DNA of 64,000 nt, from the IMG/VR virus record IMGVR_UViG_3300037847_004938, positions 2,627 to 66,626 of that record, one strand, 5' to 3'. Of the stretch, positions 1 to 64,000 are shown one piece after another (the first letter of the stretch is position 1; every line of letters begins with the position of its first letter). The DNA comes from a virus. The translations under genes and the position numbers were made by a program. The notes under the pieces are model-generated. The model worked only from the letters and a program-made list of their open reading frames with translations. It had not been told where the DNA came from and did no database searches.

Positions 1-521
1 CTAGTTCAAGGCGAACAAACATATATAAAAATGCTTGTGCAGACAACAAAGTAGATATGATGCTCCTGGACAGTGAGGTTGAAGAGCTTACAAATGCAGT
101 CGCCAAAGCTAAAGACAATGAGTTTGTCGCGAAATTACTAGCCCGTGCTGATCTGAACTTTGAGGTTCCGAATGTTGCAGAACTTACAGATAACAAGATC
201 CAGTGGAAGTGTAAAGCCGACATAGTAACTGATGATTGCTTGTATGACATCAAAACATCAAGTAACCTCAAGGGTTTCAAAGCGTCAAGTCGTGCATACA
301 ATTACGATTCACAAGCTTACATTTACTCGACAATGTTTCAGAAGCCAATGCGTTTTCTGGTTGTAGAAAAGAAGACAGGGTGCGTAGGACTGTTCGATGT
401 GTCGGATGAATCATACTTAGCAGGTCAGGAAAAAGTAGAAAGAGCAGAACAAAATTACATAACATATCACCTTAAAAAGACTGATAAGTTAGACAACTTC
501 ATGGTTTATGGAGAGATATAA
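1..521 (+). CDS. PD-(D/E)xK exonuclease (RecE/ExoVIII-like, DUF3799-like), 5'-truncated by the window edge
   Basis: The frame is open from base 3. Motifs KCKADIV...YDIKT and YDSQAYIY...FLVVEK. Confidence 0.8.
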   Translation, partial: SSRRTNIYKNACADNKVDMMLLDSEVEELTNAVAKAKDNEFVAKLLARADLNFEVPNVAELTDNKIQWKCKADIVTDDCLYDIKTSSNLKGFKASSRAYNYDSQAYIYSTMFQKPMRFLVVEKKTGCVGLFDVSDESYLAGQEKVERAEQNYITYHLKKTDKLDNFMVYGEI

Positions 522-606
522 ATACAAACAGGAAAACGATGGACGTCCTGAATTTTTAATCTTACTAATCATCATCGTTTGGTTAGTTTATTTAATTTTA
601 TTTTAA
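508..606 (+). CDS. Possible 32-aa single-TM peptide (MERYKYKQENDGRPEFLILLIIIVWLVYLILF)
   Basis: Translated by hand. It fills the gap between two genes and has a hydrophobic C-terminus, but may be an artefact of AT-rich sequence. Confidence 0.35.
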   Translation: MERYKYKQENDGRPEFLILLIIIVWLVYLILF

Positions 607-607
607 T

Positions 608-940
608 ATGAGTACATTAATTTCAGCGTCAATTAAAGCTTCAGAATTGAAGAAGATTGACCAAACTAAAATCATTAAAGGAGAAAAAGATAATTATATA
701 CCTATCACTATTTCAGTTAATGATGAAAGTAAATTTGGTAAAAACGTTTCTATCACTATTGCACAAAGCAAAGAAGAAAGAGACACACAAACACCAAAAC
801 ATTACTTAGGTAACGGCTCAGTCATTTGGACTGACGGCAATATTGTAAAAGGTCAAAAAGATGATTCACAATCACCTATGCCAAATGCGACAAAGAGTGC
901 AGATGCGACAAGCTTGGGTGTTGATGACTTACCTTTCTGA
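608..940 (+). CDS. Putative single-stranded DNA-binding protein
   Basis: Small beta-rich protein with a flexible linker and an SSB-type acidic tail (DDLPF), next to the exonuclease. Confidence 0.65.
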   Translation: MSTLISASIKASELKKIDQTKIIKGEKDNYIPITISVNDESKFGKNVSITIAQSKEERDTQTPKHYLGNGSVIWTDGNIVKGQKDDSQSPMPNATKSADATSLGVDDLPF

Positions 941-950
941 AAGTTCAATG

Positions 951-970
951 CCCCTCGCAAGAGGGGTTTT
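951..970 (+). terminator. Intrinsic terminator
   Basis: CCCCTC-GCAA-GAGGGG-TTTT just after the SSB stop codon. Confidence 0.65.
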
Positions 971-983
971 AAACCTAAATGTA

Positions 984-1223
984 ATGGAAAATATCTTAAA
1001 GCTTATGAAAACCTTTTTGGTTATGGGCAAAATGACAGAAACAGACGATACTCCCATAGAAGAAAAAGTAAAGTATCGTCAGAGAATAGTCTTCGCTACT
1101 ATGAAGAAACTTATTCCAGAATGGAAACAACCTCCTGATTGGTATATGCTTAGTAATGAAGAAAAATTAAGAAGACTTGAATATTTAGAAAAAGTCTCAA
1201 CACCTATAAAATATGAAGAATAG
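984..1223 (+). CDS. Hypothetical protein (79 aa; start moved to ATG 984)
   Basis: The listed ORF 861..1223 overlaps SSB. ATG 984 follows the hairpin and an A-rich leader. Confidence 0.6.
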   Translation: MENILKLMKTFLVMGKMTETDDTPIEEKVKYRQRIVFATMKKLIPEWKQPPDWYMLSNEEKLRRLEYLEKVSTPIKYEE

Positions 1224-1758
1224 TATATTATATAAAATAGCAAAAATAGTCGCTGATCGTTTTCAAGTTGATCCAAAGTTCATTTTTGAAGACACTCGGC
1301 GACATGCTGTGACGGATGTCAGAGCAATATTTCACTTTATGTGTAACAAATACACCAAAGAAAGATTGCGAGTAATAGGGCAATTTAGTCATAAAATGGG
1401 CAGAAAAGAACCTCATCATCATGCAAGTATTGTTTATGCAATTAAAAAAGTAAAAAGTTTGTATGAGGTAGATAAAGATTTCAAAGAACATGTTGATGCA
1501 ATTTCAGAAGTTATAGAAAAGCAATTAACATATGATAAGTTTGTTTCAAGAAAAAATGCGACAACAATATCAAACATAATTGAAAGAATCTTTTATGAAG
1601 ATGATTACGAGTTCCTAACTTACCTAGATTTATTGGTAGATATGCTTTACGAACATAAAGACAAAGAAATAATTGAAAACTTAATTAAGACTCTGAAGGA
1701 AAACAATGAAGGGCTACATAAAGCTACACAGAACGATTCTAGATTGGGAGTGGTATAA
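1213..1758 (+). CDS. DnaA C-terminal (domain IV)-like DNA-binding protein
   Basis: RAIFHFMCNKYT..RLRVIGQF...HHASIVYAIKKV matches the DnaA domain IV HTH pattern (R..AMYL...SL..IG..F..DHTTV.HA..KI). Confidence 0.7.
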   Translation: MKNSILYKIAKIVADRFQVDPKFIFEDTRRHAVTDVRAIFHFMCNKYTKERLRVIGQFSHKMGRKEPHHHASIVYAIKKVKSLYEVDKDFKEHVDAISEVIEKQLTYDKFVSRKNATTISNIIERIFYEDDYEFLTYLDLLVDMLYEHKDKEIIENLIKTLKENNEGLHKATQNDSRLGVV

Positions 1759-2395
1759 GGACACAAACACAAAAATACTTTTCATACACTTACTGTTAAA
1801 CGCATGTTTTGATAGGTGTAAGTTTATGGGTGTTTATATGTTGCGTGGTCAATACATAACCTCAATGTCAAGACTATCCAATGAGCTTGGGTTGACAAGT
1901 AGACAATTACGTACCGCTATATCGCGATTAAAAAAAACAAAAGAAATCAATGTAAAAACTACAAATAAGTTTACTTTGTTTACTGTATGTAATTATGAAA
2001 ACTATCAATTTGAAGAGCAAAGAAACAATGCGACAATACTAACTGAATCACACAACGATTCATATTATAACGCATGTATTAAAAATGCTATTTGGTTAGA
2101 ACAAGTTTGCGTCAATCAAAAATTAAATAAAGAACAATTAGAAAAAGCTCTAGAAAAGTTTAATAATTATTTAAATCTTACAAATGATTTTAAATCAAAT
2201 TTAAAACAATACAAAAGTCATTTTATAAATTGGACTAAATACAATATAAAAACTATAGCTAAAAGTTCTGGAACATACCAATGGAAATGGAAAGGGCAAG
2301 CTGTAAAGCATGGAACTAAAACTGATTTAGAAAAAGATAAAAGTATATTTGATAAGCCTGGTTTTGAATTTAAAATTTTAAAAAATGGAAATTAA
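1706..2395 (+). CDS. Phage replication initiator / replisome organiser (wHTH)
   Basis: N-terminal GYIKLHRTILDWEWYKD...LFIHLLL...RGQYITS..RLSNELG motif typical of O-like phage initiators; lies upstream of the helicase. Confidence 0.7.
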   Translation: MKGYIKLHRTILDWEWYKDTNTKILFIHLLLNACFDRCKFMGVYMLRGQYITSMSRLSNELGLTSRQLRTAISRLKKTKEINVKTTNKFTLFTVCNYENYQFEEQRNNATILTESHNDSYYNACIKNAIWLEQVCVNQKLNKEQLEKALEKFNNYLNLTNDFKSNLKQYKSHFINWTKYNIKTIAKSSGTYQWKWKGQAVKHGTKTDLEKDKSIFDKPGFEFKILKNGN

Positions 2396-4169
2396 CGGAT
2401 ACGAAATAGACACTTATAATATATATGGGCTAGACACAAGGGCTAATAAATCGACATGCCCAAAGTGTTCGCACACACGAAAAAAGAAAACCCAAAAGTG
2501 TTTAATGTTAGATTGGAAACGAGGTCTAGGAACTTGTCAGCATTGTGGAGTTGTGTTACAATTACACAGTTACAAAAATAGACTAGAGCCAAAAGTTTAT
2601 ATAAAACCACAACCTATAAAAAAAATCACAATCATTGACAAAGTCGTCAAATGGTTTGATGGTAGAGGTATTTCTAAAAAAACTTTAGATGATTTAAAAA
2701 TATCAAATGGCAAAGAGTTTATGCCACAAGAAGGCAAAGACATGAATGTAATTCAATTCAATTATTACATTGACAACGAACTCATAAATGTAAAATATAG
2801 AGATTCAAAAAAGAACTTTAAATTATATAAAGGAGCACAAAAAACCTTTTATAACATTGATTCAATTAAAGACAAAGATACTTGTGTTATTGTAGAGGGG
2901 GAAATAGATGTAGCATCTTATCATGAGGCAGGTGTTACAAATGTAATAAGTGTACCAAATGGTTTTGTCGCGACAGGGCAGGTAAACCTAGACTACTTGA
3001 CGGATTTTTATAGTTATTTCGAGGGTATGGACAAGATCTATTTAGCTTTGGATAATGATCAAGCAGGCGAAAATGGAAAGAAAGAACTTATAAGGAGATT
3101 AGGTTCTGACAAAGTATATATAGTTGATTTACAAGAATGTAAAGACGCAAATGAATTTTTATTAGAATATGGTAAAGAAAAATTAAAAGAAACGATTATA
3201 AACGCAAAGCCATGCCCAATAGAAAATGTAGTAAGAGTTTCTGACATACTAGGTAAACTAGATAATTTTTATAAAAACGGAATCAAGAATGGGTACAAAA
3301 TTGGTCTGGATGGGTTTGATAATATTTTCTCGACATACACAAAACAATTCCTTGTTGTGACGGGGTTTCCGTCAAGTGGTAAATCAGACTTTGTAGATCA
3401 AATGACTATTGGATACAACATGATGTATGGATGGAAGACAGCATATGCTTCAACAGAAAACTTCCCACAATATTTACATGTAGATAAACTAGTGCGGAAA
3501 CTTTATGGCAGAACACCAGACTATGAAGACACTAAAAAGAAAGATTGGATAAATTGTGTAGAACATATAAACAAAAACTTTTTCTTTATTGATTATGAAG
3601 AGGGTTTTGATTTAGATAAAGTACTTACCAAAGGGGAAGAGTTAGTCAAAAGATTAGGTATAAGGTGTTTAGTTATTGACCCATATAATAAAGTAAGAGA
3701 TAAACAAAATTTAAATTTAAGTATAACAGACTACACAAATATATATTTAAATAAAATAGATAACTTTTGTAAAAAAAATGACGTAGTTTGCATCTTGGTT
3801 GCACATCCAACAAAGCCGCAGTCAGATAAAGGTAAACTTATTGAACCCACATTTTACGACGTAAAGGGTGGTGGTGAGTTCTATGACATGAGTCCACATG
3901 GTATTCTAGTTCATAGAGATTATGACCAGGGGCTTGTAAAGGTTAAAGTTTTAAAAGTAAAATTTTCTAACTTAGGTGAAAATCAAGCTCATGTAAATTA
4001 CGGGTGGAACGTAAACAACGGTAGGTATACTAAAATTAAAGAAGGTAATCCTACTTGGGACAACTCTAATTGGCTTGATTCAAAAAACAACCCTTTTGAA
4101 ATTACAAAAAGTTTAGATATAGAGTTTGAAAAATTATCACAATCATCGGAAGAAAAGCTACAATTTTAA
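2385..4169 (+). CDS. Bifunctional DNA primase-helicase (T7 gp4/Twinkle-like)
   Basis: Zn finger CPKC...CQHC; TOPRIM EGEID, SVPNG, DND; SF4 Walker A GFPSSGKS, VIDPY, VAHP. Confidence 0.92.
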   Translation: MEINGYEIDTYNIYGLDTRANKSTCPKCSHTRKKKTQKCLMLDWKRGLGTCQHCGVVLQLHSYKNRLEPKVYIKPQPIKKITIIDKVVKWFDGRGISKKTLDDLKISNGKEFMPQEGKDMNVIQFNYYIDNELINVKYRDSKKNFKLYKGAQKTFYNIDSIKDKDTCVIVEGEIDVASYHEAGVTNVISVPNGFVATGQVNLDYLTDFYSYFEGMDKIYLALDNDQAGENGKKELIRRLGSDKVYIVDLQECKDANEFLLEYGKEKLKETIINAKPCPIENVVRVSDILGKLDNFYKNGIKNGYKIGLDGFDNIFSTYTKQFLVVTGFPSSGKSDFVDQMTIGYNMMYGWKTAYASTENFPQYLHVDKLVRKLYGRTPDYEDTKKKDWINCVEHINKNFFFIDYEEGFDLDKVLTKGEELVKRLGIRCLVIDPYNKVRDKQNLNLSITDYTNIYLNKIDNFCKKNDVVCILVAHPTKPQSDKGKLIEPTFYDVKGGGEFYDMSPHGILVHRDYDQGLVKVKVLKVKFSNLGENQAHVNYGWNVNNGRYTKIKEGNPTWDNSNWLDSKNNPFEITKSLDIEFEKLSQSSEEKLQF

Positions 4170-4386
4170 AGACATCTCAGAGATTATGAGTAAAGTATTT
4201 GAACACAATATTAAAATTTACCCGAAAGTTTATGATAAAAAACATTTTAAAATTGAAATAGATTTTAATGGAAGAAAAAAACTAGGTGATATTATTTATA
4301 ATTGGAAAACAGAACAGAAAGAAATGCAAGAAAAAATAAGAGAGTTATATTTAGAAATTTATGAAAGAATACAAAAAAGGAAATAA
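4126..4386 (+). CDS. Hypothetical protein (start may be ATG 4186)
   Basis: ORF in a tightly packed operon. Confidence 0.55.
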   Translation: MKNYHNHRKKSYNFKDISEIMSKVFEHNIKIYPKVYDKKHFKIEIDFNGRKKLGDIIYNWKTEQKEMQEKIRELYLEIYERIQKRK

Positions 4387-4672
4387 AACATACGTATACG
4401 ACGCAAACTTATTAGAGTTTCAATATGAGACATTTAAAAAAATGTCAAATAAAGAATTTGTAGAAAATATTATAGATGCTTTACATTATGCTTGTTATGT
4501 TTCTTGGTTAAACAAGCTTAATACAGATCAAACATTAGCAGACAACGGAATCATACATGAATTGGTACATTTAACTAAAAAAGAAACAAGGCAATACCAA
4601 AATGTATCAGAAACAAGAAAAAAATTTAACAAAATGTTAAAAGTATCAAAAAAAAACTATAATTTTAGTTAA
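4361..4672 (+). CDS. Hypothetical protein
   Basis: ORF in a packed operon; contains an HELVH motif. Confidence 0.6.
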   Translation: MKEYKKGNKTYVYDANLLEFQYETFKKMSNKEFVENIIDALHYACYVSWLNKLNTDQTLADNGIIHELVHLTKKETRQYQNVSETRKKFNKMLKVSKKNYNFS

Positions 4673-4684
4673 CTTAGCATTAGA

Positions 4685-5065
4685 ATGTCAGACAAACCAA
4701 AAAAAATAATACAATTCAATAAAGCTTTTGACATTCCTATTAATAAAAAACCAACTTTACTTAACAGTAAAGAATATAATTTAAAATATAATCTACTTAA
4801 AGAAGAACTAGACGAATACTATGAAGCTTGTGTAAATGGCGACATAGTAGAGGTTAGTGATGCGATTGTCGACATGTTATACGTTTTGTACGGGTTTGTC
4901 GTACATCACGGTTTGTCTAATGTCATCGACGAAATGTTTGATGAAGTACACAAATCTAACATGAGTAAACTTGAAAACGGAAAAGTTTTGAGAAGGTCAG
5001 ACGGAAAGATTTTGAAAGGGTCTGAGTTTTTCAAACCAAACTTAAACCAATATATAAATGGATAG
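4685..5065 (+). CDS. MazG-like / PRA-PH-type NTP pyrophosphohydrolase
   Basis: EELDEY...EVSDAIVD..YV..G...EVHKSNMSK...DGKILK motif. Confidence 0.85.
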   Translation: MSDKPKKIIQFNKAFDIPINKKPTLLNSKEYNLKYNLLKEELDEYYEACVNGDIVEVSDAIVDMLYVLYGFVVHHGLSNVIDEMFDEVHKSNMSKLENGKVLRRSDGKILKGSEFFKPNLNQYING

Positions 5066-5294
5066 AGAAGAGCTAGATATTTGGATTGATAAAGTTCTTG
5101 GGTATAAAACCTGGAGCGATAAGAAAAAAATAGATTCTTTTTTAGAATATGACTGTAATATGTATACAAACTTAGGGATTGATTCCACAAAGACAGAAAG
5201 GCTTGAAGTAAAACGAAAGTCAAAAATATTATACAAAGCAGTTGCTAAAGTAAATGAGTCTATGGGAAAAAAACTCCTGTATTATATGGATTAA
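5058..5294 (+). CDS. Hypothetical phage protein
   Basis: Overlapping ORF in the operon. Confidence 0.65.
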   Translation: MDREELDIWIDKVLGYKTWSDKKKIDSFLEYDCNMYTNLGIDSTKTERLEVKRKSKILYKAVAKVNESMGKKLLYYMD

Positions 5295-5295
5295 T

Positions 5296-5466
5296 ATGGC
5301 AATTACATCACGTGAGCGGTACATTACTAATGCATTCAACAAAATGCATGGTAAGCTTGACTCTGCTTTCGAAGATGTTTTTGACGGAGAATTCGAAGAG
5401 TGTAAGAACACAATCAATTCATTGATTTATGATTTAAAAGATTTTAAAAAATCAATGGAGACATGA
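5296..5466 (+). CDS. Hypothetical protein (56 aa; start moved to ATG 5296)
   Basis: ATG lies 1 nt after the upstream stop; ATGA overlap with the next gene. Confidence 0.6.
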   Translation: MAITSRERYITNAFNKMHGKLDSAFEDVFDGEFEECKNTINSLIYDLKDFKKSMET

Positions 5467-6560
5467 AAAAAAGAGTACGTATTACACCTGAAGAAGCACA
5501 AGCACTTGGCATAAAAGCAAAGCCAATTGAAAAAGGTAGAAGAACTTTTAGAACCTATCTTACATCAGACCAAAGAACCCAGCTAAAAGAAATAAAACAC
5601 AAAGGAGTCGTTGTTTTTTGTGAAGAAAGAGGCATAGATTTCAATAGTGTAAAAGAATATTGGGATAAGACAAAAGAATATTCTATAAGGGTAAGACCAG
5701 AAGTTCTCTCTTATTCTGATATATGTGAAGATATAATTAAGGAAATGGATAAACATTCTCCTAATTATAAAACCATAAAAAGAAAAAAGCTAAAGAGCCC
5801 ACACTTATTAGTGTTGGATCCCGCAGACATACACATAGGTAAACTTGCAACGAGTTTTGAAACAGGTGAAGCTTATGATCAAGAAATAGCAGTGCAAAGA
5901 GTAAGAGATGGGGTTGAGGGAATATTAAACAAGTGCTATGGGTTTGATTTAGAAAAAATAGTTTTAGTTATAGGAAACGATATACTACATATAGATACAC
6001 CAAAAAGGCAAACTACGTCAGGAACTCCACAAGATACAGATGGTATGTGGTACGAAAATTTTATGAAAGCAAAGTCTTTATATGTAGAAATTATTGATAA
6101 GCTTATAGCTATTTGTGATGTACATGTAATGTACAATCCTTCTAACCATGACTATACTAATGGATTCTTTTTAGCTGACGTAATAAAATCTTGGTTTAGA
6201 AAAACAAAAAACGTAACGTTCGATACAGCAATTACACATAGAAAATATTACAGGTACGGAATGAATTTAATCGGCACAACGCATGGTGATGGTGCGCGTG
6301 TCGCGAATTTACCATTGTTGATGGCAGTAGAATCAAAAGAATTTTGGGCAGAATGTCGACATAGATACATATATACACATCACGTACACCATAAAAACGC
6401 AAAAGATTATACTGGGGTGACAGTAGAAAGCCTAAGGAGTCCGTCATCAGCTGACTCATGGCATCATAGAAACGGATATCAACATAACCCAAAAGCTATT
6501 GAAGGTTTTGTTCATCACCCTGAACACGGTCAAATAGCTCGATTAACACACATCTTTTAA
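5463..6560 (+). CDS. Calcineurin-like metallophosphoesterase
   Basis: DIH, GND, NHD, HGD and HHVHH metal-binding motifs. Confidence 0.85.
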   Translation: MKKRVRITPEEAQALGIKAKPIEKGRRTFRTYLTSDQRTQLKEIKHKGVVVFCEERGIDFNSVKEYWDKTKEYSIRVRPEVLSYSDICEDIIKEMDKHSPNYKTIKRKKLKSPHLLVLDPADIHIGKLATSFETGEAYDQEIAVQRVRDGVEGILNKCYGFDLEKIVLVIGNDILHIDTPKRQTTSGTPQDTDGMWYENFMKAKSLYVEIIDKLIAICDVHVMYNPSNHDYTNGFFLADVIKSWFRKTKNVTFDTAITHRKYYRYGMNLIGTTHGDGARVANLPLLMAVESKEFWAECRHRYIYTHHVHHKNAKDYTGVTVESLRSPSSADSWHHRNGYQHNPKAIEGFVHHPEHGQIARLTHIF

Positions 6561-6733
6561 TGGAAGAATGGACACAAATATCATTCTCTTTCTTTTGGCC
6601 TCATGAAGCAATGCTTATAGGATATGAAATGGTGGAACCAAACGATACCCAACATTGGTATAGTTTTATGTTACATTGTTTTTTTTGCACACTTAGATAC
6701 GAATGGGGCTACGGAGATAGGCCTTATTCATAA
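6560..6733 (+). CDS. Hypothetical 57-aa aromatic-rich protein (MEEWTQISFSFFWPHE...)
   Basis: Translated by hand; TAATG coupling with the upstream gene. Below the ORF-track cutoff. Confidence 0.65.
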   Translation: MEEWTQISFSFFWPHEAMLIGYEMVEPNDTQHWYSFMLHCFFCTLRYEWGYGDRPYS

Positions 6734-6740
6734 TTTTTTG

Positions 6741-6748
6741 TATATTTG
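6741..6748 (+). promoter_or_regulatory. Bacteroidota -7 promoter element TATATTTG
   Basis: Matches TAnnTTTG; intergenic. Confidence 0.6.
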
Positions 6749-6751
6749 TAA

Positions 6752-6840
6752 AGAGTTTATCATCTAGAGTTCTTATTAGTCGTATCGCTCTAGATAAGTT
6801 TTCATTGTAAAAACCCTTGCTAAACAGTGGGGGTTTTTTT
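6752..6840 (+). ncRNA. Candidate ~90-nt small RNA
   Basis: Non-coding stretch between a promoter element and an intrinsic terminator; stem ATCTAGAG(6762-69)/CTCTAGAT(6788-95). Confidence 0.45.
6809..6840 (+). terminator. Intrinsic terminator
   Basis: AAAACCCTTGCT-AAAC-AGTGGGGGTTTT followed by a T tract. Confidence 0.65.
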
Positions 6841-6854
6841 ATTACTTTTACATT

Positions 6855-7343
6855 ATGAACATCGAAGATAAATTTTATTGCAGTAGGGAGCCAGACGACA
6901 CAGAAATCATAGTCATTAAAAACTTATTAAAAAAAATAGATTTAAAAGGATATTTAAATGATAATTTTATTTATGTGTTGTTAGAAGAAGATGAAGGAGG
7001 ATTTGAAATATTATCATTTGAAAACGACTATGTTTTTATAGCTTCAAAAGAATTAAATGTTCCTAACAAAATGGCTATAGAATATTTAATCGACAAAGTG
7101 GAGATTGATCAAGCGTATAACGAGCTTTTATTTGATACCAAGATAGGGTCTTTTAAAAAATATAAAACAATAACAAAAGAAAAGCTAACTAGAAAAGGTC
7201 TCATGAGACAGTATTCTAATTATGATATATATGCTTCAAGCAAAAAAGAAGCAACGCAAATACTTAATAAAATAGGGGTTTTTAACTACCTTAGCATTGA
7301 AGATGTATCGAAGAAGAAAAAAAAGACAGATAACGAGACATAA
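6855..7343 (+). CDS. Hypothetical protein
   Basis: 162-aa ORF with no recognised motif. Confidence 0.6.
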   Translation: MNIEDKFYCSREPDDTEIIVIKNLLKKIDLKGYLNDNFIYVLLEEDEGGFEILSFENDYVFIASKELNVPNKMAIEYLIDKVEIDQAYNELLFDTKIGSFKKYKTITKEKLTRKGLMRQYSNYDIYASSKKEATQILNKIGVFNYLSIEDVSKKKKKTDNET

Positions 7344-7761
7344 AAAAACTAAGATTGATGGTATAGAATTTCAATCTAAGCTAGAGTCACACATGTATCT
7401 TCTTTTAAAATCACACAAAATTCCAAGCAAATACGAAGGGACAAAATTCACAATCATTGACGGCTTTCAGTTGCCTTTTAGTTCTTATGAAAAAACTCCA
7501 AAGAAAAAGTTTCTGCATGATAAAGGTCATAAAAAAATATTACCTATAACGTACACTCCTGATTTTGTAGATACACAGAATCCACCAAGATTTATTATTG
7601 AATGCAAGGGTAATCCTAACGAAAGATTTCCTTTGGTCTGGAAGCTTTTTAAACGCTATCTAACGATAAATAATATACACGCTGATCTGTTTGTACCAAG
7701 GAATCAAAAAGATTGCTTAGAGGTTATAAGATTGATTAAGGAAAAATATTTTATTTCTTAG
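7303..7761 (+). CDS. PD-(D/E)xK endonuclease (T7 endonuclease I / DUF1064-like)
   Basis: DGIEFQSKLE...YE...ITYTPDF...IIECKG; start moved to ATG 7303. Confidence 0.8.
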   Translation: MYRRRKKRQITRHKKTKIDGIEFQSKLESHMYLLLKSHKIPSKYEGTKFTIIDGFQLPFSSYEKTPKKKFLHDKGHKKILPITYTPDFVDTQNPPRFIIECKGNPNERFPLVWKLFKRYLTINNIHADLFVPRNQKDCLEVIRLIKEKYFIS

Positions 7762-10700
7762 GGACTTTTCTTCTTTTTCTGTTTGCGTCTAAGTCTTCAA
7801 GATATCTCCATACTGTAGTTTTCATCATTGGATCTTGTTCAGATTGAGGTGTTCCTGAAGCAGCAGACCTAGTTGTGTTCACATATTTTTCTAAACCTCT
7901 CTCCATCCTATCTAAATATCTAGTTATTTCTGCAGCAGGCACTCCTGGTACTTGACCTGTTGCCAACAACATTCTAGTTACAACTAAAGTTGCTATAGTT
8001 TTATCTATCTTTTGGTTTATCAACTCATGTCCAGTTCCAACGTATTGAGTTTGTTGAATTCCTGGAGGCACAGTTTTTGTAATACTATTGTCCTCTAATA
8101 ATTGAAAAGCGCTTTCTACTTTAGATAACTGCTCACCTGCAATTCCATACAGACCCATATGCTCAGAGAAAAATTCAAACATTTTTTGTGGTGTTGTTAG
8201 TTCATCAGAAAACAAATCTTCAGAAGCATATTCTAAAAATATATTTTCATCTACTAAATTATATGTTTTAGCTACGTGGTTTATAGTCGCAAACATAGCT
8301 GTATTAGCAAACTCTGGTAACACTACAGGGTTTAATGTTCTAATAACATCTTGAACAATTCCCTGCATAATATTATTATTTTTTGGAGTTAGATTTGTTT
8401 TATTGGTAAAAGTGTTACCAAACTTTTGTAAGTCTTGTAATGCATCGTGTACTCCAGGTGCTCTATAATCTAAATATGCTTTGTAATATGCGTTGACAGC
8501 TTCCATAGAACTTAAGTCTTTTAAAGGATCAAGTTGGCTAAACTCTTTGTCTAAGTACTTCATAAATTCAGGGTCATCTATCGGCATTCCACCAAAGATT
8601 CCATCCTGTGTAAGCATTTCATTTATAGGGCCTCCATATCTTTCAATTTCGTCTTCATCAAATCCTAATAAAACACTTGCTAAAGTTCCGTACATTGCAG
8701 ATTGTAATGTAACTTTTAATCCTTGGAATGTGGTGATTTCAGTCATAATACCTGACATAGCTGCTCTTGCTTCTCTTTGTTGATCAGCAGGAACATTCGG
8801 ATCGTTAGCTATAGCATATTGTACCCAATAGTTTGTTTTTGCATTCAAACCAAATTTTGCAAAGGGCATAAAAGTTCTCAATGCATTTTTCATTACTGAG
8901 TTTTGATCGCTTCTATAAATTCCAGCTTCTGACAAATCACCAGACGGTCTCATCAATTCTTTAACCAAGGCATCGGCGTAATTAATAGCTTCCTTGTCGG
9001 GATTTTCGTTTTCTTTAGCCCACCAAGCTTGTCTTTCTTTTGATCCCTCTGGATACTTAGCGCCATTTTTAATTTTATAATCTAAATAATGTGCTTCAAA
9101 CGAAGCGTTTGCTGCCGCTTTATCTGCTTTTGCTAAAAATAATTCTAAAGAAAGCTCTGTGTTTCCTTGTATTTTTTTCATCAACTGGTCAAACGTATAA
9201 GACCCCCCGATTCCATACTTTCCAAAAACACCTGCATCTATATTAAGAGCTGTAGCGTAATAACTTATGTCTCTTGAAGTATCCTGTTCTAAAGGTAACT
9301 CTGCTTTTATAGAGTTTCTTAAAGCGGTTTGAGACAAAGCATAAATGTTTGACTTGTCTCCTTGCCCAAATAAATCCTGTATTAATCTTCCTGCTATTGT
9401 TTTAGCTTTTGTTCCATTTGATGCTTCTGCTAAGTAAGCTGGGAATAAAAACATTTTTTGTGATAACAATCTTTTTGCTTCAGGTGAACTTACTCTAATC
9501 ATATTGTTACCTACCGCACTATAAAACTGTTGTGTTGGTTGTGGTAAGCTCGCTAAAGATACAGCAGAAGCTATTGATAAACCTGTGCTCACAACTTGAT
9601 TTACTTTTTCATTTAATGTTCTTTCTACATCTAAACCAAATATATTAGCATCACCATAATCTGTATATGGGTTTCTACCTTTGTTAACTTCATAGTTGAA
9701 AGCTTTTAAAAACTGTTCACCATATAACGCTTTAAAGGTTGCGAAATCTTTTTTACTAGAAAATTGTTTTGCAAACAAAGGATTGTTAAATAAACTATAC
9801 ATTGTCATGACATCCTGCCTAACACTAGCGTCCATGTCGCTACCTTTTAAAGCATGAAATGCATTCTTAAAATAGTCACCAAAGTTTAATCTATATCCTG
9901 CATCTATATAACTATCTGGAACGGTAGCGTATTGTAGGGATCCAGCTGTGTTTATTTTACCTCCTGTTAAGTCTGCAGTAGGATCTTCATACTGCATTTG
10001 ATCGAGTGCGTCTTTATCTAATTTTATTGGCTTTACAAATAAAGGCATATAATTCTCAAAGTTTGTCCACTTTTGTCCAAAGCCATCTACTCTTGATTTT
10101 GCATCACCTTGTCTTTCTTTAAACAATTCTCTTATTTTATTAACCACATCAACATTATAACTGCTTGCTAAACCAACCACATCGTCATAAGAAGTTGCAG
10201 TTTCTATTTTTAGCTTGTCCATAACTGTTTTTAGTTGCTCATATCTACTTTGATAAATTTCTTTGTTTTTAGTTGCTCCATCTGCCTCATCTTTTCTTCT
10301 TTGCAACTCTAATAGTAAGTTCTTTTTATACCTTTCAAACTCCGTTATACCATCTGTTTTATCTAAATTAACTCTTCCTAGTCCTGAAAGTATAGACATT
10401 TCAATATCATCATATATATCTACTTTTCTTTTAACATTTTCTTTAAAGCCTAGTTTAGATAAACTTCTTCTAATACTTGGACCTCCTTTGCCTTTAAAAT
10501 ATAAATCAACTAATTCATTATACAAGCCAGAGTTTCTCTGTGTAACTGCAGCGCTCTTACCCATTATTCTTTCATAAAGATTTAAAAAAGGAGCTGCTAT
10601 GTTTTTATCTCTAATTAATAAGTTCTTTAGAACATCAAGTGTAGCAATGTTTCTACTTGCAGGGTCGTTACCAGGAAATAAAAATGGTACACTATATTGA

Positions 10701-13700
10701 CCTGCATAGTTTTGTAAAAGCCATGCTAAATTTTTATTGCCAGTAAATATGTCAATAGGAGCGTCAAGTTGTGTTGCTATTTCTGTTGCTATACCATAAG
10801 CATCTACAATAGAATTCATTCTTTGGAATTGAAAAGCTCTATCATCTTTATCTAATGTTTGACCTTCAATTGGTCTTGTTGCAGAACCGTTTATTTCTTG
10901 GAAAAATTTTATGACAAATTTCCTGTCTTGATTACTAAGGTTTTGCATAAACTCATTGTTTCCAAACTTGTTATACTTAGATATCTTGTCTACAATTTCT
11001 TGAATCTTATTTCTTTTATTTACTTTAGCTTCTAGCTCTTTTGTTGTGTCTATATTTTCTTCTCCATCTTGTTTTTCTAAACCTTTAGTTGATTCCAATA
11101 TACTTATCTCACTAATCAATCTATCTAGACTTAAATCTATCTGGTCTGAAAGATTAAATGTTTTAGAAAACTCAGGATCTAAATCTGCTGTAAATAAACT
11201 TGCAGGGTCAATATTACCATATGAAGGTGCTATTAAAGGCTCTATCTTAGGTAGCTCTTCGTTTTTGTCTTTCTTATTTTTAACATCTCTTAAATAATAG
11301 TCTGCTGCTTTATCTTTAATTATTCTGGCTAATTCCTTTTCGCTTAAGTTCTGACCCCTTATTTTTTCGTCATTATAAACTTCCATATAGGCATCATTAT
11401 AGTATTTAGCTTTCATGTCTGGTGATAAAAACTCGTAAGCACCTTTGGTTTCAAGTCCTGAAACTATTTCATATAAAGAATTTCTAACTAAATTTAAACT
11501 TTCTAAAGCCTCTGCTCTTACAACAGAAGTTTGTGTAGTGTTTGCTATTGTACGTTCATATCCTGCCATGCTAGCTAACCCATCTAAAAATCTTATCTTA
11601 TCTTCTCTAGACATTTTTTTAATAAGGTCAGCTCTATTTTTTTCTATTCCTTGTAGGTCTATTTTAGTATCTTTCAAGTAGGTATCAGCCCATTTATAAA
11701 ATTGACTTTTCTGTATTTGTTTATCTGTTTTGCCTTGAGCTTTTTGGTCTTGTATATAAGTGTTTAAAGATTGTTTTACATTTAAAAAAGTATCTGCAAG
11801 CTTATAATACTCACCAGTACCTATATTGTTTGATATGACATTGTCGGCTGCATTACTTAAGTTTATGTTTGAGGATATTCTTAATCCACCTGCCATACCC
11901 ATTGAACTAAATGCTGTAACAGCTGATGTTTCTTTTACGATTTCTGCAAATTCATCATAACTAAATTCTCTCAATCCAAAGCCAGATTCAAACATGTATT
12001 GAAAAGTGGCAATTAAATTTTCTTCTGCAAGCTCATAACCTACCGCTTTTAATTCATATTGATAAAGCCTGTTTAAACTTGCGCTATATCCTTTGTCAAA
12101 TCTAACGGCATATTGTTCAGCTAATTTTCTAGCATTTTCTGCGGTCTGTAAATCTTTAGGAATTTTAGATCTTTTCATCCACTCGAACTGTCTAAAATAC
12201 CTCATTGTAAATGCAGCAGTTAGAGCTGTTTCTATACTTGCGTTACCTAAAGAGTATGCTCGTATAGCCCAGTCTGTTGTGTCCATCATGTTTAATTCTG
12301 TTTCTGTCAATGCAAATCCAGAATCTTCCATTCTTTCCATATTCTCTCGTCTTTGATTGAACCCATATAAGTTTTCACCATATGAATTTACCCCTACAAG
12401 AGCAACACCTAGTTTTGGATTAACCATAAAAGCTGCTATGTAAGGTAAAGACTCTGAAAAAGGTTGGTTTGCTAGAGTCATAAACTCTAATAAATCAGAT
12501 GCATCAGTAACTTTCGTAGACCACTCAGGCAAATACTCTTCCCTTAAATCCTCTGCATTTTGTTTTGTGAAAGGATTAGTTACTAAACTTAAACCAGGGC
12601 CTCCAGGCAAAGCAGGACCTCCTAACACCAAAGGTTTATTAACTATAAAGTTAGCTAAATTTCTATCCATACCTGTAGCAATCAAAGCATCTTTCATAAT
12701 TTCATTCATACTACCACCTATATCTACCATTTCGATACCTGCTCCTTGTATTAAGTTTTCAAACCACTCATATGTTCTATCTAGACTATTGGTAAACCAA
12801 TTTTTATGACCCATTATTCCATCAAATCCTGTTTCGTTTCTGTCATATAAAGCTTGTGCACGCTCAATAATTGGCGCTAAAATCCCATAATCATTTGGGT
12901 TCCCTATCTTGACATCTATCCTATCCATTCGGACATCGTTGTTTAATGATGGGTCAGTAATAATGTTATATAATTCTTCATATGTTGATGGTCTTCCATC
13001 TATAGTAATTCCATCTGTAGGAAAGTGATCATTTACATTGACACCTAAAGAACCCATATCTTCAAAAGCTACTCTAGCAAAAGGCCCGTGTAAAGGGAAC
13101 TTTTTATAGTTGTCATTTATTCTCATAGCAAAACCTACATTTCTTGATGCTAAGTCAACTCTATCTCTTAACTTCAAAGCATAATGATCCAAAGCTTTGT
13201 TTAATAAATCTCTTTTTGTATGTCTATTTCCAGAATGATCTAAAATAATATCATCTAAATTATCTGATAAGCCTAAAATTCTATGAAAACCATCAAACCC
13301 TGTGTTAATACCAAAATCATATTGATATTGTAATGTATCAAATAAACCACCCTCTTTGTCTAGTTGCATGTTTTTTGGCAACACTATCTCGACACCTTCT
13401 CCTTTTTTTGTTGATTTTATTTCATCTCTCATAGCATTGAGAAACTTCATAATTTTCATTGGGTCATATAAACGCTCATCGTTTAGAGATCTTTCTGCGC
13501 TATATAAATCTTCAACTTCAAAATCAAAACCAGGCAACTCAGCAGCAATGTCCACAATCATTCTGTTCTCTACTGGAGACAACTCTGTCATATTATAAAA
13601 ATGATCTCTCAATACATATATAGGAGCTTCAGCGTTAAGAAAATTCTCTGCTAAATTTACTATAGGTGTGTCGTTTAATGTAGCTGCACTAAACTTTACC

Positions 13701-14773
13701 TTAAACTCTTGAAATTGTTGTGTGTAAACCTCTGGTCTTATGTAGTTGCCTAAAGTTGGTGAAAATCCTAATATTTTTGTTGGGTCTTCACCTATCTGTT
13801 TTCCTACTAACTCAACAAGCTTTTCTTTGCTTATACCCGCTACTGATTGATGAAATAAAGGTTGAGTAAACATTTCTTCTCCCATAGAGTTAAAAAGAAC
13901 AATCGAATGTCTTTCTGGAGCAAATGGTGAAGCTTTTTCTATTTTTGGTTCTGCTCTGTATCCAAACTGCCCAAACTTTTTATTAAATATTTCTACTGCG
14001 TTAACAGCGTCATTGAATATAAACTCAACACCCAACCCATCAATCATTCTGCCAAAACTTCCGTCTTTTCTAGAACTAAAATTATAAGTAGGGTTGTCTT
14101 TGTTTTTTACGTAATCTTCATATTTAAAAACATGTTGATATAAATCATTGTCATTAAATATTTTTAAGTTTTCTTCTCCTACCTGAGCTTCTTTATATTT
14201 TTCTGGGTTTAGGTTTTTTTGTTTATTTATATACTCATTAGTCCTTTCAAATATTATTCTATCAAATTTAGAGTCTACTCCTCCACTTATACCTCTATAA
14301 TCTTCTGGCTTAAATGTTTTTTCTGGAGCTTCTACTTTTTCTACAACCTCAACACCTTCAGTCCCAACAGCTTCATCTGGTAAATCTACATTTGTAAGTG
14401 CTTCAAACTCTTTTTTCTTAGCCTCATCTAATATGTAATTTGTTTTAAGTTTTAATCTTTTCTTTTCTTCAGCATCTAAATCTCGAAAAGAATTAAATAC
14501 ACTATCTAGTTCTTCGTCTGAAGGTATATCAATACCAGCATACAAAGATTCATTTTGTATTCTTTTTTTAAAATAATTAAAATTACCCTTACCCTCTGCA
14601 AAAGCTGTTTCAATAACAGGAGCAACATTCATTTTGATATTATTAGTCTTGTAAAAATTATTTAAATAATTAGATATTTTTACTTTACTAATTATAGGGT
14701 CTACCAATATAGGGTCTTGTGGGTCTATACTATTGTTTTGTGTAGTATTTTTGATTGTTGGGTCTCCATTCAT
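7751..14773 (-). CDS. Very large internal virion / DNA-ejection protein (2340 aa)
   Basis: Last gene of the structural operon. Helical, with no Cys seen, as is typical of ejected podovirus proteins. No catalytic motif recognised. Confidence 0.6.
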   Translation of the reverse strand: MNGDPTIKNTTQNNSIDPQDPILVDPIISKVKISNYLNNFYKTNNIKMNVAPVIETAFAEGKGNFNYFKKRIQNESLYAGIDIPSDEELDSVFNSFRDLDAEEKKRLKLKTNYILDEAKKKEFEALTNVDLPDEAVGTEGVEVVEKVEAPEKTFKPEDYRGISGGVDSKFDRIIFERTNEYINKQKNLNPEKYKEAQVGEENLKIFNDNDLYQHVFKYEDYVKNKDNPTYNFSSRKDGSFGRMIDGLGVEFIFNDAVNAVEIFNKKFGQFGYRAEPKIEKASPFAPERHSIVLFNSMGEEMFTQPLFHQSVAGISKEKLVELVGKQIGEDPTKILGFSPTLGNYIRPEVYTQQFQEFKVKFSAATLNDTPIVNLAENFLNAEAPIYVLRDHFYNMTELSPVENRMIVDIAAELPGFDFEVEDLYSAERSLNDERLYDPMKIMKFLNAMRDEIKSTKKGEGVEIVLPKNMQLDKEGGLFDTLQYQYDFGINTGFDGFHRILGLSDNLDDIILDHSGNRHTKRDLLNKALDHYALKLRDRVDLASRNVGFAMRINDNYKKFPLHGPFARVAFEDMGSLGVNVNDHFPTDGITIDGRPSTYEELYNIITDPSLNNDVRMDRIDVKIGNPNDYGILAPIIERAQALYDRNETGFDGIMGHKNWFTNSLDRTYEWFENLIQGAGIEMVDIGGSMNEIMKDALIATGMDRNLANFIVNKPLVLGGPALPGGPGLSLVTNPFTKQNAEDLREEYLPEWSTKVTDASDLLEFMTLANQPFSESLPYIAAFMVNPKLGVALVGVNSYGENLYGFNQRRENMERMEDSGFALTETELNMMDTTDWAIRAYSLGNASIETALTAAFTMRYFRQFEWMKRSKIPKDLQTAENARKLAEQYAVRFDKGYSASLNRLYQYELKAVGYELAEENLIATFQYMFESGFGLREFSYDEFAEIVKETSAVTAFSSMGMAGGLRISSNINLSNAADNVISNNIGTGEYYKLADTFLNVKQSLNTYIQDQKAQGKTDKQIQKSQFYKWADTYLKDTKIDLQGIEKNRADLIKKMSREDKIRFLDGLASMAGYERTIANTTQTSVVRAEALESLNLVRNSLYEIVSGLETKGAYEFLSPDMKAKYYNDAYMEVYNDEKIRGQNLSEKELARIIKDKAADYYLRDVKNKKDKNEELPKIEPLIAPSYGNIDPASLFTADLDPEFSKTFNLSDQIDLSLDRLISEISILESTKGLEKQDGEENIDTTKELEAKVNKRNKIQEIVDKISKYNKFGNNEFMQNLSNQDRKFVIKFFQEINGSATRPIEGQTLDKDDRAFQFQRMNSIVDAYGIATEIATQLDAPIDIFTGNKNLAWLLQNYAGQYSVPFLFPGNDPASRNIATLDVLKNLLIRDKNIAAPFLNLYERIMGKSAAVTQRNSGLYNELVDLYFKGKGGPSIRRSLSKLGFKENVKRKVDIYDDIEMSILSGLGRVNLDKTDGITEFERYKKNLLLELQRRKDEADGATKNKEIYQSRYEQLKTVMDKLKIETATSYDDVVGLASSYNVDVVNKIRELFKERQGDAKSRVDGFGQKWTNFENYMPLFVKPIKLDKDALDQMQYEDPTADLTGGKINTAGSLQYATVPDSYIDAGYRLNFGDYFKNAFHALKGSDMDASVRQDVMTMYSLFNNPLFAKQFSSKKDFATFKALYGEQFLKAFNYEVNKGRNPYTDYGDANIFGLDVERTLNEKVNQVVSTGLSIASAVSLASLPQPTQQFYSAVGNNMIRVSSPEAKRLLSQKMFLFPAYLAEASNGTKAKTIAGRLIQDLFGQGDKSNIYALSQTALRNSIKAELPLEQDTSRDISYYATALNIDAGVFGKYGIGGSYTFDQLMKKIQGNTELSLELFLAKADKAAANASFEAHYLDYKIKNGAKYPEGSKERQAWWAKENENPDKEAINYADALVKELMRPSGDLSEAGIYRSDQNSVMKNALRTFMPFAKFGLNAKTNYWVQYAIANDPNVPADQQREARAAMSGIMTEITTFQGLKVTLQSAMYGTLASVLLGFDEDEIERYGGPINEMLTQDGIFGGMPIDDPEFMKYLDKEFSQLDPLKDLSSMEAVNAYYKAYLDYRAPGVHDALQDLQKFGNTFTNKTNLTPKNNNIMQGIVQDVIRTLNPVVLPEFANTAMFATINHVAKTYNLVDENIFLEYASEDLFSDELTTPQKMFEFFSEHMGLYGIAGEQLSKVESAFQLLEDNSITKTVPPGIQQTQYVGTGHELINQKIDKTIATLVVTRMLLATGQVPGVPAAEITRYLDRMERGLEKYVNTTRSAASGTPQSEQDPMMKTTVWRYLEDLDANRKRRKVPKK

Positions 14774-14774
14774 C

Positions 14775-16613
14775 TTATTGTAATTCTTTTAAAACCCTCA
14801 TCAAAGCATAGGCATATTTGTCGTTTGTATCTTCGTTGATAGATCCAGGTCCTTTTTTAAACTGAGAGTCTGCTTCTTCTTTAAATCCTGGATAACTTTT
14901 ATATAACTCATCATAAATCTTTTGCGCTTGTCCTGATTTAGCAAAACCGTATGTCTGTACTATGTTTGTTCTTTTCATAGAAACATCCATAGAATCATCC
15001 ACGTCTTGTTCTCCAGCTTGTTTTCTATATTCACTAGTTTCTGTTGAACCTCCAATTAAAATAACAACTCTGGACTCTCCGTCTACCTCTTTCATCATGT
15101 AACCAATTCTGTCTATAGTTTCGAATTGTCCACCGTTCATTGTTTCAAGGTTAAATTCTGTTTTATCTGTACCTGTTCCACCAAGGAATACTTTTGAAAA
15201 GTTATTTGATTGATTCTTATACAAATTAGACTCTATATCATCCGAATTATACCAATCTACATTAGGCTGTCCACCTTCTAAAATTTCACCTACATCATTC
15301 CATGTGTTAAGAGTATTTGTGTAACTCATATCTTGATTACCTAAATTTATTACATTTTGATATTTAGATCTTGTTACTTCATCAATACCTTTTTGACCTA
15401 TTGTGTCAGACATAAGTTTTTCTAAATTCACACTAGCCATAACATTAGCAGTTACGTTTTTGCTTTCTCCTTTACCTATTACAATATTATTAAATGGTTG
15501 TAAGAATTCGTTGTCTACATCTCCACCACCAGCTCTATCTTTATTCATTACATTTCTGTAATCAATATCTAATGCTGTGTATGCAGTTTGTCTTAAATAA
15601 GCACGAGCTAATTCTCTTTGGTCATCTGATATTAAGTAATTACCTTTTTCATCTGTGTCAAGTGTAAATAAATCACCTTTTCCAAATTTTATGTAATCTC
15701 CATTTTTATCAAAATACTGATCTATAACAAGAGCATCTACTTCTGATTGGCCTTTTTCACCTGTATAGCTTTTACTCCAACGAGCTCTTGCTCCTCTCGC
15801 GTCATACAAGACACCAATAAGGTCTGCGTCGGTATATCCTTCTATTAATTTTTCTATTGTATTTCTAACTTGAGGATCTGCAGCATGGTCTCTAGCGTAT
15901 TGTAATATTTGACCATTAGTTACATTTACTTGATTTGTGTCTTGCTTTGCCCTGTCTCCAATAACATTTTGTATTGTGTCTGCCCAATCATCATTATTAA
16001 ATCCAACAATGCTTTCACTGTGTGGATTTACAGAATCATGTAAAGACCTTTCAAGTTTTCCTAATCTTAAAATTCCATCTTTATCGTAGTATTGATAATG
16101 ATGTGTAAAGCTAAGTCCATTACCGCCATCAGTCAGATGTGTCCATCTTTTAACATTAGAATTCATGTTTCTAGCCATACCAAAATAACCTGACTCAAAC
16201 TGGTCAAGCTCAGCTCCACTTATTTCACCGTCTTCAAATCTTTTCTTTTTATCCTCATAATTTTTTCCTATGATTTCTGTGCTGTTCACAATCATATTGG
16301 CCTCAGAAATAGCAGCATTTGTAATTCTTGTTGCTTCTGACCTAGATATTTCACCTCTTGCATTTGCTTGATGTGCAGCAGATATTCTTTGTCTTAATAA
16401 AACTCCTGATTCATTAAACATTTTATCTGCATCATTCAGCCCAGTTAGACTAATTTTATCTAGCTCTGCTCCTAAATTTGCAAGCTCTTCCGCCCTTGCA
16501 GCTCTAACTTGACCTTTAATCTGATTGACTTGAGCCATGCCTTGTGTGTATTGCACAGCTAAATTTTGCAAATTACTTTGTGGTGCTTGATATAATGTTT
16601 GTCCGTTTGCCAT
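14775..16613 (-). CDS. Putative internal virion / ejection protein
   Basis: Lies between the small and giant ejection-type genes; no Cys seen; Gln/Ala-rich N-terminus. Confidence 0.55.
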   Translation of the reverse strand: MANGQTLYQAPQSNLQNLAVQYTQGMAQVNQIKGQVRAARAEELANLGAELDKISLTGLNDADKMFNESGVLLRQRISAAHQANARGEISRSEATRITNAAISEANMIVNSTEIIGKNYEDKKKRFEDGEISGAELDQFESGYFGMARNMNSNVKRWTHLTDGGNGLSFTHHYQYYDKDGILRLGKLERSLHDSVNPHSESIVGFNNDDWADTIQNVIGDRAKQDTNQVNVTNGQILQYARDHAADPQVRNTIEKLIEGYTDADLIGVLYDARGARARWSKSYTGEKGQSEVDALVIDQYFDKNGDYIKFGKGDLFTLDTDEKGNYLISDDQRELARAYLRQTAYTALDIDYRNVMNKDRAGGGDVDNEFLQPFNNIVIGKGESKNVTANVMASVNLEKLMSDTIGQKGIDEVTRSKYQNVINLGNQDMSYTNTLNTWNDVGEILEGGQPNVDWYNSDDIESNLYKNQSNNFSKVFLGGTGTDKTEFNLETMNGGQFETIDRIGYMMKEVDGESRVVILIGGSTETSEYRKQAGEQDVDDSMDVSMKRTNIVQTYGFAKSGQAQKIYDELYKSYPGFKEEADSQFKKGPGSINEDTNDKYAYALMRVLKELQ

Positions 16614-16615
16614 TT

Positions 16616-17527
16616 TTAAAATATTGATTTATCACCAAAGTTTTTACCAAGTGGGTTTATAAACCTAAATACATTACCTCCAACAGTTCCTCCAGGAACT
16701 ACATTTCTTCTTGGAAATAAAGAGTTAGGCCCTCCTGTTATGTTTAAATTATAATTTAGACCTCTAAATACATTGCCTGCAGATGTACCTCCAGGTACAA
16801 CTCCCCTATTTGGGAATAAAGAACCTGGATTGTCAAAATCAAAGAGTGTTTTAAAAGGACTGTTTTTTGATAACTGTGTTGGTGCATTAGTTACTACCTT
16901 GGATGGAGGTGTTGGTGGGGGTGTAGTAGGAGGTATAGTTACTGAATTACCACCAGCATTTCTTTGTGATTTATTATAAGCTCTCATAGATTTTACATCA
17001 TCAAAACCTCCTTGAGCAGCAGCCATTTCCTGTGCATTACCTGCAGCTATAGCCATTGATGCGGCTCCCTCTAAAGCAGATTGTTGCATTTGCTCTCCTG
17101 CGTTTATTTGTGAAATAGCCTCATTCCTTCTAGCTTGGTTTCTTTCAAGCAATTGTCCTTGTATTCTTACCTCATCTCCTGCTCTAAGAGTGTCAGCTTG
17201 AAAATCTTTATCTAATATACTATTAATACCTTGTAATTCAACTTCGTTTATGTTACCCTGAGAAGCGTTTATAAGACCCATAGCAGAAGCCGCATCCATT
17301 CCTGAAGCTACGTCCGCAATTTGTCCCATCCTTCTGTTTGTTTGAGCAAACATAAGTTCTTCTCCTCTTATACTAGGGTTAAGATTAGCATAAGCGTTTT
17401 TTAATTCAACATCTCTTAATTGATTTAATTGTCGTCTTCCTGCGCTTGCCATCTTTCCACCACCCATAAAACCCTTTATAGCTGATGCTCCGCCTAGAAT
17501 CATTCCAACTGTAGTTAATAAAGGCAT
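16616..17527 (-). CDS. Putative ejection (pilot) protein
   Basis: Gly/Ala hydrophobic N-terminus, Gln-rich coiled coil, Pro-rich linker. Confidence 0.55.
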   Translation of the reverse strand: MPLLTTVGMILGGASAIKGFMGGGKMASAGRRQLNQLRDVELKNAYANLNPSIRGEELMFAQTNRRMGQIADVASGMDAASAMGLINASQGNINEVELQGINSILDKDFQADTLRAGDEVRIQGQLLERNQARRNEAISQINAGEQMQQSALEGAASMAIAAGNAQEMAAAQGGFDDVKSMRAYNKSQRNAGGNSVTIPPTTPPPTPPSKVVTNAPTQLSKNSPFKTLFDFDNPGSLFPNRGVVPGGTSAGNVFRGLNYNLNITGGPNSLFPRRNVVPGGTVGGNVFRFINPLGKNFGDKSIF

Positions 17528-17548
17528 AATATCAATTTTTTAATTACA

Positions 17549-17556
17549 CAAATATA
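17549..17556 (-). promoter_or_regulatory. Bacteroidota -7 promoter element (TATATTTG)
   Basis: Intergenic, upstream of the ejection-protein genes. Confidence 0.55.
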
Positions 17557-17562
17557 CAAAAT

Positions 17563-18342
17563 TTACAAGTAGCTCTTAACAGCTTCACTACCTACTGAGA
17601 ATAACTCTGCATTACCAGTAGATCCATTACTCAATGTCACACTGCAATAGTATCCTCTAATACCTCTAGATTCTGGCGATGGATCCTTTGCAACAAACAT
17701 AAAATTACCGACAGACGGGCTAAAGGTACTTGAGTTGTCGGGTGCACTAGTAATTTGCACGACATCACGTGTAAGAGTATCTGTAGCGTCATTGTCTAAT
17801 ATATCGTTAATAGTTCCAACTAATCTAGTCTGTCCAGAATTAAAATACAAATTATCTACACCGCTCGTTAATATTTGGTTCGATACGTCTAAATTAAATC
17901 TGTATCTTGTGCTGCTTACAATCTCTACTAATTGACCAATACCCACAATAGTAAGCTCATTAAAATTAAGTCTACTACCTGATTGTCTTATATAACCTGA
18001 TCTATAACTTTCATAAGCTTCAAATTGTGTCTCACTTATAGAACCACTTTCCATATCTGTAGATAAAACAGCACTCCAGTTTTGTTGTGATGTTTCTAAT
18101 ATTAAGTTTTTAAATAATTTAACATCTGAAGGAGATTTGTTTACTGATAAAGTAATTTCACAACCATCTGTTTGATTATAAAATCTTGTTCTTTGAGAGT
18201 TTGAATCATGCTCATACAAATTTCCACTATCAAAAGTATAAAACTTTGTACCTACACGTGTCATCCATTCAGGTGTGTATGAGTGAAACGAAGTCCATCC
18301 GCTCACTCCCTCATCATATGTTATTGTTTTTTTATCTGGCAT
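17563..18342 (-). CDS. C-terminal part of a crAss-like muzzle / tail stabilisation protein
   Basis: GWTSFHSYTPEWM...FYTF..GNLYEH...K.FKNL.LE...RGYY...ELFSV resembles, from recall, the C-terminus of this family. Confidence 0.6.
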   Translation of the reverse strand: MPDKKTITYDEGVSGWTSFHSYTPEWMTRVGTKFYTFDSGNLYEHDSNSQRTRFYNQTDGCEITLSVNKSPSDVKLFKNLILETSQQNWSAVLSTDMESGSISETQFEAYESYRSGYIRQSGSRLNFNELTIVGIGQLVEIVSSTRYRFNLDVSNQILTSGVDNLYFNSGQTRLVGTINDILDNDATDTLTRDVVQITSAPDNSSTFSPSVGNFMFVAKDPSPESRGIRGYYCSVTLSNGSTGNAELFSVGSEAVKSYL

Positions 18343-18345
18343 AAT

Positions 18346-21300
18346 CTAGTCGTCTTTTATTATTGGCCAACCTAATGCACCATTGTTGTCAAATCCTAAA
18401 TCTTTTAATTCGTTTGTTACATGATATAAATAATAATATTCCCATTTATCAAACCTATCACTTGAACTTCCTGGTTTATATGGGGCAACAGAATTATTTA
18501 AAGTTGATCCTGAAGAAACTACCGCATCTTCTATATCATATGTAAAACCTAAGTAATTTGTCGAACCTGAAGCATAATCATTTAAGCCACTTGTTCCGCT
18601 AAAATTACCAGTACTTCCTTGTACAGCTTGTAAATAAGCTTTAAACCCACTGTTATTAGCGCCTTCTACTTGAAATACAACCCCTCTATAAAAATTATTA
18701 TTTGATGAGTTTAAAGTATTTATTCTACTCCTTAAAGTTGCAATATCTGTAGCATGACTTCCTTGTATTTGTCCATCTGCAGGGTTGTCATGATAATCAG
18801 CGCCCTGACTTCCTTGAGCTTCATCTTGGAATAATAAGAAAACAACATTATCAGCATCAGCAGGGAAATTATTATGACCATTACTTAAGAAATCATTTAC
18901 ATCGTTATCAGATAGTGCAGCCCATGTTCTTTCGTTAGACCAACTAGTAGAGTTATTATTATCATCTTCATAAACAATACTCACATGGCTATCATAAGCA
19001 TCACTACCATTAGTAGCGTTATTAGTATTACCACTCGATGCAGTTCCTCCAGTAGCATATAAATCCTGTAATACAGCTTTTAAAGAGTTTGTTTGCATTT
19101 CTCTTAATGCAATCAAAGTGTTGTTCATGGAACCTGATGCGTCAAAATATATGTATATGTAAGTATTCTGTGTTATAGCCAAAGCTTGTGTTGTTACCGT
19201 ACAAACAGCTTCACAAGTACCACCTCTACTAACTTTATATGTAAATGTGTCTGTTAAATCAGCACCAGCTGTATGCGAGTATGTTATGCTAGTCGTCGGA
19301 GATCCACTAACAATAGTGGCAGTTCCGTTGCTTGGTGGGTTTTCTATTGTTAAAGTGTAAGGACTAGGTATTGTGTCATTACTAACTACATTAACTGTTG
19401 AAGAACCTCCATTAGAGATTCCTGTTATTGCATCACCCACTAAGACAGGTAATACATCTCTGTAATCATAAACTATAAACAGGTTTTCATTTGTGTTACT
19501 TCTGTTAAAAGTAAATTGTAACACATTCTCTTCCATAGAGGTTGTTTCAGAATTAGTAACAGATCCAGAAAAATTAGCATTAGTTAAAATATCCGAAACT
19601 GTTGGGTTTGCAGATGCAGTAATCCAATATCCTAAATCATTACAAGGATTAAAATCTCCAGTATGTGCTTGTTTGACACGCAAAGAAGAAATGGTTACTG
19701 TGTCGCCATTTTGTGGTATGGCTGTAGTCCCCATGTCTCCAGAAAACGTTTCAAATCTAGTTGTACCTGAAGCATCAAATGTGTCTGTAACCTCATTAAA
19801 TACATTAACACCAGAATTTTTAAACCTGTTTATTATTGTTTCATTTGCTTGGTAAGCGTCGTTAACTACAAGTATAGTTACATTCATAGTTTCTGGTTCA
19901 GGACATTGGTTGTGTATTGTTACATACGCAACAGATGATTGATTTTCTGTTGGAGCTGCTGTTATAGTTATAACTGCTGTAGGGTCACTTGATGGATTTG
20001 CTCCAAATGTTAGATTACCAGAACCAAACAAACCGTTATGGTTTGTCGTGCTGCCATTATAGTTTATTGATATATTTACATTAGCCGCAGAGACATTATA
20101 AGCAAGTGTATGCGTTCCAGGCTGTGTTACTTTTAGAGTATAGGTGTATGTTTGGCTAACTCTAGCGGTAATTTCTGAATTACACGTTGTTTCTGCTGCT
20201 GCAACAGTTTTAGCTGACTCACCTGGCGTTAAAACGTATTGATTATGTTTTGGATCATAACCTCCTGGATTAAAATGATTTCTATTAGCGTACAATGTGC
20301 TCTTGAAATAAGATTTCATTCCTTGTGCTGATATTGGAGTTATTCCTTGTTGTCCTAACCTCAAAACAGCACCCCTATTTGGATCTGCAAAATATAAACT
20401 GTTTTCGTACGAAGCAAAACTTTCAGGTGATAACCCTATTCCATACTCTCCTGTAAAAGGAACGTCTTGCCCTAATACTTGTTCTATTTGCGTTAAACTA
20501 CCAGTTCCGTCTGGTGCATTTATAATGTTTTTTCCATACAACACTTTTGATACTCTATCTTCTTGAAAAACAATTAAGTCTGATTCTCTACTATGGACTC
20601 TTTGAACAGAACCATATTTCATATCCATAAATTTTGTAATACCTCTACTAGCATTAAACTCATTTAATGTATTGTATGCGTTATTCTCGTTAAATCCTCC
20701 GCTATATATTAGTTTATTTCTACTTTCTAATCTCTCAAAACCTTCTAATAAAGTAACATTTGGTCTTGTATCAATATCTAAATATGGTTCAAACCTATCA
20801 TCTCTTACTGAAATACTTTCTACTGCATTACCAAAACTAAAGCAATTACCAAAGTTTAATTGTGTTATGGCAGGCTGTGAGTTTGATTGATTTTGTTCTG
20901 AACCTTGATGCAATCCACTTTCAATATTGAAGGTTTCATCAGTTTCATAATATATATCACTGTTTAATTCCATTGGGTCTGTTTCAAATATTGTAATACC
21001 ATCAACCAATATAATATCAAGCTTACACGTAAGCCTTCCTCTTTCAAAAAATGCTGTATGCTCTGAAGGTTCCACATGGAGAAGAAATCTATCTGTCCAT
21101 GGAGCTCCTAATGGATGTGCTTGTTTTACTGTGAAAAAATGAAACCCATCTTCTGTAACAGGGTTTGTATCGTCTTGCGCAGGTATAAAAAATTTATTTA
21201 CTGTTTGACCTCCATAATCACCTATATACCCTGAATTTGAAGAAGAGGTTGTAAATGATGTTTTGGCCCATGTTGTTTCTGCGTCTGCCCACAATTCAAA

Positions 21301-23742
21301 CGCGCTTACAGTATTGGAAGAAGTATATGTGTTTTGAACTGTATATTTCTTTTTAAAACTAAAAGAATCATCTTCGTTGTATCCATCAAAATGAAAATCA
21401 AACTCTAGTATAGAGCCTGGATTCAACGTTTGATCGTCATACGCATTTCCTGCTGCATTTAATACCTGTAAAAAACCTAACTCTTTTTCTCCTCCTGCTG
21501 CATAGAAACCCATAACTGGCTGTGGGTTTTCTTTTGGTAAAATAACTTTTATAACACCAGATTTAGCAAAACCCAAAAACTCAGAATTGTCATATGATAT
21601 AAAATTATTTGGATTCCAATCCATTTTAAAACCAGAAGGTTTAATTTTCATATATACCCCCGCTCTTTCCACAACAGGATTTCCAGCAGGATCATCATTA
21701 CCCTCTATCCATCCTTCTTGTGCATTCAATGCGTCTTGAGCGCTTTTGTTTTCAACTGCTAGTACCTTACATTTTACTAAAGAATTTAAAGGGCCTGTAT
21801 CATCTGATTTCACAATCAACATTGTACCTGCCTCAACTTTTCCTATATTATTACCCTCTAGTGAAACCCATCTATAAATTCCTTCTTCATAAAATATAGT
21901 AGCGAATATATTGTAGTACACTTCTTTATTTTGTTTTACAAAAAACTTGTATCTATTAGCCCAATAAGGTGGTTTACTGTTTATTGTTATTTTTGCTCTG
22001 TTTTGGTTTTCAGAATCAGACACGGGTACAAAAATTTCCGAGTTTCCTGATGACTCACTTTCTTTTGGTAGTAGAACTGAAGAATATCTCCCAAATTCAT
22101 CTAAATAAACTATACCAAATTCATAACTTCTATTTGATTTTAACGATAAAGAGCTATTTAATGTAGTCCATCTTGCTTGTACCGTATTTTGCCAAGTAAA
22201 TTGGTTTTCAAGCTGTGTAGTTACATTATCTGTTGTATCTGAAGGTGTAGTGTCTACTGTAAAAGTAATTTTTGGAGCTTTTATTACAACTGTTGTACTG
22301 GTACTAGTATGTGTAAAATTTCCATAAGATGTAAGCGTGTTATTTAAAGGAACTGTGACTGTAGCTATAGAAGCAAAATTAGCAGTTAGTGTTCCCATAA
22401 ATGTTGTCCAGTCATCTGAAGCTAAAAATGAGCTCAAACCACTGTAAGTTTGTGACAACACCACTCCTGCTGTAAAGACTGCGGTTCCATTTCCGTAATC
22501 TTGACTTAAATAACTTGCAGACGGCGATGTTAATTCTATATTTATAATTAATTCACTATCTACTGTAAAAACAATATCTGTAAAAGTTATAGTCAATTCA
22601 GTACTATCACCGCTTGTGTTAATAGATGTCGTTAAAAAATCTCCTGCAAAAGACGTTGATACGTGTTCTACATTAAAATCTAATTTTAAAGGTAGTTCGT
22701 CAGTTGAGTTTTCAAGCATATCATATTGAGATGTTGTATTTCCAAAAACTATCCTGTCTTTTATAAAATCTTGCGTCTTAGCTGTTAATGGAACATCATC
22801 AAATATTCTAAATACCTCATCTTCTGGTAATGCTTTAAAAATCATTCTATTTTTAAACTGATATGTTTTACTCATATCATGTCCGAAATCACTTTCTTTT
22901 TTGTTTATAGTGTCAATTACATATACAGTATTGTGTTTTGTATTTTTAAAACAAATATCTATATCTGTTACCCTATCATCACCAGTATTATAAGTAATAT
23001 TAAAACCATTATATATTCCAATCATACCCTTGTTTTCCATTGTACCATAATCAATACTAAATCCACCTGGGTTAAATTGATAATTAGAAAAAGAAGATAA
23101 TGCTGAATACTGATTATCTAGATATTTATATCTATAAGCAAAAGCAAAAAATTGCTCTTGTATTTGGTTTTCTTTTTTTGTTGTTGTAAAAAACGGTCTT
23201 ACTGTAGGAGCTTTTGCAGGAGGTTTTCTGTATAAAGATATATCATCTTCAAAAAAACCATTTTCACCATAAGTTATAGCTCTCTCTACGTTTACAAGCT
23301 TAGGGCTATTTTTACCATCTGTAAATAAAAGTATAGTTTCTTTTTTACTTACGTTATATATAACATTTCCATAAACTTTATACTGAGCATCAAAACCTAA
23401 AACGTTTGTTGCTGCAGACCTAGTATCTTTTAATATTGTTCTTGTAGCTTGTGATCTAATATCGTATTCAAATATATATCCATGATTAAAAGCATTTGTT
23501 ACAAACCAATATATTTTTTCATTAGACTCGTCAGGAACAGCTCCTATACATCGAGGCCCTGTACCTGCGCTTATGTTTGTTAGTCTTGTGTTTCCTTCTT
23601 CGTTTTGTATAGCACCAGCGTCCCCATCTCCTGTGTTTACAACTCTTATATTCAGAGCATCAGTATATTCACCCTCTGGGATTAATCTTTCGTCGAAATC
23701 TTTATTCATTCGACCTTTAGAAAATACGTTTTTTAATTTCAT
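18346..23742 (-). CDS. Muzzle / tail stabilisation protein (P22 gp10 / crAss-like) with Ig-like and vWA extension
   Basis: GRMNKDFDERLIP.GEY.DALN, FAYRYKY.D.QYSA.S, GIVYLDEFGR, YGSVQR, EYGI...PESF; C-terminal IYFDASGSM (MIDAS). Confidence 0.75.
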   Translation of the reverse strand: MKLKNVFSKGRMNKDFDERLIPEGEYTDALNIRVVNTGDGDAGAIQNEEGNTRLTNISAGTGPRCIGAVPDESNEKIYWFVTNAFNHGYIFEYDIRSQATRTILKDTRSAATNVLGFDAQYKVYGNVIYNVSKKETILLFTDGKNSPKLVNVERAITYGENGFFEDDISLYRKPPAKAPTVRPFFTTTKKENQIQEQFFAFAYRYKYLDNQYSALSSFSNYQFNPGGFSIDYGTMENKGMIGIYNGFNITYNTGDDRVTDIDICFKNTKHNTVYVIDTINKKESDFGHDMSKTYQFKNRMIFKALPEDEVFRIFDDVPLTAKTQDFIKDRIVFGNTTSQYDMLENSTDELPLKLDFNVEHVSTSFAGDFLTTSINTSGDSTELTITFTDIVFTVDSELIINIELTSPSASYLSQDYGNGTAVFTAGVVLSQTYSGLSSFLASDDWTTFMGTLTANFASIATVTVPLNNTLTSYGNFTHTSTSTTVVIKAPKITFTVDTTPSDTTDNVTTQLENQFTWQNTVQARWTTLNSSLSLKSNRSYEFGIVYLDEFGRYSSVLLPKESESSGNSEIFVPVSDSENQNRAKITINSKPPYWANRYKFFVKQNKEVYYNIFATIFYEEGIYRWVSLEGNNIGKVEAGTMLIVKSDDTGPLNSLVKCKVLAVENKSAQDALNAQEGWIEGNDDPAGNPVVERAGVYMKIKPSGFKMDWNPNNFISYDNSEFLGFAKSGVIKVILPKENPQPVMGFYAAGGEKELGFLQVLNAAGNAYDDQTLNPGSILEFDFHFDGYNEDDSFSFKKKYTVQNTYTSSNTVSAFELWADAETTWAKTSFTTSSSNSGYIGDYGGQTVNKFFIPAQDDTNPVTEDGFHFFTVKQAHPLGAPWTDRFLLHVEPSEHTAFFERGRLTCKLDIILVDGITIFETDPMELNSDIYYETDETFNIESGLHQGSEQNQSNSQPAITQLNFGNCFSFGNAVESISVRDDRFEPYLDIDTRPNVTLLEGFERLESRNKLIYSGGFNENNAYNTLNEFNASRGITKFMDMKYGSVQRVHSRESDLIVFQEDRVSKVLYGKNIINAPDGTGSLTQIEQVLGQDVPFTGEYGIGLSPESFASYENSLYFADPNRGAVLRLGQQGITPISAQGMKSYFKSTLYANRNHFNPGGYDPKHNQYVLTPGESAKTVAAAETTCNSEITARVSQTYTYTLKVTQPGTHTLAYNVSAANVNISINYNGSTTNHNGLFGSGNLTFGANPSSDPTAVITITAAPTENQSSVAYVTIHNQCPEPETMNVTILVVNDAYQANETIINRFKNSGVNVFNEVTDTFDASGTTRFETFSGDMGTTAIPQNGDTVTISSLRVKQAHTGDFNPCNDLGYWITASANPTVSDILTNANFSGSVTNSETTSMEENVLQFTFNRSNTNENLFIVYDYRDVLPVLVGDAITGISNGGSSTVNVVSNDTIPSPYTLTIENPPSNGTATIVSGSPTTSITYSHTAGADLTDTFTYKVSRGGTCEAVCTVTTQALAITQNTYIYIYFDASGSMNNTLIALREMQTNSLKAVLQDLYATGGTASSGNTNNATNGSDAYDSHVSIVYEDDNNNSTSWSNERTWAALSDNDVNDFLSNGHNNFPADADNVVFLLFQDEAQGSQGADYHDNPADGQIQGSHATDIATLRSRINTLNSSNNNFYRGVVFQVEGANNSGFKAYLQAVQGSTGNFSGTSGLNDYASGSTNYLGFTYDIEDAVVSSGSTLNNSVAPYKPGSSSDRFDKWEYYYLYHVTNELKDLGFDNNGALGWPIIKDD

Positions 23743-23743
23743 G

Positions 23744-24631
23744 CTACTTTATCCACTTATTTCTACCTTTCAGTAATTGAGTTAATTCACCCAATTTTAT
23801 AGAATTTAGTCTGATTTTAGCATTTCTTAATGAAGCAGAAGCTTGTTTTTGTGCTCTTCTTACAATGAATTCTTGTACGCCAAATTTACCTTTTAATATT
23901 GTAGACATTAAGTAGTCATACATAAAAGTTTCTGCTAGTTTGTGTATTTTAATTTCTGTTTCAGCATATCCATACAATCCATCAGATACATATTCTATAA
24001 TAATATTTTTTCCTTTTAAATTAGAACTGAATAATATAAACCCTTGGTTTTTATCTATCAAATAACTTCCGTTATGATTTGCAGAGCCTGTATCCATTCC
24101 ATATCGTTTCCCTACTATTTGTCCAGTTGGCTCATCTACTTTACCTTCTGTTCCTTCTCTCCATTTATCTTCTATTACAGGAGTACCTCTTAAAGCATTT
24201 CCATCTCCATCAAAAAGAATGTCGGCTGTTTCTGTCCCTTCTTGTAAATAAGATTTTGGTGTAGATGAATTAAAATTTTGATTTACATCATGTACCATTC
24301 CATCTGAGCTTACGTAGCCCACTTTAACTAAGCTTACAAAATCATGCGGTAAAGGGATTTTTAATGTGTCAGGTATTTCTAATTCGAAACCTTCTATCTC
24401 TCTTAACGCATCATAATGTAGTTCTTGTATTGCTCTTTTTGCATGAAATATTACTTCATGTCTTTCAACTTTATTAATTACTTTATCGTCACCAACGTAG
24501 GTCAATAAAAAGTTGTTTATTATGTCATCTAACAACATGTATTGATATGTTCCCCAATTATCATTGTTTGGGTTATCTCCACTATTAGTGTAATATTCTC
24601 TTTGTGTTATATGTTGTCCTATCGTTGGCAT
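23744..24631 (-). CDS. Tail ring / tubular protein
   Basis: YQY..LDDIINNF...KRAIQELHYD...LPHDFV; located between capsid and muzzle genes. Confidence 0.65.
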   Translation of the reverse strand: MPTIGQHITQREYYTNSGDNPNNDNWGTYQYMLLDDIINNFLLTYVGDDKVINKVERHEVIFHAKRAIQELHYDALREIEGFELEIPDTLKIPLPHDFVSLVKVGYVSSDGMVHDVNQNFNSSTPKSYLQEGTETADILFDGDGNALRGTPVIEDKWREGTEGKVDEPTGQIVGKRYGMDTGSANHNGSYLIDKNQGFILFSSNLKGKNIIIEYVSDGLYGYAETEIKIHKLAETFMYDYLMSTILKGKFGVQEFIVRRAQKQASASLRNAKIRLNSIKLGELTQLLKGRNKWIK

Positions 24632-24633
24632 AA

Positions 24634-25398
24634 TTATGTATTATCTTTTTGTAGTTCTACTGATTCCTTATTATCCATAGCTGAAACAACTTCTGGCTCT
24701 CTTATTGCTAATCCTGAATACTTACATATTTTAATAATTAAATCTACTTCATCATTTTCTGATATTTCAAAGTTAGTTGAAGAAGCTTGGTTGTAAACAG
24801 GGTCTCCGCTTACTGTAGTATAACCCCATATAGGATCAACAGGTTTTCTTAAATAATTACATATTAATGATGTTTCAACGACATTATTAACTGTTTGAGG
24901 TGTAGTTCCTGTGTAGTTAATGCTAAGAGGTCTAGCATAGATTTGATTGCCTTGCCTGTAGAATACAGGATATGTTACTGAAGGAACATTTAAATTACTA
25001 TTCATAATCATATCAAACTTACTTTTTGGTATTTCTTCTAAAACTCTTCCGTTGTATGTTAAATTAATTAACTTGTAATAGTTTGATGGTAGTGTAAAAT
25101 AATCTCTAGCTTCTCCGACACTCGCTGTATTATTATCCTGTACGTCGGTATATTCCAAAGTAGCTGAGGTAGAAAAAACATCTATCTTATTTCTTACTTG
25201 CAGAGCCATATCACCATAACCTAAACTTCTCTTTCTTGTATTCTGAAGTTGTGTTTGTCTTGCAAACTCACTAAAATACGACTCAAAAATCTCTAACTGA
25301 GCTAATTTTGCGTAATGGTTGTACTCTAATGGTGATATATACCCTCTGTTGTCTTTGTTTAATAAAAACAACACTGTATTTCTTACACTGTTAATCAT
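24634..25398 (-). CDS. Head-tail connector / ring protein
   Basis: NKDNRGYISP.EYN..A..AQLEIF...YLRKP..P.W motif; crAss-like synteny. Confidence 0.65.
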   Translation of the reverse strand: MINSVRNTVLFLLNKDNRGYISPLEYNHYAKLAQLEIFESYFSEFARQTQLQNTRKRSLGYGDMALQVRNKIDVFSTSATLEYTDVQDNNTASVGEARDYFTLPSNYYKLINLTYNGRVLEEIPKSKFDMIMNSNLNVPSVTYPVFYRQGNQIYARPLSINYTGTTPQTVNNVVETSLICNYLRKPVDPIWGYTTVSGDPVYNQASSTNFEISENDEVDLIIKICKYSGLAIREPEVVSAMDNKESVELQKDNT

Positions 25399-25412
25399 GA
25401 GTATATTTTTTA

Positions 25413-25420
25413 CAAAAATA
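25413..25420 (-). promoter_or_regulatory. Bacteroidota -7 promoter element (TATTTTTG)
   Basis: Directly downstream of a terminator and upstream of the ring-protein gene. Confidence 0.5.
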
Positions 25421-25422
25421 AT

Positions 25423-25452
25423 AAAAAAAGGGGCTCAATATATGAGACCCCT
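25423..25452 (-). terminator. Intrinsic terminator
   Basis: AGGGGTCTCA-TATAT-TGAGCCCC-T7 on the minus strand. Confidence 0.6.
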
Positions 25453-25480
25453 CTTTCCCCTTTCACAGTTTCTTCTAGTT

Positions 25481-26263
25481 TTATAACTTATTTACTAAAT
25501 TTTGCATTACATCTAGCCCTACGTCTGTTTTGAAGAACATTCCTAGTGCGGAGTATATGTTTTCTCCATAAGGGACAACTAAAACTTTTTCGCTTGGGTT
25601 ATCTGCCCAAACAACTGTTCTTCCATCGTCTTTAATAGATAACAAACCTTCTTCAACAGCTCTCACTGCTAAATTTCTAAGTTTTAAATTTTCATCATTC
25701 AATAAATCTAAAAACTCTTTAGGATTTTGTCTAGCATAAATAATCATATCTCTTCTTAATTCAGAAGATGTCATGTTGCTTACATTTTTACCTTTGTTTA
25801 CAACCCTAGCAATAGCTTCTAAATCTGTGATATCTAAATCTTTTGCTGCTACCTGAGCGTCCAATGAAGAAGTAAGTGTTTCAACCTCTTCTCCTGCTGT
25901 CTTCTCAGCATCAAACTCATAAAACTTACCATTAAACTCTGGATGTAGATATAAAAATTTAGCAAGGTTTGTATTATATTCTTCTACGATTAATTTACCA
26001 TTTTCAAATATAATTGGTTCAACTGTTGCTAAACCATCTTGCTCATCCACAAATGGAGATATTTGATTAGTAGCCCATCTAAGAGCTCTATTCATTTGTC
26101 CATCAAAATGTGTTAACGGTTTTGTATTAGAGTGTTTAACTGGTAACATATACCTTAACGGTGTTCTGTTGCCACTTAAAATAAATATTCTAGTTTTTAC
26201 TTCTAGTTGCGGAAATACAGAATCGTATCCGCTTTTACGTGTAGTAGTTTTACTTTTTGCCAT
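25481..26263 (-). CDS. Conserved protein downstream of the major capsid gene (function unknown)
   Basis: 260-aa ORF in crAss-like synteny. Confidence 0.6.
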   Translation of the reverse strand: MAKSKTTTRKSGYDSVFPQLEVKTRIFILSGNRTPLRYMLPVKHSNTKPLTHFDGQMNRALRWATNQISPFVDEQDGLATVEPIIFENGKLIVEEYNTNLAKFLYLHPEFNGKFYEFDAEKTAGEEVETLTSSLDAQVAAKDLDITDLEAIARVVNKGKNVSNMTSSELRRDMIIYARQNPKEFLDLLNDENLKLRNLAVRAVEEGLLSIKDDGRTVVWADNPSEKVLVVPYGENIYSALGMFFKTDVGLDVMQNLVNKL

Positions 26264-26285
26264 TTTATTAAAATTAAATTAAATT

Positions 26286-26324
26286 AAAAAAAAAGAGAAT
26301 AGGGAGCCGTAGCTCCCTTCTCTC
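26286..26324 (-). terminator. Intrinsic terminator after the major capsid gene
   Basis: GAGAAGGGAGC-TACG-GCTCCCTATTCTC-T9 on the minus strand. Confidence 0.8.
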
Positions 26325-26332
26325 ATTAAATA

Positions 26333-27721
26333 TTACTGCATTAAGATGAAGTTATTAGCTCCCATAACGCATAATGCTCTTTCTGATAAGAAATGAACTT
26401 GCATTGCATCAAGATCACTGCTCATACCAGCTGAACCAGCTGAACCTGTTACCCAAGACTTATACTTTCTATCTTCAGATGCAGATTGTCTGTATCTTAC
26501 GTGTAAGAAAGGTCTTTGAGCGTTTTGACCAAGAACTTGATCATAAACAGTCATAGTACCTGCAGGGACAATGATACCATCAACACCACCTAGTTTTCCT
26601 CTAGTTGTAGCGTCGTTTAAGTATTTCCAGTCACTCTTATAGAAATCATATCCTATTCTAAAGCCAGTAAATCCAAGATTTAATGCCATGTCTTCGTCGT
26701 TGTCAAATAGACCGTAAGAACTAGTTGAAGCTCCACTATTGTTTTGAGCTGCTAATACTTTGTCAATATCGAATCCAGTTGATCTGTTTACGAAGATTAC
26801 ATTTTCTTGAATTGCACCTTCTTTGTCTAAAACTTTAGCAATGTCCTCTAGGTCTTGTCTTGCGTCAATTGTACCTGAAGAAACGTTACCGTTGTTTTCT
26901 ACTTCATAGAAAAGACCTTTAGTACCTTTGAAACCACTAGATGCAGCAGCTGAACCTGACGCAGCAGGAACACCTTCTACCATAGATAATTCTAGGTAAT
27001 CTTCAAATCTTAATCTACTTTCATGCTCTGATTTTAAATACCAAAGGTATCCAGAAGCTCCATTTTCTGTAGTTACTTCAACCCAGCCAATGTGAGCCAT
27101 TTCAGAACCTGATACTTCATATTTTTCTTTGATAATGATAGGGTTGTTTTCTTTTGCAACGAAATCAGCCTCATAAGAACCTGACATTCCGTTTGTACCC
27201 TTTTTGAATTCAGAACCATAAACAAACATACTTACTGCATTAGTAGCAGAAAAACCACCAGATGCAACAAGAGTTGCTAAATTCAAACATTTTACATCAA
27301 TAGCATCAGCTCCAGAAGCGTCAGTTACAATTGCATGTAACGTAGGTCCTGTACCGTCTGTTTTCTTGATGATAATAGTTTGATTGTTTCTAAAATTATG
27401 TCCAGTTACAGCGATAGTATCACCATCAGTGATAGTACCTTCTGCTTGGATATGTAATCTTCCTTGCTCGCTCCACTTAATTAAGTCAGAAGTACAAGGA
27501 ATCTCAGCTGATACCATTCTTAAAAAAGAAGCTACAGATCTATTTCCGTATTTTTCAAACTCCTTTTCATAAAGGTCTGGTAAGTATTGCTGAGCAAATG
27601 TGTAATCACTACTGCCTAGGTAAGATGTGTTTTGCAACGCCTTCCCTGGTGCAGGAGTTAATGAAGTAGATCCGCCAACACCTGACGATCCACTTGCGTC
27701 AAAATTAATACTTTGTGCCAT
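26333..27721 (-). CDS. Major capsid protein
   Basis: QQYLPDLYEKEFEKYG...WSEQGRLH, GYLWYLK, GF.GFR.GYDFYK, RPFLHVRY; follows the scaffold gene and has a strong terminator. Confidence 0.85.
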   Translation of the reverse strand: MAQSINFDASGSSGVGGSTSLTPAPGKALQNTSYLGSSDYTFAQQYLPDLYEKEFEKYGNRSVASFLRMVSAEIPCTSDLIKWSEQGRLHIQAEGTITDGDTIAVTGHNFRNNQTIIIKKTDGTGPTLHAIVTDASGADAIDVKCLNLATLVASGGFSATNAVSMFVYGSEFKKGTNGMSGSYEADFVAKENNPIIIKEKYEVSGSEMAHIGWVEVTTENGASGYLWYLKSEHESRLRFEDYLELSMVEGVPAASGSAAASSGFKGTKGLFYEVENNGNVSSGTIDARQDLEDIAKVLDKEGAIQENVIFVNRSTGFDIDKVLAAQNNSGASTSSYGLFDNDEDMALNLGFTGFRIGYDFYKSDWKYLNDATTRGKLGGVDGIIVPAGTMTVYDQVLGQNAQRPFLHVRYRQSASEDRKYKSWVTGSAGSAGMSSDLDAMQVHFLSERALCVMGANNFILMQ

Positions 27722-27746
27722 TTTTAATAATTTTTAAAATTTAAAC

Positions 27747-28916
27747 TTACTTTTTACTTTTTATTTTCAATCCACGACCAAAATCATTTGTGTCTTGCAA
27801 CACTCTAAACTTGGGTCCTGGGGTAGATGTGTCTACATTAGTACGAACATTCATGTTGACGTTTTTTCCATCTCTAACTACATCATTTACCGCATCTGCT
27901 TTGCCTTGCTCGTAAAAGAACTTAGCATAACCTAACGGGTTCATAGCCATAGATAAAGCAGTATGATAGTCTTTTGCATTTGTTAAATTTCCGTCATCAT
28001 CAAGATACTTGTTTATAAAGTTGCTTAAATCAGATTGAGCATTAACAGTTTCTTCAACGTTTTTTGGTTTGTAAGTTAATTTTTTGTCACCTACATTGAA
28101 TTCAAAACCTTTGAACTCGTCGTTAAAATACTTTTTAGTATTGTTTGTAAAAAACTCTCTACGCTTATCGTCAATCGCTTGCGCTTTTGTCGACTCATCA
28201 TTGTATTGCTTATAAAAATCTAAAGCTTTCTTATAATCCTCAGGAACATTCTCGGCACTTGACTCAAGAGGAGTATGGTATTTTTCCCTTATATTACTAA
28301 AGTAATCTTTAGCCTTCTGCAATTCTTTTTTCATCGCTAGAGCTTTACTCTTTTTAGACCTTTCCTCTTCATCTTCAGATACACCATAAGTGTCCTCAAG
28401 ATAAAATTCAATGTCCTCATCAGAGTATTCAGGATTTGTCTGAGCAAGATAATTTCCTATTAAAGAAATATCATCCATTTCATCAAAATTCTGTTGCGCT
28501 GCTACGAAGTCTGCTAAACCTCTTTTTGTATCTTTATTATACTCAAGATATTTAATAACCTCTTCAGGCAACTCTAACTGGTTCTCATTATTTTTAAGAA
28601 CGTCTTTTAATTGACTTTCGTCAATATTATAAGTGGACGCTAAATAGTCCTTTATAATACTTTGTTTATCAGTTAGCTCATCAGATTTTTCACTGATTTC
28701 AGGAGCTTCCTGCTTTTCTTGAACAACCTCTTCTTTTTCTTCTTTCTTTTCCTCTTTAGGTTCTTCAACAATTTCTTTTTCCTCTACTACAGCTTCTTGT
28801 TTTTCAGCGACTTCTTTTTCAGCTGCAGTTTTCTTTTCTTGATGCTCCTTTTGAATTTCTTCAGGAGACTTACTCATGTCTACTTTGAAGTCTACTTCTT
28901 CTTTGTTTTTATTCAT
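27747..28916 (-). CDS. Putative capsid scaffolding protein
   Basis: Acidic Glu/Lys-rich N-terminus; FFYEQGKADA; located between portal and capsid genes. Confidence 0.7.
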   Translation of the reverse strand: MNKNKEEVDFKVDMSKSPEEIQKEHQEKKTAAEKEVAEKQEAVVEEKEIVEEPKEEKKEEKEEVVQEKQEAPEISEKSDELTDKQSIIKDYLASTYNIDESQLKDVLKNNENQLELPEEVIKYLEYNKDTKRGLADFVAAQQNFDEMDDISLIGNYLAQTNPEYSDEDIEFYLEDTYGVSEDEEERSKKSKALAMKKELQKAKDYFSNIREKYHTPLESSAENVPEDYKKALDFYKQYNDESTKAQAIDDKRREFFTNNTKKYFNDEFKGFEFNVGDKKLTYKPKNVEETVNAQSDLSNFINKYLDDDGNLTNAKDYHTALSMAMNPLGYAKFFYEQGKADAVNDVVRDGKNVNMNVRTNVDTSTPGPKFRVLQDTNDFGRGLKIKSKK

Positions 28917-28940
28917 AATTGATTAAATTAAATTTTTATA

Positions 28941-28948
28941 CAAATTTA
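28941..28948 (-). promoter_or_regulatory. Bacteroidota -7 promoter element (TAAATTTG)
   Basis: Intergenic, upstream of the scaffold and capsid genes. Confidence 0.55.
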
Positions 28949-28958
28949 TATAAAATTT

Positions 28959-31559
28959 TTACACGTTTTTGCCACCCTGCATTTTTGACATCAAAGCATT
29001 CATCATTGCTTCGTCTTGTGCTGGAGGAGCACCTTGCCCAGTGGGTGGTTGCATTTGTGGCATTGCTTGCGTTTCTCTTTGTTGAGGTGGTTGCATAGGC
29101 ATTGCTGTTGCGGTAGGAGATGGTGATCCGCCTAAAATTCCACCACCTGAAGCCTTCAACATATCTAGTTTATTGCCTTTTGGTTTTGTAAAGTTTTTTG
29201 GAGGACCTCCTTGTTTTCTTTGTGTTATTAACTCACTTTGTTGAGTAGCTTGAAGCTCAGTTCTTTGGTCTTTTCTATCTTCTCTGTTTGTTTCTCTATC
29301 TTTAAGACCTTTTGACTCCATGCCTTTTATTTTCATTTCGTACTCATACTTAATTTGCATAAGCTCTAAGTCTTTTTGTTTTTCAGCTTCTAGTTTTTGC
29401 AATTCTAATTGAGCTTTTAATTGCATCAATTCAGATTCACTTTGTGTTTTTAACTGTGACTCTTGCATTCTTCCTTCAGAAGCTTTTTGAGCAGCTTGTT
29501 GATTAGCTTGAGATTGCATCTGAATATTTTCTGCATTCTTTCTTTTATCAGCTTGCTCTTTTCTTTTCTTTTTAATTTTCAATAATTGATTAGCTAGCGT
29601 GTAGTTTTTTACTTCTCTTACATCTATAGCATCAGATAAGTCTATCATTTTTGCTGCAATAGCTTGTTGTATATTTTGTTCTAACTTACCTTTTTCTTCT
29701 TCATCTGGCTCTAACTCTATGAATATTCCAAAGTCATGTAAATGCATATCACCTATTTCATTAATGATTTCAAAATTGTTCTTTCCAATCATCATTGCAA
29801 AATCCTCTGCAAAATCAGAATACATCAATATATCTGATATTCTACACGAAATTGCTTCACATAATCTTTTAGTTAACTGCACTCCAGATAATAAAACATG
29901 TCTAGTTGCTGTATTGGAATTTAATGCGGCTAATTTTTGTAACCCAACTAAAGCATTCTTGTCTGGCATACTGCCATCTCTTGCTTCGTTTATACCAGTA
30001 ACAGAGCGTATCATATTTAACTGATAGTTATACATAGTAATTAAACTTTGAATCTTTGCGTTAGAGCCACTACTAGTTAATTCTTGTATTGGAACTCTTG
30101 CATTATTAAATTCACCGTCTTCTGTAAAACTTCTACCGATAACAGAACCAGTTTGGAAGTACATTGATAAAGCTTCAGATGGATTATAAGAAGCTCCATT
30201 TCCTAAATCTACACTATTTAAACCATCTGCGTCTATAAATACACCATCTGGTATCATTTTAGAAACAACTTGTTGTAGTTTTAAATGAACTAACTGTATT
30301 TGATCTGCAAAAGGAATCATTCTTTTAACTAAAGAATCAATATGACCTTTATCCATTTTAATAGCAGACACTAGATATGGTGGTAAAGAACTTTGAAAAG
30401 CAGATTTTGGTCTAACTTGGTTTTCCATTAACTGCCATTTTAAAAGCCTATTGGTTCCTAAAACCATTACACCTTCATACCACACATCAATTCTTCTGGC
30501 TACTTTTTTAAATTTAGCGTTTTCAGAAGCAGGTGGGTTAAATCCAGATTCTTTTTTTAATGCTTTTTCTCCACCGTTAACAGTAGATTTTACTTTATAA
30601 ATAATTTCTTTATCTGTTTTGTAACAGAAATATAATAACGATACATTTGATTTATCTATACCACTATTAGTTTGTAAATTTATTGTACTTCTATATCCGT
30701 CATGTCTTCCTGCTAACTTTGAAATTTCTTCTATTTCTTCTTGTGTTAGATTTGGATTTATCTTTTTTATTTCTCCAATATGTACAGATTTGACTTCACC
30801 AAAATAATAACAATCTCTAAAGTTTGGATCTTCAGTTTGTGAATAAACTAAATTTATTGGGTCTACATACTCTACTTTGACACCTTCATGTGCATTAAAA
30901 GAATGTTTTACTGCCGATATACCTAAAACTACATTATCCTCATCTACTCTTCTTTTTATTTCATCGTAGTTATTAATTTCTAACAAAGTGTCTATAGCCG
31001 TTTCTTGTGCAACCTCTACACCTTGTTTATAAGATAGCTTCATGTATAAATCTAATTCCTGTGGTGATTGCGGTCTTTGATCTTCTGCAAAGTTGTATGC
31101 ATCTACACCTGTACCTGCTTTTATAATATCTAGTACAGGGGCAGCAAGCATATCTGCTTCCATTTCTAATCTATAAGCCTCTCTGAAACCACTTGATATT
31201 TGATCTACAGCTTCTACGTCTACTTTGAATAATCTGTTAGATATGCCATTTACAACTATATCCACAAACTTTGGAATAATAGGAACAGGAGTCCAATCAA
31301 GATTTAAATAAGATAAGTCACCGTTGATTGCTAATTCGTTTTTATATTTTTCTATAGGCTGTTTACCTCTTGCATATAAACGTCTGTTTAAATATTCCGA
31401 ACGTATTTCTCCATACAAAGAACTTCCGTACTCTCTTGAAAACCATTCTGATTCAATAGCTTGACCTACTCTCAACCCATACTCATAGGTTGATTTTTCT
31501 TCGTCTGCTACAAATTGATTAGGGAAACCGCCTCCTCCACTATATTTGTTTTTAGCCAT
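28959..31559 (-). CDS. Portal protein
   Basis: YLNLDWTPVPIIPKFVDIVVNG, TGINEARDG and a long C-terminal coiled coil; follows the terminase gene. Confidence 0.88.
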   Translation of the reverse strand: MAKNKYSGGGGFPNQFVADEEKSTYEYGLRVGQAIESEWFSREYGSSLYGEIRSEYLNRRLYARGKQPIEKYKNELAINGDLSYLNLDWTPVPIIPKFVDIVVNGISNRLFKVDVEAVDQISSGFREAYRLEMEADMLAAPVLDIIKAGTGVDAYNFAEDQRPQSPQELDLYMKLSYKQGVEVAQETAIDTLLEINNYDEIKRRVDEDNVVLGISAVKHSFNAHEGVKVEYVDPINLVYSQTEDPNFRDCYYFGEVKSVHIGEIKKINPNLTQEEIEEISKLAGRHDGYRSTINLQTNSGIDKSNVSLLYFCYKTDKEIIYKVKSTVNGGEKALKKESGFNPPASENAKFKKVARRIDVWYEGVMVLGTNRLLKWQLMENQVRPKSAFQSSLPPYLVSAIKMDKGHIDSLVKRMIPFADQIQLVHLKLQQVVSKMIPDGVFIDADGLNSVDLGNGASYNPSEALSMYFQTGSVIGRSFTEDGEFNNARVPIQELTSSGSNAKIQSLITMYNYQLNMIRSVTGINEARDGSMPDKNALVGLQKLAALNSNTATRHVLLSGVQLTKRLCEAISCRISDILMYSDFAEDFAMMIGKNNFEIINEIGDMHLHDFGIFIELEPDEEEKGKLEQNIQQAIAAKMIDLSDAIDVREVKNYTLANQLLKIKKKRKEQADKRKNAENIQMQSQANQQAAQKASEGRMQESQLKTQSESELMQLKAQLELQKLEAEKQKDLELMQIKYEYEMKIKGMESKGLKDRETNREDRKDQRTELQATQQSELITQRKQGGPPKNFTKPKGNKLDMLKASGGGILGGSPSPTATAMPMQPPQQRETQAMPQMQPPTGQGAPPAQDEAMMNALMSKMQGGKNV

Positions 31560-31564
31560 AGTGT

Positions 31565-33790
31565 TTATGATATAATTTTACTAACAAATCCTTTATTGTT
31601 ATATCTTGCAAAGTTAAGATTTATTTGATTATCTTTTTTGTGAACAACTTTTTGTGTAGAAAAGTTTGCCATGATAGCAAAACCTGAACTTACAGTGGCA
31701 TCAAAGCGTGTTCTATTATTAATATCGTAATTAGACCAGTCCAAAAGCGTTCGGTTAAAAAACATATTTCCACAAGAGCCAAAGTCTATATCTTCGTCAT
31801 TTACTATGACCCCTACATGATTCTGTATATAAGCTTCTATATACTCTGCGTGAGCTGAAATTACTGCTGATGACGAAGGAATACCTCCTAATTCTTTTTC
31901 TGCTTTAGAAAGCACATTTCTATGCTTATCTGGTCTGTTTAAAGAAAACGCTCTATATCCTCTTTCTTTTAAATAATACAAAAGCCTGGGCTTGTTGTTC
32001 TCTACTAATATAGGCATTCCATAAAAATGTAAAGCCATTAATACATCTTCATAAAATATTTCTGCTGTTGGGGGTCTAGATATATACTCTAAAAAAAATG
32101 AATTTGTAGGGCCTTCTTCTAGATGAAATTTAGTCATACCATGTAATGATCCTTTTGAACCACTACCATGCACTGTGCCAGATATATCATAAGAGTCACA
32201 TCCGAAACTACCAATATGTGCATTTCCTGGTATTTTCCTAACTCCTTTATGTATTACGTTGTTAGCAAGTGATAAAGGTGGTGTCCAACTAGTAACAAAC
32301 CTACCGTTATTATCAGGAACCCAAATAACCTCAGTATCCCTAACTCCATTTTTCCAAACAAACGAACCTTTTGTAAGGCTGGTTTTGATAGCAAAAGAAT
32401 CATTGTAATCAATTTGTTCGTATATTTTTGTTAAGTTAAATATAGTGTTTTTAGATTCATCACGAAACGCATGTGATTCTGTTCTAGGAAATTGTCTATA
32501 GAATTCATTTAAACCATCTTGGTCTTTTTTTAAACCTTCTACTTCATTTTCCCAATGACCTATTACACCATTTTCTATAATATCTCCATAAGGTCCATAA
32601 GTTTCTTTTTCAGGGTTTTCAAAAACAGGCATACCGTATTCATCTATAAATCCTTCGTAATTCCATTCCATTGGTATAAAAAACGAATACAATCCTGAGT
32701 TTGTTTGTCCATTTTTATTTCTTTCTAAAACATTAGAGTTTTCATATAGCTTTTTAAAATTATCTCCCCCTTTGTCTAAAGCATTAGATGTAGAACCCAT
32801 CATACATTTACCTATAATTCTACTACCTAGTCTTAATGTTGTTTTCGTTACTCTCCAGTTATTTAATATATTATCAGGCCTCTCCCATTTACCAGATTCA
32901 TCATGTACTAATAATTTAAGTTTTTCACCGTCGTATGAGTTGTCTCCTGTGTTTTTCCAGTCGATGGTTGTATCGAGCCCTGTGAGCTCTTCAGGCTTGT
33001 TGGAGGTGGAGGTAAGTTTCCTTCTGGTAAGTTTAGATGCGGGAACTCTGTACGCCAATTCCGTTTTGGGTCTATCCATTCCGTCTTGTATAGGTTTGAA
33101 GAAGAAAGGATAGTTAACTGATATTGGGACGACTTTATCCGTGAACATTTTCTTCGCATCGGCACCAGATTTGGACAATATCCCGAAGCGTGAATCGGAA
33201 GATATTGTGGCAAGGTTGACAGTTTCCCCCGATGCCATAAAAGAAAAGCCTGAACGTCTGTTTTTGAGATAGCACATTCCATAACTTCTGCTGTCCGCTT
33301 TGCAGGCTTCCCAAAAAATGAAGAATAATCTATTGGCCTCTCTAAAGTCTGGGTTCCCAACGTCAATCTTAGACCACTGCAAGTACATATAGTGAGTGCC
33401 AGTAATGTAAGTAGGCACACTCTTATTATAAAACCAAAAACCTTGTTCTCTTTTAACAAATTCATTTTCGATATAATCTATGTATTTATTTTTAAAATCC
33501 TCTGGATAGTCTCTCCAGTCAAATATTGTTTTAATTCTATTTAACTCTTTTGGGTATGGAGTAACTTCCCACTTATTTTTATCAAATCTATGTATTTTTT
33601 TTGGTTGTTTTGGTAAAGCTATTCTTAGGTTTTGTATTTGGTATATATCACCAATCAAACCTGTTTTAGAAATAACAACGACATCATGTTCTTTGTTATA
33701 CCCATATTTCCACTTTTTAGATTTGTTTAGTTTTTTTATAACATCAAAATCTATTGGGGTTACTTTAGCATATAAACTTTGTTCGTACAT
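31565..33790 (-). CDS. terL: Terminase large subunit
   Basis: Walker A-like LKNRRSGFS, Walker B LLVHDESGKW, MGST coupling motif, nuclease GCDSYD, ENNK, C-terminal FDAT. Confidence 0.92.
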   Translation of the reverse strand: MYEQSLYAKVTPIDFDVIKKLNKSKKWKYGYNKEHDVVVISKTGLIGDIYQIQNLRIALPKQPKKIHRFDKNKWEVTPYPKELNRIKTIFDWRDYPEDFKNKYIDYIENEFVKREQGFWFYNKSVPTYITGTHYMYLQWSKIDVGNPDFREANRLFFIFWEACKADSRSYGMCYLKNRRSGFSFMASGETVNLATISSDSRFGILSKSGADAKKMFTDKVVPISVNYPFFFKPIQDGMDRPKTELAYRVPASKLTRRKLTSTSNKPEELTGLDTTIDWKNTGDNSYDGEKLKLLVHDESGKWERPDNILNNWRVTKTTLRLGSRIIGKCMMGSTSNALDKGGDNFKKLYENSNVLERNKNGQTNSGLYSFFIPMEWNYEGFIDEYGMPVFENPEKETYGPYGDIIENGVIGHWENEVEGLKKDQDGLNEFYRQFPRTESHAFRDESKNTIFNLTKIYEQIDYNDSFAIKTSLTKGSFVWKNGVRDTEVIWVPDNNGRFVTSWTPPLSLANNVIHKGVRKIPGNAHIGSFGCDSYDISGTVHGSGSKGSLHGMTKFHLEEGPTNSFFLEYISRPPTAEIFYEDVLMALHFYGMPILVENNKPRLLYYLKERGYRAFSLNRPDKHRNVLSKAEKELGGIPSSSAVISAHAEYIEAYIQNHVGVIVNDEDIDFGSCGNMFFNRTLLDWSNYDINNRTRFDATVSSGFAIMANFSTQKVVHKKDNQINLNFARYNNKGFVSKIIS

Positions 33791-34071
33791 TACTTTGATC
33801 TTCTTTCTGCAAATCCAGAAAACGCTTTTTTCTTTTCTTCTTTTGGCTTGCCGTCTATCATAGCTTTTTCTTCTTCAATACGATTGAGTATTTCAAAAGC
33901 ATCAAATATTGCAAGTTTTTTTGTTGCAGCTGCATTCTTTAATCTGTCTGCTGCTAATTCGTCATCAGGGTCTGGTTTTATTATTTCTTCTTCAGCTACT
34001 TTAATAAGCTCCTTAACAGCCTCATGACCAGCCTTTATAATTCTTTCTTTTATTTCATTTACGCTTTTCAT
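33790..34071 (-). CDS. Putative terminase small subunit
   Basis: Small helical protein translationally coupled to terL; ADRLKNAAATKKLAIFDAFEIL. Confidence 0.55.
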   Translation of the reverse strand: MKSVNEIKERIIKAGHEAVKELIKVAEEEIIKPDPDDELAADRLKNAAATKKLAIFDAFEILNRIEEEKAMIDGKPKEEKKKAFSGFAERRSK

Positions 34072-34345
34072 TCTCTAATTCTTTTTGTAAGTTGGCTAAG
34101 GCGCGCCATGCAACCTTTGCAGAGTGGCGCTGTCCATCATCATCTATTTTTCCAGCGTCTATCAAATGCCTAGCCAATGCATCTAATTCATCTGTTGATT
34201 TTTTTCTATCCCAATGTAAAGGTTTATCTGGATGATGTTGTTGATTACCTGCTAAAGATACTCTTGCAACCTCCATTATTGCATCAGGAAAATACTTTAA
34301 AACACCTGTATATACTGGTGTGTCTTTTCTTTGTTTTGCTTTCAT
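34055..34345 (-). CDS. DUF5664-like dATP/dGTP diphosphohydrolase domain protein
   Basis: FPDAI.EVARVS..G..QH...W......DALARHL.....H.AKVAWRALA pattern. Confidence 0.7.
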   Translation of the reverse strand: MKAKQRKDTPVYTGVLKYFPDAIMEVARVSLAGNQQHHPDKPLHWDRKKSTDELDALARHLIDAGKIDDDGQRHSAKVAWRALANLQKELENEKRK

Positions 34346-34349
34346 AAAG

Positions 34350-34910
34350 TTAATTTAAAATTGTACATATATCTCTTGTCATCATTCTGTATAGTTTTTC
34401 ATTATTAATTTCAAACTCATACTCACTGTCTTTTCTAAAATTAACTTTACTCCCTTCTTCTACTCCAAGCTCCTTTAGTTTTTTGTTTGAATATACAACT
34501 ACACCTGTATTTTCCTCTAAACCTTCTTGATGTAAATATTTATTTTCTAATTCAGTGGGTTTTACAAAACAGTAATCATCTACTGAATGCCACTTGTTCC
34601 CGTCATGATATAAATAAAATTGATATGGATCTATTATGTATATATCCCCTTTAAAATAATTAGGAGACTTCCTTGGCCTACCTTTCATGTCATAATATAT
34701 TCTAAATACATTATGATGAACAACCAACGTGTCTCCTTTCTTTATTTCTCCTTTATAATATGATGGGATTTCTATAACCTCTGCAAATCTATTGACATGC
34801 ATATGGTTTGATATATCGCTGTTCACAATCATTTTCTGACCAGCAAGCTCTATTTCGTTATTGTAGTGTGTTCCTTTAGCTTTTATTAAAAAATAAAAAG
34901 GAGATTTCAT
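34350..34910 (-). CDS. Double GroES-like fold protein (phage co-chaperonin-like)
   Basis: Two repeats ending IKKGDTLVVHHNVF and GVEEGSKVNF...EFEI..EKLYRM. Confidence 0.55.
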   Translation of the reverse strand: MKSPFYFLIKAKGTHYNNEIELAGQKMIVNSDISNHMHVNRFAEVIEIPSYYKGEIKKGDTLVVHHNVFRIYYDMKGRPRKSPNYFKGDIYIIDPYQFYLYHDGNKWHSVDDYCFVKPTELENKYLHQEGLEENTGVVVYSNKKLKELGVEEGSKVNFRKDSEYEFEINNEKLYRMMTRDICTILN

Positions 34911-35134
34911 CAGAAGTCTATATTAAACTCTATAGACGCGGGCATATTTTTATTAAACTCTTTCCATTGCTTCACTTCATCGCCTCTTTGAATATATATA
35001 ACATAAGACTCTTTTTTCTTATCATATTCAATTAGATGAATTACATAAGTAGAATTCAATACACTTTGTCCAACGATGTAGTGCATTGAGCTACCTTTAT
35101 AGTCCGCTCCTATGGAAATTTTACGAATTAACAT
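34910..35134 (-). CDS. Conserved hypothetical phage protein
   Basis: IRKISIG.DYK..MHY.VGQ; coupled to its neighbours. Confidence 0.65.
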   Translation of the reverse strand: MLIRKISIGADYKGSSMHYIVGQSVLNSTYVIHLIEYDKKKESYVIYIQRGDEVKQWKEFNKNMPASIEFNIDF

Positions 35135-35420
35135 TTTCCTCTGGTTTTTCTGGCAGAGGAGTTATAATACCAGTTTCTAAACTTAAATTACCCTTACCGT
35201 ATTTTTCTTCCAGGGCTGTCATTTTTGTTTTTAGCGTTTCTGCTAATTTATGTAACTCACTTACAAGAGCAAGCTTGTGAGCTTCCATTGCCCCAATCTC
35301 TAACTGTAAACCTTGTTGTGAACCTCTGATACTTTTGAGCTCTTTTAAAGACTCGTCGTCAATTTTTATTTCACTACTGACCGCAATGTCTTCCATTGTC
35401 TTTTCTTTGTTTTCTGCCAT
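35121..35420 (-). CDS. Coiled-coil protein (possible fibre assembly chaperone)
   Basis: Heptad pattern ending LEEKYGKGNLSLETGII. Confidence 0.55.
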   Translation of the reverse strand: MAENKEKTMEDIAVSSEIKIDDESLKELKSIRGSQQGLQLEIGAMEAHKLALVSELHKLAETLKTKMTALEEKYGKGNLSLETGIITPLPEKPEENVNS

Positions 35421-35446
35421 TTTATTAAAATTAAATTAAAAATATT

Positions 35447-35806
35447 TTATTCTTCTACTGGATCTGGAGCTTCTTCTTCTGGAGCCCAAGGCATCTCAGC
35501 TTCTACGTTTTTAGGTGTAACTAGTTCAGATATTTTTTCTGCAATCATTTCATTCATGTGATCAGTAGGGTGATTTGCTTTTGCCCACTCAATCACATCT
35601 GCCTCTTTTAAGTCTTTGAGATCTGTAAAGTTATCTTTATCAGGAGAGCCTACTGGGCATGCTCCATAAAAAGTTGCGCTGTTTTTTTCTTCTGTGTCAT
35701 CAGTTCCAGTATACTCAAAGTTAATATGAGTAATCACATCCGACAATCCGTCGAGCGAAGGAGCCTTTTTCAAAGCCGTGATTTTCCATTCATATGTTAT
35801 AGCCAT
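35447..35806 (-). CDS. Tail-fibre-associated acidic protein
   Basis: ITYEWKI...F..L.E..VIEW...MPW pattern, usually found after fibre genes. Confidence 0.55.
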   Translation of the reverse strand: MAITYEWKITALKKAPSLDGLSDVITHINFEYTGTDDTEEKNSATFYGACPVGSPDKDNFTDLKDLKEADVIEWAKANHPTDHMNEMIAEKISELVTPKNVEAEMPWAPEEEAPDPVEE

Positions 35807-35836
35807 AATTATAATTGTTAAGTTAAACTAATTTGT

Positions 35837-35844
35837 CAAAGTTA
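35837..35844 (-). promoter_or_regulatory. Bacteroidota -7 promoter element (TAACTTTG)
   Basis: Intergenic, upstream of the packaging cluster. Confidence 0.55.
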
Positions 35845-35861
35845 ATAAAAATTTCTTTATA

Positions 35862-36383
35862 TTAAACTGAGATGCTCTTAAATAATATAGGAATTATTAT
35901 CTTACCTTCTTCTTCTAAATGATTTTTGTAGTTGTTTTCTAAATCAGATACTATTTCATCTGTAATATCTTCATGTCCCCACCATAAATCTATTAATATA
36001 AGGTCATATTTTTTATCGGGTGTATAGCTATATGCATCATCTTTTATTACATTTATAGAGTCATCTATAAAATCTATATAATCAATTAATTCTTGATTAT
36101 TTTCTACTACATCTACTACACTACATTCTTTTTCTACCTTTAAAGTTTCTGGTACTAAACCTAAACCTAAACCTAATACTAAAACTTTATCATAAGTAAA
36201 ATCCTTATATAATTCATTTACTTTTTCACAGTCTTTACAGTCACCTAACATTACAGTAGCATATAATTCGACGTTATCAATACTTGTTTTATCGTTAAAT
36301 TCTAGTATACTAACACCATCTCGCTTTACAACATTAAAAGATGTTCCAGAATATTCTTTTATTTTATCTTCTTGTATTTTCAT
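35862..36383 (-). CDS. Class I SAM-dependent methyltransferase (spermidine synthase-like fold)
   Basis: VLVLGLGLG, VDVVENN, DDAY, YDLILIDLW. Confidence 0.8.
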   Translation of the reverse strand: MKIQEDKIKEYSGTSFNVVKRDGVSILEFNDKTSIDNVELYATVMLGDCKDCEKVNELYKDFTYDKVLVLGLGLGLVPETLKVEKECSVVDVVENNQELIDYIDFIDDSINVIKDDAYSYTPDKKYDLILIDLWWGHEDITDEIVSDLENNYKNHLEEEGKIIIPILFKSISV

Positions 36384-36392
36384 ATTTTTATA

Positions 36393-38282
36393 TTAACATC
36401 CACTTGCATCGTAGTTACTAACAACACCACTACTATTTACATAGAAATAACCACCACTTGTTGACCCACTACTTGTTCTAAGAGGTGCTCCATACCATTT
36501 GTTACCACCATTAGTACTATTCATTAAGTTTAAGTTATTATCATAAACTTGAGTACCGTTGCCAAATGTTCCTGTAAATCTAATAATAGTATTCTGCGTT
36601 TGGAAACAAGCAAATAAAACCTTGTTATGTGGTCCACTGACATATCTAGTTACATATGATGATTGAGTTGCTTGTTGTTGAACAGCTCCATACGAAGTAC
36701 CAATACTGTTTGTGGCGTAAGCTCTAAAGTAATAAGTAGAAGCGGATGCTAAACCAGTAACAGCTCTACTATAACTACCTGTCGTATTAAACGTACTAGG
36801 ATGAGGTGTAACTTTTGTAACACCAAATGCACCTATTGTAGGAGTTGAAACAGCGTTTGAGTATACAAATCCTTTATCTGTTACGGTAGCATTTCCAGTA
36901 CTAGTCATATTACCATTAAACGTCATGCCATTAGAACTTATACTTGAAGCTAAATTAGTTACAATACCTGGAGCTGTAGCGCTAGTTGTAGTTACAGCTT
37001 CAATATCACCATATGATGTTAAACCACCACCATTACTAGTAGTAGCGTACGCTCTATAATAAAACGTAGTTGAATGTGGAAGGCCTGTTACAGTGCTACT
37101 AAAAGCAGCAGTACCAGATCCTAAAGAACCTGTGTCTGTAACACCACTAACACCTTTTCTTAAATTTACATTAGTTGTTGCTCTTACAAAACCTTTTGCT
37201 GTAACACTTAAACTATCATTAGCTACATCACCATTCATTGTAAAACCTCCAGCTGTTACATTTGTTTCAGCGTTGGTAGTAACACTAGGAAATAAACTTT
37301 CTATATCATTACATATAGTGTTTATAAACGTTGCAATATTACTTGGATCATGATTACTGTTAAAACTACCGCCAGTATTATCTGCATAACCTTGATATAT
37401 ACCATGAACAGATTGAGGATGCGTACCACTATCACTTATAGAACCACATATCATAATTGTAATATTATTGGCAACTGCGTTAGCTGATAATGTACCCATT
37501 TTATTATACTCTTCAGCACCATCAAAAATATCGTCACCATCGCCATCAGGCGCGTTATCTGTCATTAATATTATCATTTTATTAACGCCAGATCTAAAAG
37601 CGCCAGCAAAGTCATGGTTAATAACTCTATCTATAGCTGTATCATTTGGTTCTGGCCCTCCTTCACCATAACCCAACTCCATACTCGTAGCGCTATTACT
37701 GTTTTGGTTTAAATAACTTATTTTTGTATCAAAGTCAGACTTATTTGAATGTGCAAGTGGTACTATAGCTGCGAGATATACATTTGAATCTACACCACCA
37801 ATAAATTTATAAGATGAACTTAGGTTAGCCACAACAGTGTTATTACCGCTCCAATAACTAGGTTGATTATCGTCTTGATCTATTAGCACAGCCGCTAGCC
37901 TATAATCACCACCAGATCTTTCAACAACCTTGTTTGTTATAGTAGCTACATGCGTTTTTAAATCTTCCATGTCATCATCCATTGATCCAGTATAATCAAT
38001 TAAAAATACTACATCCATAGCTAAATTACATGGAATCGGTTCAAAGTCATGGTCATAAGCGTAGAATTCAGACATTGCATGCCCAGCATTACTGTCTGGT
38101 AAATTAGGACTATGAATGTTTAGATTTATATTCCCACCACTCGAATCATCATTACCATCATCACTTAAACCTCGTAAACTAAAAGTATTTTCACCATCTG
38201 CATTATTAGCGGTGTAATCACCCTCGTTCTTTTCAGAAAAGATTTTTAATAGGCTTAACTGCCCTGAACCTGGAACAGCCAT
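36393..38282 (-). CDS. Tail-tip / adhesin protein with vWA and two FN3-like domains
   Basis: N-terminal MAVPGSGQLSL; DVVFLIDYTGSM, GGPEP, ILMTDNAP (vWA); two YY.RAYAT...SYG repeats. Confidence 0.75.
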   Translation of the reverse strand: MAVPGSGQLSLLKIFSEKNEGDYTANNADGENTFSLRGLSDDGNDDSSGGNINLNIHSPNLPDSNAGHAMSEFYAYDHDFEPIPCNLAMDVVFLIDYTGSMDDDMEDLKTHVATITNKVVERSGGDYRLAAVLIDQDDNQPSYWSGNNTVVANLSSSYKFIGGVDSNVYLAAIVPLAHSNKSDFDTKISYLNQNSNSATSMELGYGEGGPEPNDTAIDRVINHDFAGAFRSGVNKMIILMTDNAPDGDGDDIFDGAEEYNKMGTLSANAVANNITIMICGSISDSGTHPQSVHGIYQGYADNTGGSFNSNHDPSNIATFINTICNDIESLFPSVTTNAETNVTAGGFTMNGDVANDSLSVTAKGFVRATTNVNLRKGVSGVTDTGSLGSGTAAFSSTVTGLPHSTTFYYRAYATTSNGGGLTSYGDIEAVTTTSATAPGIVTNLASSISSNGMTFNGNMTSTGNATVTDKGFVYSNAVSTPTIGAFGVTKVTPHPSTFNTTGSYSRAVTGLASASTYYFRAYATNSIGTSYGAVQQQATQSSYVTRYVSGPHNKVLFACFQTQNTIIRFTGTFGNGTQVYDNNLNLMNSTNGGNKWYGAPLRTSSGSTSGGYFYVNSSGVVSNYDASGC

Positions 38283-41200
38283 TATTTTATTTGTTTTTTA
38301 AGTTCTTCTATTTCAGCTTTTAAATCTTTAATAGCCTCAATTAAATAACCTGTTATGTTACCATAAGCTACAGCTTTATATTCACTTTCGTTATTTACTA
38401 GTTCTGGTGCTACTTTTTCTAATTCTTGAGCTATAACACCGCTACCTTGTTTATTATCTTTAGTAAAGCTTACTCCTCTCATTTCATAAACTTTAGATCC
38501 ATCTAAGGTTTCTATGTTTGTTTTAAGTCTTTCATCTGAATAAGCTATTACATCTGCTGTTGCAGTTACACTACCACCAAACGTAGCATTACCTGTACCG
38601 CTTATTTTTAAATCGTATCTTGAGTCTGTTGTATTGTATACAACAAATCCTTGACTATCAACACTTATCTCCCAATCATCATATGATGGTGGAGTGAATT
38701 TTATTTGACCTCCATCATTATCAAGCTCTATATCTCCAGCTACTTTTAATGATGTACTTGTACTACCTGGGTCTAAATAATAACCTGTGCTATCTATATC
38801 AATAAACTTTTTAGTGTAAAAAGTACCACCTTGATGAAACTCATGTGTATATTGTCCACTGTTACCAGTTTTTACTTGTAGTCCATCACCACTTCTTATT
38901 AATTTAACATTTGTATCTCCATCATTGCTAGCAAAACAGAAGTTTGGCTCACTACCACCTTCAGCAGACATAGATGTACCAAATATTAATTTATGTTCGT
39001 GAGTTGTACTAGTTGATGCTGTACTAGTAGGGTTTGTAGAAATACTTATTTCACTAGATAGAGCTTCAATAGTAAAGTAATAAGTAGCAGCATTAGAAGA
39101 ACCAGATTTATAAGACATGGTATATTGACCATTACTATCACCTTCTACTTTTATAACTCCATCAGTGTAGTTACCACACGATGATGTTATGTTTACATCT
39201 TGATGATGATTAACAATAATTTGAGCTGTAAAAGCTCCAACATGACTATTACCATGTGATGTACCTGTAACTTTTACTACACTAGCTAACTGACTATTAT
39301 CAGTTGTTATTTCAAAAACTCTAACATAAGAGTTACTAATAGAAGCTGTACAATATTTTCTGTGTGGTGTTGTTATTGGTTTTGGGAAAGTAACTTTTTG
39401 AGTTGATCCATCAATAAGAATAGCATCTGTATTATCAGTTTGCAATATTAAACTATTTCCTGTTGTAGTTCTGATTGTACCAGAACCACTAGTAAAGCTC
39501 ATTCTTCTACTTGAACCATTTATATTTAAATCTGTAGTTCCTTCAATATGAACATCTCCTGTTATAGACATTCTATGTGATCCTCCAGCATAAAAAACTT
39601 GAGTATCAGAGCCACTAAATCCCCAGTATGTATTAAGATCTCCTTTGTGTCTTATATAATCATCAATATGTATTTGATTCAGTATTGAATCACTCGCTGG
39701 ATTTACAAGATAATTAGTATTATCTGCATCGTAATATACAGGAGAATCTATCCTGGTTTTAGCTATATATCTTTGAATTCTTCTAGTTTGTGCATCTGTT
39801 ATTTTATATATTTCAGAACTTGCTAAATACCAAGTAAACACCTCATTAGCACTACCGCCATTTACATAAATATGGCCACCACTACTGAAAGACCCACTAT
39901 CACCACAATGTGATACTCTTACATACCATTCAAATTTACCTGTACCAGCATTATCAGTTAAGAAATAAGATGTTTTATTAGTACCTTGAGCATTTTCAGC
40001 TATTTCAAATGTTTTACCTGTTTCTAGTTTAGCTTGGAATACTTGTACAAAAGTCTGATTGTTTGCAGCACTTATTGTTTGATAGAAACCACCACGTCCA
40101 GGGCTTGTATTGTTACCATTATTGTAAATTCTTATAACCTTACCAGATGAATTTGGTGCTATTTGATTTAACGTTGTTCCATCTTCTTCGTGAAAATGTT
40201 GAACACCTGAACCGCCTTGATTATTATAAACATTAACACTATTACTACCATCTACAAAATCTTCATCTCCATAAACAGCTGTTCCTGCACCTCTAACGAA
40301 TGCTGCTATTGGATTCCAAGGACCTCTTTGTGTAGAGTTGTTTGGCATATCTAATACCTTATAACCATCTATTTCTAAAACACCTGCGTTGATTGTACTA
40401 TAAGTGAGAGTACCATTAACCGTTATATCGTTAACAGTTAAGTTGTATAAATTACTACTACCATTTGGATTTAAAATATAACTGGTATCTGCTGAATCAT
40501 AAAATTGAGGAGCTCTCCAGTCATTATTAGCCGTACAAACACCATTTGCAGCTAATGTTACATTATTTGAACCTGATGAATTTCTAACAAAGACTCCATT
40601 GGTTGTTTGCATATACCAATAATCACTATGATATTGTATCTTACCTACTTGTTCACCACTCCAAGTATGACTATCAGCGTGCCATGCACCTGTTGTTCTA
40701 AGTGATGTGGTTGCTGCAGGATCTATATATCTATTGGTGTTGTTTGTATCATAGAATATAGGCGCTCTATGAGAACCTATCACAATCATATTGCCTAGAC
40801 CATCTAAATGACCTTTTTCTACATAACTACCAGATGCCTTACTAACATAATACCATCCTTCATCAGCAGCGTCAGCGTGCTCTACAAATGTCATTTGGTG
40901 ACCACCTGTAATAGCCAAAGTACTTTGACCAGTTGTAACTTTTCCTCTCAAAGTTATGAAATGGTTATCATTTCCATAACCTGCAATTAGCCCATAAGTA
41001 TTAGTACCACCTGTATGAAGGGTAAGCCTACCCGTTACAACATCTAACGTGCTGTCAACAGTAGTAGCGCCATTTAAATAAGTTGTTCCGTTATTATAAA
41101 AATCATACGAACCATGAACACTAGTGCTTTTCACAGCAAACTTACCTGATGTGTTACCACTATCCATATCCATGTGGTCAACTACACTCGTGCTTCCTGG

Positions 41201-44200
41201 ATTTACATAAAAAGCTGTATTATTTGAATCGTAGAATATAGGTGCATAAAAATTACCTCTATCAACATATAGTCCTCCTGCAGATTCTAATCTTATAGTT
41301 GTTTTAGAACCTGTAGCATATGAGTCAGTAGTAGATAAATACATTCTAGTACCATAACTACCATCTGTTCTTACATATATTCCCCCTTGTGCTGTAGTTC
41401 CAGAACTACTATCAGAAGCACCAAATGTTATTGAGCCTCCACCATGATCTGTAGCTACATTGGGATCTATGTGTATGGATCCTTTTCCTGTACCTTGTGT
41501 AGTAGCATCCCAAACTGTACCATCGTGTACATCTAACTGTCTAAGAGAACTTCTTGATCCTGGATTAGTAAAATAGGCAGTATCATTTGAATCATAGAAT
41601 ATAGGTGCTAACATTTCTGTTCCAGCTTGTATATATGCAGAATAAAATCTACCATGAGTTTGTAATGTAGTTGAAGTAACAAGATTAAAATTAGTCGTAG
41701 GGTTTTTTGTAAAATAAGAAGTGCTTGTAGTTTGTGCTATATTCCAATCACCAATCCAGTCTATAGCTGTGCTATAAAACTCAGCACCATGTACTTTATG
41801 AACATGAACAGTAGCATAACTCCATGTTGACGTTGTTTCACCAATAGCAATACATCTTCTTTCATTACTTCCATCATTTCTTCTACCTAGATAAATAGGT
41901 TTACTCATAGAGCCTATAACTCTAACACCAGCATTATACCATTGTGTAGTACTAGTATTACTATTACCTCCACTATTCCAGTTATGACCACCGACTATAA
42001 TTTTAGTGGCATGATCACTACTATATTCGTATACGTCTATTTCCATATACATCATATCGTAGTTGTTTAACGTACCAGGTAAATCAATTACAATCTGACC
42101 TGTTGTACTACCACTACCGCTCCATAATGCGTTTTGACCTGGGTATGCAATTTTAGGATAAGCATCATCACCTATCCCTAAATGACCATGCACTACAGTT
42201 TTATCAGTCATAGCATTACCTAAAATAGTATTACCTGTAGCAGTTATACTACCTATATTAACTAAATTCCTGCTGGAATCCATTACATAGGTACCGTTTA
42301 ACTGATATGATGACATATTAGAATTAGATGCGTGTACAGTACCAGCTGCTCTTATTGATGTTCCTGTATTAGCAAAGTCTCCGTAGTACGTTGTATCGGC
42401 TGAATCATAGAATATTGGAGCTCTTTTGGATGCTTCAGAAAATGAATTACCACTGCTATCAAAGAATGTTCTGTTTGTACCACCACCACCAGGTCTTATT
42501 TCTAAATTACCACCATTATTTGTAGCAAAATCCCAAGTTACACTGCCATTGTCTTGAAATCTTACGTAAGACCAGCTATCGTTAGAGTCTAGTTCAATTC
42601 TAGCGTAAGAAGAACTATCAATTCTGAAACCATCGGACCTTGTTGTTTTAAATTGATTGTCTTGACCATCAATGAGAGTAGATGACAAGTATAGCTGAAC
42701 ACCTGTAGCAGCTCTGAAGCTCATGGTATCATTACCATGGTTATAATATATTTCTCCCGCGTTGTCATCAGCATTATCACCAAATGCTATAACACCATAT
42801 TGTTTACCATTACCTCTTAATGTAATACCAACACCATCAGATGCTGAATTACCACCTAATATTACTAAGTCTTCTGCGTATGAATATCCTTGACCATCTG
42901 GGTCAGTTGTGTTTATACCTACTTTTCCAGTTAAATGTAAATCACCTGACTCTTCAAGAGTTAATAAAGTTCCACTAGAGCTTCCTAAAGTAGCAGCACC
43001 AATTGAAAACTTATTTGTACCATTATTATTAGTATCTATGTTAATTCTTACATCACCGTAAGAGTTTAATGTTATATTATCGTTATAAGATTCATCTTTT
43101 GTAGATGTTATTGAGTGCTGGAAATTTGTTCCGTAGCTATCACTATCCCATGTAAAAAACAAACCACCAAATCTGTATAGTTTAGAAGATTCATTATTTA
43201 CATATCTACCATAAATATGATCAGTAGTTACTACTTCACCTACAGTTAAAGAATTTATATTAGTAGCACTAGCTGGATTAACATAATAACCAGTGTCATT
43301 GTGATCATAAAATATTGTACCTCTTAATGATCCAGTTGCTTTAAAATCACCAAGTATAAAACTACTACTAGCATCTCCTGAAAATCTAGCAAACTCTACT
43401 TTATTATTTTTATTATATAAATGTAAAGTACCAGCACTAGTACTATCATTATTAATCCACATTTTCCAAGATTCCCAAGCAGAAACCATATGTGTACTAG
43501 CACCACCAAACGTAATGTGATCTTCGTTATCTGACCATATATTTAATTTTGATCTAAACGTTGTAGAGGTTGCAGTTGTAGCATCTAAGCCATAGTCACC
43601 TCTTCTATGTGGATATATAGATATTGATCCATCACCCACAACAATATCATCATCAGCGTATTCACCATTATTACTACTACCAGATGTGAATGATCCAACT
43701 CTTACTTGAGAGCCAGATGTATATAGTCTTATATCACCATTATTTTTTACTGTTAAACCATCACTATCTATTCTTACTCTATCGCTATTACCAGTTCTAA
43801 GATCAATTTGATCTCCACTATTAGCTACGTCAATCATTCTTCTTACACCGTTCTCACTAGACCACGCCCACCATGTAGATATATTAGTACCATTACCAAA
43901 CCCAAAACCATCAGTTGAATTTTTTGCATATATAGCGTTATTTTCTAAAGTACCGCTATCCCAAGCTACAGGTATTCTTACCTTTAAGTTACTTGTAAGC
44001 GTACTAGTATCAGCTATAAGCCTATCACCACCACCTACATGTAATTTCCACGAGTCAGCGCCATTAAATCCAAAATAAGTATTAGTATCTCCTTTGTGAA
44101 CTATATAATCATCTAACTCAATGTCATTCATTACGCTAGTACCTGATGGATTAACATAATAAGATGTATTATCATAATCATAAAACAAAGTTCCTCTTAT

Positions 44201-45817
44201 ATCAGAGTTACTTACTATTCTACCATAACTAGATATCGTTGCGCTATCTAAATGTGCATATGCTCCATTAGTGCTAAAAACAAATCTATTACCATCGTCT
44301 ATTCTTAAAACTCTTGTATCACTACCACCATCTCTAGCTGTTGTAAAATCAACAGCCAATGCATCATTTTCAGCTTTGATTTTAAAGTAATCATCGCCAC
44401 TACTACCTCTTGTTTTTTGCCATACCATATGCGGCTCATACGCTTTAGCTGTAATTACTGTAGTGTCATTATCTTCTACTAGTAAACCATTACCTAAATT
44501 TAATTGACCACTACTAACTGTAATATTAACATTTGAGGTTAAACTATCTCCGTCTGACCATATTGCTAGTCTATTAGCGGCACCTGTTCCATCTACATCT
44601 CCTCCAGAAACACTACCCCATTCTAATGTAGTTCCAGACGAAGGCACCTTTAATACTTGCCCTGCGCTTCCCATTGTTTTAGGGAATATATATGCACCAT
44701 TGAATTTTATGTTTTGACTATTATCTATAAATAAAGCTTCTGTTCCCGACACACCACTCGCTCCTGTTTGGAATTTAAGACCTCCTTGTCCATTTACAGA
44801 CATTATAGCTGTGGATGTCTCTACACCTAAAGCCCCTCTATTTCCACCACCGTCTGATAAAAATAAATAAGGTTGTATTGTATTAGTAGTTGTATCATGG
44901 TTTTGTAAGTATAAAACAGCTGCGGTAGTTGAATTACTTCTCATAGCTGAAATACCAGACACATCTAATTTAGAAGACCCTGTTTGTAAATCACTAGTTG
45001 TATTTAATCTAAATTTATTAACTTGGCTAGTTCCATCAGGGTCTACATAATATGCTGTATTAGATTGAGCATAATACGCTGCACCAAAATAACTGAAACT
45101 ACCCAAATACATATTACCATATCCATATAATCTCCTATTATTATCTATCTGTAACGCTGTCCATGCCGAAGGTATAGATGTACCTACTGTACCGTCTGTA
45201 TCACCTCCTGACGAGTTTTCTGGCTCATCTACATAGAATGAAATTGTTTTATCACTACCACTACTACCACCTTTAAATTCTATACCTGCTACGTTACCCC
45301 AATTATTATTTGCTGCATTACTTGCTCTTTTGTAATTAGTGCCATCAAATCTTAAATTAGTACCTACCCATGATCTCCATACTCCTTGTGTTGTAGACCA
45401 TATTGATACATTTCTAGAATATCCAGCTGCCATGCCTTGACCACCAATACTAAATAAATTGTTACCATCTGATGATGATACAGGGTCTGATTGAAATTGT
45501 TGATATGTTTGAAGCGTAGCTCCTTTTATAGATAAATCACCTTCAACACCTACATCACCATAAAACGTAGCGTGCTTAGCGTTATTAATTATTAAAGCGT
45601 GATTATTGTAAGTTCCATTAACAGCTACTCTAAAATCAGCGCCCCATCCTTGTAAGAATACAGATGAAGAATCTTTTAATTCTATCTGACCAATACTGTT
45701 ACTGCCTTCGCTTATTTTGACGTAATTATTTCCATCATTAACCGTTAATACACCATCAACTAGTGTCAGATTACTGCTAGATTCTAAACTTACATCTGAA
45801 AAGAATTTTTGTGCCAT
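38282..45817 (-). CDS. Long modular tail fibre with C-terminal peptidase S74 intramolecular chaperone
   Basis: YSDERLKTNI...GVIAQELEKVAPELV...VAYGNITGYLIEAIKDL; G/S/T/N-rich beta repeats. Confidence 0.9.
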   Translation of the reverse strand: MAQKFFSDVSLESSSNLTLVDGVLTVNDGNNYVKISEGSNSIGQIELKDSSSVFLQGWGADFRVAVNGTYNNHALIINNAKHATFYGDVGVEGDLSIKGATLQTYQQFQSDPVSSSDGNNLFSIGGQGMAAGYSRNVSIWSTTQGVWRSWVGTNLRFDGTNYKRASNAANNNWGNVAGIEFKGGSSGSDKTISFYVDEPENSSGGDTDGTVGTSIPSAWTALQIDNNRRLYGYGNMYLGSFSYFGAAYYAQSNTAYYVDPDGTSQVNKFRLNTTSDLQTGSSKLDVSGISAMRSNSTTAAVLYLQNHDTTTNTIQPYLFLSDGGGNRGALGVETSTAIMSVNGQGGLKFQTGASGVSGTEALFIDNSQNIKFNGAYIFPKTMGSAGQVLKVPSSGTTLEWGSVSGGDVDGTGAANRLAIWSDGDSLTSNVNITVSSGQLNLGNGLLVEDNDTTVITAKAYEPHMVWQKTRGSSGDDYFKIKAENDALAVDFTTARDGGSDTRVLRIDDGNRFVFSTNGAYAHLDSATISSYGRIVSNSDIRGTLFYDYDNTSYYVNPSGTSVMNDIELDDYIVHKGDTNTYFGFNGADSWKLHVGGGDRLIADTSTLTSNLKVRIPVAWDSGTLENNAIYAKNSTDGFGFGNGTNISTWWAWSSENGVRRMIDVANSGDQIDLRTGNSDRVRIDSDGLTVKNNGDIRLYTSGSQVRVGSFTSGSSNNGEYADDDIVVGDGSISIYPHRRGDYGLDATTATSTTFRSKLNIWSDNEDHITFGGASTHMVSAWESWKMWINNDSTSAGTLHLYNKNNKVEFARFSGDASSSFILGDFKATGSLRGTIFYDHNDTGYYVNPASATNINSLTVGEVVTTDHIYGRYVNNESSKLYRFGGLFFTWDSDSYGTNFQHSITSTKDESYNDNITLNSYGDVRINIDTNNNGTNKFSIGAATLGSSSGTLLTLEESGDLHLTGKVGINTTDPDGQGYSYAEDLVILGGNSASDGVGITLRGNGKQYGVIAFGDNADDNAGEIYYNHGNDTMSFRAATGVQLYLSSTLIDGQDNQFKTTRSDGFRIDSSSYARIELDSNDSWSYVRFQDNGSVTWDFATNNGGNLEIRPGGGGTNRTFFDSSGNSFSEASKRAPIFYDSADTTYYGDFANTGTSIRAAGTVHASNSNMSSYQLNGTYVMDSSRNLVNIGSITATGNTILGNAMTDKTVVHGHLGIGDDAYPKIAYPGQNALWSGSGSTTGQIVIDLPGTLNNYDMMYMEIDVYEYSSDHATKIIVGGHNWNSGGNSNTSTTQWYNAGVRVIGSMSKPIYLGRRNDGSNERRCIAIGETTSTWSYATVHVHKVHGAEFYSTAIDWIGDWNIAQTTSTSYFTKNPTTNFNLVTSTTLQTHGRFYSAYIQAGTEMLAPIFYDSNDTAYFTNPGSRSSLRQLDVHDGTVWDATTQGTGKGSIHIDPNVATDHGGGSITFGASDSSSGTTAQGGIYVRTDGSYGTRMYLSTTDSYATGSKTTIRLESAGGLYVDRGNFYAPIFYDSNNTAFYVNPGSTSVVDHMDMDSGNTSGKFAVKSTSVHGSYDFYNNGTTYLNGATTVDSTLDVVTGRLTLHTGGTNTYGLIAGYGNDNHFITLRGKVTTGQSTLAITGGHQMTFVEHADAADEGWYYVSKASGSYVEKGHLDGLGNMIVIGSHRAPIFYDTNNTNRYIDPAATTSLRTTGAWHADSHTWSGEQVGKIQYHSDYWYMQTTNGVFVRNSSGSNNVTLAANGVCTANNDWRAPQFYDSADTSYILNPNGSSNLYNLTVNDITVNGTLTYSTINAGVLEIDGYKVLDMPNNSTQRGPWNPIAAFVRGAGTAVYGDEDFVDGSNSVNVYNNQGGSGVQHFHEEDGTTLNQIAPNSSGKVIRIYNNGNNTSPGRGGFYQTISAANNQTFVQVFQAKLETGKTFEIAENAQGTNKTSYFLTDNAGTGKFEWYVRVSHCGDSGSFSSGGHIYVNGGSANEVFTWYLASSEIYKITDAQTRRIQRYIAKTRIDSPVYYDADNTNYLVNPASDSILNQIHIDDYIRHKGDLNTYWGFSGSDTQVFYAGGSHRMSITGDVHIEGTTDLNINGSSRRMSFTSGSGTIRTTTGNSLILQTDNTDAILIDGSTQKVTFPKPITTPHRKYCTASISNSYVRVFEITTDNSQLASVVKVTGTSHGNSHVGAFTAQIIVNHHQDVNITSSCGNYTDGVIKVEGDSNGQYTMSYKSGSSNAATYYFTIEALSSEISISTNPTSTASTSTTHEHKLIFGTSMSAEGGSEPNFCFASNDGDTNVKLIRSGDGLQVKTGNSGQYTHEFHQGGTFYTKKFIDIDSTGYYLDPGSTSTSLKVAGDIELDNDGGQIKFTPPSYDDWEISVDSQGFVVYNTTDSRYDLKISGTGNATFGGSVTATADVIAYSDERLKTNIETLDGSKVYEMRGVSFTKDNKQGSGVIAQELEKVAPELVNNESEYKAVAYGNITGYLIEAIKDLKAEIEELKKQIK

Positions 45818-45827
45818 TTCATTTAAG

Positions 45828-47645
45828 TTACATTACTTTCTGTATCAGAACTCTATAATCATCGTCTGTTACTGAACTAGCAAATGCAACTTCAACTGTG
45901 CCGTTTGTTGGTCTTGTGATATCGACATGCACCGTATCGTATGTAGGAGTTCCTGCTGAAATATCAACTACTTGAACTATAACATCAAAAGACGCTAGGC
46001 CATGTGTTACCGTGTAAGTGTTACTTGATTTTGTGACAGATGACTCTCCTGCATCAAGATCAACAGCAAAACCTGTTGCTGCTATCGCGGTATCAACATG
46101 GGCTTTTAGCCCTGCTGGCGTAACAGCTCTAGCTGTATCTGTACCAGTAGTAGCCTCTGTGTTTGTTGCTAATTCAAGAGCTCCTCTTTTTGTTGTTGTT
46201 CCTTGAACAACGTTAAATTCTAATTGGTTGGCAGATGGGTTTGTAATTGTAACCCCGCCATTTTCTGAAGTTGTACTTAAAAATTCTACCGCTTCAGTAC
46301 TTGCTACAGATGCTCCACCTGAAGTATTACTTCCGTCTAATTTTAAATTCCAACCTACATAGTTATCAGCTCCACCTAAATCCGCAAGAGTTAATGTTCT
46401 TGTAGTGGCTGCTGTAATTACACCATCAGTTAAAGTTATATCATCTATAACTGTTGCTCCTGATGTTGTTATATCTGTGTCTGTTCCAATTGTTGGGTTG
46501 TATTCACCTGTTATTGGAATATTGTAATATGTTGATCCGTCATTAGTAAATTTCCATCTATCTGCACTTTCAATCCATTCTAATGAAACGTTTGTTGCCG
46601 TTCCTCTTTCCACAAGAATACCCGCATTTTCTGATGGGGTTCCTGTTTCATTACTGTTTAACGTAATTATATTATCTTCTATTAATGTAACTTCAGAAGT
46701 TTTAGTTGTTTGAGAACCTGAAACTGTTAAGTTTCCATTAATAGTAATATTACCACTAAATGTTCTTGCTCCACCAATAGTATCTTTAAGAGTGAATGTA
46801 ATTGCCTCTGAACCTTCTGTTGTGGTTTCTGTAATTGTAATTGCATCATCATCTCCCGTAAACGTTACCGCGTCATCATCTCCAGAACTTGCGTCTAATT
46901 GTAAGACTGCTGTATTTGCTCCGCCTGCTGCAACTTTTAAATCATATGTTGTGTTATCAGATGCTGGTACTGTAACTGTCTTTGTATTTACTCCCGTAAT
47001 GTGACCTCTTGCATTTGATGTTATACTATCAATTGCTGTAAATGTAGCACCATAAGCTGGACTTGCACTTGATGTTGTGTTACTTCTTGAAACATCTGCG
47101 TGACCAATAGTTAATGTGTCTGTTGCTGAAACTGTTACTTCTATTTCATCAGTTTTAGAAACAGTTAATGTGTTTCCTGAAGCAATAGCTTGTGGTGTAT
47201 TACTTCCATCTGTAATACTCCATCCTGAATAAGATGCTACTGAATTTGTTGTAACTCCTGTTATTCTACCTTGTCCGTCTACTGTAATAGCTGGAATTGC
47301 TGTAGCTGAACCATGTGTTCCAGAAACACCTGATATATCTGTCAGTCCTAAAGTAACACTGAATGCGCCGCTTGTTGCTGATGCACTTCCTGCTTCTACT
47401 TCTAAACCTGTTCCTGCATTAACAGTTACAGATGAAATATCTCCTGAACCATCTAGTGTAACCCACTGGCTTCCGTTTGATGAACTACCATTGTGGAACT
47501 TAATAGCATTATCTGACGAGTTGTATATTACTCTACCTTCATAATCCGCGCCTACGTATGTAGGATCTGAAGAAACGACATCTAATTTTGCGTTTTTTAA
47601 TTCTAGGTTTTCTAGAGAAATATTATGTAAAAATTTTATAGCCAT
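45828..47645 (-). CDS. Tail fibre / proximal fibre protein
   Basis: Thr/Ser/Gly-rich; ITVDGQGRIT, G.LELATNTEA.TGTD..RAVTP fibre motifs; C-terminal TVTHGL domain. Confidence 0.75.
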   Translation of the reverse strand: MAIKFLHNISLENLELKNAKLDVVSSDPTYVGADYEGRVIYNSSDNAIKFHNGSSSNGSQWVTLDGSGDISSVTVNAGTGLEVEAGSASATSGAFSVTLGLTDISGVSGTHGSATAIPAITVDGQGRITGVTTNSVASYSGWSITDGSNTPQAIASGNTLTVSKTDEIEVTVSATDTLTIGHADVSRSNTTSSASPAYGATFTAIDSITSNARGHITGVNTKTVTVPASDNTTYDLKVAAGGANTAVLQLDASSGDDDAVTFTGDDDAITITETTTEGSEAITFTLKDTIGGARTFSGNITINGNLTVSGSQTTKTSEVTLIEDNIITLNSNETGTPSENAGILVERGTATNVSLEWIESADRWKFTNDGSTYYNIPITGEYNPTIGTDTDITTSGATVIDDITLTDGVITAATTRTLTLADLGGADNYVGWNLKLDGSNTSGGASVASTEAVEFLSTTSENGGVTITNPSANQLEFNVVQGTTTKRGALELATNTEATTGTDTARAVTPAGLKAHVDTAIAATGFAVDLDAGESSVTKSSNTYTVTHGLASFDVIVQVVDISAGTPTYDTVHVDITRPTNGTVEVAFASSVTDDDYRVLIQKVM

Positions 47646-47657
47646 CTTTCAATTTTT

Positions 47658-48365
47658 TTAGTTAAAATATGCATAGCCCGCAACGTTTTTGCCAAATCTT
47701 ATTGTTACATTGTTAGCGTCATCATATTCAATCTTCCCCATTATTTTATGTCCTTGGTCATCTACTATCGTTACGCTCGGTTTTTTATTAAGCGCGTGTT
47801 CCATTGTCCAAGTAGCTGACGGTGTTGCTTGTTCAACCGCTTTATGCTTATCTAGGTCGTCAAACCTAAACAACAACAAAGATAATAAATAATCTTCTTC
47901 ATCTTGTAGGCTTCCATTTCCACCCTTGAACACAACTGCAATATCGTACAGGTCTGTATTGTTTGTATTTTGCGTAGAACTATTCCATTCAAATACACCA
48001 AACTGAGTTGGGTCATTAGCTTTTTGTAATAAAACTAAACTTTTTTCTATTGTTTCATAAAAGGAGTTTATGTCTACAGCTGCTGCTGATTTTTTATGTA
48101 GCTGAATAGTAGATATTGTAGAAAAAGCTACTGTTGCTCCTTGATCTACTGGCAGTTTTATAAACCCATACGTTTGTGTATTATTAGAAGGTCTAATAAA
48201 TTTAAATCTAGAACCAGTAGTTTCTACAGATCCACTTTTGTTTAAGAAATCAGTTATATCTGATATTTTATAATTTCTTGTATGGGTTCCTGCAGAATCA
48301 GTTCCGATAACCTTATCATTCTTCGTAACATTAGAGTCTAACGCATAAGTGCTAATTCTTGCCAT
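47658..48365 (-). CDS. Virion fibre / anchor protein
   Basis: N-terminal MARISTY..D...DKVIGTD; C-terminal W..EH.LNKKPSVTIVD domain. Confidence 0.55.
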   Translation of the reverse strand: MARISTYALDSNVTKNDKVIGTDSAGTHTRNYKISDITDFLNKSGSVETTGSRFKFIRPSNNTQTYGFIKLPVDQGATVAFSTISTIQLHKKSAAAVDINSFYETIEKSLVLLQKANDPTQFGVFEWNSSTQNTNNTDLYDIAVVFKGGNGSLQDEEDYLLSLLLFRFDDLDKHKAVEQATPSATWTMEHALNKKPSVTIVDDQGHKIMGKIEYDDANNVTIRFGKNVAGYAYFN

Positions 48366-48383
48366 TATAATTTTTTATATATG

Positions 48384-48391
48384 CAAAGATA
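48384..48391 (-). promoter_or_regulatory. Bacteroidota -7 promoter element (TATCTTTG)
   Basis: Upstream of the fibre operon. Confidence 0.55.
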
Positions 48392-48536
48392 ATATTTTAA
48401 TCAAAGTGATTATCTGCCTTGTCCTCTATATCTCTTCTGGTAGTTTCTGCTACTCACGCATTTTGAAGATTTTGTTTTTGCGTGGACTCCAGGTCTTTTC
48501 TTTCTTTTGGCTTTTACGTATGGCTTATATATTATT

Positions 48537-48857
48537 CTAGCCATCCTTTTTTAATTCATAAACAAGGTCTTGAATAAATTTACTATTTACATCAAGTTTA
48601 AAATCTAATCCTGCTTGAAAAGTTCTAACTATTTTACCGTTTTTTTCTATGAGTATTACAGGAACAGATTTTATTTGACTCTTTAATTTTGGACCTTGGT
48701 CTTCAAGCCAAGCGTAATCATATTTGCATCCTCTTAGATTTTCAAGATATAATGTATTTTGCTGATTCCACTTAGCGTTTATTTGCACTACTCTTATTTG
48801 TTGGCTATAACTACTATAGCTGAAAAATAAGAATAAAATTAAAATTAATTTTTTCAT
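48537..48857 (-). CDS. Secreted thioredoxin-fold protein lacking CxxC (copy 2)
   Basis: Signal peptide MKKLILILFLFFSYSSYS|Q; VVQINAKWN...IKSVPVILIEKNGK. Confidence 0.6.
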   Translation of the reverse strand: MKKLILILFLFFSYSSYSQQIRVVQINAKWNQQNTLYLENLRGCKYDYAWLEDQGPKLKSQIKSVPVILIEKNGKIVRTFQAGLDFKLDVNSKFIQDLVYELKKDG

Positions 48858-49162
48858 CTTTTATAAACTTTGTCTTCTAATTCTTTTATTGATTCTTTAT
48901 TTTCTAGTATATCTTCTTTTAATACTTCTGTTGATTTTTCTATTTGTATAATAGTACTCCTAACAAGTTCATCTTTTAATTGAAACTCCATTTTTTGAAC
49001 AAACTCTTCACTACTAAAGTTATCAATCTTACTATTCATTTCTTGTATTTCTCCTTGTAGAGTAAACCACATACTAGCCAGTGCTATTACACCACCCACC
49101 AACATTCCTATTGTTTTTAAATCTAGTTTTACCTCTGTGTCTTCACTAATTTTTTTTGCCAT
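48854..49162 (-). CDS. Membrane-anchored coiled-coil protein (copy 2)
   Basis: One N-terminal TM segment followed by heptads; paralogue of 51928..52233. Confidence 0.7.
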   Translation of the reverse strand: MAKKISEDTEVKLDLKTIGMLVGGVIALASMWFTLQGEIQEMNSKIDNFSSEEFVQKMEFQLKDELVRSTIIQIEKSTEVLKEDILENKESIKELEDKVYKR

Positions 49163-49185
49163 CGTTTTTTATTTTATGTTCACAA

Positions 49186-49647
49186 TCATTGTTTTTTAAA
49201 AATGCTCGTTGCTTTTTCTGTCGTCCTTCCTCCGAAATAAGCTAGAACAACAGCCATCATCACCTTCTCAAAAGTGTCATTCCAAGTAACACCTATGTTA
49301 AAAGGAATTGATTCTACGCTGTCTAATATGCCTGCTAATGAAAAAATAGTTATACACCAAACTAAAACCAGCGGACGCACATTCTTCGAAAGCCATGAAT
49401 CGCTAGCAGCGTCTGCTTGCCATCTGTTAGTTATAGATTCAATCTCTTTATTCTGTTGTTCGTAAATTAATTGTTGAAGTTTAATTTTATCTTCATTACT
49501 TACATCAGATTTACCTATTGCTGCAATTGCTTCTTTAGGACTTGTAACACCTTGTAACACACTACCAAGAGTTGGGTTTATCATACCAGCAGCTCCTAAT
49601 AATAGTTTACCTACAGTTGTGTTTTTAAATTTCTTCTTGTCGCTCAT
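49186..49647 (-). CDS. Holin (3TM / GTA-holin-like)
   Basis: RWQAD..SDSWLSKNVRPLVL...AYFGGR; adjacent to the endolysin. Confidence 0.75.
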   Translation of the reverse strand: MSDKKKFKNTTVGKLLLGAAGMINPTLGSVLQGVTSPKEAIAAIGKSDVSNEDKIKLQQLIYEQQNKEIESITNRWQADAASDSWLSKNVRPLVLVWCITIFSLAGILDSVESIPFNIGVTWNDTFEKVMMAVVLAYFGGRTTEKATSIFKKQ

Positions 49648-50105
49648 ATTACCATGTATTTAGTTTTTCCATCTTCTTTATATGCCTTCAAACATCTATT
49701 TCTGTTTTTTTGTGCATCTACATATGAAACGTGAACCCAAGCTGGGTTTTGATCCGTTCCAAATTCCCAAATCATTTGATCATAATCAAGATTTGCTTTT
49801 ATCCAATCAAACATTGCCGCATTAGAAGCGTGACCATAAACATCATCTATATCTATCGCTTGACCTTTACAATGCTGAGATTTTGTAGAACCTCCTATAG
49901 CTTTGTTAAGTTCTGGCGATCTATAAAAAGAATTAATCTTTATAGGTCCGCCCACCCAATCCCTCAAAGGTTGAAAAATCATTTCTGCTACAGTCATCAT
50001 GTTTCCAAGATGTTCATCCGTAGGGGTGTTGTCTATCCCTCTCCTCTTTGCTGTTTCAGAGTGGATAGCTTCATTATACGATACATTTTTTGATAACTTA
50101 TCCAT
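49644..50105 (-). CDS. Endolysin, peptidase M15 family (Zn)
   Basis: SFYRSPELNKAIGG...SQHCKGQAID...DQMIWE...WVHVSY; start moved to ATG 50105. Confidence 0.9.
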   Translation of the reverse strand: MDKLSKNVSYNEAIHSETAKRRGIDNTPTDEHLGNMMTVAEMIFQPLRDWVGGPIKINSFYRSPELNKAIGGSTKSQHCKGQAIDIDDVYGHASNAAMFDWIKANLDYDQMIWEFGTDQNPAWVHVSYVDAQKNRNRCLKAYKEDGKTKYMVI

Positions 50106-50107
50106 TA

Positions 50108-50149
50108 TCAACATCCATTACAAAATGGGCAATTAAAATCACATTCCAT
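50108..50149 (-). CDS. 13-aa Cys-rich micro-peptide MECDFNCPFCNGC
   Basis: Translated by hand. It exactly fills the gap between the upstream stop (50154) and the endolysin ATG, and has an A-rich leader. Confidence 0.5.
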   Translation of the reverse strand: MECDFNCPFCNGC

Positions 50150-50153
50150 ATTT

Positions 50154-50294
50154 TTATTTTTTAAGTGCTCGTTTTACTGCTTTAGCTTTCGCTTTTATCT
50201 TATTAGCTTTAGCTATTATTATATCATCCACGGTAGTTTTACTCCATAATAAAACCCACATGTCTTTCCAATATTCTTTAGTTAATTTCCACAT
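50154..50294 (-). CDS. 46-aa Trp-rich cationic amphipathic peptide
   Basis: Translated by hand: MWKLTKEYWKDMWVLLWSKTTVDDIIIAKANKIKAKAKAVKRALKK. Starts 1 nt after the beta-barrel stop. Confidence 0.7.
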   Translation of the reverse strand: MWKLTKEYWKDMWVLLWSKTTVDDIIIAKANKIKAKAKAVKRALKK

Positions 50295-50295
50295 A

Positions 50296-51585
50296 CTATC
50301 TTAATGTTATATTTAATCCAAAATTAGTTTGAAATAGTTCTGACTCCCAGAACTTTGTATATTCTCCCTCTACAAATATACCAAAGCTTTTGCTTACTTT
50401 CCAGCCGAACATTAATCCAGCTTGATAGTCTGACCACTGCTCTGGCGTTGAATCTTTTCTTAAACCTCCTTTACCCCAATTATTTCTATTAAGATAATTA
50501 AAATCATCATCTCCTTTTAAATACTTGTGGTAAGGTAAAATCCAATTTCCATAAGCATGAAGCCAAAAATTTCTTTTATAATGATAAAAATCAAAACCTG
50601 CTATAGGTGCAATCTCTGCGTACGGATCAAGAGTGTCAAATATTTCTTGATTGTATCTATTCATCAAATCTCCAAACACTTCATCTCGAAATTGTAAGTC
50701 TGAATAAGCTACAATATTACCCTGTTCATCTCTCCATATCCAATCATACATTGTGTTTCCTGTACTTATATCTGTATAAGAAGTAAAGTGATCACTATAA
50801 CCGTATTCGTATCCAAGACTGTACCAAGGGTTTGCAGTATATTCATTACCAAAATCATCTACCGCTATTTCATTCAGCCATATTTCAATTGGGTTATATC
50901 CATAAGCTTTTTGATGTGTACGATATATAGCGCCTGCAGATATACTAAACTTCTTACCTATAGGTAATCTAGCTCTAACTTCTCCAGACAAGTATTCGAA
51001 ACCCACATTTCCAGACTCTCTGTTCTCAAATTTTACAATATGGTACTTACCTGTGTGTCTTACAAAAACTCTTTTATTGTTAAACTCATCACCATCTCTT
51101 CTTTCCTTTTCCCAGTGTAATAAATATTCTAAACCTTTGACTGCTGCAGTAGGTGCAGATAAACCAACATTACTTTCAGTTCCGTTGTAAAAGTTGTTTT
51201 CTTTAATTTCATATCCAAACCTTGCTAACTTTCTAATTCCTATTCCATATCTGTAATCAAATGGATGATAAACTGTTTGGTCTATTACCTCTGGTATTGC
51301 ATATAAATCATCTGGGTCAGTTCTTACAAAATACTCTGAATTTTCTATTTTTGCGTTTCCTACATTACCTGCTGCGTAAAATGTTCCATACTTAAGAAAA
51401 TCATCGTATAGCTGATTAAAAAAGCTCTTTGCTTTATATTTTTTTACAATCTTGTTTTCTAATTTTTTATCTGTGTCAATAACTTGAGCTGTTAAAGTTG
51501 AGCCAAATATCATAATCATAAAAAACACTACTAAAAATAATAATGCTTTTGAAGTAAACTTTTCTGTGGTTTCTTTTCTATTCAT
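50296..51585 (-). CDS. Secreted putative outer-membrane beta-barrel protein
   Basis: Signal peptide ...GSTLTA|Q; alternating aromatic beta strands; C-terminal SFGIFVEGEY.K.W...NFGLNITLR. Confidence 0.6.
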   Translation of the reverse strand: MNRKETTEKFTSKALLFLVVFFMIMIFGSTLTAQVIDTDKKLENKIVKKYKAKSFFNQLYDDFLKYGTFYAAGNVGNAKIENSEYFVRTDPDDLYAIPEVIDQTVYHPFDYRYGIGIRKLARFGYEIKENNFYNGTESNVGLSAPTAAVKGLEYLLHWEKERRDGDEFNNKRVFVRHTGKYHIVKFENRESGNVGFEYLSGEVRARLPIGKKFSISAGAIYRTHQKAYGYNPIEIWLNEIAVDDFGNEYTANPWYSLGYEYGYSDHFTSYTDISTGNTMYDWIWRDEQGNIVAYSDLQFRDEVFGDLMNRYNQEIFDTLDPYAEIAPIAGFDFYHYKRNFWLHAYGNWILPYHKYLKGDDDFNYLNRNNWGKGGLRKDSTPEQWSDYQAGLMFGWKVSKSFGIFVEGEYTKFWESELFQTNFGLNITLR

Positions 51586-51586
51586 A

Positions 51587-51931
51587 TTAAAACTTGCTTT
51601 CTATTATTTCATCAATTTCTTTTTCTAGAAGATCTACTGTATCTTCTGGTAACTTAAGTGATATACCACTTTCTATTCTAATAACCTCTTCTCCATCATT
51701 ATATAATATAATTGTTGGGAGGTATTTAATTTTTTCTTTCTCAAACACTTCTTTTTTTTCTACTATAGAAAAAGTATAAATGTTATAATCATCAAATATT
51801 TTTAGAGATATTTCTGCCTCTTTAGTAAAAGGAGCGCTGAATTGAACTATTGATATTTCGTCTTTAAAACTCTGACCAAAAGCATTAGAGGTTAGAATTA
51901 AAAAAACAATAATATTAATTAAGGATTTCAT
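51587..51931 (-). CDS. Secreted thioredoxin-fold protein lacking CxxC (copy 1)
   Basis: Signal peptide ...SNAFG|Q; ISIVQFSAPF...IKYLPTIILYNDGEEV. Confidence 0.6.
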   Translation of the reverse strand: MKSLINIIVFLILTSNAFGQSFKDEISIVQFSAPFTKEAEISLKIFDDYNIYTFSIVEKKEVFEKEKIKYLPTIILYNDGEEVIRIESGISLKLPEDTVDLLEKEIDEIIESKF

Positions 51932-52233
51932 CTCTGTTTGCTTATTTCATAGAGCCTTTCATCCATTTTTTTCAATTGTTCTTTTATTTCACCAACATCC
52001 TCTTTTACAGAATTAACGTCTAATTCAATTTTTTCTACTGTACTTCTGACTAATTCGTCTTTATATTGAAACTCGATTGAGCTTACTTCAGGTTCTGGCA
52101 ACTCCCTAGCTTCTTGAATTTGAGCTTGAAGGGTAAAGTATGTTCCTGCAAGCATTACCGCTCCAGCTATTAACATACCTATTGTTTTTAAATCTAATTG
52201 TACATTCGTGTTTTCACTAATTTTTGTCGCCAT
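51928..52233 (-). CDS. Membrane-anchored coiled-coil protein (copy 1)
   Basis: MATKISENTNVQLDLKTIGML...TM...EFQYKDELVRST; start moved to 52233 by alignment with its paralogue. Confidence 0.7.
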   Translation of the reverse strand: MATKISENTNVQLDLKTIGMLIAGAVMLAGTYFTLQAQIQEARELPEPEVSSIEFQYKDELVRSTVEKIELDVNSVKEDVGEIKEQLKKMDERLYEISKQR

Positions 52234-52234
52234 G

Positions 52235-52480
52235 TTATTTCTTTTTTCCTCCACCTCTAGCTCTATTGGATTTTTGTCTTTCTAATACCAACCTGCCACT
52301 TCGGTGTGAGCAATCTAACTTGTCACCTTTTCGTGACTTTTTGTTTTTCCTATTAAATAAATTACATTCGACTCTTTTTCGCACAGCTTCTTTTTTCTTC
52401 TGTGCTTTAGCACTTGATTTTCTGTGCTTTTTTCGAGCTTCAGGGTTATCTCTGTAATATTTAGCTGTTCTACTTAACAT
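52235..52480 (-). CDS. Small basic protein with a degenerate HNH-like motif
   Basis: GDKLDCSH...SNRAR. Confidence 0.5.
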   Translation of the reverse strand: MLSRTAKYYRDNPEARKKHRKSSAKAQKKKEAVRKRVECNLFNRKNKKSRKGDKLDCSHRSGRLVLERQKSNRARGGGKKK

Positions 52481-52488
52481 AGCTTCCT

Positions 52489-52641
52489 TTATTTATAAGG
52501 AAACATCCTGTTAAGTGAATCTCTACGTTCTGCACAGCCACAGTCTTTTCCCATTTTTTTTGAAATAGTGTCTACAACTTTCTTAACTCCAGTTGCAGTT
52601 GTAACTTTTTCAATAGTATCTCCTAAACCTCTACTTTTCAT
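52489..52641 (-). CDS. 50-aa basic protein (MKSRGLGDTIEKVT...DCGCAERRDSLN)
   Basis: Translated by hand; GLGD...CGC..R...LN motif common in phages. Confidence 0.75.
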   Translation of the reverse strand: MKSRGLGDTIEKVTTATGVKKVVDTISKKMGKDCGCAERRDSLNRMFPYK

Positions 52642-52645
52642 AATG

Positions 52646-52653
52646 CAAATTTA
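52646..52653 (-). promoter_or_regulatory. Bacteroidota -7 promoter element (TAAATTTG), 4 nt from an ATG
   Basis: TAAATTTG-CATT-ATG. Confidence 0.5.
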
Positions 52654-52667
52654 ATAAAAATATGATA

Positions 52668-52958
52668 TTAATATTTACCTTGCCTGCTCTTTGGCGAAGA
52701 CTTTGTAGAGCCTCCTTTTCCTGCCCAAAGCTTTTTACAAGCCCAATATCTTGCACTCAATTTATTTGTAGCAGATGAACATTTATGTCTTGCTTTGAAT
52801 GATTTTCTTGCTTTGTCTGAATAGTTATGTCCATAACCTTTTGCTCCGAAATGAATTATCTTTTCTTTTCCGTTTGCACAAGCCTTAACCATCTTTTTTT
52901 TGCCCGCTCTATCACTAGGACGAACAACGTTACATTTCATTTTTGCCTTGTCTGCCAT
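52668..52958 (-). CDS. Small basic protein (HFGAKGY...SFKARH...SARYWAC family)
   Basis: Motif recalled from marine phage and large-virus proteins of unknown function. Confidence 0.7.
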   Translation of the reverse strand: MADKAKMKCNVVRPSDRAGKKKMVKACANGKEKIIHFGAKGYGHNYSDKARKSFKARHKCSSATNKLSARYWACKKLWAGKGGSTKSSPKSRQGKY

Positions 52959-53215
52959 TACGATACTCTTATTTTAACTACACTTCCTGTTCTGTATAAA
53001 CCATTTACTGGTACATTTCCTGCTGCAGCAGCTGTATCATCAGCATAATCAGCTAATCCAGTTATAGATGGTGAAGCAAACATAAAAGACTCTAAAGCTG
53101 CAACGGTATAGTTTTTTGTTTTACCACCATCAGCACCAGATGATCCGTCTGTTCCAATTAACTTATCTGCTGCTTCTACAGTTCCGTCATTGTTATATGT
53201 ACTAATTTTTGCCAT
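52958..53215 (-). CDS. Short virion fibre / decoration protein
   Basis: Shares its N-terminus with 47658..48365; ADDTAAAAG.V..NGLYRT motif. Confidence 0.55.
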   Translation of the reverse strand: MAKISTYNNDGTVEAADKLIGTDGSSGADGGKTKNYTVAALESFMFASPSITGLADYADDTAAAAGNVPVNGLYRTGSVVKIRVS

Positions 53216-53221
53216 AATTAT

Positions 53222-53473
53222 CTATTTAGTATAATTTTTTGTTACTTTTCCAGCTTTAGTGTTACTAACCACTGTTTTACCTTTTCTGCCTTCTCTTTTC
53301 TTTTTTCTGGCAGTTTTAGCTCTTTCTGCTTTAGACATTGACCTAGCCTTTGCTAACGGCAAACATCTGTCGGGGTTCTTTTTATCTTTACTAGTTCCAC
53401 ATGCTCCTTTTATAGAACCATCAGAACCTATACGAACCCACTTTTGATCTCGCCATTTTTTTAGCTCGCCCAT
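53222..53473 (-). CDS. Small basic protein
   Basis: LKKW..QKWV...CG...RCLP..KA..MS..ER motif. Confidence 0.7.
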   Translation of the reverse strand: MGELKKWRDQKWVRIGSDGSIKGACGTSKDKKNPDRCLPLAKARSMSKAERAKTARKKKREGRKGKTVVSNTKAGKVTKNYTK

Positions 53474-53559
53474 TATCCTTTTTTCTTTTTTCCTTTTTTC
53501 TTTTTTTTCTTCATGACCTTTTTCTTCTTAGGTCCGTATGTTGCGCTTCCGTATGGCAT
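53473..53559 (-). CDS. 28-aa poly-Lys peptide MPYGSATYGPKKKKVMKKKKKKGKKKKG
   Basis: Translated by hand; TAATG coupling to the next gene and an AT-rich leader. Confidence 0.6.
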   Translation of the reverse strand: MPYGSATYGPKKKKVMKKKKKKGKKKKG

Positions 53560-53583
53560 AATTTCTAATTTTTAATATTAAAC

Positions 53584-53745
53584 TTACTTTTTCTTTTTAC
53601 TGCCCTTAGCGTAATTAGGGTCTTTGCAATATTTACTAGCCGCCATGTTTGCATACGCAGACGGATATGTATCAAAAGTTCTTTTTGCCCAGGCTATACC
53701 AGCTGCACAAATCTTATTGCCTTTTTTCTTTTTTTCCTTTGCCAT
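53584..53745 (-). CDS. 53-aa basic protein (C..G..WAK..F..YPSAYAN...SKYC)
   Basis: Translated by hand; PSAYA-type motif; starts 2 nt after the upstream stop. Confidence 0.75.
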   Translation of the reverse strand: MAKEKKKKGNKICAAGIAWAKRTFDTYPSAYANMAASKYCKDPNYAKGSKKKK

Positions 53746-53747
53746 AA

Positions 53748-54644
53748 TTAAAATGTTGTTTTTACTCTTTCTGGATATGTTCTTCCATAAGGAGTGTTAA
53801 ACCTGTTTTGAAATTTTTTATAGCTTGTGTTCTGACCTCCAGCTACAACACTTCTAGTTTTCATAAAAGAAATGTTTCTTGCATTATATAAGCCTCCTGT
53901 ATTTTGGTTGCCCATTGTTATATTAGCTTTTTTATTGGATTGATTCAGTTTTGCCTGTGTATCAAAGTTTTTGTATGACTGAAATATAGGATTTGCAAAA
54001 GTTGTTGGTTTACCACCATAATGCAAGCCTGTTCCTATTTGTCTGTTGCTCTTTCTGTTTTGTATAGCTCCTTTAAAATAAGATTTTTGTCTTACGTTAG
54101 CGGCTTTACCACCAATTCTGCTTGCTATCTTTTCTACTTTTTCAGTGTATTTCTTTCCTACTTTAGTAGCTTTCGTTTGTAGCCTTGTTAGTTTCTTTTG
54201 ACTTACTGAGCCTGGATTCATAACGGCAGACAAGTATTTGCCATACGCTTTTTGTACTTTAGGAGTAAACCTGCTTGTAACTTTTCCTATTTTCTTTTCA
54301 CCTTTAGCTATAAGTTTTTCAGATTTTACATAGCCTTTTTGAATTGTTTTAAAACTTTTTCCATAATGTTTTAATCCTTTATTTACAGCAGTTAGATGTT
54401 TTTGATTCATTACTACACCTGTACCGCTCTGTCTTCTTCGTGATTGGGCTGTATTATTAGTTCTTAGATAGTAACCTCCTTGTCCAGAAGCAAAGTTTCT
54501 TCTGACTTGTTGATTTGCTTCATTTAACCTTACACCTTGGTTGTGAAAACTAGTAGGTAAAGCAGGATTTATAAAAGCTTGATTTCTTCTAATGAAGTTT
54601 TTACTTAGTCCTGTATTTCGAAATGGACTTTTACCGTTTGACAT
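53748..54644 (-). CDS. Highly basic, acid-poor protein (start moved to ATG 54644)
   Basis: K/R/N/Q/G-rich with very few D/E. The listed TTG start overlaps a promoter element. Confidence 0.65.
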   Translation of the reverse strand: MSNGKSPFRNTGLSKNFIRRNQAFINPALPTSFHNQGVRLNEANQQVRRNFASGQGGYYLRTNNTAQSRRRQSGTGVVMNQKHLTAVNKGLKHYGKSFKTIQKGYVKSEKLIAKGEKKIGKVTSRFTPKVQKAYGKYLSAVMNPGSVSQKKLTRLQTKATKVGKKYTEKVEKIASRIGGKAANVRQKSYFKGAIQNRKSNRQIGTGLHYGGKPTTFANPIFQSYKNFDTQAKLNQSNKKANITMGNQNTGGLYNARNISFMKTRSVVAGGQNTSYKKFQNRFNTPYGRTYPERVKTTF

Positions 54645-54674
54645 ACCTTTAAATTTTTTTCGTTTATTTTGTAA

Positions 54675-54682
54675 CAAAGATA
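54675..54682 (-). promoter_or_regulatory. Bacteroidota -7 promoter element (TATCTTTG)
   Basis: Located in the divergent intergenic gap. Confidence 0.55.
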
Positions 54683-54695
54683 AATAAAAATAACA

Positions 54696-55175
54696 TTGAA
54701 TATTTTGGATAAAAAAGATGTAAATCTAAACAAACGCGGAAAGCCACGATTACAACCAAGAGAAAGAAAATACAACTTTTTAAAGTATTTGAGGGTAGTA
54801 AAATATTATATCCGTAAAAAGTATAACATTACTTCTTCTGAATTAGATATGCTTCTTTATTTGTATGATGTTCCTTTTTTTAGAAAAGATGAATTCAATT
54901 ACTATGAAAACTCTATGTCTTGGGATAAAAGAAGATTTTATAGAATGGTGCAAGAGGGTTATATCAAAGAGTGGAGATCTGGAGGCACAAAGCTTGGTAA
55001 AAGTAAACTTTATGAATTGACACAGAAATCTAAAACAATTTGTTCTAACATGTACAAAAAGCTTATGAAGGAAGAATTAATATCAGAGGACCCTAGATCA
55101 AATCCAATATTTAAAAAACAAACGTATACTGACAAAATTTATAAAAACATTATAGAAAAAATGAACTCTAAATAG
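54696..55175 (+). CDS. MarR-like winged-helix protein
   Basis: KYNITSSELDMLLYLY...RMVQEGYI...YELTQKSK; the only plausible + strand gene in the late region. Confidence 0.55.
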   Translation: MNILDKKDVNLNKRGKPRLQPRERKYNFLKYLRVVKYYIRKKYNITSSELDMLLYLYDVPFFRKDEFNYYENSMSWDKRRFYRMVQEGYIKEWRSGGTKLGKSKLYELTQKSKTICSNMYKKLMKEELISEDPRSNPIFKKQTYTDKIYKNIIEKMNSK

Positions 55176-55914
55176 CATCTTCATATTTTTTGACTGCTTT
55201 CTTTAAAATACTATAGTCTCTGATTGATGTTAATTTTTTAAGTTGTCTCATTCTGACTCTGTTTCCACCCTCCGTGAGTTCATCTATAGCTTCAATAGCT
55301 TTAGATATTAAATTTGTTTCTTTTATAATTACATTTAAATCCTGAATTTTTTGAATTACATTATCGTCAAAATACCACTTAACCATATATCTTGATGTTT
55401 TTGCAACCTCTGCCACTTTACTTATAGTAATTTTTATATTATCCTGCCATAGTTCTTGCACTATGTTATCTAAGTATTGTTTTGCTGGTCTTTGTTTACT
55501 GCTTATAAGATTTCCTACTATTTTCATTTTCTCTTTTCTATCTATTCTTTTAGAAGGATTAAATATGATTTTTCTTTTTCTAGCGCAATAAGGAACTTTA
55601 TTTTGCTCTGATACCACTAAAACCATGTTTTCAACTCTTACCTTGCCATAGGTTCTAATAATGTGGCCATTACTTCTGTCTGATAAATCTAAAAAAAGCT
55701 TTATCATTAATGGTATATCAAAGTCAGGGTTGAGGTATATAAACTTTTCAGCTATATATTGAAGCTCTTTAAACGAATTTATCTTTCGTGTAGTTCTATA
55801 TAGCCTGTAATAATTAACACCTTTTGGAAAAAACAAGTAATCTTTACCGTCAAAGCGGAAATAAGACTCCATGATAATCCTGTGTTTGTTGTAATCAAAT
55901 AACGGAATTAACAT
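55168..55914 (-). CDS. Hypothetical protein with C-terminal HTH
   Basis: KITISKVAEVAKTSRYMVKWYF. Confidence 0.55.
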   Translation of the reverse strand: MLIPLFDYNKHRIIMESYFRFDGKDYLFFPKGVNYYRLYRTTRKINSFKELQYIAEKFIYLNPDFDIPLMIKLFLDLSDRSNGHIIRTYGKVRVENMVLVVSEQNKVPYCARKRKIIFNPSKRIDRKEKMKIVGNLISSKQRPAKQYLDNIVQELWQDNIKITISKVAEVAKTSRYMVKWYFDDNVIQKIQDLNVIIKETNLISKAIEAIDELTEGGNRVRMRQLKKLTSIRDYSILKKAVKKYEDAI

Positions 55915-56173
55915 CTTTCATGGTTACTACAACGTCTTGTTCTCGTATAGCTTTGTATTTCTCACCTTTTACTCTTAGGTCAGAACCAGCTACCTTATCA
56001 AAATAAACAAAACTACCTGGCTCTACTTCTTTTACTAAGTCGCCTACAGTTATTACTTCGCCAATTATATATCTAATGTTTAAATCTGATTGTTCTGTAA
56101 TAATTAGTCCTAATTCATTTTTTTGAACTACCTCGTCATCTTTAATAATTATAAAGTTTCCTACTGCTTTCAT
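55895..56173 (-). CDS. groES: Co-chaperonin GroES
   Basis: Mobile loop ELGLII, GEVITVG, V.PG..VYF, YKAIREQDVV. Confidence 0.85.
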   Translation of the reverse strand: MKAVGNFIIIKDDEVVQKNELGLIITEQSDLNIRYIIGEVITVGDLVKEVEPGSFVYFDKVAGSDLRVKGEKYKAIREQDVVVTMKDVNSVI

Positions 56174-56385
56174 TAGGTTTGTGGTAATTTTGGTGCCCTA
56201 TTATAATTTACATTAGGTTTCTTTTCATCATCAACATTCCATTTGGTAATTACCTGACCTTCTAGGTCTATTACAGTATATCCTTGTTTTGCTAAAAGCT
56301 TTATCGCTTTATTGATTTCTTTTGCTTGTTCCCTAAAATGACTGAAAATTTGATTTTCAAAAGGGTGGTGATCATGTATTGCCAT
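56173..56385 (-). CDS. Hypothetical protein between groEL and groES
   Basis: Coupled to both neighbours. Confidence 0.65.
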   Translation of the reverse strand: MAIHDHHPFENQIFSHFREQAKEINKAIKLLAKQGYTVIDLEGQVITKWNVDDEKKPNVNYNRAPKLPQT

Positions 56386-56387
56386 AA

Positions 56388-57992
56388 TTATTTATTTATT
56401 TCTTCTTTTTTTATTCTTTTATTTGAAACAACGCAAGATGTTGTTAAAATAACACCTGCAACTGATGCTGCGTTTAAAACTGCGTTCTTTGTTACTTTGA
56501 ATGGATCTATAATGCCTGCTTTATACATATCTGTAAATTTTTTGTTTTTTACATCATATCCATAATTTAACCTACCTGCCATACAAACTTTATATGCAGG
56601 TTCTGGATTCTCTCCTGAATTTTCAACTATCTTCCTGAATACATCAGAAAGCGCATCAAATACAATATTATAGCCTACCTTGAAAGAATCGGAAGAGCTT
56701 CGAGGGGCTTTTTTGCGATTTTTTTTCTTAGTAGCATTTAACAGAGCTGCTCCTCCACCAGCAACTATACCCTCTTCTAAGGCTGCTTTTGTTGCATGGA
56801 TGGAATCATCAACCCTATCTTTCTTTTCTTTAAGCTCTACATCTGAGTTACCTGCTAATTTTATAGTAGCTACACCTCCAGCTAGTTTTGATAACCTATC
56901 TTTTAGGTGCCACTTATCAGATTTATTCTTTGTAAGCTTTATTTCATTGGTTAGCCATTCAATTGTTTCTAGCTTTTTTGGATTCTCTTCACCTTCAAAC
57001 ACTAAAATTGTCTCATTTATGTCTGAAATCATGGTTTTACACGTTCCAAGGTAGCTAGAATCTATATTTTGTGCTGAATCACCAGATAATTCTGAAATTA
57101 TACGAGCTCCTGTCATCAAACACAGGTCTTCGAGTAATTCAAACCTCTTAATTCCTATTCCTTCTGGTGTGATAAAGTTTGCAGTTAAGTTTTTCTTGTT
57201 AATATTCTGTGTAATAAACAATTTTACCCTATCATCAAGCTCAGATATGATTAAAAGTGGTCTTTTTTGCTTAATTGATGCTTCAAAAGCAAAATGTAGT
57301 CTTTCGTGCATGTCAATTTTAGTATCACTTATTACAATTAGTGGATTTTGAAACTCAACTGTACGTTTTCTTAGATTATTGACAGAAAAAGGAGTGCCGT
57401 AGCCTTTTTTGATACGTGTACCATTAGTAATTTCAGTATAATCTTCGTTTGTGGAGGACTCGTCCATAGTAACTACCCCATCTTTACCTACTTTATTGTA
57501 AGCATCTGCAATCATATTACCTAAATACGTGTCTCCATTTGCTGAAATCGTCGCTACTTCTACCAGACTAGCTTCGGTGACGTCTTTTTTGTTTTTTTCC
57601 AAAATTGACACCACATCTTTTGCAGCTTGTTCTATACCTTCTTTAGCTTGAGTCACATTATCTATCATTTCCACTTCTTCAAAACACCTATCTATGATCG
57701 CTTTTGCTAAAACACACGACGTAGTTGTACCGTCACCAGCTTCTGTCGCCGTTTTTTGGGAGGCTTGACGTAAAATACTAACACCTAAGTTTTCTACAGG
57801 GTCTGATAATACTATACTGTTTGCAACAGTTACTCCGTCTTTAGTTACGTGGGGGGTTCCAAATTGGTCTTCGATAATTACTGTTCTACCAGATGCTCCA
57901 AGAGTGGAGGCTACAGCTTCAGATAATATATCTATACCCTTTTTAAGGTTATAACGGCCTTCAGAACCAAAGGATATGTTCTTTTCTATCAT
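56388..57992 (-). CDS. groEL: Group I chaperonin GroEL (viral type)
   Basis: VTKDGVTVA, AGDGTTT, ATISANGD, KLAGGVA, EEGIVAGGG, GIIDP.KV; no GGM tail. Confidence 0.95.
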   Translation of the reverse strand: MIEKNISFGSEGRYNLKKGIDILSEAVASTLGASGRTVIIEDQFGTPHVTKDGVTVANSIVLSDPVENLGVSILRQASQKTATEAGDGTTTSCVLAKAIIDRCFEEVEMIDNVTQAKEGIEQAAKDVVSILEKNKKDVTEASLVEVATISANGDTYLGNMIADAYNKVGKDGVVTMDESSTNEDYTEITNGTRIKKGYGTPFSVNNLRKRTVEFQNPLIVISDTKIDMHERLHFAFEASIKQKRPLLIISELDDRVKLFITQNINKKNLTANFITPEGIGIKRFELLEDLCLMTGARIISELSGDSAQNIDSSYLGTCKTMISDINETILVFEGEENPKKLETIEWLTNEIKLTKNKSDKWHLKDRLSKLAGGVATIKLAGNSDVELKEKKDRVDDSIHATKAALEEGIVAGGGAALLNATKKKNRKKAPRSSSDSFKVGYNIVFDALSDVFRKIVENSGENPEPAYKVCMAGRLNYGYDVKNKKFTDMYKAGIIDPFKVTKNAVLNAASVAGVILTTSCVVSNKRIKKEEINK

Positions 57993-58151
57993 AAAAAATC
58001 AATTTAATTATATTCTTCTTTTTATTCTTTTTAATATATCTATATATATAATATATTTATGCTTGTCGTTTTTTTACACACCAGAAAATTATGTTCAAAA
58101 AAAGCGCTGTAAGTACCTAACAATCAGTCATTTGTGTTTGACACCTGTTTG

Positions 58152-58298
58152 TCACTTGCTTGTCGCGTCATCTTGTCCAGTTTTTGTTGGAGTAATTGTA
58201 TATATAATCTTGGTGCGTTCTCCAATTTCATACGAACAATTTCTCGCATCAGGGCTAAACTCAACTTGTCCATAGCTATCTGTTGTATAGTTAAACAT
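58152..58298 (-). CDS. Possible 48-aa leaderless ORF (MFNYTTDSYG...)
   Basis: ATG is 4 nt after TATATTTG (58303-58310). Confidence 0.35.
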   Translation of the reverse strand: MFNYTTDSYGQVEFSPDARNCSYEIGERTKIIYTITPTKTGQDDATSK

Positions 58299-58302
58299 AC
58301 TA

Positions 58303-58310
58303 CAAATATA
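58303..58310 (-). promoter_or_regulatory. Bacteroidota -7 promoter element (TATATTTG) at the head of the minus-strand region
   Basis: Matches TAnnTTTG. Confidence 0.5.
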
Positions 58311-58319
58311 GGGAAAAAG

Positions 58320-59185
58320 ATTTAATGTGGCGCATTCCTGTAAATAGTTACACACTAATTATATTAGTTAGATCTATTTTACTTTTTAGGCCACGAGATA
58401 TACCTAGCATTTGGGCAATACTACGTTATACACACATACTATCTTATACAAAACTACTTTTTTTTACCCTACCCCCTATCCGCCACCTTATAGCTTTCTC
58501 AAACTTTTTAGCTTTTTTGTACTCGTTGTAGGCTTTCTCATATCTCATCGAAGCGGACTCGGGGTCAAGCCCCTCGGGGTTTTATATTTTCTCTCTCATT
58601 CACAATCATTCGATAGCCAACCCTATCCCCTTGTTATTATCAAACAAACTATCACCATTGGTCTCGCGTCTTCCATGAATATGGTCAAGTGCCAAGCTTT
58701 GAATCGTTCCGATTCGTGGTGGTTCCTCACCACACTTCCCATTCGAACGCGGTTCGCTTCGCTCGCTTTGCCCTCACTTCGCAATGTACTTTGTGTTAGT
58801 CAACACAAGTTTTGCCTGCCGCAAAACACGCTGACATTGCTTCTCGACTCGCGCAGATATATTCACTTCGTTCATTTCTGCGAGGGAACCTCTGCTCGTC
58901 TCGGTGTATTGCCGCTAAATATATATATACAAGTTTGGCATTCACCCATCACAATCATCAACACAACTGTTACCGTTCATTTGTATTCCGTTCTTTCATA
59001 TATTTTTTATATGTAAACATTTACAATATTCAAATACAAGTTTGTAAATTCTCTAAGTACATTCTCGTATACACTCGAATGCCCTTCGGGTTGGTTCAAA
59101 TTTTTATTCTAAAAATTATGACATCAATACTTGTTCATTTAAAACTTCTATTTGGTCAGCGCCCCATGTTTAATTTAAAAAATAA
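58320..59185. other. Non-coding divergence junction (candidate genome end, packaging or origin region)
   Basis: Transcription polarity switches here; cluster of GC-rich hairpins; + strand becomes C/A-rich downstream. Confidence 0.5.
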
Positions 59186-59189
59186 TTAT

Positions 59190-59816
59190 ATGAAAACTTC
59201 TTACAAATCGGTTCCAGTTGTTTGTTCAATAATTGGTACCAAAACTCGTAAATCTATGTACATCTACAATGTTAAATCATTAAATGGAGATACAGTCTAT
59301 CAAGATAGATATGTACCTGTCAAATGGGGTAACAACGTAACTATTGAATGGGAACGCACAACTGATGAGTTCGTTCAGTTTCCACTATCATTGGCTCGTC
59401 CAATTATGATAATTCCTAAATTCAATGAAATTGGTGTATCAAACATATCACAATCACGTGTCAATGGTAAAGTTCAATCTTACTACGAGATGACTGATAG
59501 ATACATTGTCTACATACCTATGTGGTTATTTCTACCACAGAAAGATGACAATGGTAACAACAAACCAAATACAGGTTTCAAAACTAAATACACTAAAGTG
59601 TTACCTAAAGCAGATGATGATTTATTTATCAATGATGATTCACCTTACACAATTGCTGAAGATATTGCTTACAAATCAGAGCAAGACCTAGCATTTGATT
59701 ACAGACCATCTGCTGACAAAATGTTATCAGGTTTAGAATTCGAAAATGATTCTCTAGCCCAATGGGAAATAGATAATCCAGAGTTTGCTAATGACGATAA
59801 CTTACTGTTTAATTAA
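59190..59816 (+). CDS. Early hypothetical protein (208 aa; start moved to ATG 59190)
   Basis: AT-rich leader before MKTSYK; acidic C-terminus. The upstream part of the listed ORF runs through the hairpin region. Confidence 0.7.
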   Translation: MKTSYKSVPVVCSIIGTKTRKSMYIYNVKSLNGDTVYQDRYVPVKWGNNVTIEWERTTDEFVQFPLSLARPIMIIPKFNEIGVSNISQSRVNGKVQSYYEMTDRYIVYIPMWLFLPQKDDNGNNKPNTGFKTKYTKVLPKADDDLFINDDSPYTIAEDIAYKSEQDLAFDYRPSADKMLSGLEFENDSLAQWEIDNPEFANDDNLLFN

Positions 59817-59948
59817 TTCAACCCTTCGGGTTTATTATTTTATGAATCTTTTGATTCTTTACAAAAAACTATCGAGTAACAAACAGCTTGGGTTTTGATA
59901 GTTTCCCAAGTTTAACCAACCACAGTAGTGGTTCTAAATTTTATTATT

Positions 59949-60254
59949 ATGAGTAAATCATTACAGTCACCCGTAGGCGTGACATTCACAATCAAGATGG
60001 AAACCGATAAGGCTTTCATAGTAGAAGACTTGCAAATTATGGGCAAGCCGTACATCTCAAGTACTAACCTACCTAAAATGTACGTCGACAATATCAAGAC
60101 TGACAAAGACGGTGTTACAACTGCTTCTGTTGAATCTTGGATTATCGAACAGAGATACGATGAATTGTATTCTGAAGACGCTAACATCAATGCTCAAAAA
60201 TTACTGAGCAAAAAGTTTAGTTCTGCCGAGGTCGAGCAATTGCCTTGGGATTAG
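59949..60254 (+). CDS. Early hypothetical protein
   Basis: ATG after a TTATTATT leader; IKMETDKAF motif; ends EQLPWD. Confidence 0.65.
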   Translation: MSKSLQSPVGVTFTIKMETDKAFIVEDLQIMGKPYISSTNLPKMYVDNIKTDKDGVTTASVESWIIEQRYDELYSEDANINAQKLLSKKFSSAEVEQLPWD

Positions 60255-60334
60255 TTAACAAATACGAGTTGAATCTGACTAAGTTTCGTAATTGTAGCAA
60301 CGCGTCGCTACTTCTCGTTTTTATTTTCACAATC

Positions 60335-60508
60335 ATGACAATGTCTAAGTACATCATCAAAAATATGGTTGACAGTCTGACTCAGACTAAAGACGACAAC
60401 GTTGAATCTCTAGCTAAGCTAGATACTTTTGACGAACAAGTAAGAATTGTAAGAAGATTTCTTATAAATCAACGTAAGTTTTATATCAACCGTCAACAGG
60501 ATGATTAG
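60335..60508 (+). CDS. Early hypothetical protein (57 aa)
   Basis: First ATG in the listed ORF; overlaps a TCACAATCA motif. Confidence 0.55.
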   Translation: MTMSKYIIKNMVDSLTQTKDDNVESLAKLDTFDEQVRIVRRFLINQRKFYINRQQDD

Positions 60509-60617
60509 GGACTATGTGCCGATATCATTCTACAGACGTAATGCAAATTATAGCAAATGCATTCGCAAGTGTCACTCGCACCAGGATAATCCATGGTAGG
60601 TTTGACAGCGTCTACTT

Positions 60618-60689
60618 GGCCCTTTCGTCTAATGGTTAGGACGTTACCCTTTCACGGTAAAAATAGTGGTTCGATTCCACTAGGGGCTA
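60618..60689 (+). tRNA. tRNA-Glu (anticodon TTC); CCA not encoded
   Basis: Acceptor GGCCCTT/AGGGGCT, D arm GTCT-AATGGTT-AGGAC, anticodon arm TTACC-CTTTCAC-GGTAA (TTC at 60651-53), T arm AGTGG-TTCGATT-CCACT. Confidence 0.93.
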
Positions 60690-60856
60690 CAATGCGTAAT
60701 AACCTTGAGTTCACATTACGTATAGTCAATGATTTGGACAAGCTAAGAACGGACACGGTAGCTAGCATTAAATCCGTAAAAAGATAGATAACCTAGCGTT
60801 CACTATCACTTGTCCTTATTGTTGCATTTTACTAACAAATTGTTTAAATTTATATT

Positions 60857-61156
60857 ATGAAAACTAAAACACTTCCGACAGGTATCGTTACTACTCAACG
60901 CAAAGTAGGTAAAAAAATTATTATTGACGTCAAACGTCCAAAAACATCAAAGACTGTAACACGCTTACAAAAACTAGTGGTTGGTTTTTTGTTTAGTTTG
61001 GCTTATCTCGGAATATGTGGTTCGACTTATCTCGTCTACATGGACCTCTTTTCAAGAGCTCTTGGGTTGATATTTCTTCCACTATTCCTTGGTAAGATTT
61101 ATGTCATCACAATCATGGGATATCACATGTTTCATGAGTTTAAAAGAAATTGGTAA
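60857..61156 (+). CDS. Early two-TM membrane protein
   Basis: Basic N-terminus followed by two hydrophobic segments. Confidence 0.65.
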   Translation: MKTKTLPTGIVTTQRKVGKKIIIDVKRPKTSKTVTRLQKLVVGFLFSLAYLGICGSTYLVYMDLFSRALGLIFLPLFLGKIYVITIMGYHMFHEFKRNW

Positions 61157-61158
61157 TT

Positions 61159-61383
61159 ATGGAAACATTTATTAAAGAACAGCTTATACATCTAGTCGAC
61201 AAAGTTCTATCGTACAACCGCGACATAGAACAAAAACATTTCGAAGAACAAATGGGTGTCGACCCAATCGACATTGACCGTGTTGAATACGAACGTATAC
61301 TAAACGAATCAAATCATATATTCAAATATATATATGCTCTTGAAAGATTAATCATACAAATAAAAGACAATGAAAACATTTAA
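61159..61383 (+). CDS. Early hypothetical protein
   Basis: ATG lies 2 nt after the upstream stop. Confidence 0.6.
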   Translation: METFIKEQLIHLVDKVLSYNRDIEQKHFEEQMGVDPIDIDRVEYERILNESNHIFKYIYALERLIIQIKDNENI

Positions 61384-61537
61384 ATGTTCAATATGCGAAG
61401 AAGACGTAACAGAGTATGGTAACAATCCACAACCAATTATACTTCAACAAGGTAAACAATGTTGTGACGCATGCAATAACAAGTATGTAATACCAGCTCG
61501 TATGTTTTTACGCGAACTACTAAATAACAAACAATGA
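61370..61537 (+). CDS. 55-aa Zn-finger protein (CSIC...GNNP.P...CCDACN..VIPAR)
   Basis: Translated by hand; motif common in small phage proteins. Confidence 0.75.
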   Translation: MKTFKCSICEEDVTEYGNNPQPIILQQGKQCCDACNNKYVIPARMFLRELLNNKQ

Positions 61538-61570
61538 AACATATTTCTCACTTTACTAAATTAATAATCA

Positions 61571-62707
61571 ATGACATCAAAACACGATACGACAAACATC
61601 GCAGAGCTACTGATGAATCTTGTGCCAATACAAAGCACAAGTTACAAAACAGAGCTAATGCAAAAAGCAATTGACAATTGGCTATATCATAATGACTTAG
61701 GCTACACTAAAGACAAATATGGTAACATATATGTGACCAAAGGTCATGCAGATTTATATCCAACTATGGTATGCCATATTGATACGGTGCACGACATCAA
61801 TAATCACGTAACAGCACATAAGACATCAAGCGACATCATATATGCTATTGACCAATCTACAGGTCAACAATATGGTACAGGTGGAGATGACAAAGTTGGT
61901 ATTGCTATTACAATGACAATGCTAAAACACTTTGACAACTTCAAAGCAGTATTCTTTCTTGACGAGGAGGTTGGTTGTGTTGGTTCATCAAAATGTGATT
62001 CATCATTCTTTGACGACTCAACCATTGTGCTCGAATGTGACAGGCGTGGTAGTTCAGACTTCGTCAACAAAATTGGCTCAACAAGATTATACAGCAAAAA
62101 ATTCAGTAAACTAATTAAACCCATACTAAAAAAATGGGGTCGCTCTGAATGTACAGGTGGTATCACAGACGTTGGCGAAATAGCTAGAGTAAACAAAGTT
62201 ATGACAGCAAATATGTCATGTGGTTATCACAATCCACATTCTAACTCAGAAACAATTGATATCGCACAAGTAATCAATACATACAATTTATGTGTTGACT
62301 TATTCAATCTTACAATCGACAAACGTTATGCATATCAATCATTATCAGATCGTCAAGAGTCATACGGTTACACAGGTCGTATGTACGGTGGTCACTTTCA
62401 CAATCACACACCCCGTATAAATCCTTACTATACTAATGACAAAGAAGAATCAGCAGAACCAATGTACTTTGACGACGACTTATATGAAGTCGACGGATTG
62501 TATGAAGACAATGTGGTTACATCATTGCCAGACGATTGTCCTATGTGTAATCAAACAGAACTTGAATACGATGAAATGACAGGCGAAGTGTGGTGTTATT
62601 CATGCGGTGCATATTTACAAGCAGAAAACTTAAACTCTTTTCAAAATGAACAAAATCAATCAAATAAAAACGACGACAGACAGGGTACTTTCACCTTTGA
62701 GCGTTAA
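61571..62707 (+). CDS. M28/M20-clan Zn peptidase with C-terminal Zn ribbon
   Basis: CHIDTVH, GGDDKVG, DEEVGCVGS, ECDRRG, GYHNPHS; CPMC...CYSC. Confidence 0.85.
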   Translation: MTSKHDTTNIAELLMNLVPIQSTSYKTELMQKAIDNWLYHNDLGYTKDKYGNIYVTKGHADLYPTMVCHIDTVHDINNHVTAHKTSSDIIYAIDQSTGQQYGTGGDDKVGIAITMTMLKHFDNFKAVFFLDEEVGCVGSSKCDSSFFDDSTIVLECDRRGSSDFVNKIGSTRLYSKKFSKLIKPILKKWGRSECTGGITDVGEIARVNKVMTANMSCGYHNPHSNSETIDIAQVINTYNLCVDLFNLTIDKRYAYQSLSDRQESYGYTGRMYGGHFHNHTPRINPYYTNDKEESAEPMYFDDDLYEVDGLYEDNVVTSLPDDCPMCNQTELEYDEMTGEVWCYSCGAYLQAENLNSFQNEQNQSNKNDDRQGTFTFER

Positions 62708-64000
62708 TACATCATTTTTATATCATGTATGGCATAAGTTGTTAAACAACAATGTTAATGGTCTGACCTATACACAAAAAGAATTTATCAAACATATTCT
62801 CAAAACAATAATAATAATCAGACAAGACACTAACCTAGTTGGTATATCAATTGTCGATATACAAATGCATATATCAAACTATATATTCACACTACATTCT
62901 GTAGCAAACTTAAAATTCAATAATATTGCAGAACTATCACGGATAAATAATTTCAATCCCGTTATGGTAAATCCTAAAAGTGGCCAACTACGCATACAAA
63001 AATTCATACGTCTTGCATGCAAATACATCTTAACTGAAAGAGATATCAGAAAAGAAACAAAACATTGGGAGGCAGTATGTGGTAATACAATAAACAACAC
63101 AGATATTGACAGAGGTTTTTGTCGCTATTGGTCTAAAAAAATTCTACTGTTTCAATACAGACTATATGATACTCTATCAAAAAACGCACAACAAATAGTT
63201 CATCTTGCAGAACAAAAACAATACAAACTATCACGTCAAGAAAAAATATGTAATGATTTTTCATTGTATCGTACAAGGTCATCTAGCATATCTATACATG
63301 AAAAACCAATACGTAAAGGAGATGATTACAGTACTGTCATTGGTTATGACTCGCATATGCTAAAATATCTATCATATGCAAATGTTTTCAGTCAACAACC
63401 AAATGTAAACAGATTACTATCAGAATCACTATTACAAGACATTTCAAATGCACTTTACAATGCAAGTAACAACTGTCCAGAAAAAATTAAATCAGACAAA
63501 AAACGATACGCAGAATACAAATTCAACCTAAGACTTATGCATGAATTTGCTTTACACAGTTCCAGAATACCAGCCATGCAAAACCTTGACAGACACTTCA
63601 CAATCAACAAAGACGGTAACATGTCATACACACCTGCAAAGAAACCCACATATCTTACGAGCAATGGTAATTGGTTATCAGGTGCAGACCGCATGATAAC
63701 TAAGTTTGGTAAAGGTGTACGCAAGTTATACGCTACATATCCAGATAAAATAGAAGAAACTATTCTCGAATACATATGTAACCATTTGAAATCAAAACAT
63801 ACATTCATGGCTAAGCTTGAGGTAGTTGAAGGAGAAGAATTACGTCGTTGGTATCATGAAGACACATACAATCGTAGTGTCAATACATCAACACTCGGGT
63901 CATCATGTATGCGTTATCCAAAATGTCAACCTTATCTTGACTTATATGTAGAAAACCCAGACAAAATCAAAATGCTTATTGCACATGATGACGATGGTTT
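62646..64000 (+). CDS. Large early protein with an 'SCMR' domain, 3'-truncated by the window edge
   Basis: The frame from ATG 62646 stays open to the window end (translated by hand); GEELRRWYHE...TLGSSCMRY...YLDLYVENPDKIKML. Confidence 0.7.
   Translation, partial: MNKINQIKTTTDRVLSPLSVNTSFLYHVWHKLLNNNVNGLTYTQKEFIKHILKTIIIIRQDTNLVGISIVDIQMHISNYIFTLHSVANLKFNNIAELSRINNFNPVMVNPKSGQLRIQKFIRLACKYILTERDIRKETKHWEAVCGNTINNTDIDRGFCRYWSKKILLFQYRLYDTLSKNAQQIVHLAEQKQYKLSRQEKICNDFSLYRTRSSSISIHEKPIRKGDDYSTVIGYDSHMLKYLSYANVFSQQPNVNRLLSESLLQDISNALYNASNNCPEKIKSDKKRYAEYKFNLRLMHEFALHSSRIPAMQNLDRHFTINKDGNMSYTPAKKPTYLTSNGNWLSGADRMITKFGKGVRKLYATYPDKIEETILEYICNHLKSKHTFMAKLEVVEGEELRRWYHEDTYNRSVNTSTLGSSCMRYPKCQPYLDLYVENPDKIKMLIAHDDDG

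What the first reader, a model, noticed from the sequence alone, without database searches (positions are those of the whole stretch)
867..63606. Genome-wide, strictly strand-polarised motif (W)TCACAATCA with a density gradient from the presumed genome end
Seen: 19 exact CACAATCA copies on + (867, 2627, 4138, 5409, 7449, 13553, 16287, 21811, 34824, 40781, 49181, 58601, 58950, 59449, 59987, 60328, 61108, 62399, 63599), 17 of them preceded by WT. I saw no TGATTGTG on +. A rough composition estimate predicts only about 1-2 per strand. The motif stays on + whatever the gene direction. It occurs in all three frames of + genes (SQS, xTI, HNH), in non-coding DNA, and in - genes as (M/L)IV using a GTG codon, so selection appears to act on the DNA rather than the protein. 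Spacing is 0.3-0.8 kb just after the 58.5 kb junction, ~1.2-2 kb further on and in the replication module, and 3-13 kb in the late genes. Known analogies are one-strand programmed nicks in T5, phiKMV-like and tf/LUZ24-like phages, and polar Chi or KOPS sites. Inference: an undescribed cis-acting system for virion DNA nicking, DNA entry/translocation, or protection of the first-injected end from host nucleases, read by a phage or host protein.
Basis: partly seen in the sequence, partly recalled or inferred. Interest (0 to 1): 0.88.

Follow-up and report, generated by a model that had tools for sequence, protein, structure and literature searches.

The report
Strand-polar phage motif, probable nick sites
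A nine-letter DNA word occurs about twenty times on only one strand of this marine phage genome and its relatives, is kept by selection even inside genes, and most resembles the sites where some Pseudomonas phages carry programmed single-strand nicks of unknown purpose.

Summary
CACAATCA occurs 19 times on + and 0 times on - in the window, and 21:0 in the 66.6-kb phage genome. TCACAATCA is the genome's commonest 9-mer; a Markov-4 model expects 0.61 copies. None of 300 synonymous-codon shuffles reached the count, either genome-wide or in the opposite-strand late block. In 80 related IMG/VR loci the count is 303:0.

Inside one gene, 33 of 33 homologues spell Phe-Thr-Ile only as TTC-ACA-ATC, while neighbouring invariant residues vary freely at synonymous sites. 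So selection acts on the nucleotides.

Cultured structural relatives carry a one-base variant, CACTATCA: Maribacter phage Panino 24:2, Cellulophaga phages phi38:1 15:1 and Calle_1 18:1.

The anatomy is an exact asymmetric 9-mer on one strand whatever the gene direction, with a density gradient from the early-gene side and a one-base dialect between relatives. This matches the nick-associated motif of Pseudomonas phages tf and LUZ24.

Most likely these are programmed nick sites (about 0.45). Nicking was not shown and no nickase was identified. The scan has noted similar one-strand words in other phages.

The parts
867..874 (+). motif copy (tTCACAATCAc), 6 nt after ATG 861
   Evidence: kept in 2 of 2 homologous loci
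2627..2634 (+). motif copy inside the primase/helicase gene
   Evidence: kept in 0 of 25 homologous loci, so a lineage-specific gain
4138..4145 (+). motif copy near the 3' end of the primase/helicase gene
5409..5416 (+). motif copy 46 nt upstream of ATG 5463 (preceded by AA, not WT)
   Evidence: kept in 2 of 34 homologous loci
7449..7456 (+). motif copy inside the DUF1064 nuclease-like gene, coding F-T-I
   Evidence: kept in 42 of 43 homologous loci; 33 of 33 genes use only TTC-ACA-ATC
13553..13560 (+). motif copy antisense in the 2340-aa late gene (preceded by TC)
16287..16294 (+). motif copy antisense in a late gene
21811..21818 (+). motif copy antisense in the 1798-aa virion gene
   Evidence: kept in 0 of 1 homologous locus
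34824..34831 (+). motif copy antisense in the 186-aa gene upstream of the terminase
   Evidence: kept in 1 of 1 homologous locus
40781..40788 (+). motif copy antisense in the 2511-aa tail-fibre gene
49181..49188 (+). motif copy, intergenic in the late block
58601..58608 (+). first motif copy after the divergent junction
58950..58957 (+). motif copy in the early region
59449..59456 (+). motif copy in the early region
59987..59994 (+). motif copy 2 nt before an in-frame ATG (59997)
60328..60335 (+). motif copy whose last base is the A of ATG 60335
61108..61115 (+). motif copy in the early region
62399..62406 (+). motif copy inside the peptidase-like gene
63599..63606 (+). motif copy inside the early gene, coding the conserved F-T-I of RHFTIN
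   Evidence: kept in 3 of 3 homologous loci
18225..18232 (+). possible variant copy CACTATCA. The window holds five such copies (18225, 37427, 39895, 59383, 60801); the genome count is 6:0
   Evidence: uncertain, because the same word is only 7:4 in the 80 related loci

Best explanation
The word 5'-(T)TCACAATCA(Y)-3' is a cis-acting DNA site read in one orientation. It is most likely the recognition site of a site- and strand-specific nicking activity that leaves programmed single-strand interruptions in the + strand of the virion DNA, as in Pseudomonas phages tf, LUZ24 and Rembedalsseter. Shown: the word is real, exact, strictly polar, conserved across a large clade, held by nucleotide-level selection inside genes, and graded in density from the early-gene side. 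Inferred by analogy only: that the site is cut, that the cut persists in the virion, and what it does. The function I think most likely: nicks concentrated in the early-gene part of the genome act as swivels or entry points during ejection, early expression or recombinational replication. Whether that part enters the cell first is not shown. The function of such nicks is not known in any phage.
For: 1. The motif is an exact asymmetric 9-11-mer, 21:0 in the genome and far above codon-preserving nulls.
2. It stays on one strand whatever the gene direction. This includes 6 copies antisense in the 50-kb late block, against about 1.2 expected.
3. Polarity holds in relatives: 303:0 in 80 loci, of which 73 have at least one copy; 52:2 in five longer records; 16:0 in a 64.6-kb related contig.
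4. Selection acts on the nucleotides. Copies also turn over between lineages: 0 of 25 and 2 of 34 homologous loci keep two of the target's copies, while 42 of 43 keep another. This suggests selection for an array rather than for fixed gene-linked sites.
5. Relatives carry a one-base dialect, CACTATCA, in Panino, phi38:1 and Calle_1. tf and LUZ24 differ in the same way, TACTGTGAC against TACTATGAC.
6. The density profile resembles that of the proven nick sites. Target: 2.0, 0.68 and 0.12 per kb. Panino: 1.26, 0.30 and 0.14. tf: 0.70, 0.36 and 0.12.
7. tf sites are 14:0 and LUZ24 sites 9:0. tf also has two convergent transcription units, and its nicks lie in the top strand (passages read).
8. 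In Rembedalsseter's group, 88% of 542 motif copies lie within coding sequences and are not tied to expression (section read). Here, 84% of copies in related loci lie inside ORFs.
9. Weak hint: 9 of 104 ends of whole IMG/VR contigs lie within 30 nt of a copy, against about 1.5% for random cuts.
Against: There is no physical evidence of a nick. All 23 runs found are held as contigs, which cannot show strand ends, and single contigs bridge six copies, as any DNA assembly would. No nickase was identified, and no target protein is present in all motif-bearing phages and absent from all motif-less ones. DUF1064, the nearest candidate, is also in motif-less elemoA and is absent from tf and LUZ24. In phi38:1, 8 of 13 early-block copies lie within 30 nt upstream of a gene start, against 5% by chance, which looks more like an expression signal. 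The contig-end hint may only reflect the motif being a conserved island in variable sequence, and four of the nine ends fall at one site.
Confidence: 0.45

Rival explanations
1. Transcription signal. The word would be a compact promoter or start site for phage-directed transcription. The same-direction copies in the late block would keep rightward transcription going and help pull the genome into the cell, as transcription does for T7 and N4 (recalled).
For: In phi38:1, 8 of 13 copies lie within 30 nt upstream of gene starts, and one lies 47 nt upstream of a tRNA. Several target copies abut an ATG (59987, 60328). CACTATCA shares CACTAT with the T7 promoter core read. The density is highest in the early genes. 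Panino's late-block copies are evenly spaced (CV 0.19; 0.00025 of random placements are as even, a post hoc test).
Against: Only about 11 nt are conserved, with no second element. In the target, 1 of 15 copies, and in Panino 2 of 17, lie within 30 nt of a start, which is near chance. No T7-type RNA polymerase was found (PF00940: 0 of 4 records, but the control rang nowhere, so this is inconclusive). No D-x-D-x-D signature occurs in any giant protein. The 2340-aa protein resembles large polyvalent proteins, not polymerases, and has no PDB match. The relatives that use ordinary Bacteroidota-type promoters (elemoA, TATCTTTGCA; consensus recalled) lack the word.
Confidence: 0.18
2. The word is a polar signal for a host DNA enzyme. 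It could be a Chi-like site that tames the host AddAB/RecBCD nuclease on one end of linear or rolling-circle DNA, or a KOPS-like translocase guide.
For: Strict polarity and over-representation are the hallmarks of Chi and KOPS (established knowledge). No phage-encoded reader follows the motif. The phages of two related host genera share one word, and the uncultured clade has a one-base variant.
Against: The motif is 9-11 nt with a fixed flanking T, longer than known Chi sites (5-8 nt, recalled). With RecBCD/AddAB polarity (recalled), a + strand site is read by an enzyme coming from the right. If the left end lies at the divergent junction, which is not shown, such an enzyme would meet the sparse end first. 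Other Cellulophaga phages (phi46:3 3:2, phi10:1 0:1 for CACTATCA) are not enriched. Host genomes were not tested.
Confidence: 0.1
3. The word is a replication signal read on single-stranded DNA. Examples are a preferred primase start on the - strand template (a primer starting AC..., as with T7 gp4, recalled) or a polar fork signal.
For: The target's primase/helicase is T7 gp4-like, with Toprim plus a DnaB/RecA-like domain. One-strand polarity fits a single lagging-strand template, and fork movement would then run with late transcription.
Against: The motif family occurs with different replication modules: gp4-like in the target, but an annotated DNA polymerase/primase (PF09250) in phi38:1, with only weak primase similarity (24%). 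Phi10:1 has the closest cultured primase (43.6%) and lacks the word. Nine-base specificity would be unusual for a primase (recalled). The gradient is unexplained.
Confidence: 0.08
4. The word is a binding or modification site without cleavage. Examples are a strand-specific base modification, or a directional signal for the packaging or ejection machinery.
For: The motif family follows the virion-module lineage (target clade, Panino, phi38:1/Calle) rather than one replication module.
Against: MW202828 has the closest terminase (62%) and portal (52%) but lacks the word, and so does elemoA. No methyltransferase or modification gene tracks it.
Confidence: 0.1

Closest known systems
Nick-associated motif of Pseudomonas phages tf, LUZ24, PaP3 and Rembedalsseter (TACT/RTGMC, WACTRTGAC). 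Sources: PMC3517423, passages read; PMC11780129, section 3.9 read.
   Same: Exact asymmetric 9-mer. All copies lie on one strand (tf 14:0, LUZ24 9:0). There are 9-24 copies per genome. Both groups are podoviruses with two convergent gene blocks, and copies are denser toward the early-gene end. Relatives differ by one base in the word. Most copies lie inside coding sequence. Register match xACTATxA between TACTATGA (LUZ24) and CACTATCA (Panino), 6 of 8 letters, which could be chance.
   Different: The word, the phage lineage and the host phylum (Bacteroidota) all differ. Nicks are proven there by ligase-repairable fragments, primer extension and nanopore coverage drops, but are not tested here. 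No gene is known to be shared: DUF1064 is absent from tf and LUZ24.
Localized nicks of T5/BF23 and of phiKMV-like phages (CGACxxxxxCCTACTCCGG), as described in PMC3517423 and PMC3604761 (passages read).
   Same: One-strand, site-specific interruptions at fixed words. Their function is unknown.
   Different: There are fewer sites (about 4-5 major ones). The phiKMV motif is longer and intergenic. T5's distribution is not a comparable gradient.
T7-type single-subunit RNA polymerase promoters
   Same: They share a CACTAT core with the Panino/phi38:1 word. All T7 promoters point one way.
   Different: T7 promoters are conserved over about 23 bp and lie upstream of genes on the only coding strand. 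Here only about 11 nt are conserved, most target copies are intragenic, some are antisense to genes, and no such polymerase was found (inconclusive).
Chi and KOPS polar sequences of bacterial chromosomes
   Same: Short, over-represented, strand-polar words read by a moving enzyme.
   Different: Those are host-genome features of 5-8 nt. Here, host enrichment is untested and the word is longer.
One-orientation EcoP15I sites of T7
   Same: All copies of an asymmetric word lie in one orientation.
   Different: That case is explained by avoidance of head-to-head sites and coding-strand bias, without over-representation. Here the word is about 30-fold over-represented.

Membership tests
Nick-associated one-strand motif arrays (tf/LUZ24 type) | Exact asymmetric word of about 9 nt, many copies, far above chance | tested here: met
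   19 copies of the 9-mer against 0.61 expected; one-mismatch variants have at most 4 copies; 0 of 300 codon shuffles reach the count
Nick-associated one-strand motif arrays (tf/LUZ24 type) | All copies on one strand, regardless of gene orientation | tested here: met
   21:0 in the genome, with 6 copies antisense in the late block; 303:0 in 80 loci
Nick-associated one-strand motif arrays (tf/LUZ24 type) | Uneven distribution, concentrated toward the early-gene end | tested here: met
   2.0, 0.68 and 0.12 per kb, against 0.70, 0.36 and 0.12 for tf; the physical end of this genome is not known
Nick-associated one-strand motif arrays (tf/LUZ24 type) | Conserved across related phages, with small changes of the word | tested here: met
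   CACAATCA in the uncultured clade; CACTATCA in Panino, phi38:1 and Calle_1
Nick-associated one-strand motif arrays (tf/LUZ24 type) | A physical, ligase-repairable nick at the word in virion DNA | not testable with these tools
   All 23 runs are kept as contigs; laying 4 of them shows no molecule ends by design
T7-type phage promoter | About 23 bp conserved from -17 to +6 | tested here: not met
   Information is confined to positions -2 to +8 in 252 distinct contexts
T7-type phage promoter | Phage-encoded single-subunit RNA polymerase | tested here: inconclusive
   PF00940 gave no match in 4 records, but no control genome rang either; the own genome was not searched with it
T7-type phage promoter | Placed upstream of genes in the sense direction | tested here: inconclusive
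   Met in phi38:1 (8 of 13 within 30 nt); not met in the target (1 of 15) or Panino (2 of 17)
Chi / KOPS | Over-represented and strand-skewed in the host chromosome, and read by a host enzyme | not tested
   No host genome handle could be obtained; the only bacterial assembly reached (a MAG titled Maricaulis sp., which holds the related phage contig; probably not a host) has 57:60
Primase recognition site (T7 gp4 type) | The word follows the primase lineage | tested here: not met
   The motif family is present with a different annotated primase type in phi38:1 and absent from phi10:1, which has the closest cultured primase

The most novel reading that the evidence does not exclude
The word is not a nick site but a directional 'keep going' signal. 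In this reading, an array of re-start sites all points away from the end that enters first, dense there and then regularly spaced (about every 5 kb in Panino). A motor would use the array to draw the whole genome into the cell against the orientation of the late genes. The motor could be RNA polymerase with an unknown phage factor, or an ejected translocase.
Probability: 0.12. Interest if true: 0.85.

Novelty: new member of a known kind. Interest (0 to 1): 0.6.

Why it matters
Programmed one-strand nicks in phage DNA have been known for about 50 years without a known function (PMC11780129, section 3.9 read). If this word marks nicks, the phenomenon extends to abundant marine phages of Flavobacteriia, a different host phylum. 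The word recurs in at least 80 environmental contigs. It would also come with cultured, non-pathogenic model systems (phi38:1 and Calle on Cellulophaga, Panino on Maribacter) in which the function could be tested. The synonymous-site signal is unusually clean evidence that the array itself is under selection. If it is not a nick site, it is an unexplained polar signal that would be at least as interesting. In my searches (listings only, passages) I found no report of the word in these phages.

Tried and rejected
1. The 2340-aa protein has no Pfam, PHROG or PDB sequence match. It has no D-x-D-x-D motif. Its protein-atlas neighbours are large polyvalent proteins (LPD38, LPD3, PBECR3, MuF_C). Rejected for lack of support.

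2. The early 471-aa protein as a tyrosine-recombinase- or telomere-resolvase-like nickase. This was a weak atlas lead (score 0.94, 107-110 shared features). The model of a 545-aa homologue (pLDDT 79.3) gave no Foldseek match at E <= 0.001; the best was a GNAT acetyltransferase at 8.5e-3. The family is absent from Panino. Rejected.

3. A different iteron clusters beside its gene, and homologues occur in motif-less phages. Unlikely.

4. DUF1064 nuclease as the nickase. It is present in all four motif-bearing genomes compared, but also in elemoA, and it is absent from tf and LUZ24. Left open as a weak candidate only.

5. Read-end test. All runs are contigs. Laying X1, X3, X4 and X6 gave no table of molecule ends, and contigs both bridge copies and stop near them. 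Not informative either way.

6. Host Chi/KOPS test. My one genome-contig scan had returned only a related phage contig inside a MAG. Not done.

7. An analogous polar word in elemoA, phi46:3, Gundel and phi10:1. None was found. The top k-mers there are host-type promoter boxes, tRNA T-loops or coding bias.

8. Gene-start association in the 80 loci. There is no excess at 0-40 nt. The excess at 160-320 nt is probably one inherited site counted many times.

Full report
**The observation**

All 19 listed positions are exact CACAATCA on the + strand, and the - strand has none. Dinucleotide shuffles gave a mean of 3.0 for both strands together, and 0 of 100 reached 19. In the printed contexts, 17 of 19 copies are preceded by WT.

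The window is bases 2627-66626 of a single 66,626-base virus record. That record holds two more + copies and still none on -. TCACAATCA (19 copies) is the commonest 9-mer of the genome and TCACAATCAT (13) the commonest 10-mer. No one-mismatch variant of the 9-mer has more than 4 copies. A Markov-4 model expects 0.61 copies.

- Shuffling synonymous codons within each of 73 genes left a mean of 4.26 + copies (largest 8), against 21 observed.
- In the late block it left 1.15 (largest 2), against 6 observed.
- 0 of 300 shuffles reached either count.
- Shuffling codon order gave the same answer.

**The genome**

PHROG and Pfam scans show a podovirus-type layout.

The + block runs from about window 58.4 kb to the contig end, continues from the contig start, and ends at window 7761. 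It holds:
- small early genes;
- a DnaA-domain-IV protein;
- a DnaD-like loader;
- a T7 gp4-like primase/helicase;
- MazG;
- exonucleases;
- a DUF1064 nuclease-like protein.

The - block (7751-58000) holds the portal, the large terminase, virion proteins of 1798, 2340 and 2511 residues, lysis genes and GroEL.

The record has no end repeats and is rated complete. Its two ends cut one gene that is a single 538-601-residue ORF in relatives. The contig is therefore an arbitrary cut of a circular map, and the physical ends are unknown.

Counted from the divergent junction, the motif density is 2.0 per kb in the first 3 kb, 0.68 per kb in the rest of the + block and 0.12 per kb in the late block.

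**Relatives**

A primase/helicase search found 80 IMG/VR loci with 68-87% identity, all oriented like the window. Together they hold 303 copies on + and 0 on - in 768 kb, and 73 of the 80 have at least one copy.

Five longer records give 52 copies in the motif orientation and 2 in the other. A 64.6-kb related phage contig, filed inside a MAG titled Maricaulis sp., gives 16:0.

A position matrix from 252 distinct contexts shows information only at (T)T-CACAATCA-(Y, not G). Nothing in the flanks is conserved.

**Selection acts on the DNA**

The copy at 7449 lies in the DUF1064 gene and codes Phe-Thr-Ile. Among 36 distinct homologous genes, all 33 with F-T-I spell it TTC-ACA-ATC.

Invariant neighbours vary freely at synonymous sites:

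| Residue | Codon counts |
|---|---|
| Lys | AAA 22, AAG 14 |
| Tyr | TAC 19, TAT 17 |
| Glu | GAA 21, GAG 15 |
| Phe | TTT 26, TTC 10 |

Copies also turn over. Only 9 of the 21 copies had any homologous locus in my set. The copy at 2627 is kept in 0 of 25 homologous loci and the copy at 5409 in 2 of 34, while 7449 is kept in 42 of 43. Related genomes keep similar numbers and spacing at partly different places. This points to selection for an array.

**A dialect in cultured phages**

A de novo k-mer screen of structural relatives found CACTATCA, one base different:
- Maribacter phage Panino: 24:2, against 3.45 expected.
- Cellulophaga phage phi38:1: 15:1.
- Calle_1: 18:1.

Panino's copies are dense in the first 14 kb of its + block. 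They then recur about every 5 kb on the same strand through the opposite-strand late block (CV of gaps 0.19; 0.00025 of random placements are as even; a post hoc test).

ElemoA, phi46:3, Gundel_1, phi10:1 and MW202828 have neither word nor an equivalent. MW202828 has the closest terminase (62%). Instead it has 14 copies of a palindrome upstream of early genes.

**What it is most like**

The tf paper (PMC3517423, passages read) describes:
- 14 proven nicks, all in the top strand;
- an exact 9-mer found only on that strand;
- 11 of the 14 nicks in the left half;
- a podovirus with two convergent transcription units;
- relatives whose main site differs by one base.

I confirmed tf 14:0 and LUZ24 9:0, and the graded spacing, directly.

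The Rembedalsseter paper (PMC11780129, section 3.9 read) adds three points. Nanopore depth falls to zero on one strand at all 13 sites. Sixty related phages are enriched for the word. And 88% of 542 copies lie in coding sequence, which the authors take as arguing against a role in expression.

Every one of these sequence-level features is met here. The one defining feature I could not test is the nick itself, because all 23 public runs that hold this phage are kept only as contigs. Laying four of them shows nothing about strand ends.

A weak hint comes from contig ends. Of 104 ends of 52 whole IMG/VR contigs that have a copy, 9 lie within 30 nt of one, against about 1.5% for random cuts. However, four of these fall at one site, and a conserved island in variable sequence could also break assemblies there.

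**Results against the nick reading, and the rivals**

In phi38:1, the word sits in short A-rich spacers. Eight of 13 early-block copies lie within 30 nt upstream of a gene start (5% by chance), and one lies 47 nt before a tRNA. The word also shares CACTAT with the T7 promoter core. This favours an expression signal.

But in the target and in Panino the association is at chance (1 of 15 and 2 of 17). Only about 11 nt are conserved. I also found no phage RNA polymerase:
- PF00940 gave no match, though the control was silent too.
- The giant proteins have no D-x-D-x-D motif.
- The 2340-residue protein looks like a large polyvalent protein.

A primase site is unlikely. The motif family occurs with different primase types, and phi10:1, which has the closest cultured primase, lacks it.

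A host Chi- or KOPS-like role remains open because I could not reach host genomes.

It could be a small unrecognised phage protein or a host enzyme.

**Verdict**

The feature is real, strongly selected and conserved. It is best filed as a new member, in marine Flavobacteriia podophages, of the known kind 'one-strand nick-associated motif array'. Nicking is inferred by analogy, not shown.

Earlier notes of this scan report similar one-strand words in other phages and reached the same nearest analogue. They came after my own reading, and I did not test them.

Noticed in passing
window 885-2034 and genome 952-1558 (just before the window): A second one-strand word, ATGCGAC(A), occurs 9 times on + and once on -. 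The copies cluster around the DnaA-domain-IV gene (1213-1758) and the DnaD-like loader (1706-2395), and some lie a few bases after a CACAATCA copy. Relatives show tandem ATGCGACC-type repeats at the same place (L053, L025). This is a candidate replication-origin iteron set.
   Followed up: partly
L001/L002 (MW202828.1) 43748-55166: The closest named structural relative lacks the motif. Instead it has 14 copies of a palindrome (core GTGTCGTTAACGACAC) in its early block, mostly 20-35 nt upstream of ATG codons.
   Followed up: partly
window 62646-64000 plus genome 1-720: The 471-aa ORF that runs off the window end and the following 246-aa ORF correspond to one 538-601-aa ORF in relatives. The contig ends therefore lie inside a gene, with a small discrepancy at the junction. 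The AlphaFold model of a homologue has only weak GNAT-like matches.
   Followed up: partly
L084-L087 (G006:C66, NZMJ01000013.1): A 64.6-kb contig in a MAG titled Maricaulis sp. is a near-complete relative of this phage (GroEL 81% identical, 34% G+C). It is probably mis-binned.
   Followed up: partly
window 7751-14773 (-): The 2340-aa protein has no Pfam, PHROG or PDB sequence match. Its protein-atlas neighbours carry large-polyvalent-protein domains (LPD38 in 100% of one cluster; LPD3, PBECR3 and MuF_C in others).
   Followed up: partly
L095-L098 (Panino) 20765-55765: Eight same-strand CACTATCA copies in the opposite-strand late block are spaced 3.2-6.3 kb apart. This is far more even than random.
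   Followed up: partly
window 18225, 37427, 39895, 59383, 60801; genome 570: The variant CACTATCA is 6:0 in this genome, mostly preceded by C rather than T. It is only 7:4 in the 80 related loci, so it may be chance.
   Followed up: partly
window 60692-60822 and 50163-58003: One contig of run X6 replaces 60692-60822 (beside the tRNA) with 17 other letters. Contigs of X3 and X4 join 50163 to 58003 with 12 other letters but only 21 letters on the shorter side. These are possible strain variants and are weakly supported.
   Followed up: no

What the first reader, a model, noticed from the sequence alone, without database searches (positions are those of the whole stretch)
48537..52233. Duplicated envelope-spanning module and beta-barrel wrapped around holin and endolysin: candidate non-spanin outer-membrane system
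Seen, in transcription order: TM coiled-coil A1, secreted Trx-fold B1, secreted 429-aa beta-barrel-like protein, 46-aa cationic peptide, 13-aa Cys peptide, M15 endolysin, holin, TM coiled-coil A2, secreted Trx-fold B2. A1 and A2 are clear paralogues (KISE.T.V.LDLKTIGML...EFQ.KDELVRST), and each overlaps its B gene by ATGA. The B proteins keep the cis-Pro loop but lack CxxC. All three secreted proteins have Gln after the predicted cleavage site, and I see no lipobox. Established: lysis of Gram-negative cells normally needs spanins, whose outer component is a lipoprotein. Inference: inner-membrane coiled coil, periplasmic adaptor and outer-membrane barrel form an undescribed trans-envelope complex for lysis, superinfection exclusion or transport.
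Basis: partly seen in the sequence, partly recalled or inferred. Interest (0 to 1): 0.75.

Follow-up and report, generated by a model that had tools for sequence, protein, structure and literature searches.

The report
Lipoprotein-free envelope module in phage lysis cassette
An uncultured marine Bacteroidota phage carries, beside its holin and endolysin, two copies of a membrane-anchored coiled-coil plus secreted thioredoxin-like protein pair and an outer-membrane barrel, a gene set shared by hundreds of related viral contigs that probably breaks the outer membrane at lysis without the usual lipoprotein.

Summary
All nine ORFs are real and lie on the minus strand as described. A1 and A2 are 50% identical. 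The B proteins are Cys-less thioredoxin-fold homologues. The 429-aa protein models as a roughly 14-strand outer-membrane barrel. The window is from a complete 66.6-kb viral record related to flavobacterial podophages.

The pair is not a recent duplication. A1-B1 and A2-B2 belong to two old subfamilies. Type 1 sits beside the barrel, and its B ends in Phe or Tyr. Type 2 sits directly beside an endolysin or holin in 46 of 65 unique pairs, needs no barrel, and in many relatives travels with a small lipoprotein (LP0).

A is followed by B in 135 of 139 cases. The barrel was never seen without A-B. The pair is linked to three unrelated endolysin families. No conserved lipobox ORF exists in the genome.

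Best reading, at about 0.45: a spanin-like outer-membrane-disruption system. A would be the inner-membrane stalk, B a non-lipidated periplasmic partner, and the barrel (or LP0 in relatives) the outer-membrane anchor.

Binding, the topology of A and the function itself are not shown. No matching family name or published description was found in the libraries and paper collection I searched.

The parts
51928..52233 (-). A1: type-1 membrane-anchored coiled-coil protein, 101 aa. Short N-tail, one TM helix, a Pro-rich break, then a 49-residue helix.
   Evidence: ORF; start. AF2 pLDDT 78.7 with helices 15-44 and 52-100. Family alignment A3. No Pfam or NCBIfam match reaches a cut-off. Groups with L061 on the tree, support 97*.
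51587..51931 (-). B1: type-1 secreted, Cys-less thioredoxin-fold protein, 114 aa. Ends in ...SKF. Overlaps A1 by ATGA.
   Evidence: Profile against solved thioredoxins. Q20 and P72 invariant. C-terminal aromatic residue in 71 of 71 B genes lying directly upstream of a barrel gene.
50296..51585 (-). BAR: secreted 429-aa protein predicted to be a roughly 14-strand outer-membrane beta-barrel, with N-terminal periplasmic helices and long loops.
   Evidence: AF2; Foldseek and VIA matches to outer-membrane barrels only among the top rows. C-terminal G-[LI]-N-[YI]-x-[LIF]-[FRKY] motif in relatives. 2428 relatives with no Pfam domain. 263 clusters at 50% identity.
50154..50294 (-). P46: 46-aa cationic ORF, net charge +9. 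A short form of a 79-84-aa family that usually overlaps the endolysin start.
   Evidence: Homologues next to the endolysin in L001, L052, L053, L057 and L036.
50108..50149 (-). 13-codon ORF with four Cys, overlapping the endolysin start. Probably not a gene.
   Evidence: Sequence read. No conserved counterpart noticed between the barrel and endolysin genes of related loci.
49644..50114 (-). Endolysin, Peptidase_M15_3, 156 aa. I see no N-terminal membrane anchor in its sequence.
   Evidence: Pfam 59.5 bits against cut-off 23.2. phrog_894 'endolysin' 1.2e-29. 210 phage records with relatives.
49186..49647 (-). Holin candidate, 153 aa. Overlaps the endolysin stop by 4 bases.
   Evidence: phrog_3427 'holin' 2.6e-17. 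Pfam GTA_holin_3TM 22.3 bits, below the 24.8 cut-off. Relatives annotated 'holin' in Vibrio phages.
48854..49162 (-). A2: type-2 membrane-anchored coiled-coil protein, 102 aa.
   Evidence: In a clade with the second A genes of L094, L097 and L112, support 99*; this clade is sister to the barrel-less type-2 clade.
48537..48857 (-). B2: type-2 secreted thioredoxin-fold protein, 106 aa. No C-terminal aromatic residue. Overlaps A2 by ATGA.
   Evidence: Member of the B alignment. Type-2 pairs lie directly beside an endolysin or holin in 46 of 65 unique cases.

Best explanation
The region is the lysis cassette of a marine Bacteroidota podophage. Besides the holin and the M15 endolysin it encodes a spanin-like system for the last step of lysis, which is getting through the outer membrane.

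Proposed roles (all inferred):
- A is the inner-membrane component: N-terminal TM helix, Pro-rich hinge, and a helical stalk of about 7 nm in the periplasm.
- B is made in step with A and exported by the Sec/signal peptidase I route. It is a redox-dead thioredoxin-fold partner that stands in for the lipoprotein o-spanin.
- In the type-1 set (A1-B1), the phage's own BAM-assembled beta-barrel provides the hold on the outer membrane, probably through B's C-terminal Phe or Tyr.
- The type-2 set (A2-B2) works without the barrel. In relatives it often comes with a small lipoprotein, LP0.
- After the holin fires and the endolysin removes the wall, these complexes would pull on or destabilise the outer membrane.

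Shown: gene content, folds, paralogy, tight A-B coupling and the lysis-cassette context. Inferred: N-in/C-out topology of A, contacts between A and B and between B and the barrel, and the function itself.
For: 1. Coupling. A is followed by B in 135 of 139 A genes across 137 viral loci. The other 4 lie 0-76 nt from a locus end. 62 of the 135 junctions have a 4-base overlap.

2. Context.
- Type-2 pairs lie within 150 nt of an endolysin or holin in 46 of 65 unique pairs, and within 1.5 kb in 13 more.
- The commonest orders are A-B-LYS-HOL (15 loci) and LYS-A-B-HOL (10 loci), out of 77 loci.
- The adjacent endolysin is M15_3, Amidase_2 (60.3 and 52 bits against cut-off 26), or the phrog_3000/33083 type. 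Linkage therefore survives replacement of the enzyme.

3. Barrel.
- 55 of 57 barrel-selected loci carry A. The other 2 begin inside the barrel gene.
- 36 of 44 unique A-selected loci with at least 2.5 kb of flank carry the barrel.

4. Architecture of A. TM helix, hinge and one long helix, as in i-spanins, which are N-in/C-out with a helical periplasmic domain (PMC6139136, passages seen).

5. Relatives with canonical layout. In relatives, an unpaired third A type lies directly beside the lipoprotein LP0 (L184, L163, L221, L226). That is the canonical i-spanin/o-spanin layout, built with an A-family protein.

6. No canonical spanin here. The only good lipobox ORF of the complete genome lies far from the cassette and was not found in 5 relatives.

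7. B's C-terminus tracks the barrel. It is aromatic in 96 of 96 barrel-linked pairs and in 0 of 14 others, among 110 pairs.

8. Operon structure. No terminator-like site lies on the minus strand between 47500 and 53500.
Against: - No experiment exists and no cultured host is known.
- B fails the defining o-spanin feature. It has no lipobox and no Cys at the cleavage site.
- No sequence similarity to any named spanin family in Pfam, PHROGs or NCBIfam.
- The periplasmic stalk of A is short, about 50 helical residues. Rz has two coiled-coil domains.
- The charge bias for N-in is weak: mean 2.5 Lys/Arg before the TM helix against 1.4 in the 15 residues after it.
- 5 of 25 A proteins weakly match phrog_1296 'holin', best E 4e-5.
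- In two complete genomes with LP0-A-B, the holin homologue lies about 27 kb away. In the barrel-A-B lineage, no M15 endolysin was found in 5 records, only one of them complete. The module is therefore not always inside a lysis cassette.
- The link between B's C-terminus and the barrel rests on only 2 independent changes on the tree (sign test p 0.5). One barrel-linked B ends ...KFR.
- The cationic P46 protein could be the outer-membrane disruptor instead.
Confidence: 0.45

Rival explanations
1. Lysis-timing control. A is a holin- or antiholin-like single-TM protein. B is a periplasmic regulator, as RI is for the T4 holin T. The barrel would pass an outside signal such as superinfection. The module would set when lysis happens, not how the outer membrane breaks.
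For: A is small, with one TM helix and a highly charged C-terminal part. 5 of 25 A proteins weakly hit phrog_1296 'holin', and one third-type A hits phrog_10340 'holin/anti-holin' at E 0.009. Up to three A paralogues occur in one cassette, as with holin/antiholin sets. Position is next to the holin and endolysin. The topology of A is not settled.
Against: The two complete genomes checked keep a separate holin homologue, and the window has one too. The PHROG matches are weak and fall in TM or coiled-coil regions. A's strict translational coupling to a secreted protein, and the alternation with an outer-membrane barrel or lipoprotein, fit an envelope-spanning device better than a membrane timer.
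Confidence: 0.2
2. Superinfection exclusion or envelope remodelling. The inner-membrane, periplasmic and outer-membrane proteins are made to block entry of other phages or alter receptors, as T4 Imm/Sp or phage-encoded outer-membrane proteins and porins do. They would be linked to lysis genes only by genome packing.
For: All three compartments of the envelope are covered. Phage-encoded porin-like barrels exist in uncultured phages (BFVD rows named OmpC and phosphate-selective porin). In some genomes the module sits beside ribonucleotide-reductase-like genes (my reading by eye) and far from the holin. The barrel is unusually conserved: 64-90% identity among the best 120 relatives.
Against: Type-2 pairs are wedged between or beside the endolysin and holin in most loci, in several permutations, with 0-5 nt spacing. 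Linkage persists across three endolysin families. There are no minus-strand terminator-like sites in the block.
Confidence: 0.15
3. The barrel is an independent accessory: a channel or a decoy that needs B1 only as a dedicated periplasmic chaperone or plug. Only the type-2 pair, or the cationic P46 protein, acts in lysis.
For: 8 of 44 unbiased loci lack the barrel. Best fold matches are monomeric 12-14-strand channels: CymA, OmpG, Tsx, KdgM. Strands carry alternating charged residues, as in water-filled pores. B's C-terminal aromatic residue tracks the barrel. P46 has net charge +9 and overlaps the endolysin gene in relatives, as expected of a disruptin-like peptide (abstract of bioRxiv 10.1101/515445).
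Against: The barrel was never found without A-B next to it. No conserved His, Ser or Asp set suggests an enzyme. P46 relatives were detected in only 11 of 57 barrel-selected loci.
Confidence: 0.1

Closest known systems
Two-component spanins (lambda Rz/Rz1; T4 PseT.3/PseT.2)
   Same: A pair of adjacent, overlapping genes in a lysis cassette. The first protein has an N-terminal TM helix and a helical periplasmic part; the second is exported. In relatives, an A-family gene sits beside a true small lipoprotein. Spanin features are taken from PMC6139136 (passages).
   Different: B is cut by signal peptidase I (Gln at +1). It has no lipobox Cys and is a folded thioredoxin-like domain rather than a short Pro-rich lipoprotein. 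A has one helix of about 50 residues and no Cys. There is no sequence match to a named spanin family. A beta-barrel takes part.
Unimolecular spanin (T1 gp11), the only spanin type reported for Bacteroidetes phages (PMC12596118, passage seen)
   Same: It would serve the same step of lysis in the same host phylum.
   Different: It needs an N-terminal lipobox and a C-terminal TM helix in one protein. The scan of the whole genome listed no lipobox ORF in or beside the cassette, and no cassette protein shows both features.
Disruptin (phage phiKT gp28, cationic peptide; bioRxiv 10.1101/515445, abstract only)
   Same: The P46 family is small, strongly cationic and sits at the endolysin gene.
   Different: I made no sequence comparison with gp28. 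This concerns P46, not A, B or the barrel.
T4 holin T with periplasmic antiholin RI (recalled, not from a call)
   Same: A single-TM protein with a periplasmic domain, plus a small secreted partner in the lysis system.
   Different: T4 T is the only holin of that phage. Here a separate holin is present. No barrel or lipoprotein belongs to the T4 system.
Thioredoxin superfamily
   Same: The B profile matches solved thioredoxins with E from 8e-11 to 1e-4 in the rows listed, and the cis-Pro loop is kept.
   Different: The CxxC motif is replaced by non-Cys residues, and B1 has no Cys at all, so B cannot do redox chemistry. The short forms (B1, B2) lack the N-terminal part present in the 133-147-aa forms.
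Phage-encoded outer-membrane proteins (lambda Lom is recalled; porin-like proteins of uncultured phages appear in BFVD)
   Same: A signal peptide, a beta-barrel and a C-terminal beta-signal-like motif.
   Different: A separate family with no Pfam domain. It is always next to A-B and usually in the lysis cassette.

Membership tests
i-spanin (for A) | N-terminal TM domain with N-in/C-out topology | tested here: inconclusive
   One TM helix at residues 15-35 or so. Charge bias is only 2.5 against 1.4 Lys/Arg. No topology predictor was available.
i-spanin (for A) | Periplasmic domain mainly alpha-helical or coiled coil | tested here: met
   AF2 helix 52-100, pLDDT 76-92 by block. There is one helix, not the two of Rz.
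i-spanin (for A) | Gene adjacent to, overlapping or embedding its outer-membrane partner gene, in a lysis cassette | tested here: met
   ATGA overlap with B. 135 of 139 A genes are followed by B. 46 of 65 type-2 pairs lie beside a lysin or holin. The partner is not a lipoprotein.
i-spanin (for A) | Sequence membership in a described spanin family | tested here: not met
   No Pfam, PHROG or NCBIfam spanin match.
i-spanin / o-spanin | The complex spans the periplasm and is needed for outer-membrane disruption | not testable with these tools
   Needs genetics or biochemistry.
o-spanin (for B) | Signal peptidase II signal with lipobox and lipidated Cys | tested here: not met
   B1 has no Cys, and B2 has one internal Cys. 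The cleavage region reads small-x-small then Gln. 86 of 110 B proteins fit my Gln-site pattern.
u-spanin | Lipobox at the N-terminus and a TM helix at the C-terminus of one protein | tested here: not met
   My regex scan of the 66.6-kb genome lists 11 Cys-containing candidates. I judged only one a convincing lipobox (genome 1139-1321, 60 aa). It lies far from the cassette and was not found in 5 relatives. The scan is crude; LipoP and SignalP were not run.
Thioredoxin fold (for B) | Profile-level homology to thioredoxins | tested here: met
   E 4.5e-9 to a 128-aa thioredoxin. 206 PDB sequences at E up to 1.
Thioredoxin (active enzyme, for B) | CxxC active site | tested here: not met
   The aligned position reads Phe/Trp-Asn-x-x-Asn in long forms, against W-C-G-P-C in thioredoxin.
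Outer-membrane beta-barrel protein (for BAR) | Signal peptide and an even number of amphipathic strands closing a barrel | tested here: met
   AF2 pLDDT 78.9, with about 14 long strands by DSSP. Top Foldseek and VIA rows are all outer-membrane barrels, Z up to 11.5. I could not inspect coordinates.
Outer-membrane beta-barrel protein (for BAR) | C-terminal beta-signal ending in or next to an aromatic residue | tested here: met
   The family ends G-[LI]-N-[YI]-x-[LIF]-[FYKR]. Many divergent members end in Phe or Tyr; the window's copy ends ...NITLR.
Peptidase_M15_3 endolysin | Pfam model above the gathering score | tested here: met
   59.5 bits against 23.2.
Holin (GTA_holin_3TM / phrog_3427) | Family match and membrane helices next to the endolysin | tested here: inconclusive
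   PHROG 2.6e-17, but Pfam 22.3 bits is below the 24.8 cut-off. Helices were judged by eye only.
Disruptin (for P46) | Small cationic amphipathic peptide required for outer-membrane disruption | not tested
   Only net charge +9 over 46 aa was computed. No comparison with phiKT gp28 was made.

The most novel reading that the evidence does not exclude
Marine Bacteroidota phages use a three-tier lysis machine unlike any described. An inner-membrane coiled-coil stalk is joined by a redox-dead thioredoxin-fold adaptor, through that adaptor's C-terminal aromatic residue, to a phage-encoded barrel that the host BAM complex assembles. A barrel-independent sister pair (type 2) works beside it. This would be the first lysis system whose outer-membrane anchor is a beta-barrel rather than a lipid.
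Probability: 0.3. Interest if true: 0.85.

Novelty: new variant of a known kind. Interest (0 to 1): 0.66.

Why it matters
How phages of Bacteroidota get through the outer membrane is largely unknown. In cultured flavobacterial phages a spanin was reported for only a few, and then only as a predicted unimolecular type (PMC8776804, passages; PMC12596118, passage).

The families are abundant:
- at least 535 and at least 329 viral stretches for the two A types;
- 2428 barrel relatives;
- near-identical DNA in marine metagenome runs of several studies.

They have no Pfam domain, no functionally named PHROG beyond weak 'holin' matches, and no description in the papers I could search.

If the module is the missing outer-membrane step, three things follow:
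- It gives a marker for annotating lysis cassettes in a major group of marine viruses.
- It is a new way to link two membranes without a lipid anchor.
- It gives a non-redox job to a thioredoxin fold.

Tried and rejected
- Complex prediction of A (residues 36-101) with B (20-114): score 0.01, no verdict. This says nothing either way.
- DNA and tblastn searches of deposited phage genomes found nothing: the region, the barrel, A1, and two divergent barrel relatives. The closest deposited relative by terminase, MW202828.1, has no A match.
- The barrel alignment was too variable for a genome-contig scan. The A alignment then gave 11 loci, all on MAG contigs and none from an isolate.
- Fused forms.
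  - The B 'longer' search gave one protein, a flagellar-rod N-terminus joined to B on a 2-kb contig. I take it for a chimera.
  - The A 'longer' search gave 21 proteins. Of the 9 I read, 4 are A-B read-throughs that keep B's signal peptide, 2 are A-A fusions and 1 is a barrel-A fusion.
  - A-A and barrel-A fusions make no topological sense. I therefore treat all of these as frameshift or assembly errors, not as Rosetta-stone evidence for or against any topology.
- An enzyme role for the barrel (OMPLA, LpxR and omptin appear among fold or Atlas neighbours): the invariant residues are Gly, Glu, Arg and Tyr, with no conserved His/Ser/Asp set.
- Conservation by predicted segment. The long low-confidence segment 120-150 is somewhat more conserved than average, 0.56 against 0.48. 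Without coordinates its periplasmic placement is only my parity argument.
- RNA evidence. One metatranscriptome run holds error-free contigs over 152 nt of the holin gene and 164 nt of the endolysin gene. It has no reliable cover of A, B or the barrel. DNA can be present in such libraries, so nothing follows.
- ESM Atlas: both A and the barrel fall in virus-only unnamed clusters.
- Supplementary tables of the spanin survey papers could not be read. They might list spanin calls for related phages.

Full report
**What the window is.**
- The window covers 64,000 of the 66,626 bases of a viral record rated 100% complete.
- Its genes include a portal, a large terminase, virion proteins, a primase/helicase, and GroEL- and GroES-like proteins.
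- The terminase is 62% identical to that of an uncultured freshwater podovirus. It is about 42% identical to those of Flavobacterium phages. Cellulophaga and Tenacibaculum phages are also among the 87 matching records.
- GC content is 30-37%.
- The host is therefore most likely a member of the Flavobacteriia. The signal peptides with Gln at +1 agree with this. That is the Bacteroidetes Q-rule (abstracts of PMC5837995 and PMC10653852). It has already been noted for phage proteins (PMC10367356, passage).

**The observation.**
- All nine ORFs are present on the minus strand, packed with gaps of -4 to +23 bases.
- No terminator-like site lies on that strand between 47500 and 53500.
- A1/A2 are 50% identical, E 7e-31. 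B1/B2 are 27% identical, E 2e-8.
- The endolysin passes the Pfam M15_3 cut-off. The holin matches phrog_3427 at 2.6e-17 but falls just under the Pfam GTA_holin_3TM cut-off.
- A profile of 24 B proteins matches solved thioredoxins, E 4.5e-9 for a 128-aa thioredoxin. The cis-Pro is invariant and the CxxC is replaced.
- The 429-aa protein has no Pfam, NCBIfam or functionally named PHROG family.
- Its AlphaFold2 model (pLDDT 78.9) has about 14 long strands. It matches only outer-membrane barrels among the top rows: CymA Z 11.5, Omp33 11.2, OmpG 10.8, Tsx 10.2. Foldseek TM-scores are low, so no specific family emerges.
- Relatives end in a beta-signal-like G-[LI]-N-Y-x-[IF]-F motif.
- The 46-aa ORF is a truncated member of a 79-84-aa cationic family.
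- The 13-codon Cys ORF has no support beyond being open.

**How widespread the genes are.**
- The barrel has 2428 relatives in the large protein collection, none with a Pfam domain. It forms 263 clusters at 50% identity.
- Atlas neighbours of the barrel and of A are virus-only.
- Scans of IMG/VR returned 57 loci for the barrel. They returned at least 535 stretches for an A profile and at least 329 for a type-2 A profile. I kept only the best 80 of each.
- Among 185,579 species genomes, only 11 MAG contigs carry A. Six of these are labelled Bacteroidota lineages and none is an isolate.
- Deposited phage genomes have none.
- Near-identical DNA occurs in marine metagenome runs of several studies.

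**Gene neighbourhoods.**
- A is followed by B in 135 of 139 cases. The 4 exceptions lie at locus ends.
- The barrel never appeared without A-B: 55 of 57 loci, with the other 2 cut inside the barrel gene.
- In the A-selected set, which is not biased towards the barrel, 36 of 44 unique loci with enough flank have the barrel. Five have only the lipoprotein LP0, and 3 have neither.
- An A tree separates two old types:
  - A1 groups with barrel-adjacent genes.
  - A2 groups (99*) with the second pairs of loci ordered A-B-barrel-A-B-endolysin. This group is sister to a barrel-less clade.
- The 'duplication' in the window is therefore the co-occurrence of two long-diverged paralogous pairs. At least three other lineages carry both.
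- Type-2 pairs are core cassette genes. 46 of 65 unique pairs directly abut an endolysin or holin, and 13 more lie within 1.5 kb.
- The neighbouring endolysin can be M15_3, Amidase_2 or the phrog_3000/33083 type.
- LP0 is a true lipoprotein family. It lies within 60 nt of A, B, the endolysin or the holin in 35 of 38 occurrences; this count is not deduplicated.
- A third, unpaired A type sometimes sits directly beside LP0. That is the classical i-spanin/o-spanin layout.

**A possible contact between B and the barrel.**
- Among 110 complete pairs, B ends in Phe, Tyr or Trp in all 96 barrel-linked pairs. It does so in none of the 14 others: 10 barrel-less pairs and 4 type-2 second pairs, including B2.
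- On the tree this amounts to only two independent changes, so it is suggestive, not significant.
- One later barrel-linked B ends ...KFR.

**Mechanism.**
- The grammar of Gram-negative lysis cassettes is holin, endolysin and an outer-membrane component.
- Two-component spanins are defined by an N-in/C-out helical inner-membrane protein and an adjacent lipoprotein partner (PMC6139136).
- A fits the first role in size, helix content and gene arrangement. B fits the second only in being exported and translationally coupled; it is not a lipoprotein.
- The genome has no conserved lipobox ORF.
- I therefore read A-B as a spanin-like pair whose outer-membrane hold is supplied by the barrel (type 1). 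For type 2 the hold would be LP0 or a host component.
- I put this at about 0.45.
- Main weaknesses:
  - the topology of A is unproven;
  - the stalk is short;
  - some A proteins weakly match 'holin' families;
  - in two complete genomes the module lies about 27 kb from the holin;
  - P46 is an alternative disruptor.

**Comparison and novelty.**
- The module works most like a two-component spanin but fails the defining lipobox test, so it is not a member of that family.
- It is not a unimolecular spanin, the only type reported for Bacteroidetes phages (PMC12596118, passage).
- Searches for 'thioredoxin-like' + spanin + phage returned 1 paper, listed by title and abstract only and not opened. 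Searches for i-spanin + o-spanin + Bacteroidota returned 0. Searches for lysis cassette + beta-barrel + outer membrane protein + spanin + phage returned 5 papers, seen in listing only. None of these titles or abstract openings mentions such a module.
- I rate it a new variant of a known kind, with real chances of being more than that.

Noticed in passing
window 48410-48544 (-): A 44-aa, very basic ORF overlaps the end of B2 by 8 bases. Relatives of 41-45 aa with a shared ...KRPGVHSK...YKGQG motif occur in 18 of the barrel-selected loci, often inside or beside the lysis cassette. No Pfam match.
   Followed up: partly
genome G000 1139-1321 (+), outside the window (locus L155): A 60-aa ORF with a good lipobox lies near the genome end, in a region with a short peptide repeat. 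It was not found in 5 related records, 2 of them at least 90% complete.
   Followed up: partly
L184 5168-5865; L163 2386-3083; L221 3322-3997; L126 3623-4282: Relatives carry a third, unpaired A type with an acidic DxDxDG-like N-tail. They also carry a 115-140-aa lipoprotein family, LP0, with a Tyr/Asn-rich tail. The two are often directly adjacent, which looks like a canonical i-/o-spanin pair. Neither has a named family.
   Followed up: partly
L008 6275-6508 and 11 other loci: A 77-aa protein that looks like it has two TM helices takes the place of P46 between the barrel and the endolysin. It may be a second holin or an antiholin.
   Followed up: no
L156 2423-3491 (MW202828.1): The closest deposited relative has no A-B. 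Upstream of its M15 peptidase it has a 150-aa multi-TM protein and a 207-aa protein with an N-terminal TM helix and a strand-rich C-terminus. This may be a different solution to the same step.
   Followed up: no
window 56388-57992 (-) and 34350-34910 (-): Phage-encoded GroEL-like (phrog_5725, 2e-130) and GroES-like (phrog_13932, 6e-21) genes.
   Followed up: no
window 7751-14773, 18346-23742, 38282-45817 (-): Three giant ORFs of 2340, 1798 and 2511 aa. The second matches a virion structural family. The third ends in a tail-fibre domain. The first has no PHROG match.
   Followed up: no
P0272-P0285: Rare singleton ORFs fuse A to B, A to A, or the barrel to A. Most likely these are frameshift or assembly errors at the tightly packed junctions.
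   Followed up: partly
window 49392-49543 and 49678-49841: One marine metatranscriptome run holds error-free contigs over parts of the holin and endolysin genes. Carried-over DNA cannot be excluded.
   Followed up: partly
BFVD entry A0A516LKJ4: One viral UniProt protein of 342 aa has the same fold as the barrel (TM 0.63/0.78, 24% identity). I could not locate its genome in the phage collection.
   Followed up: partly
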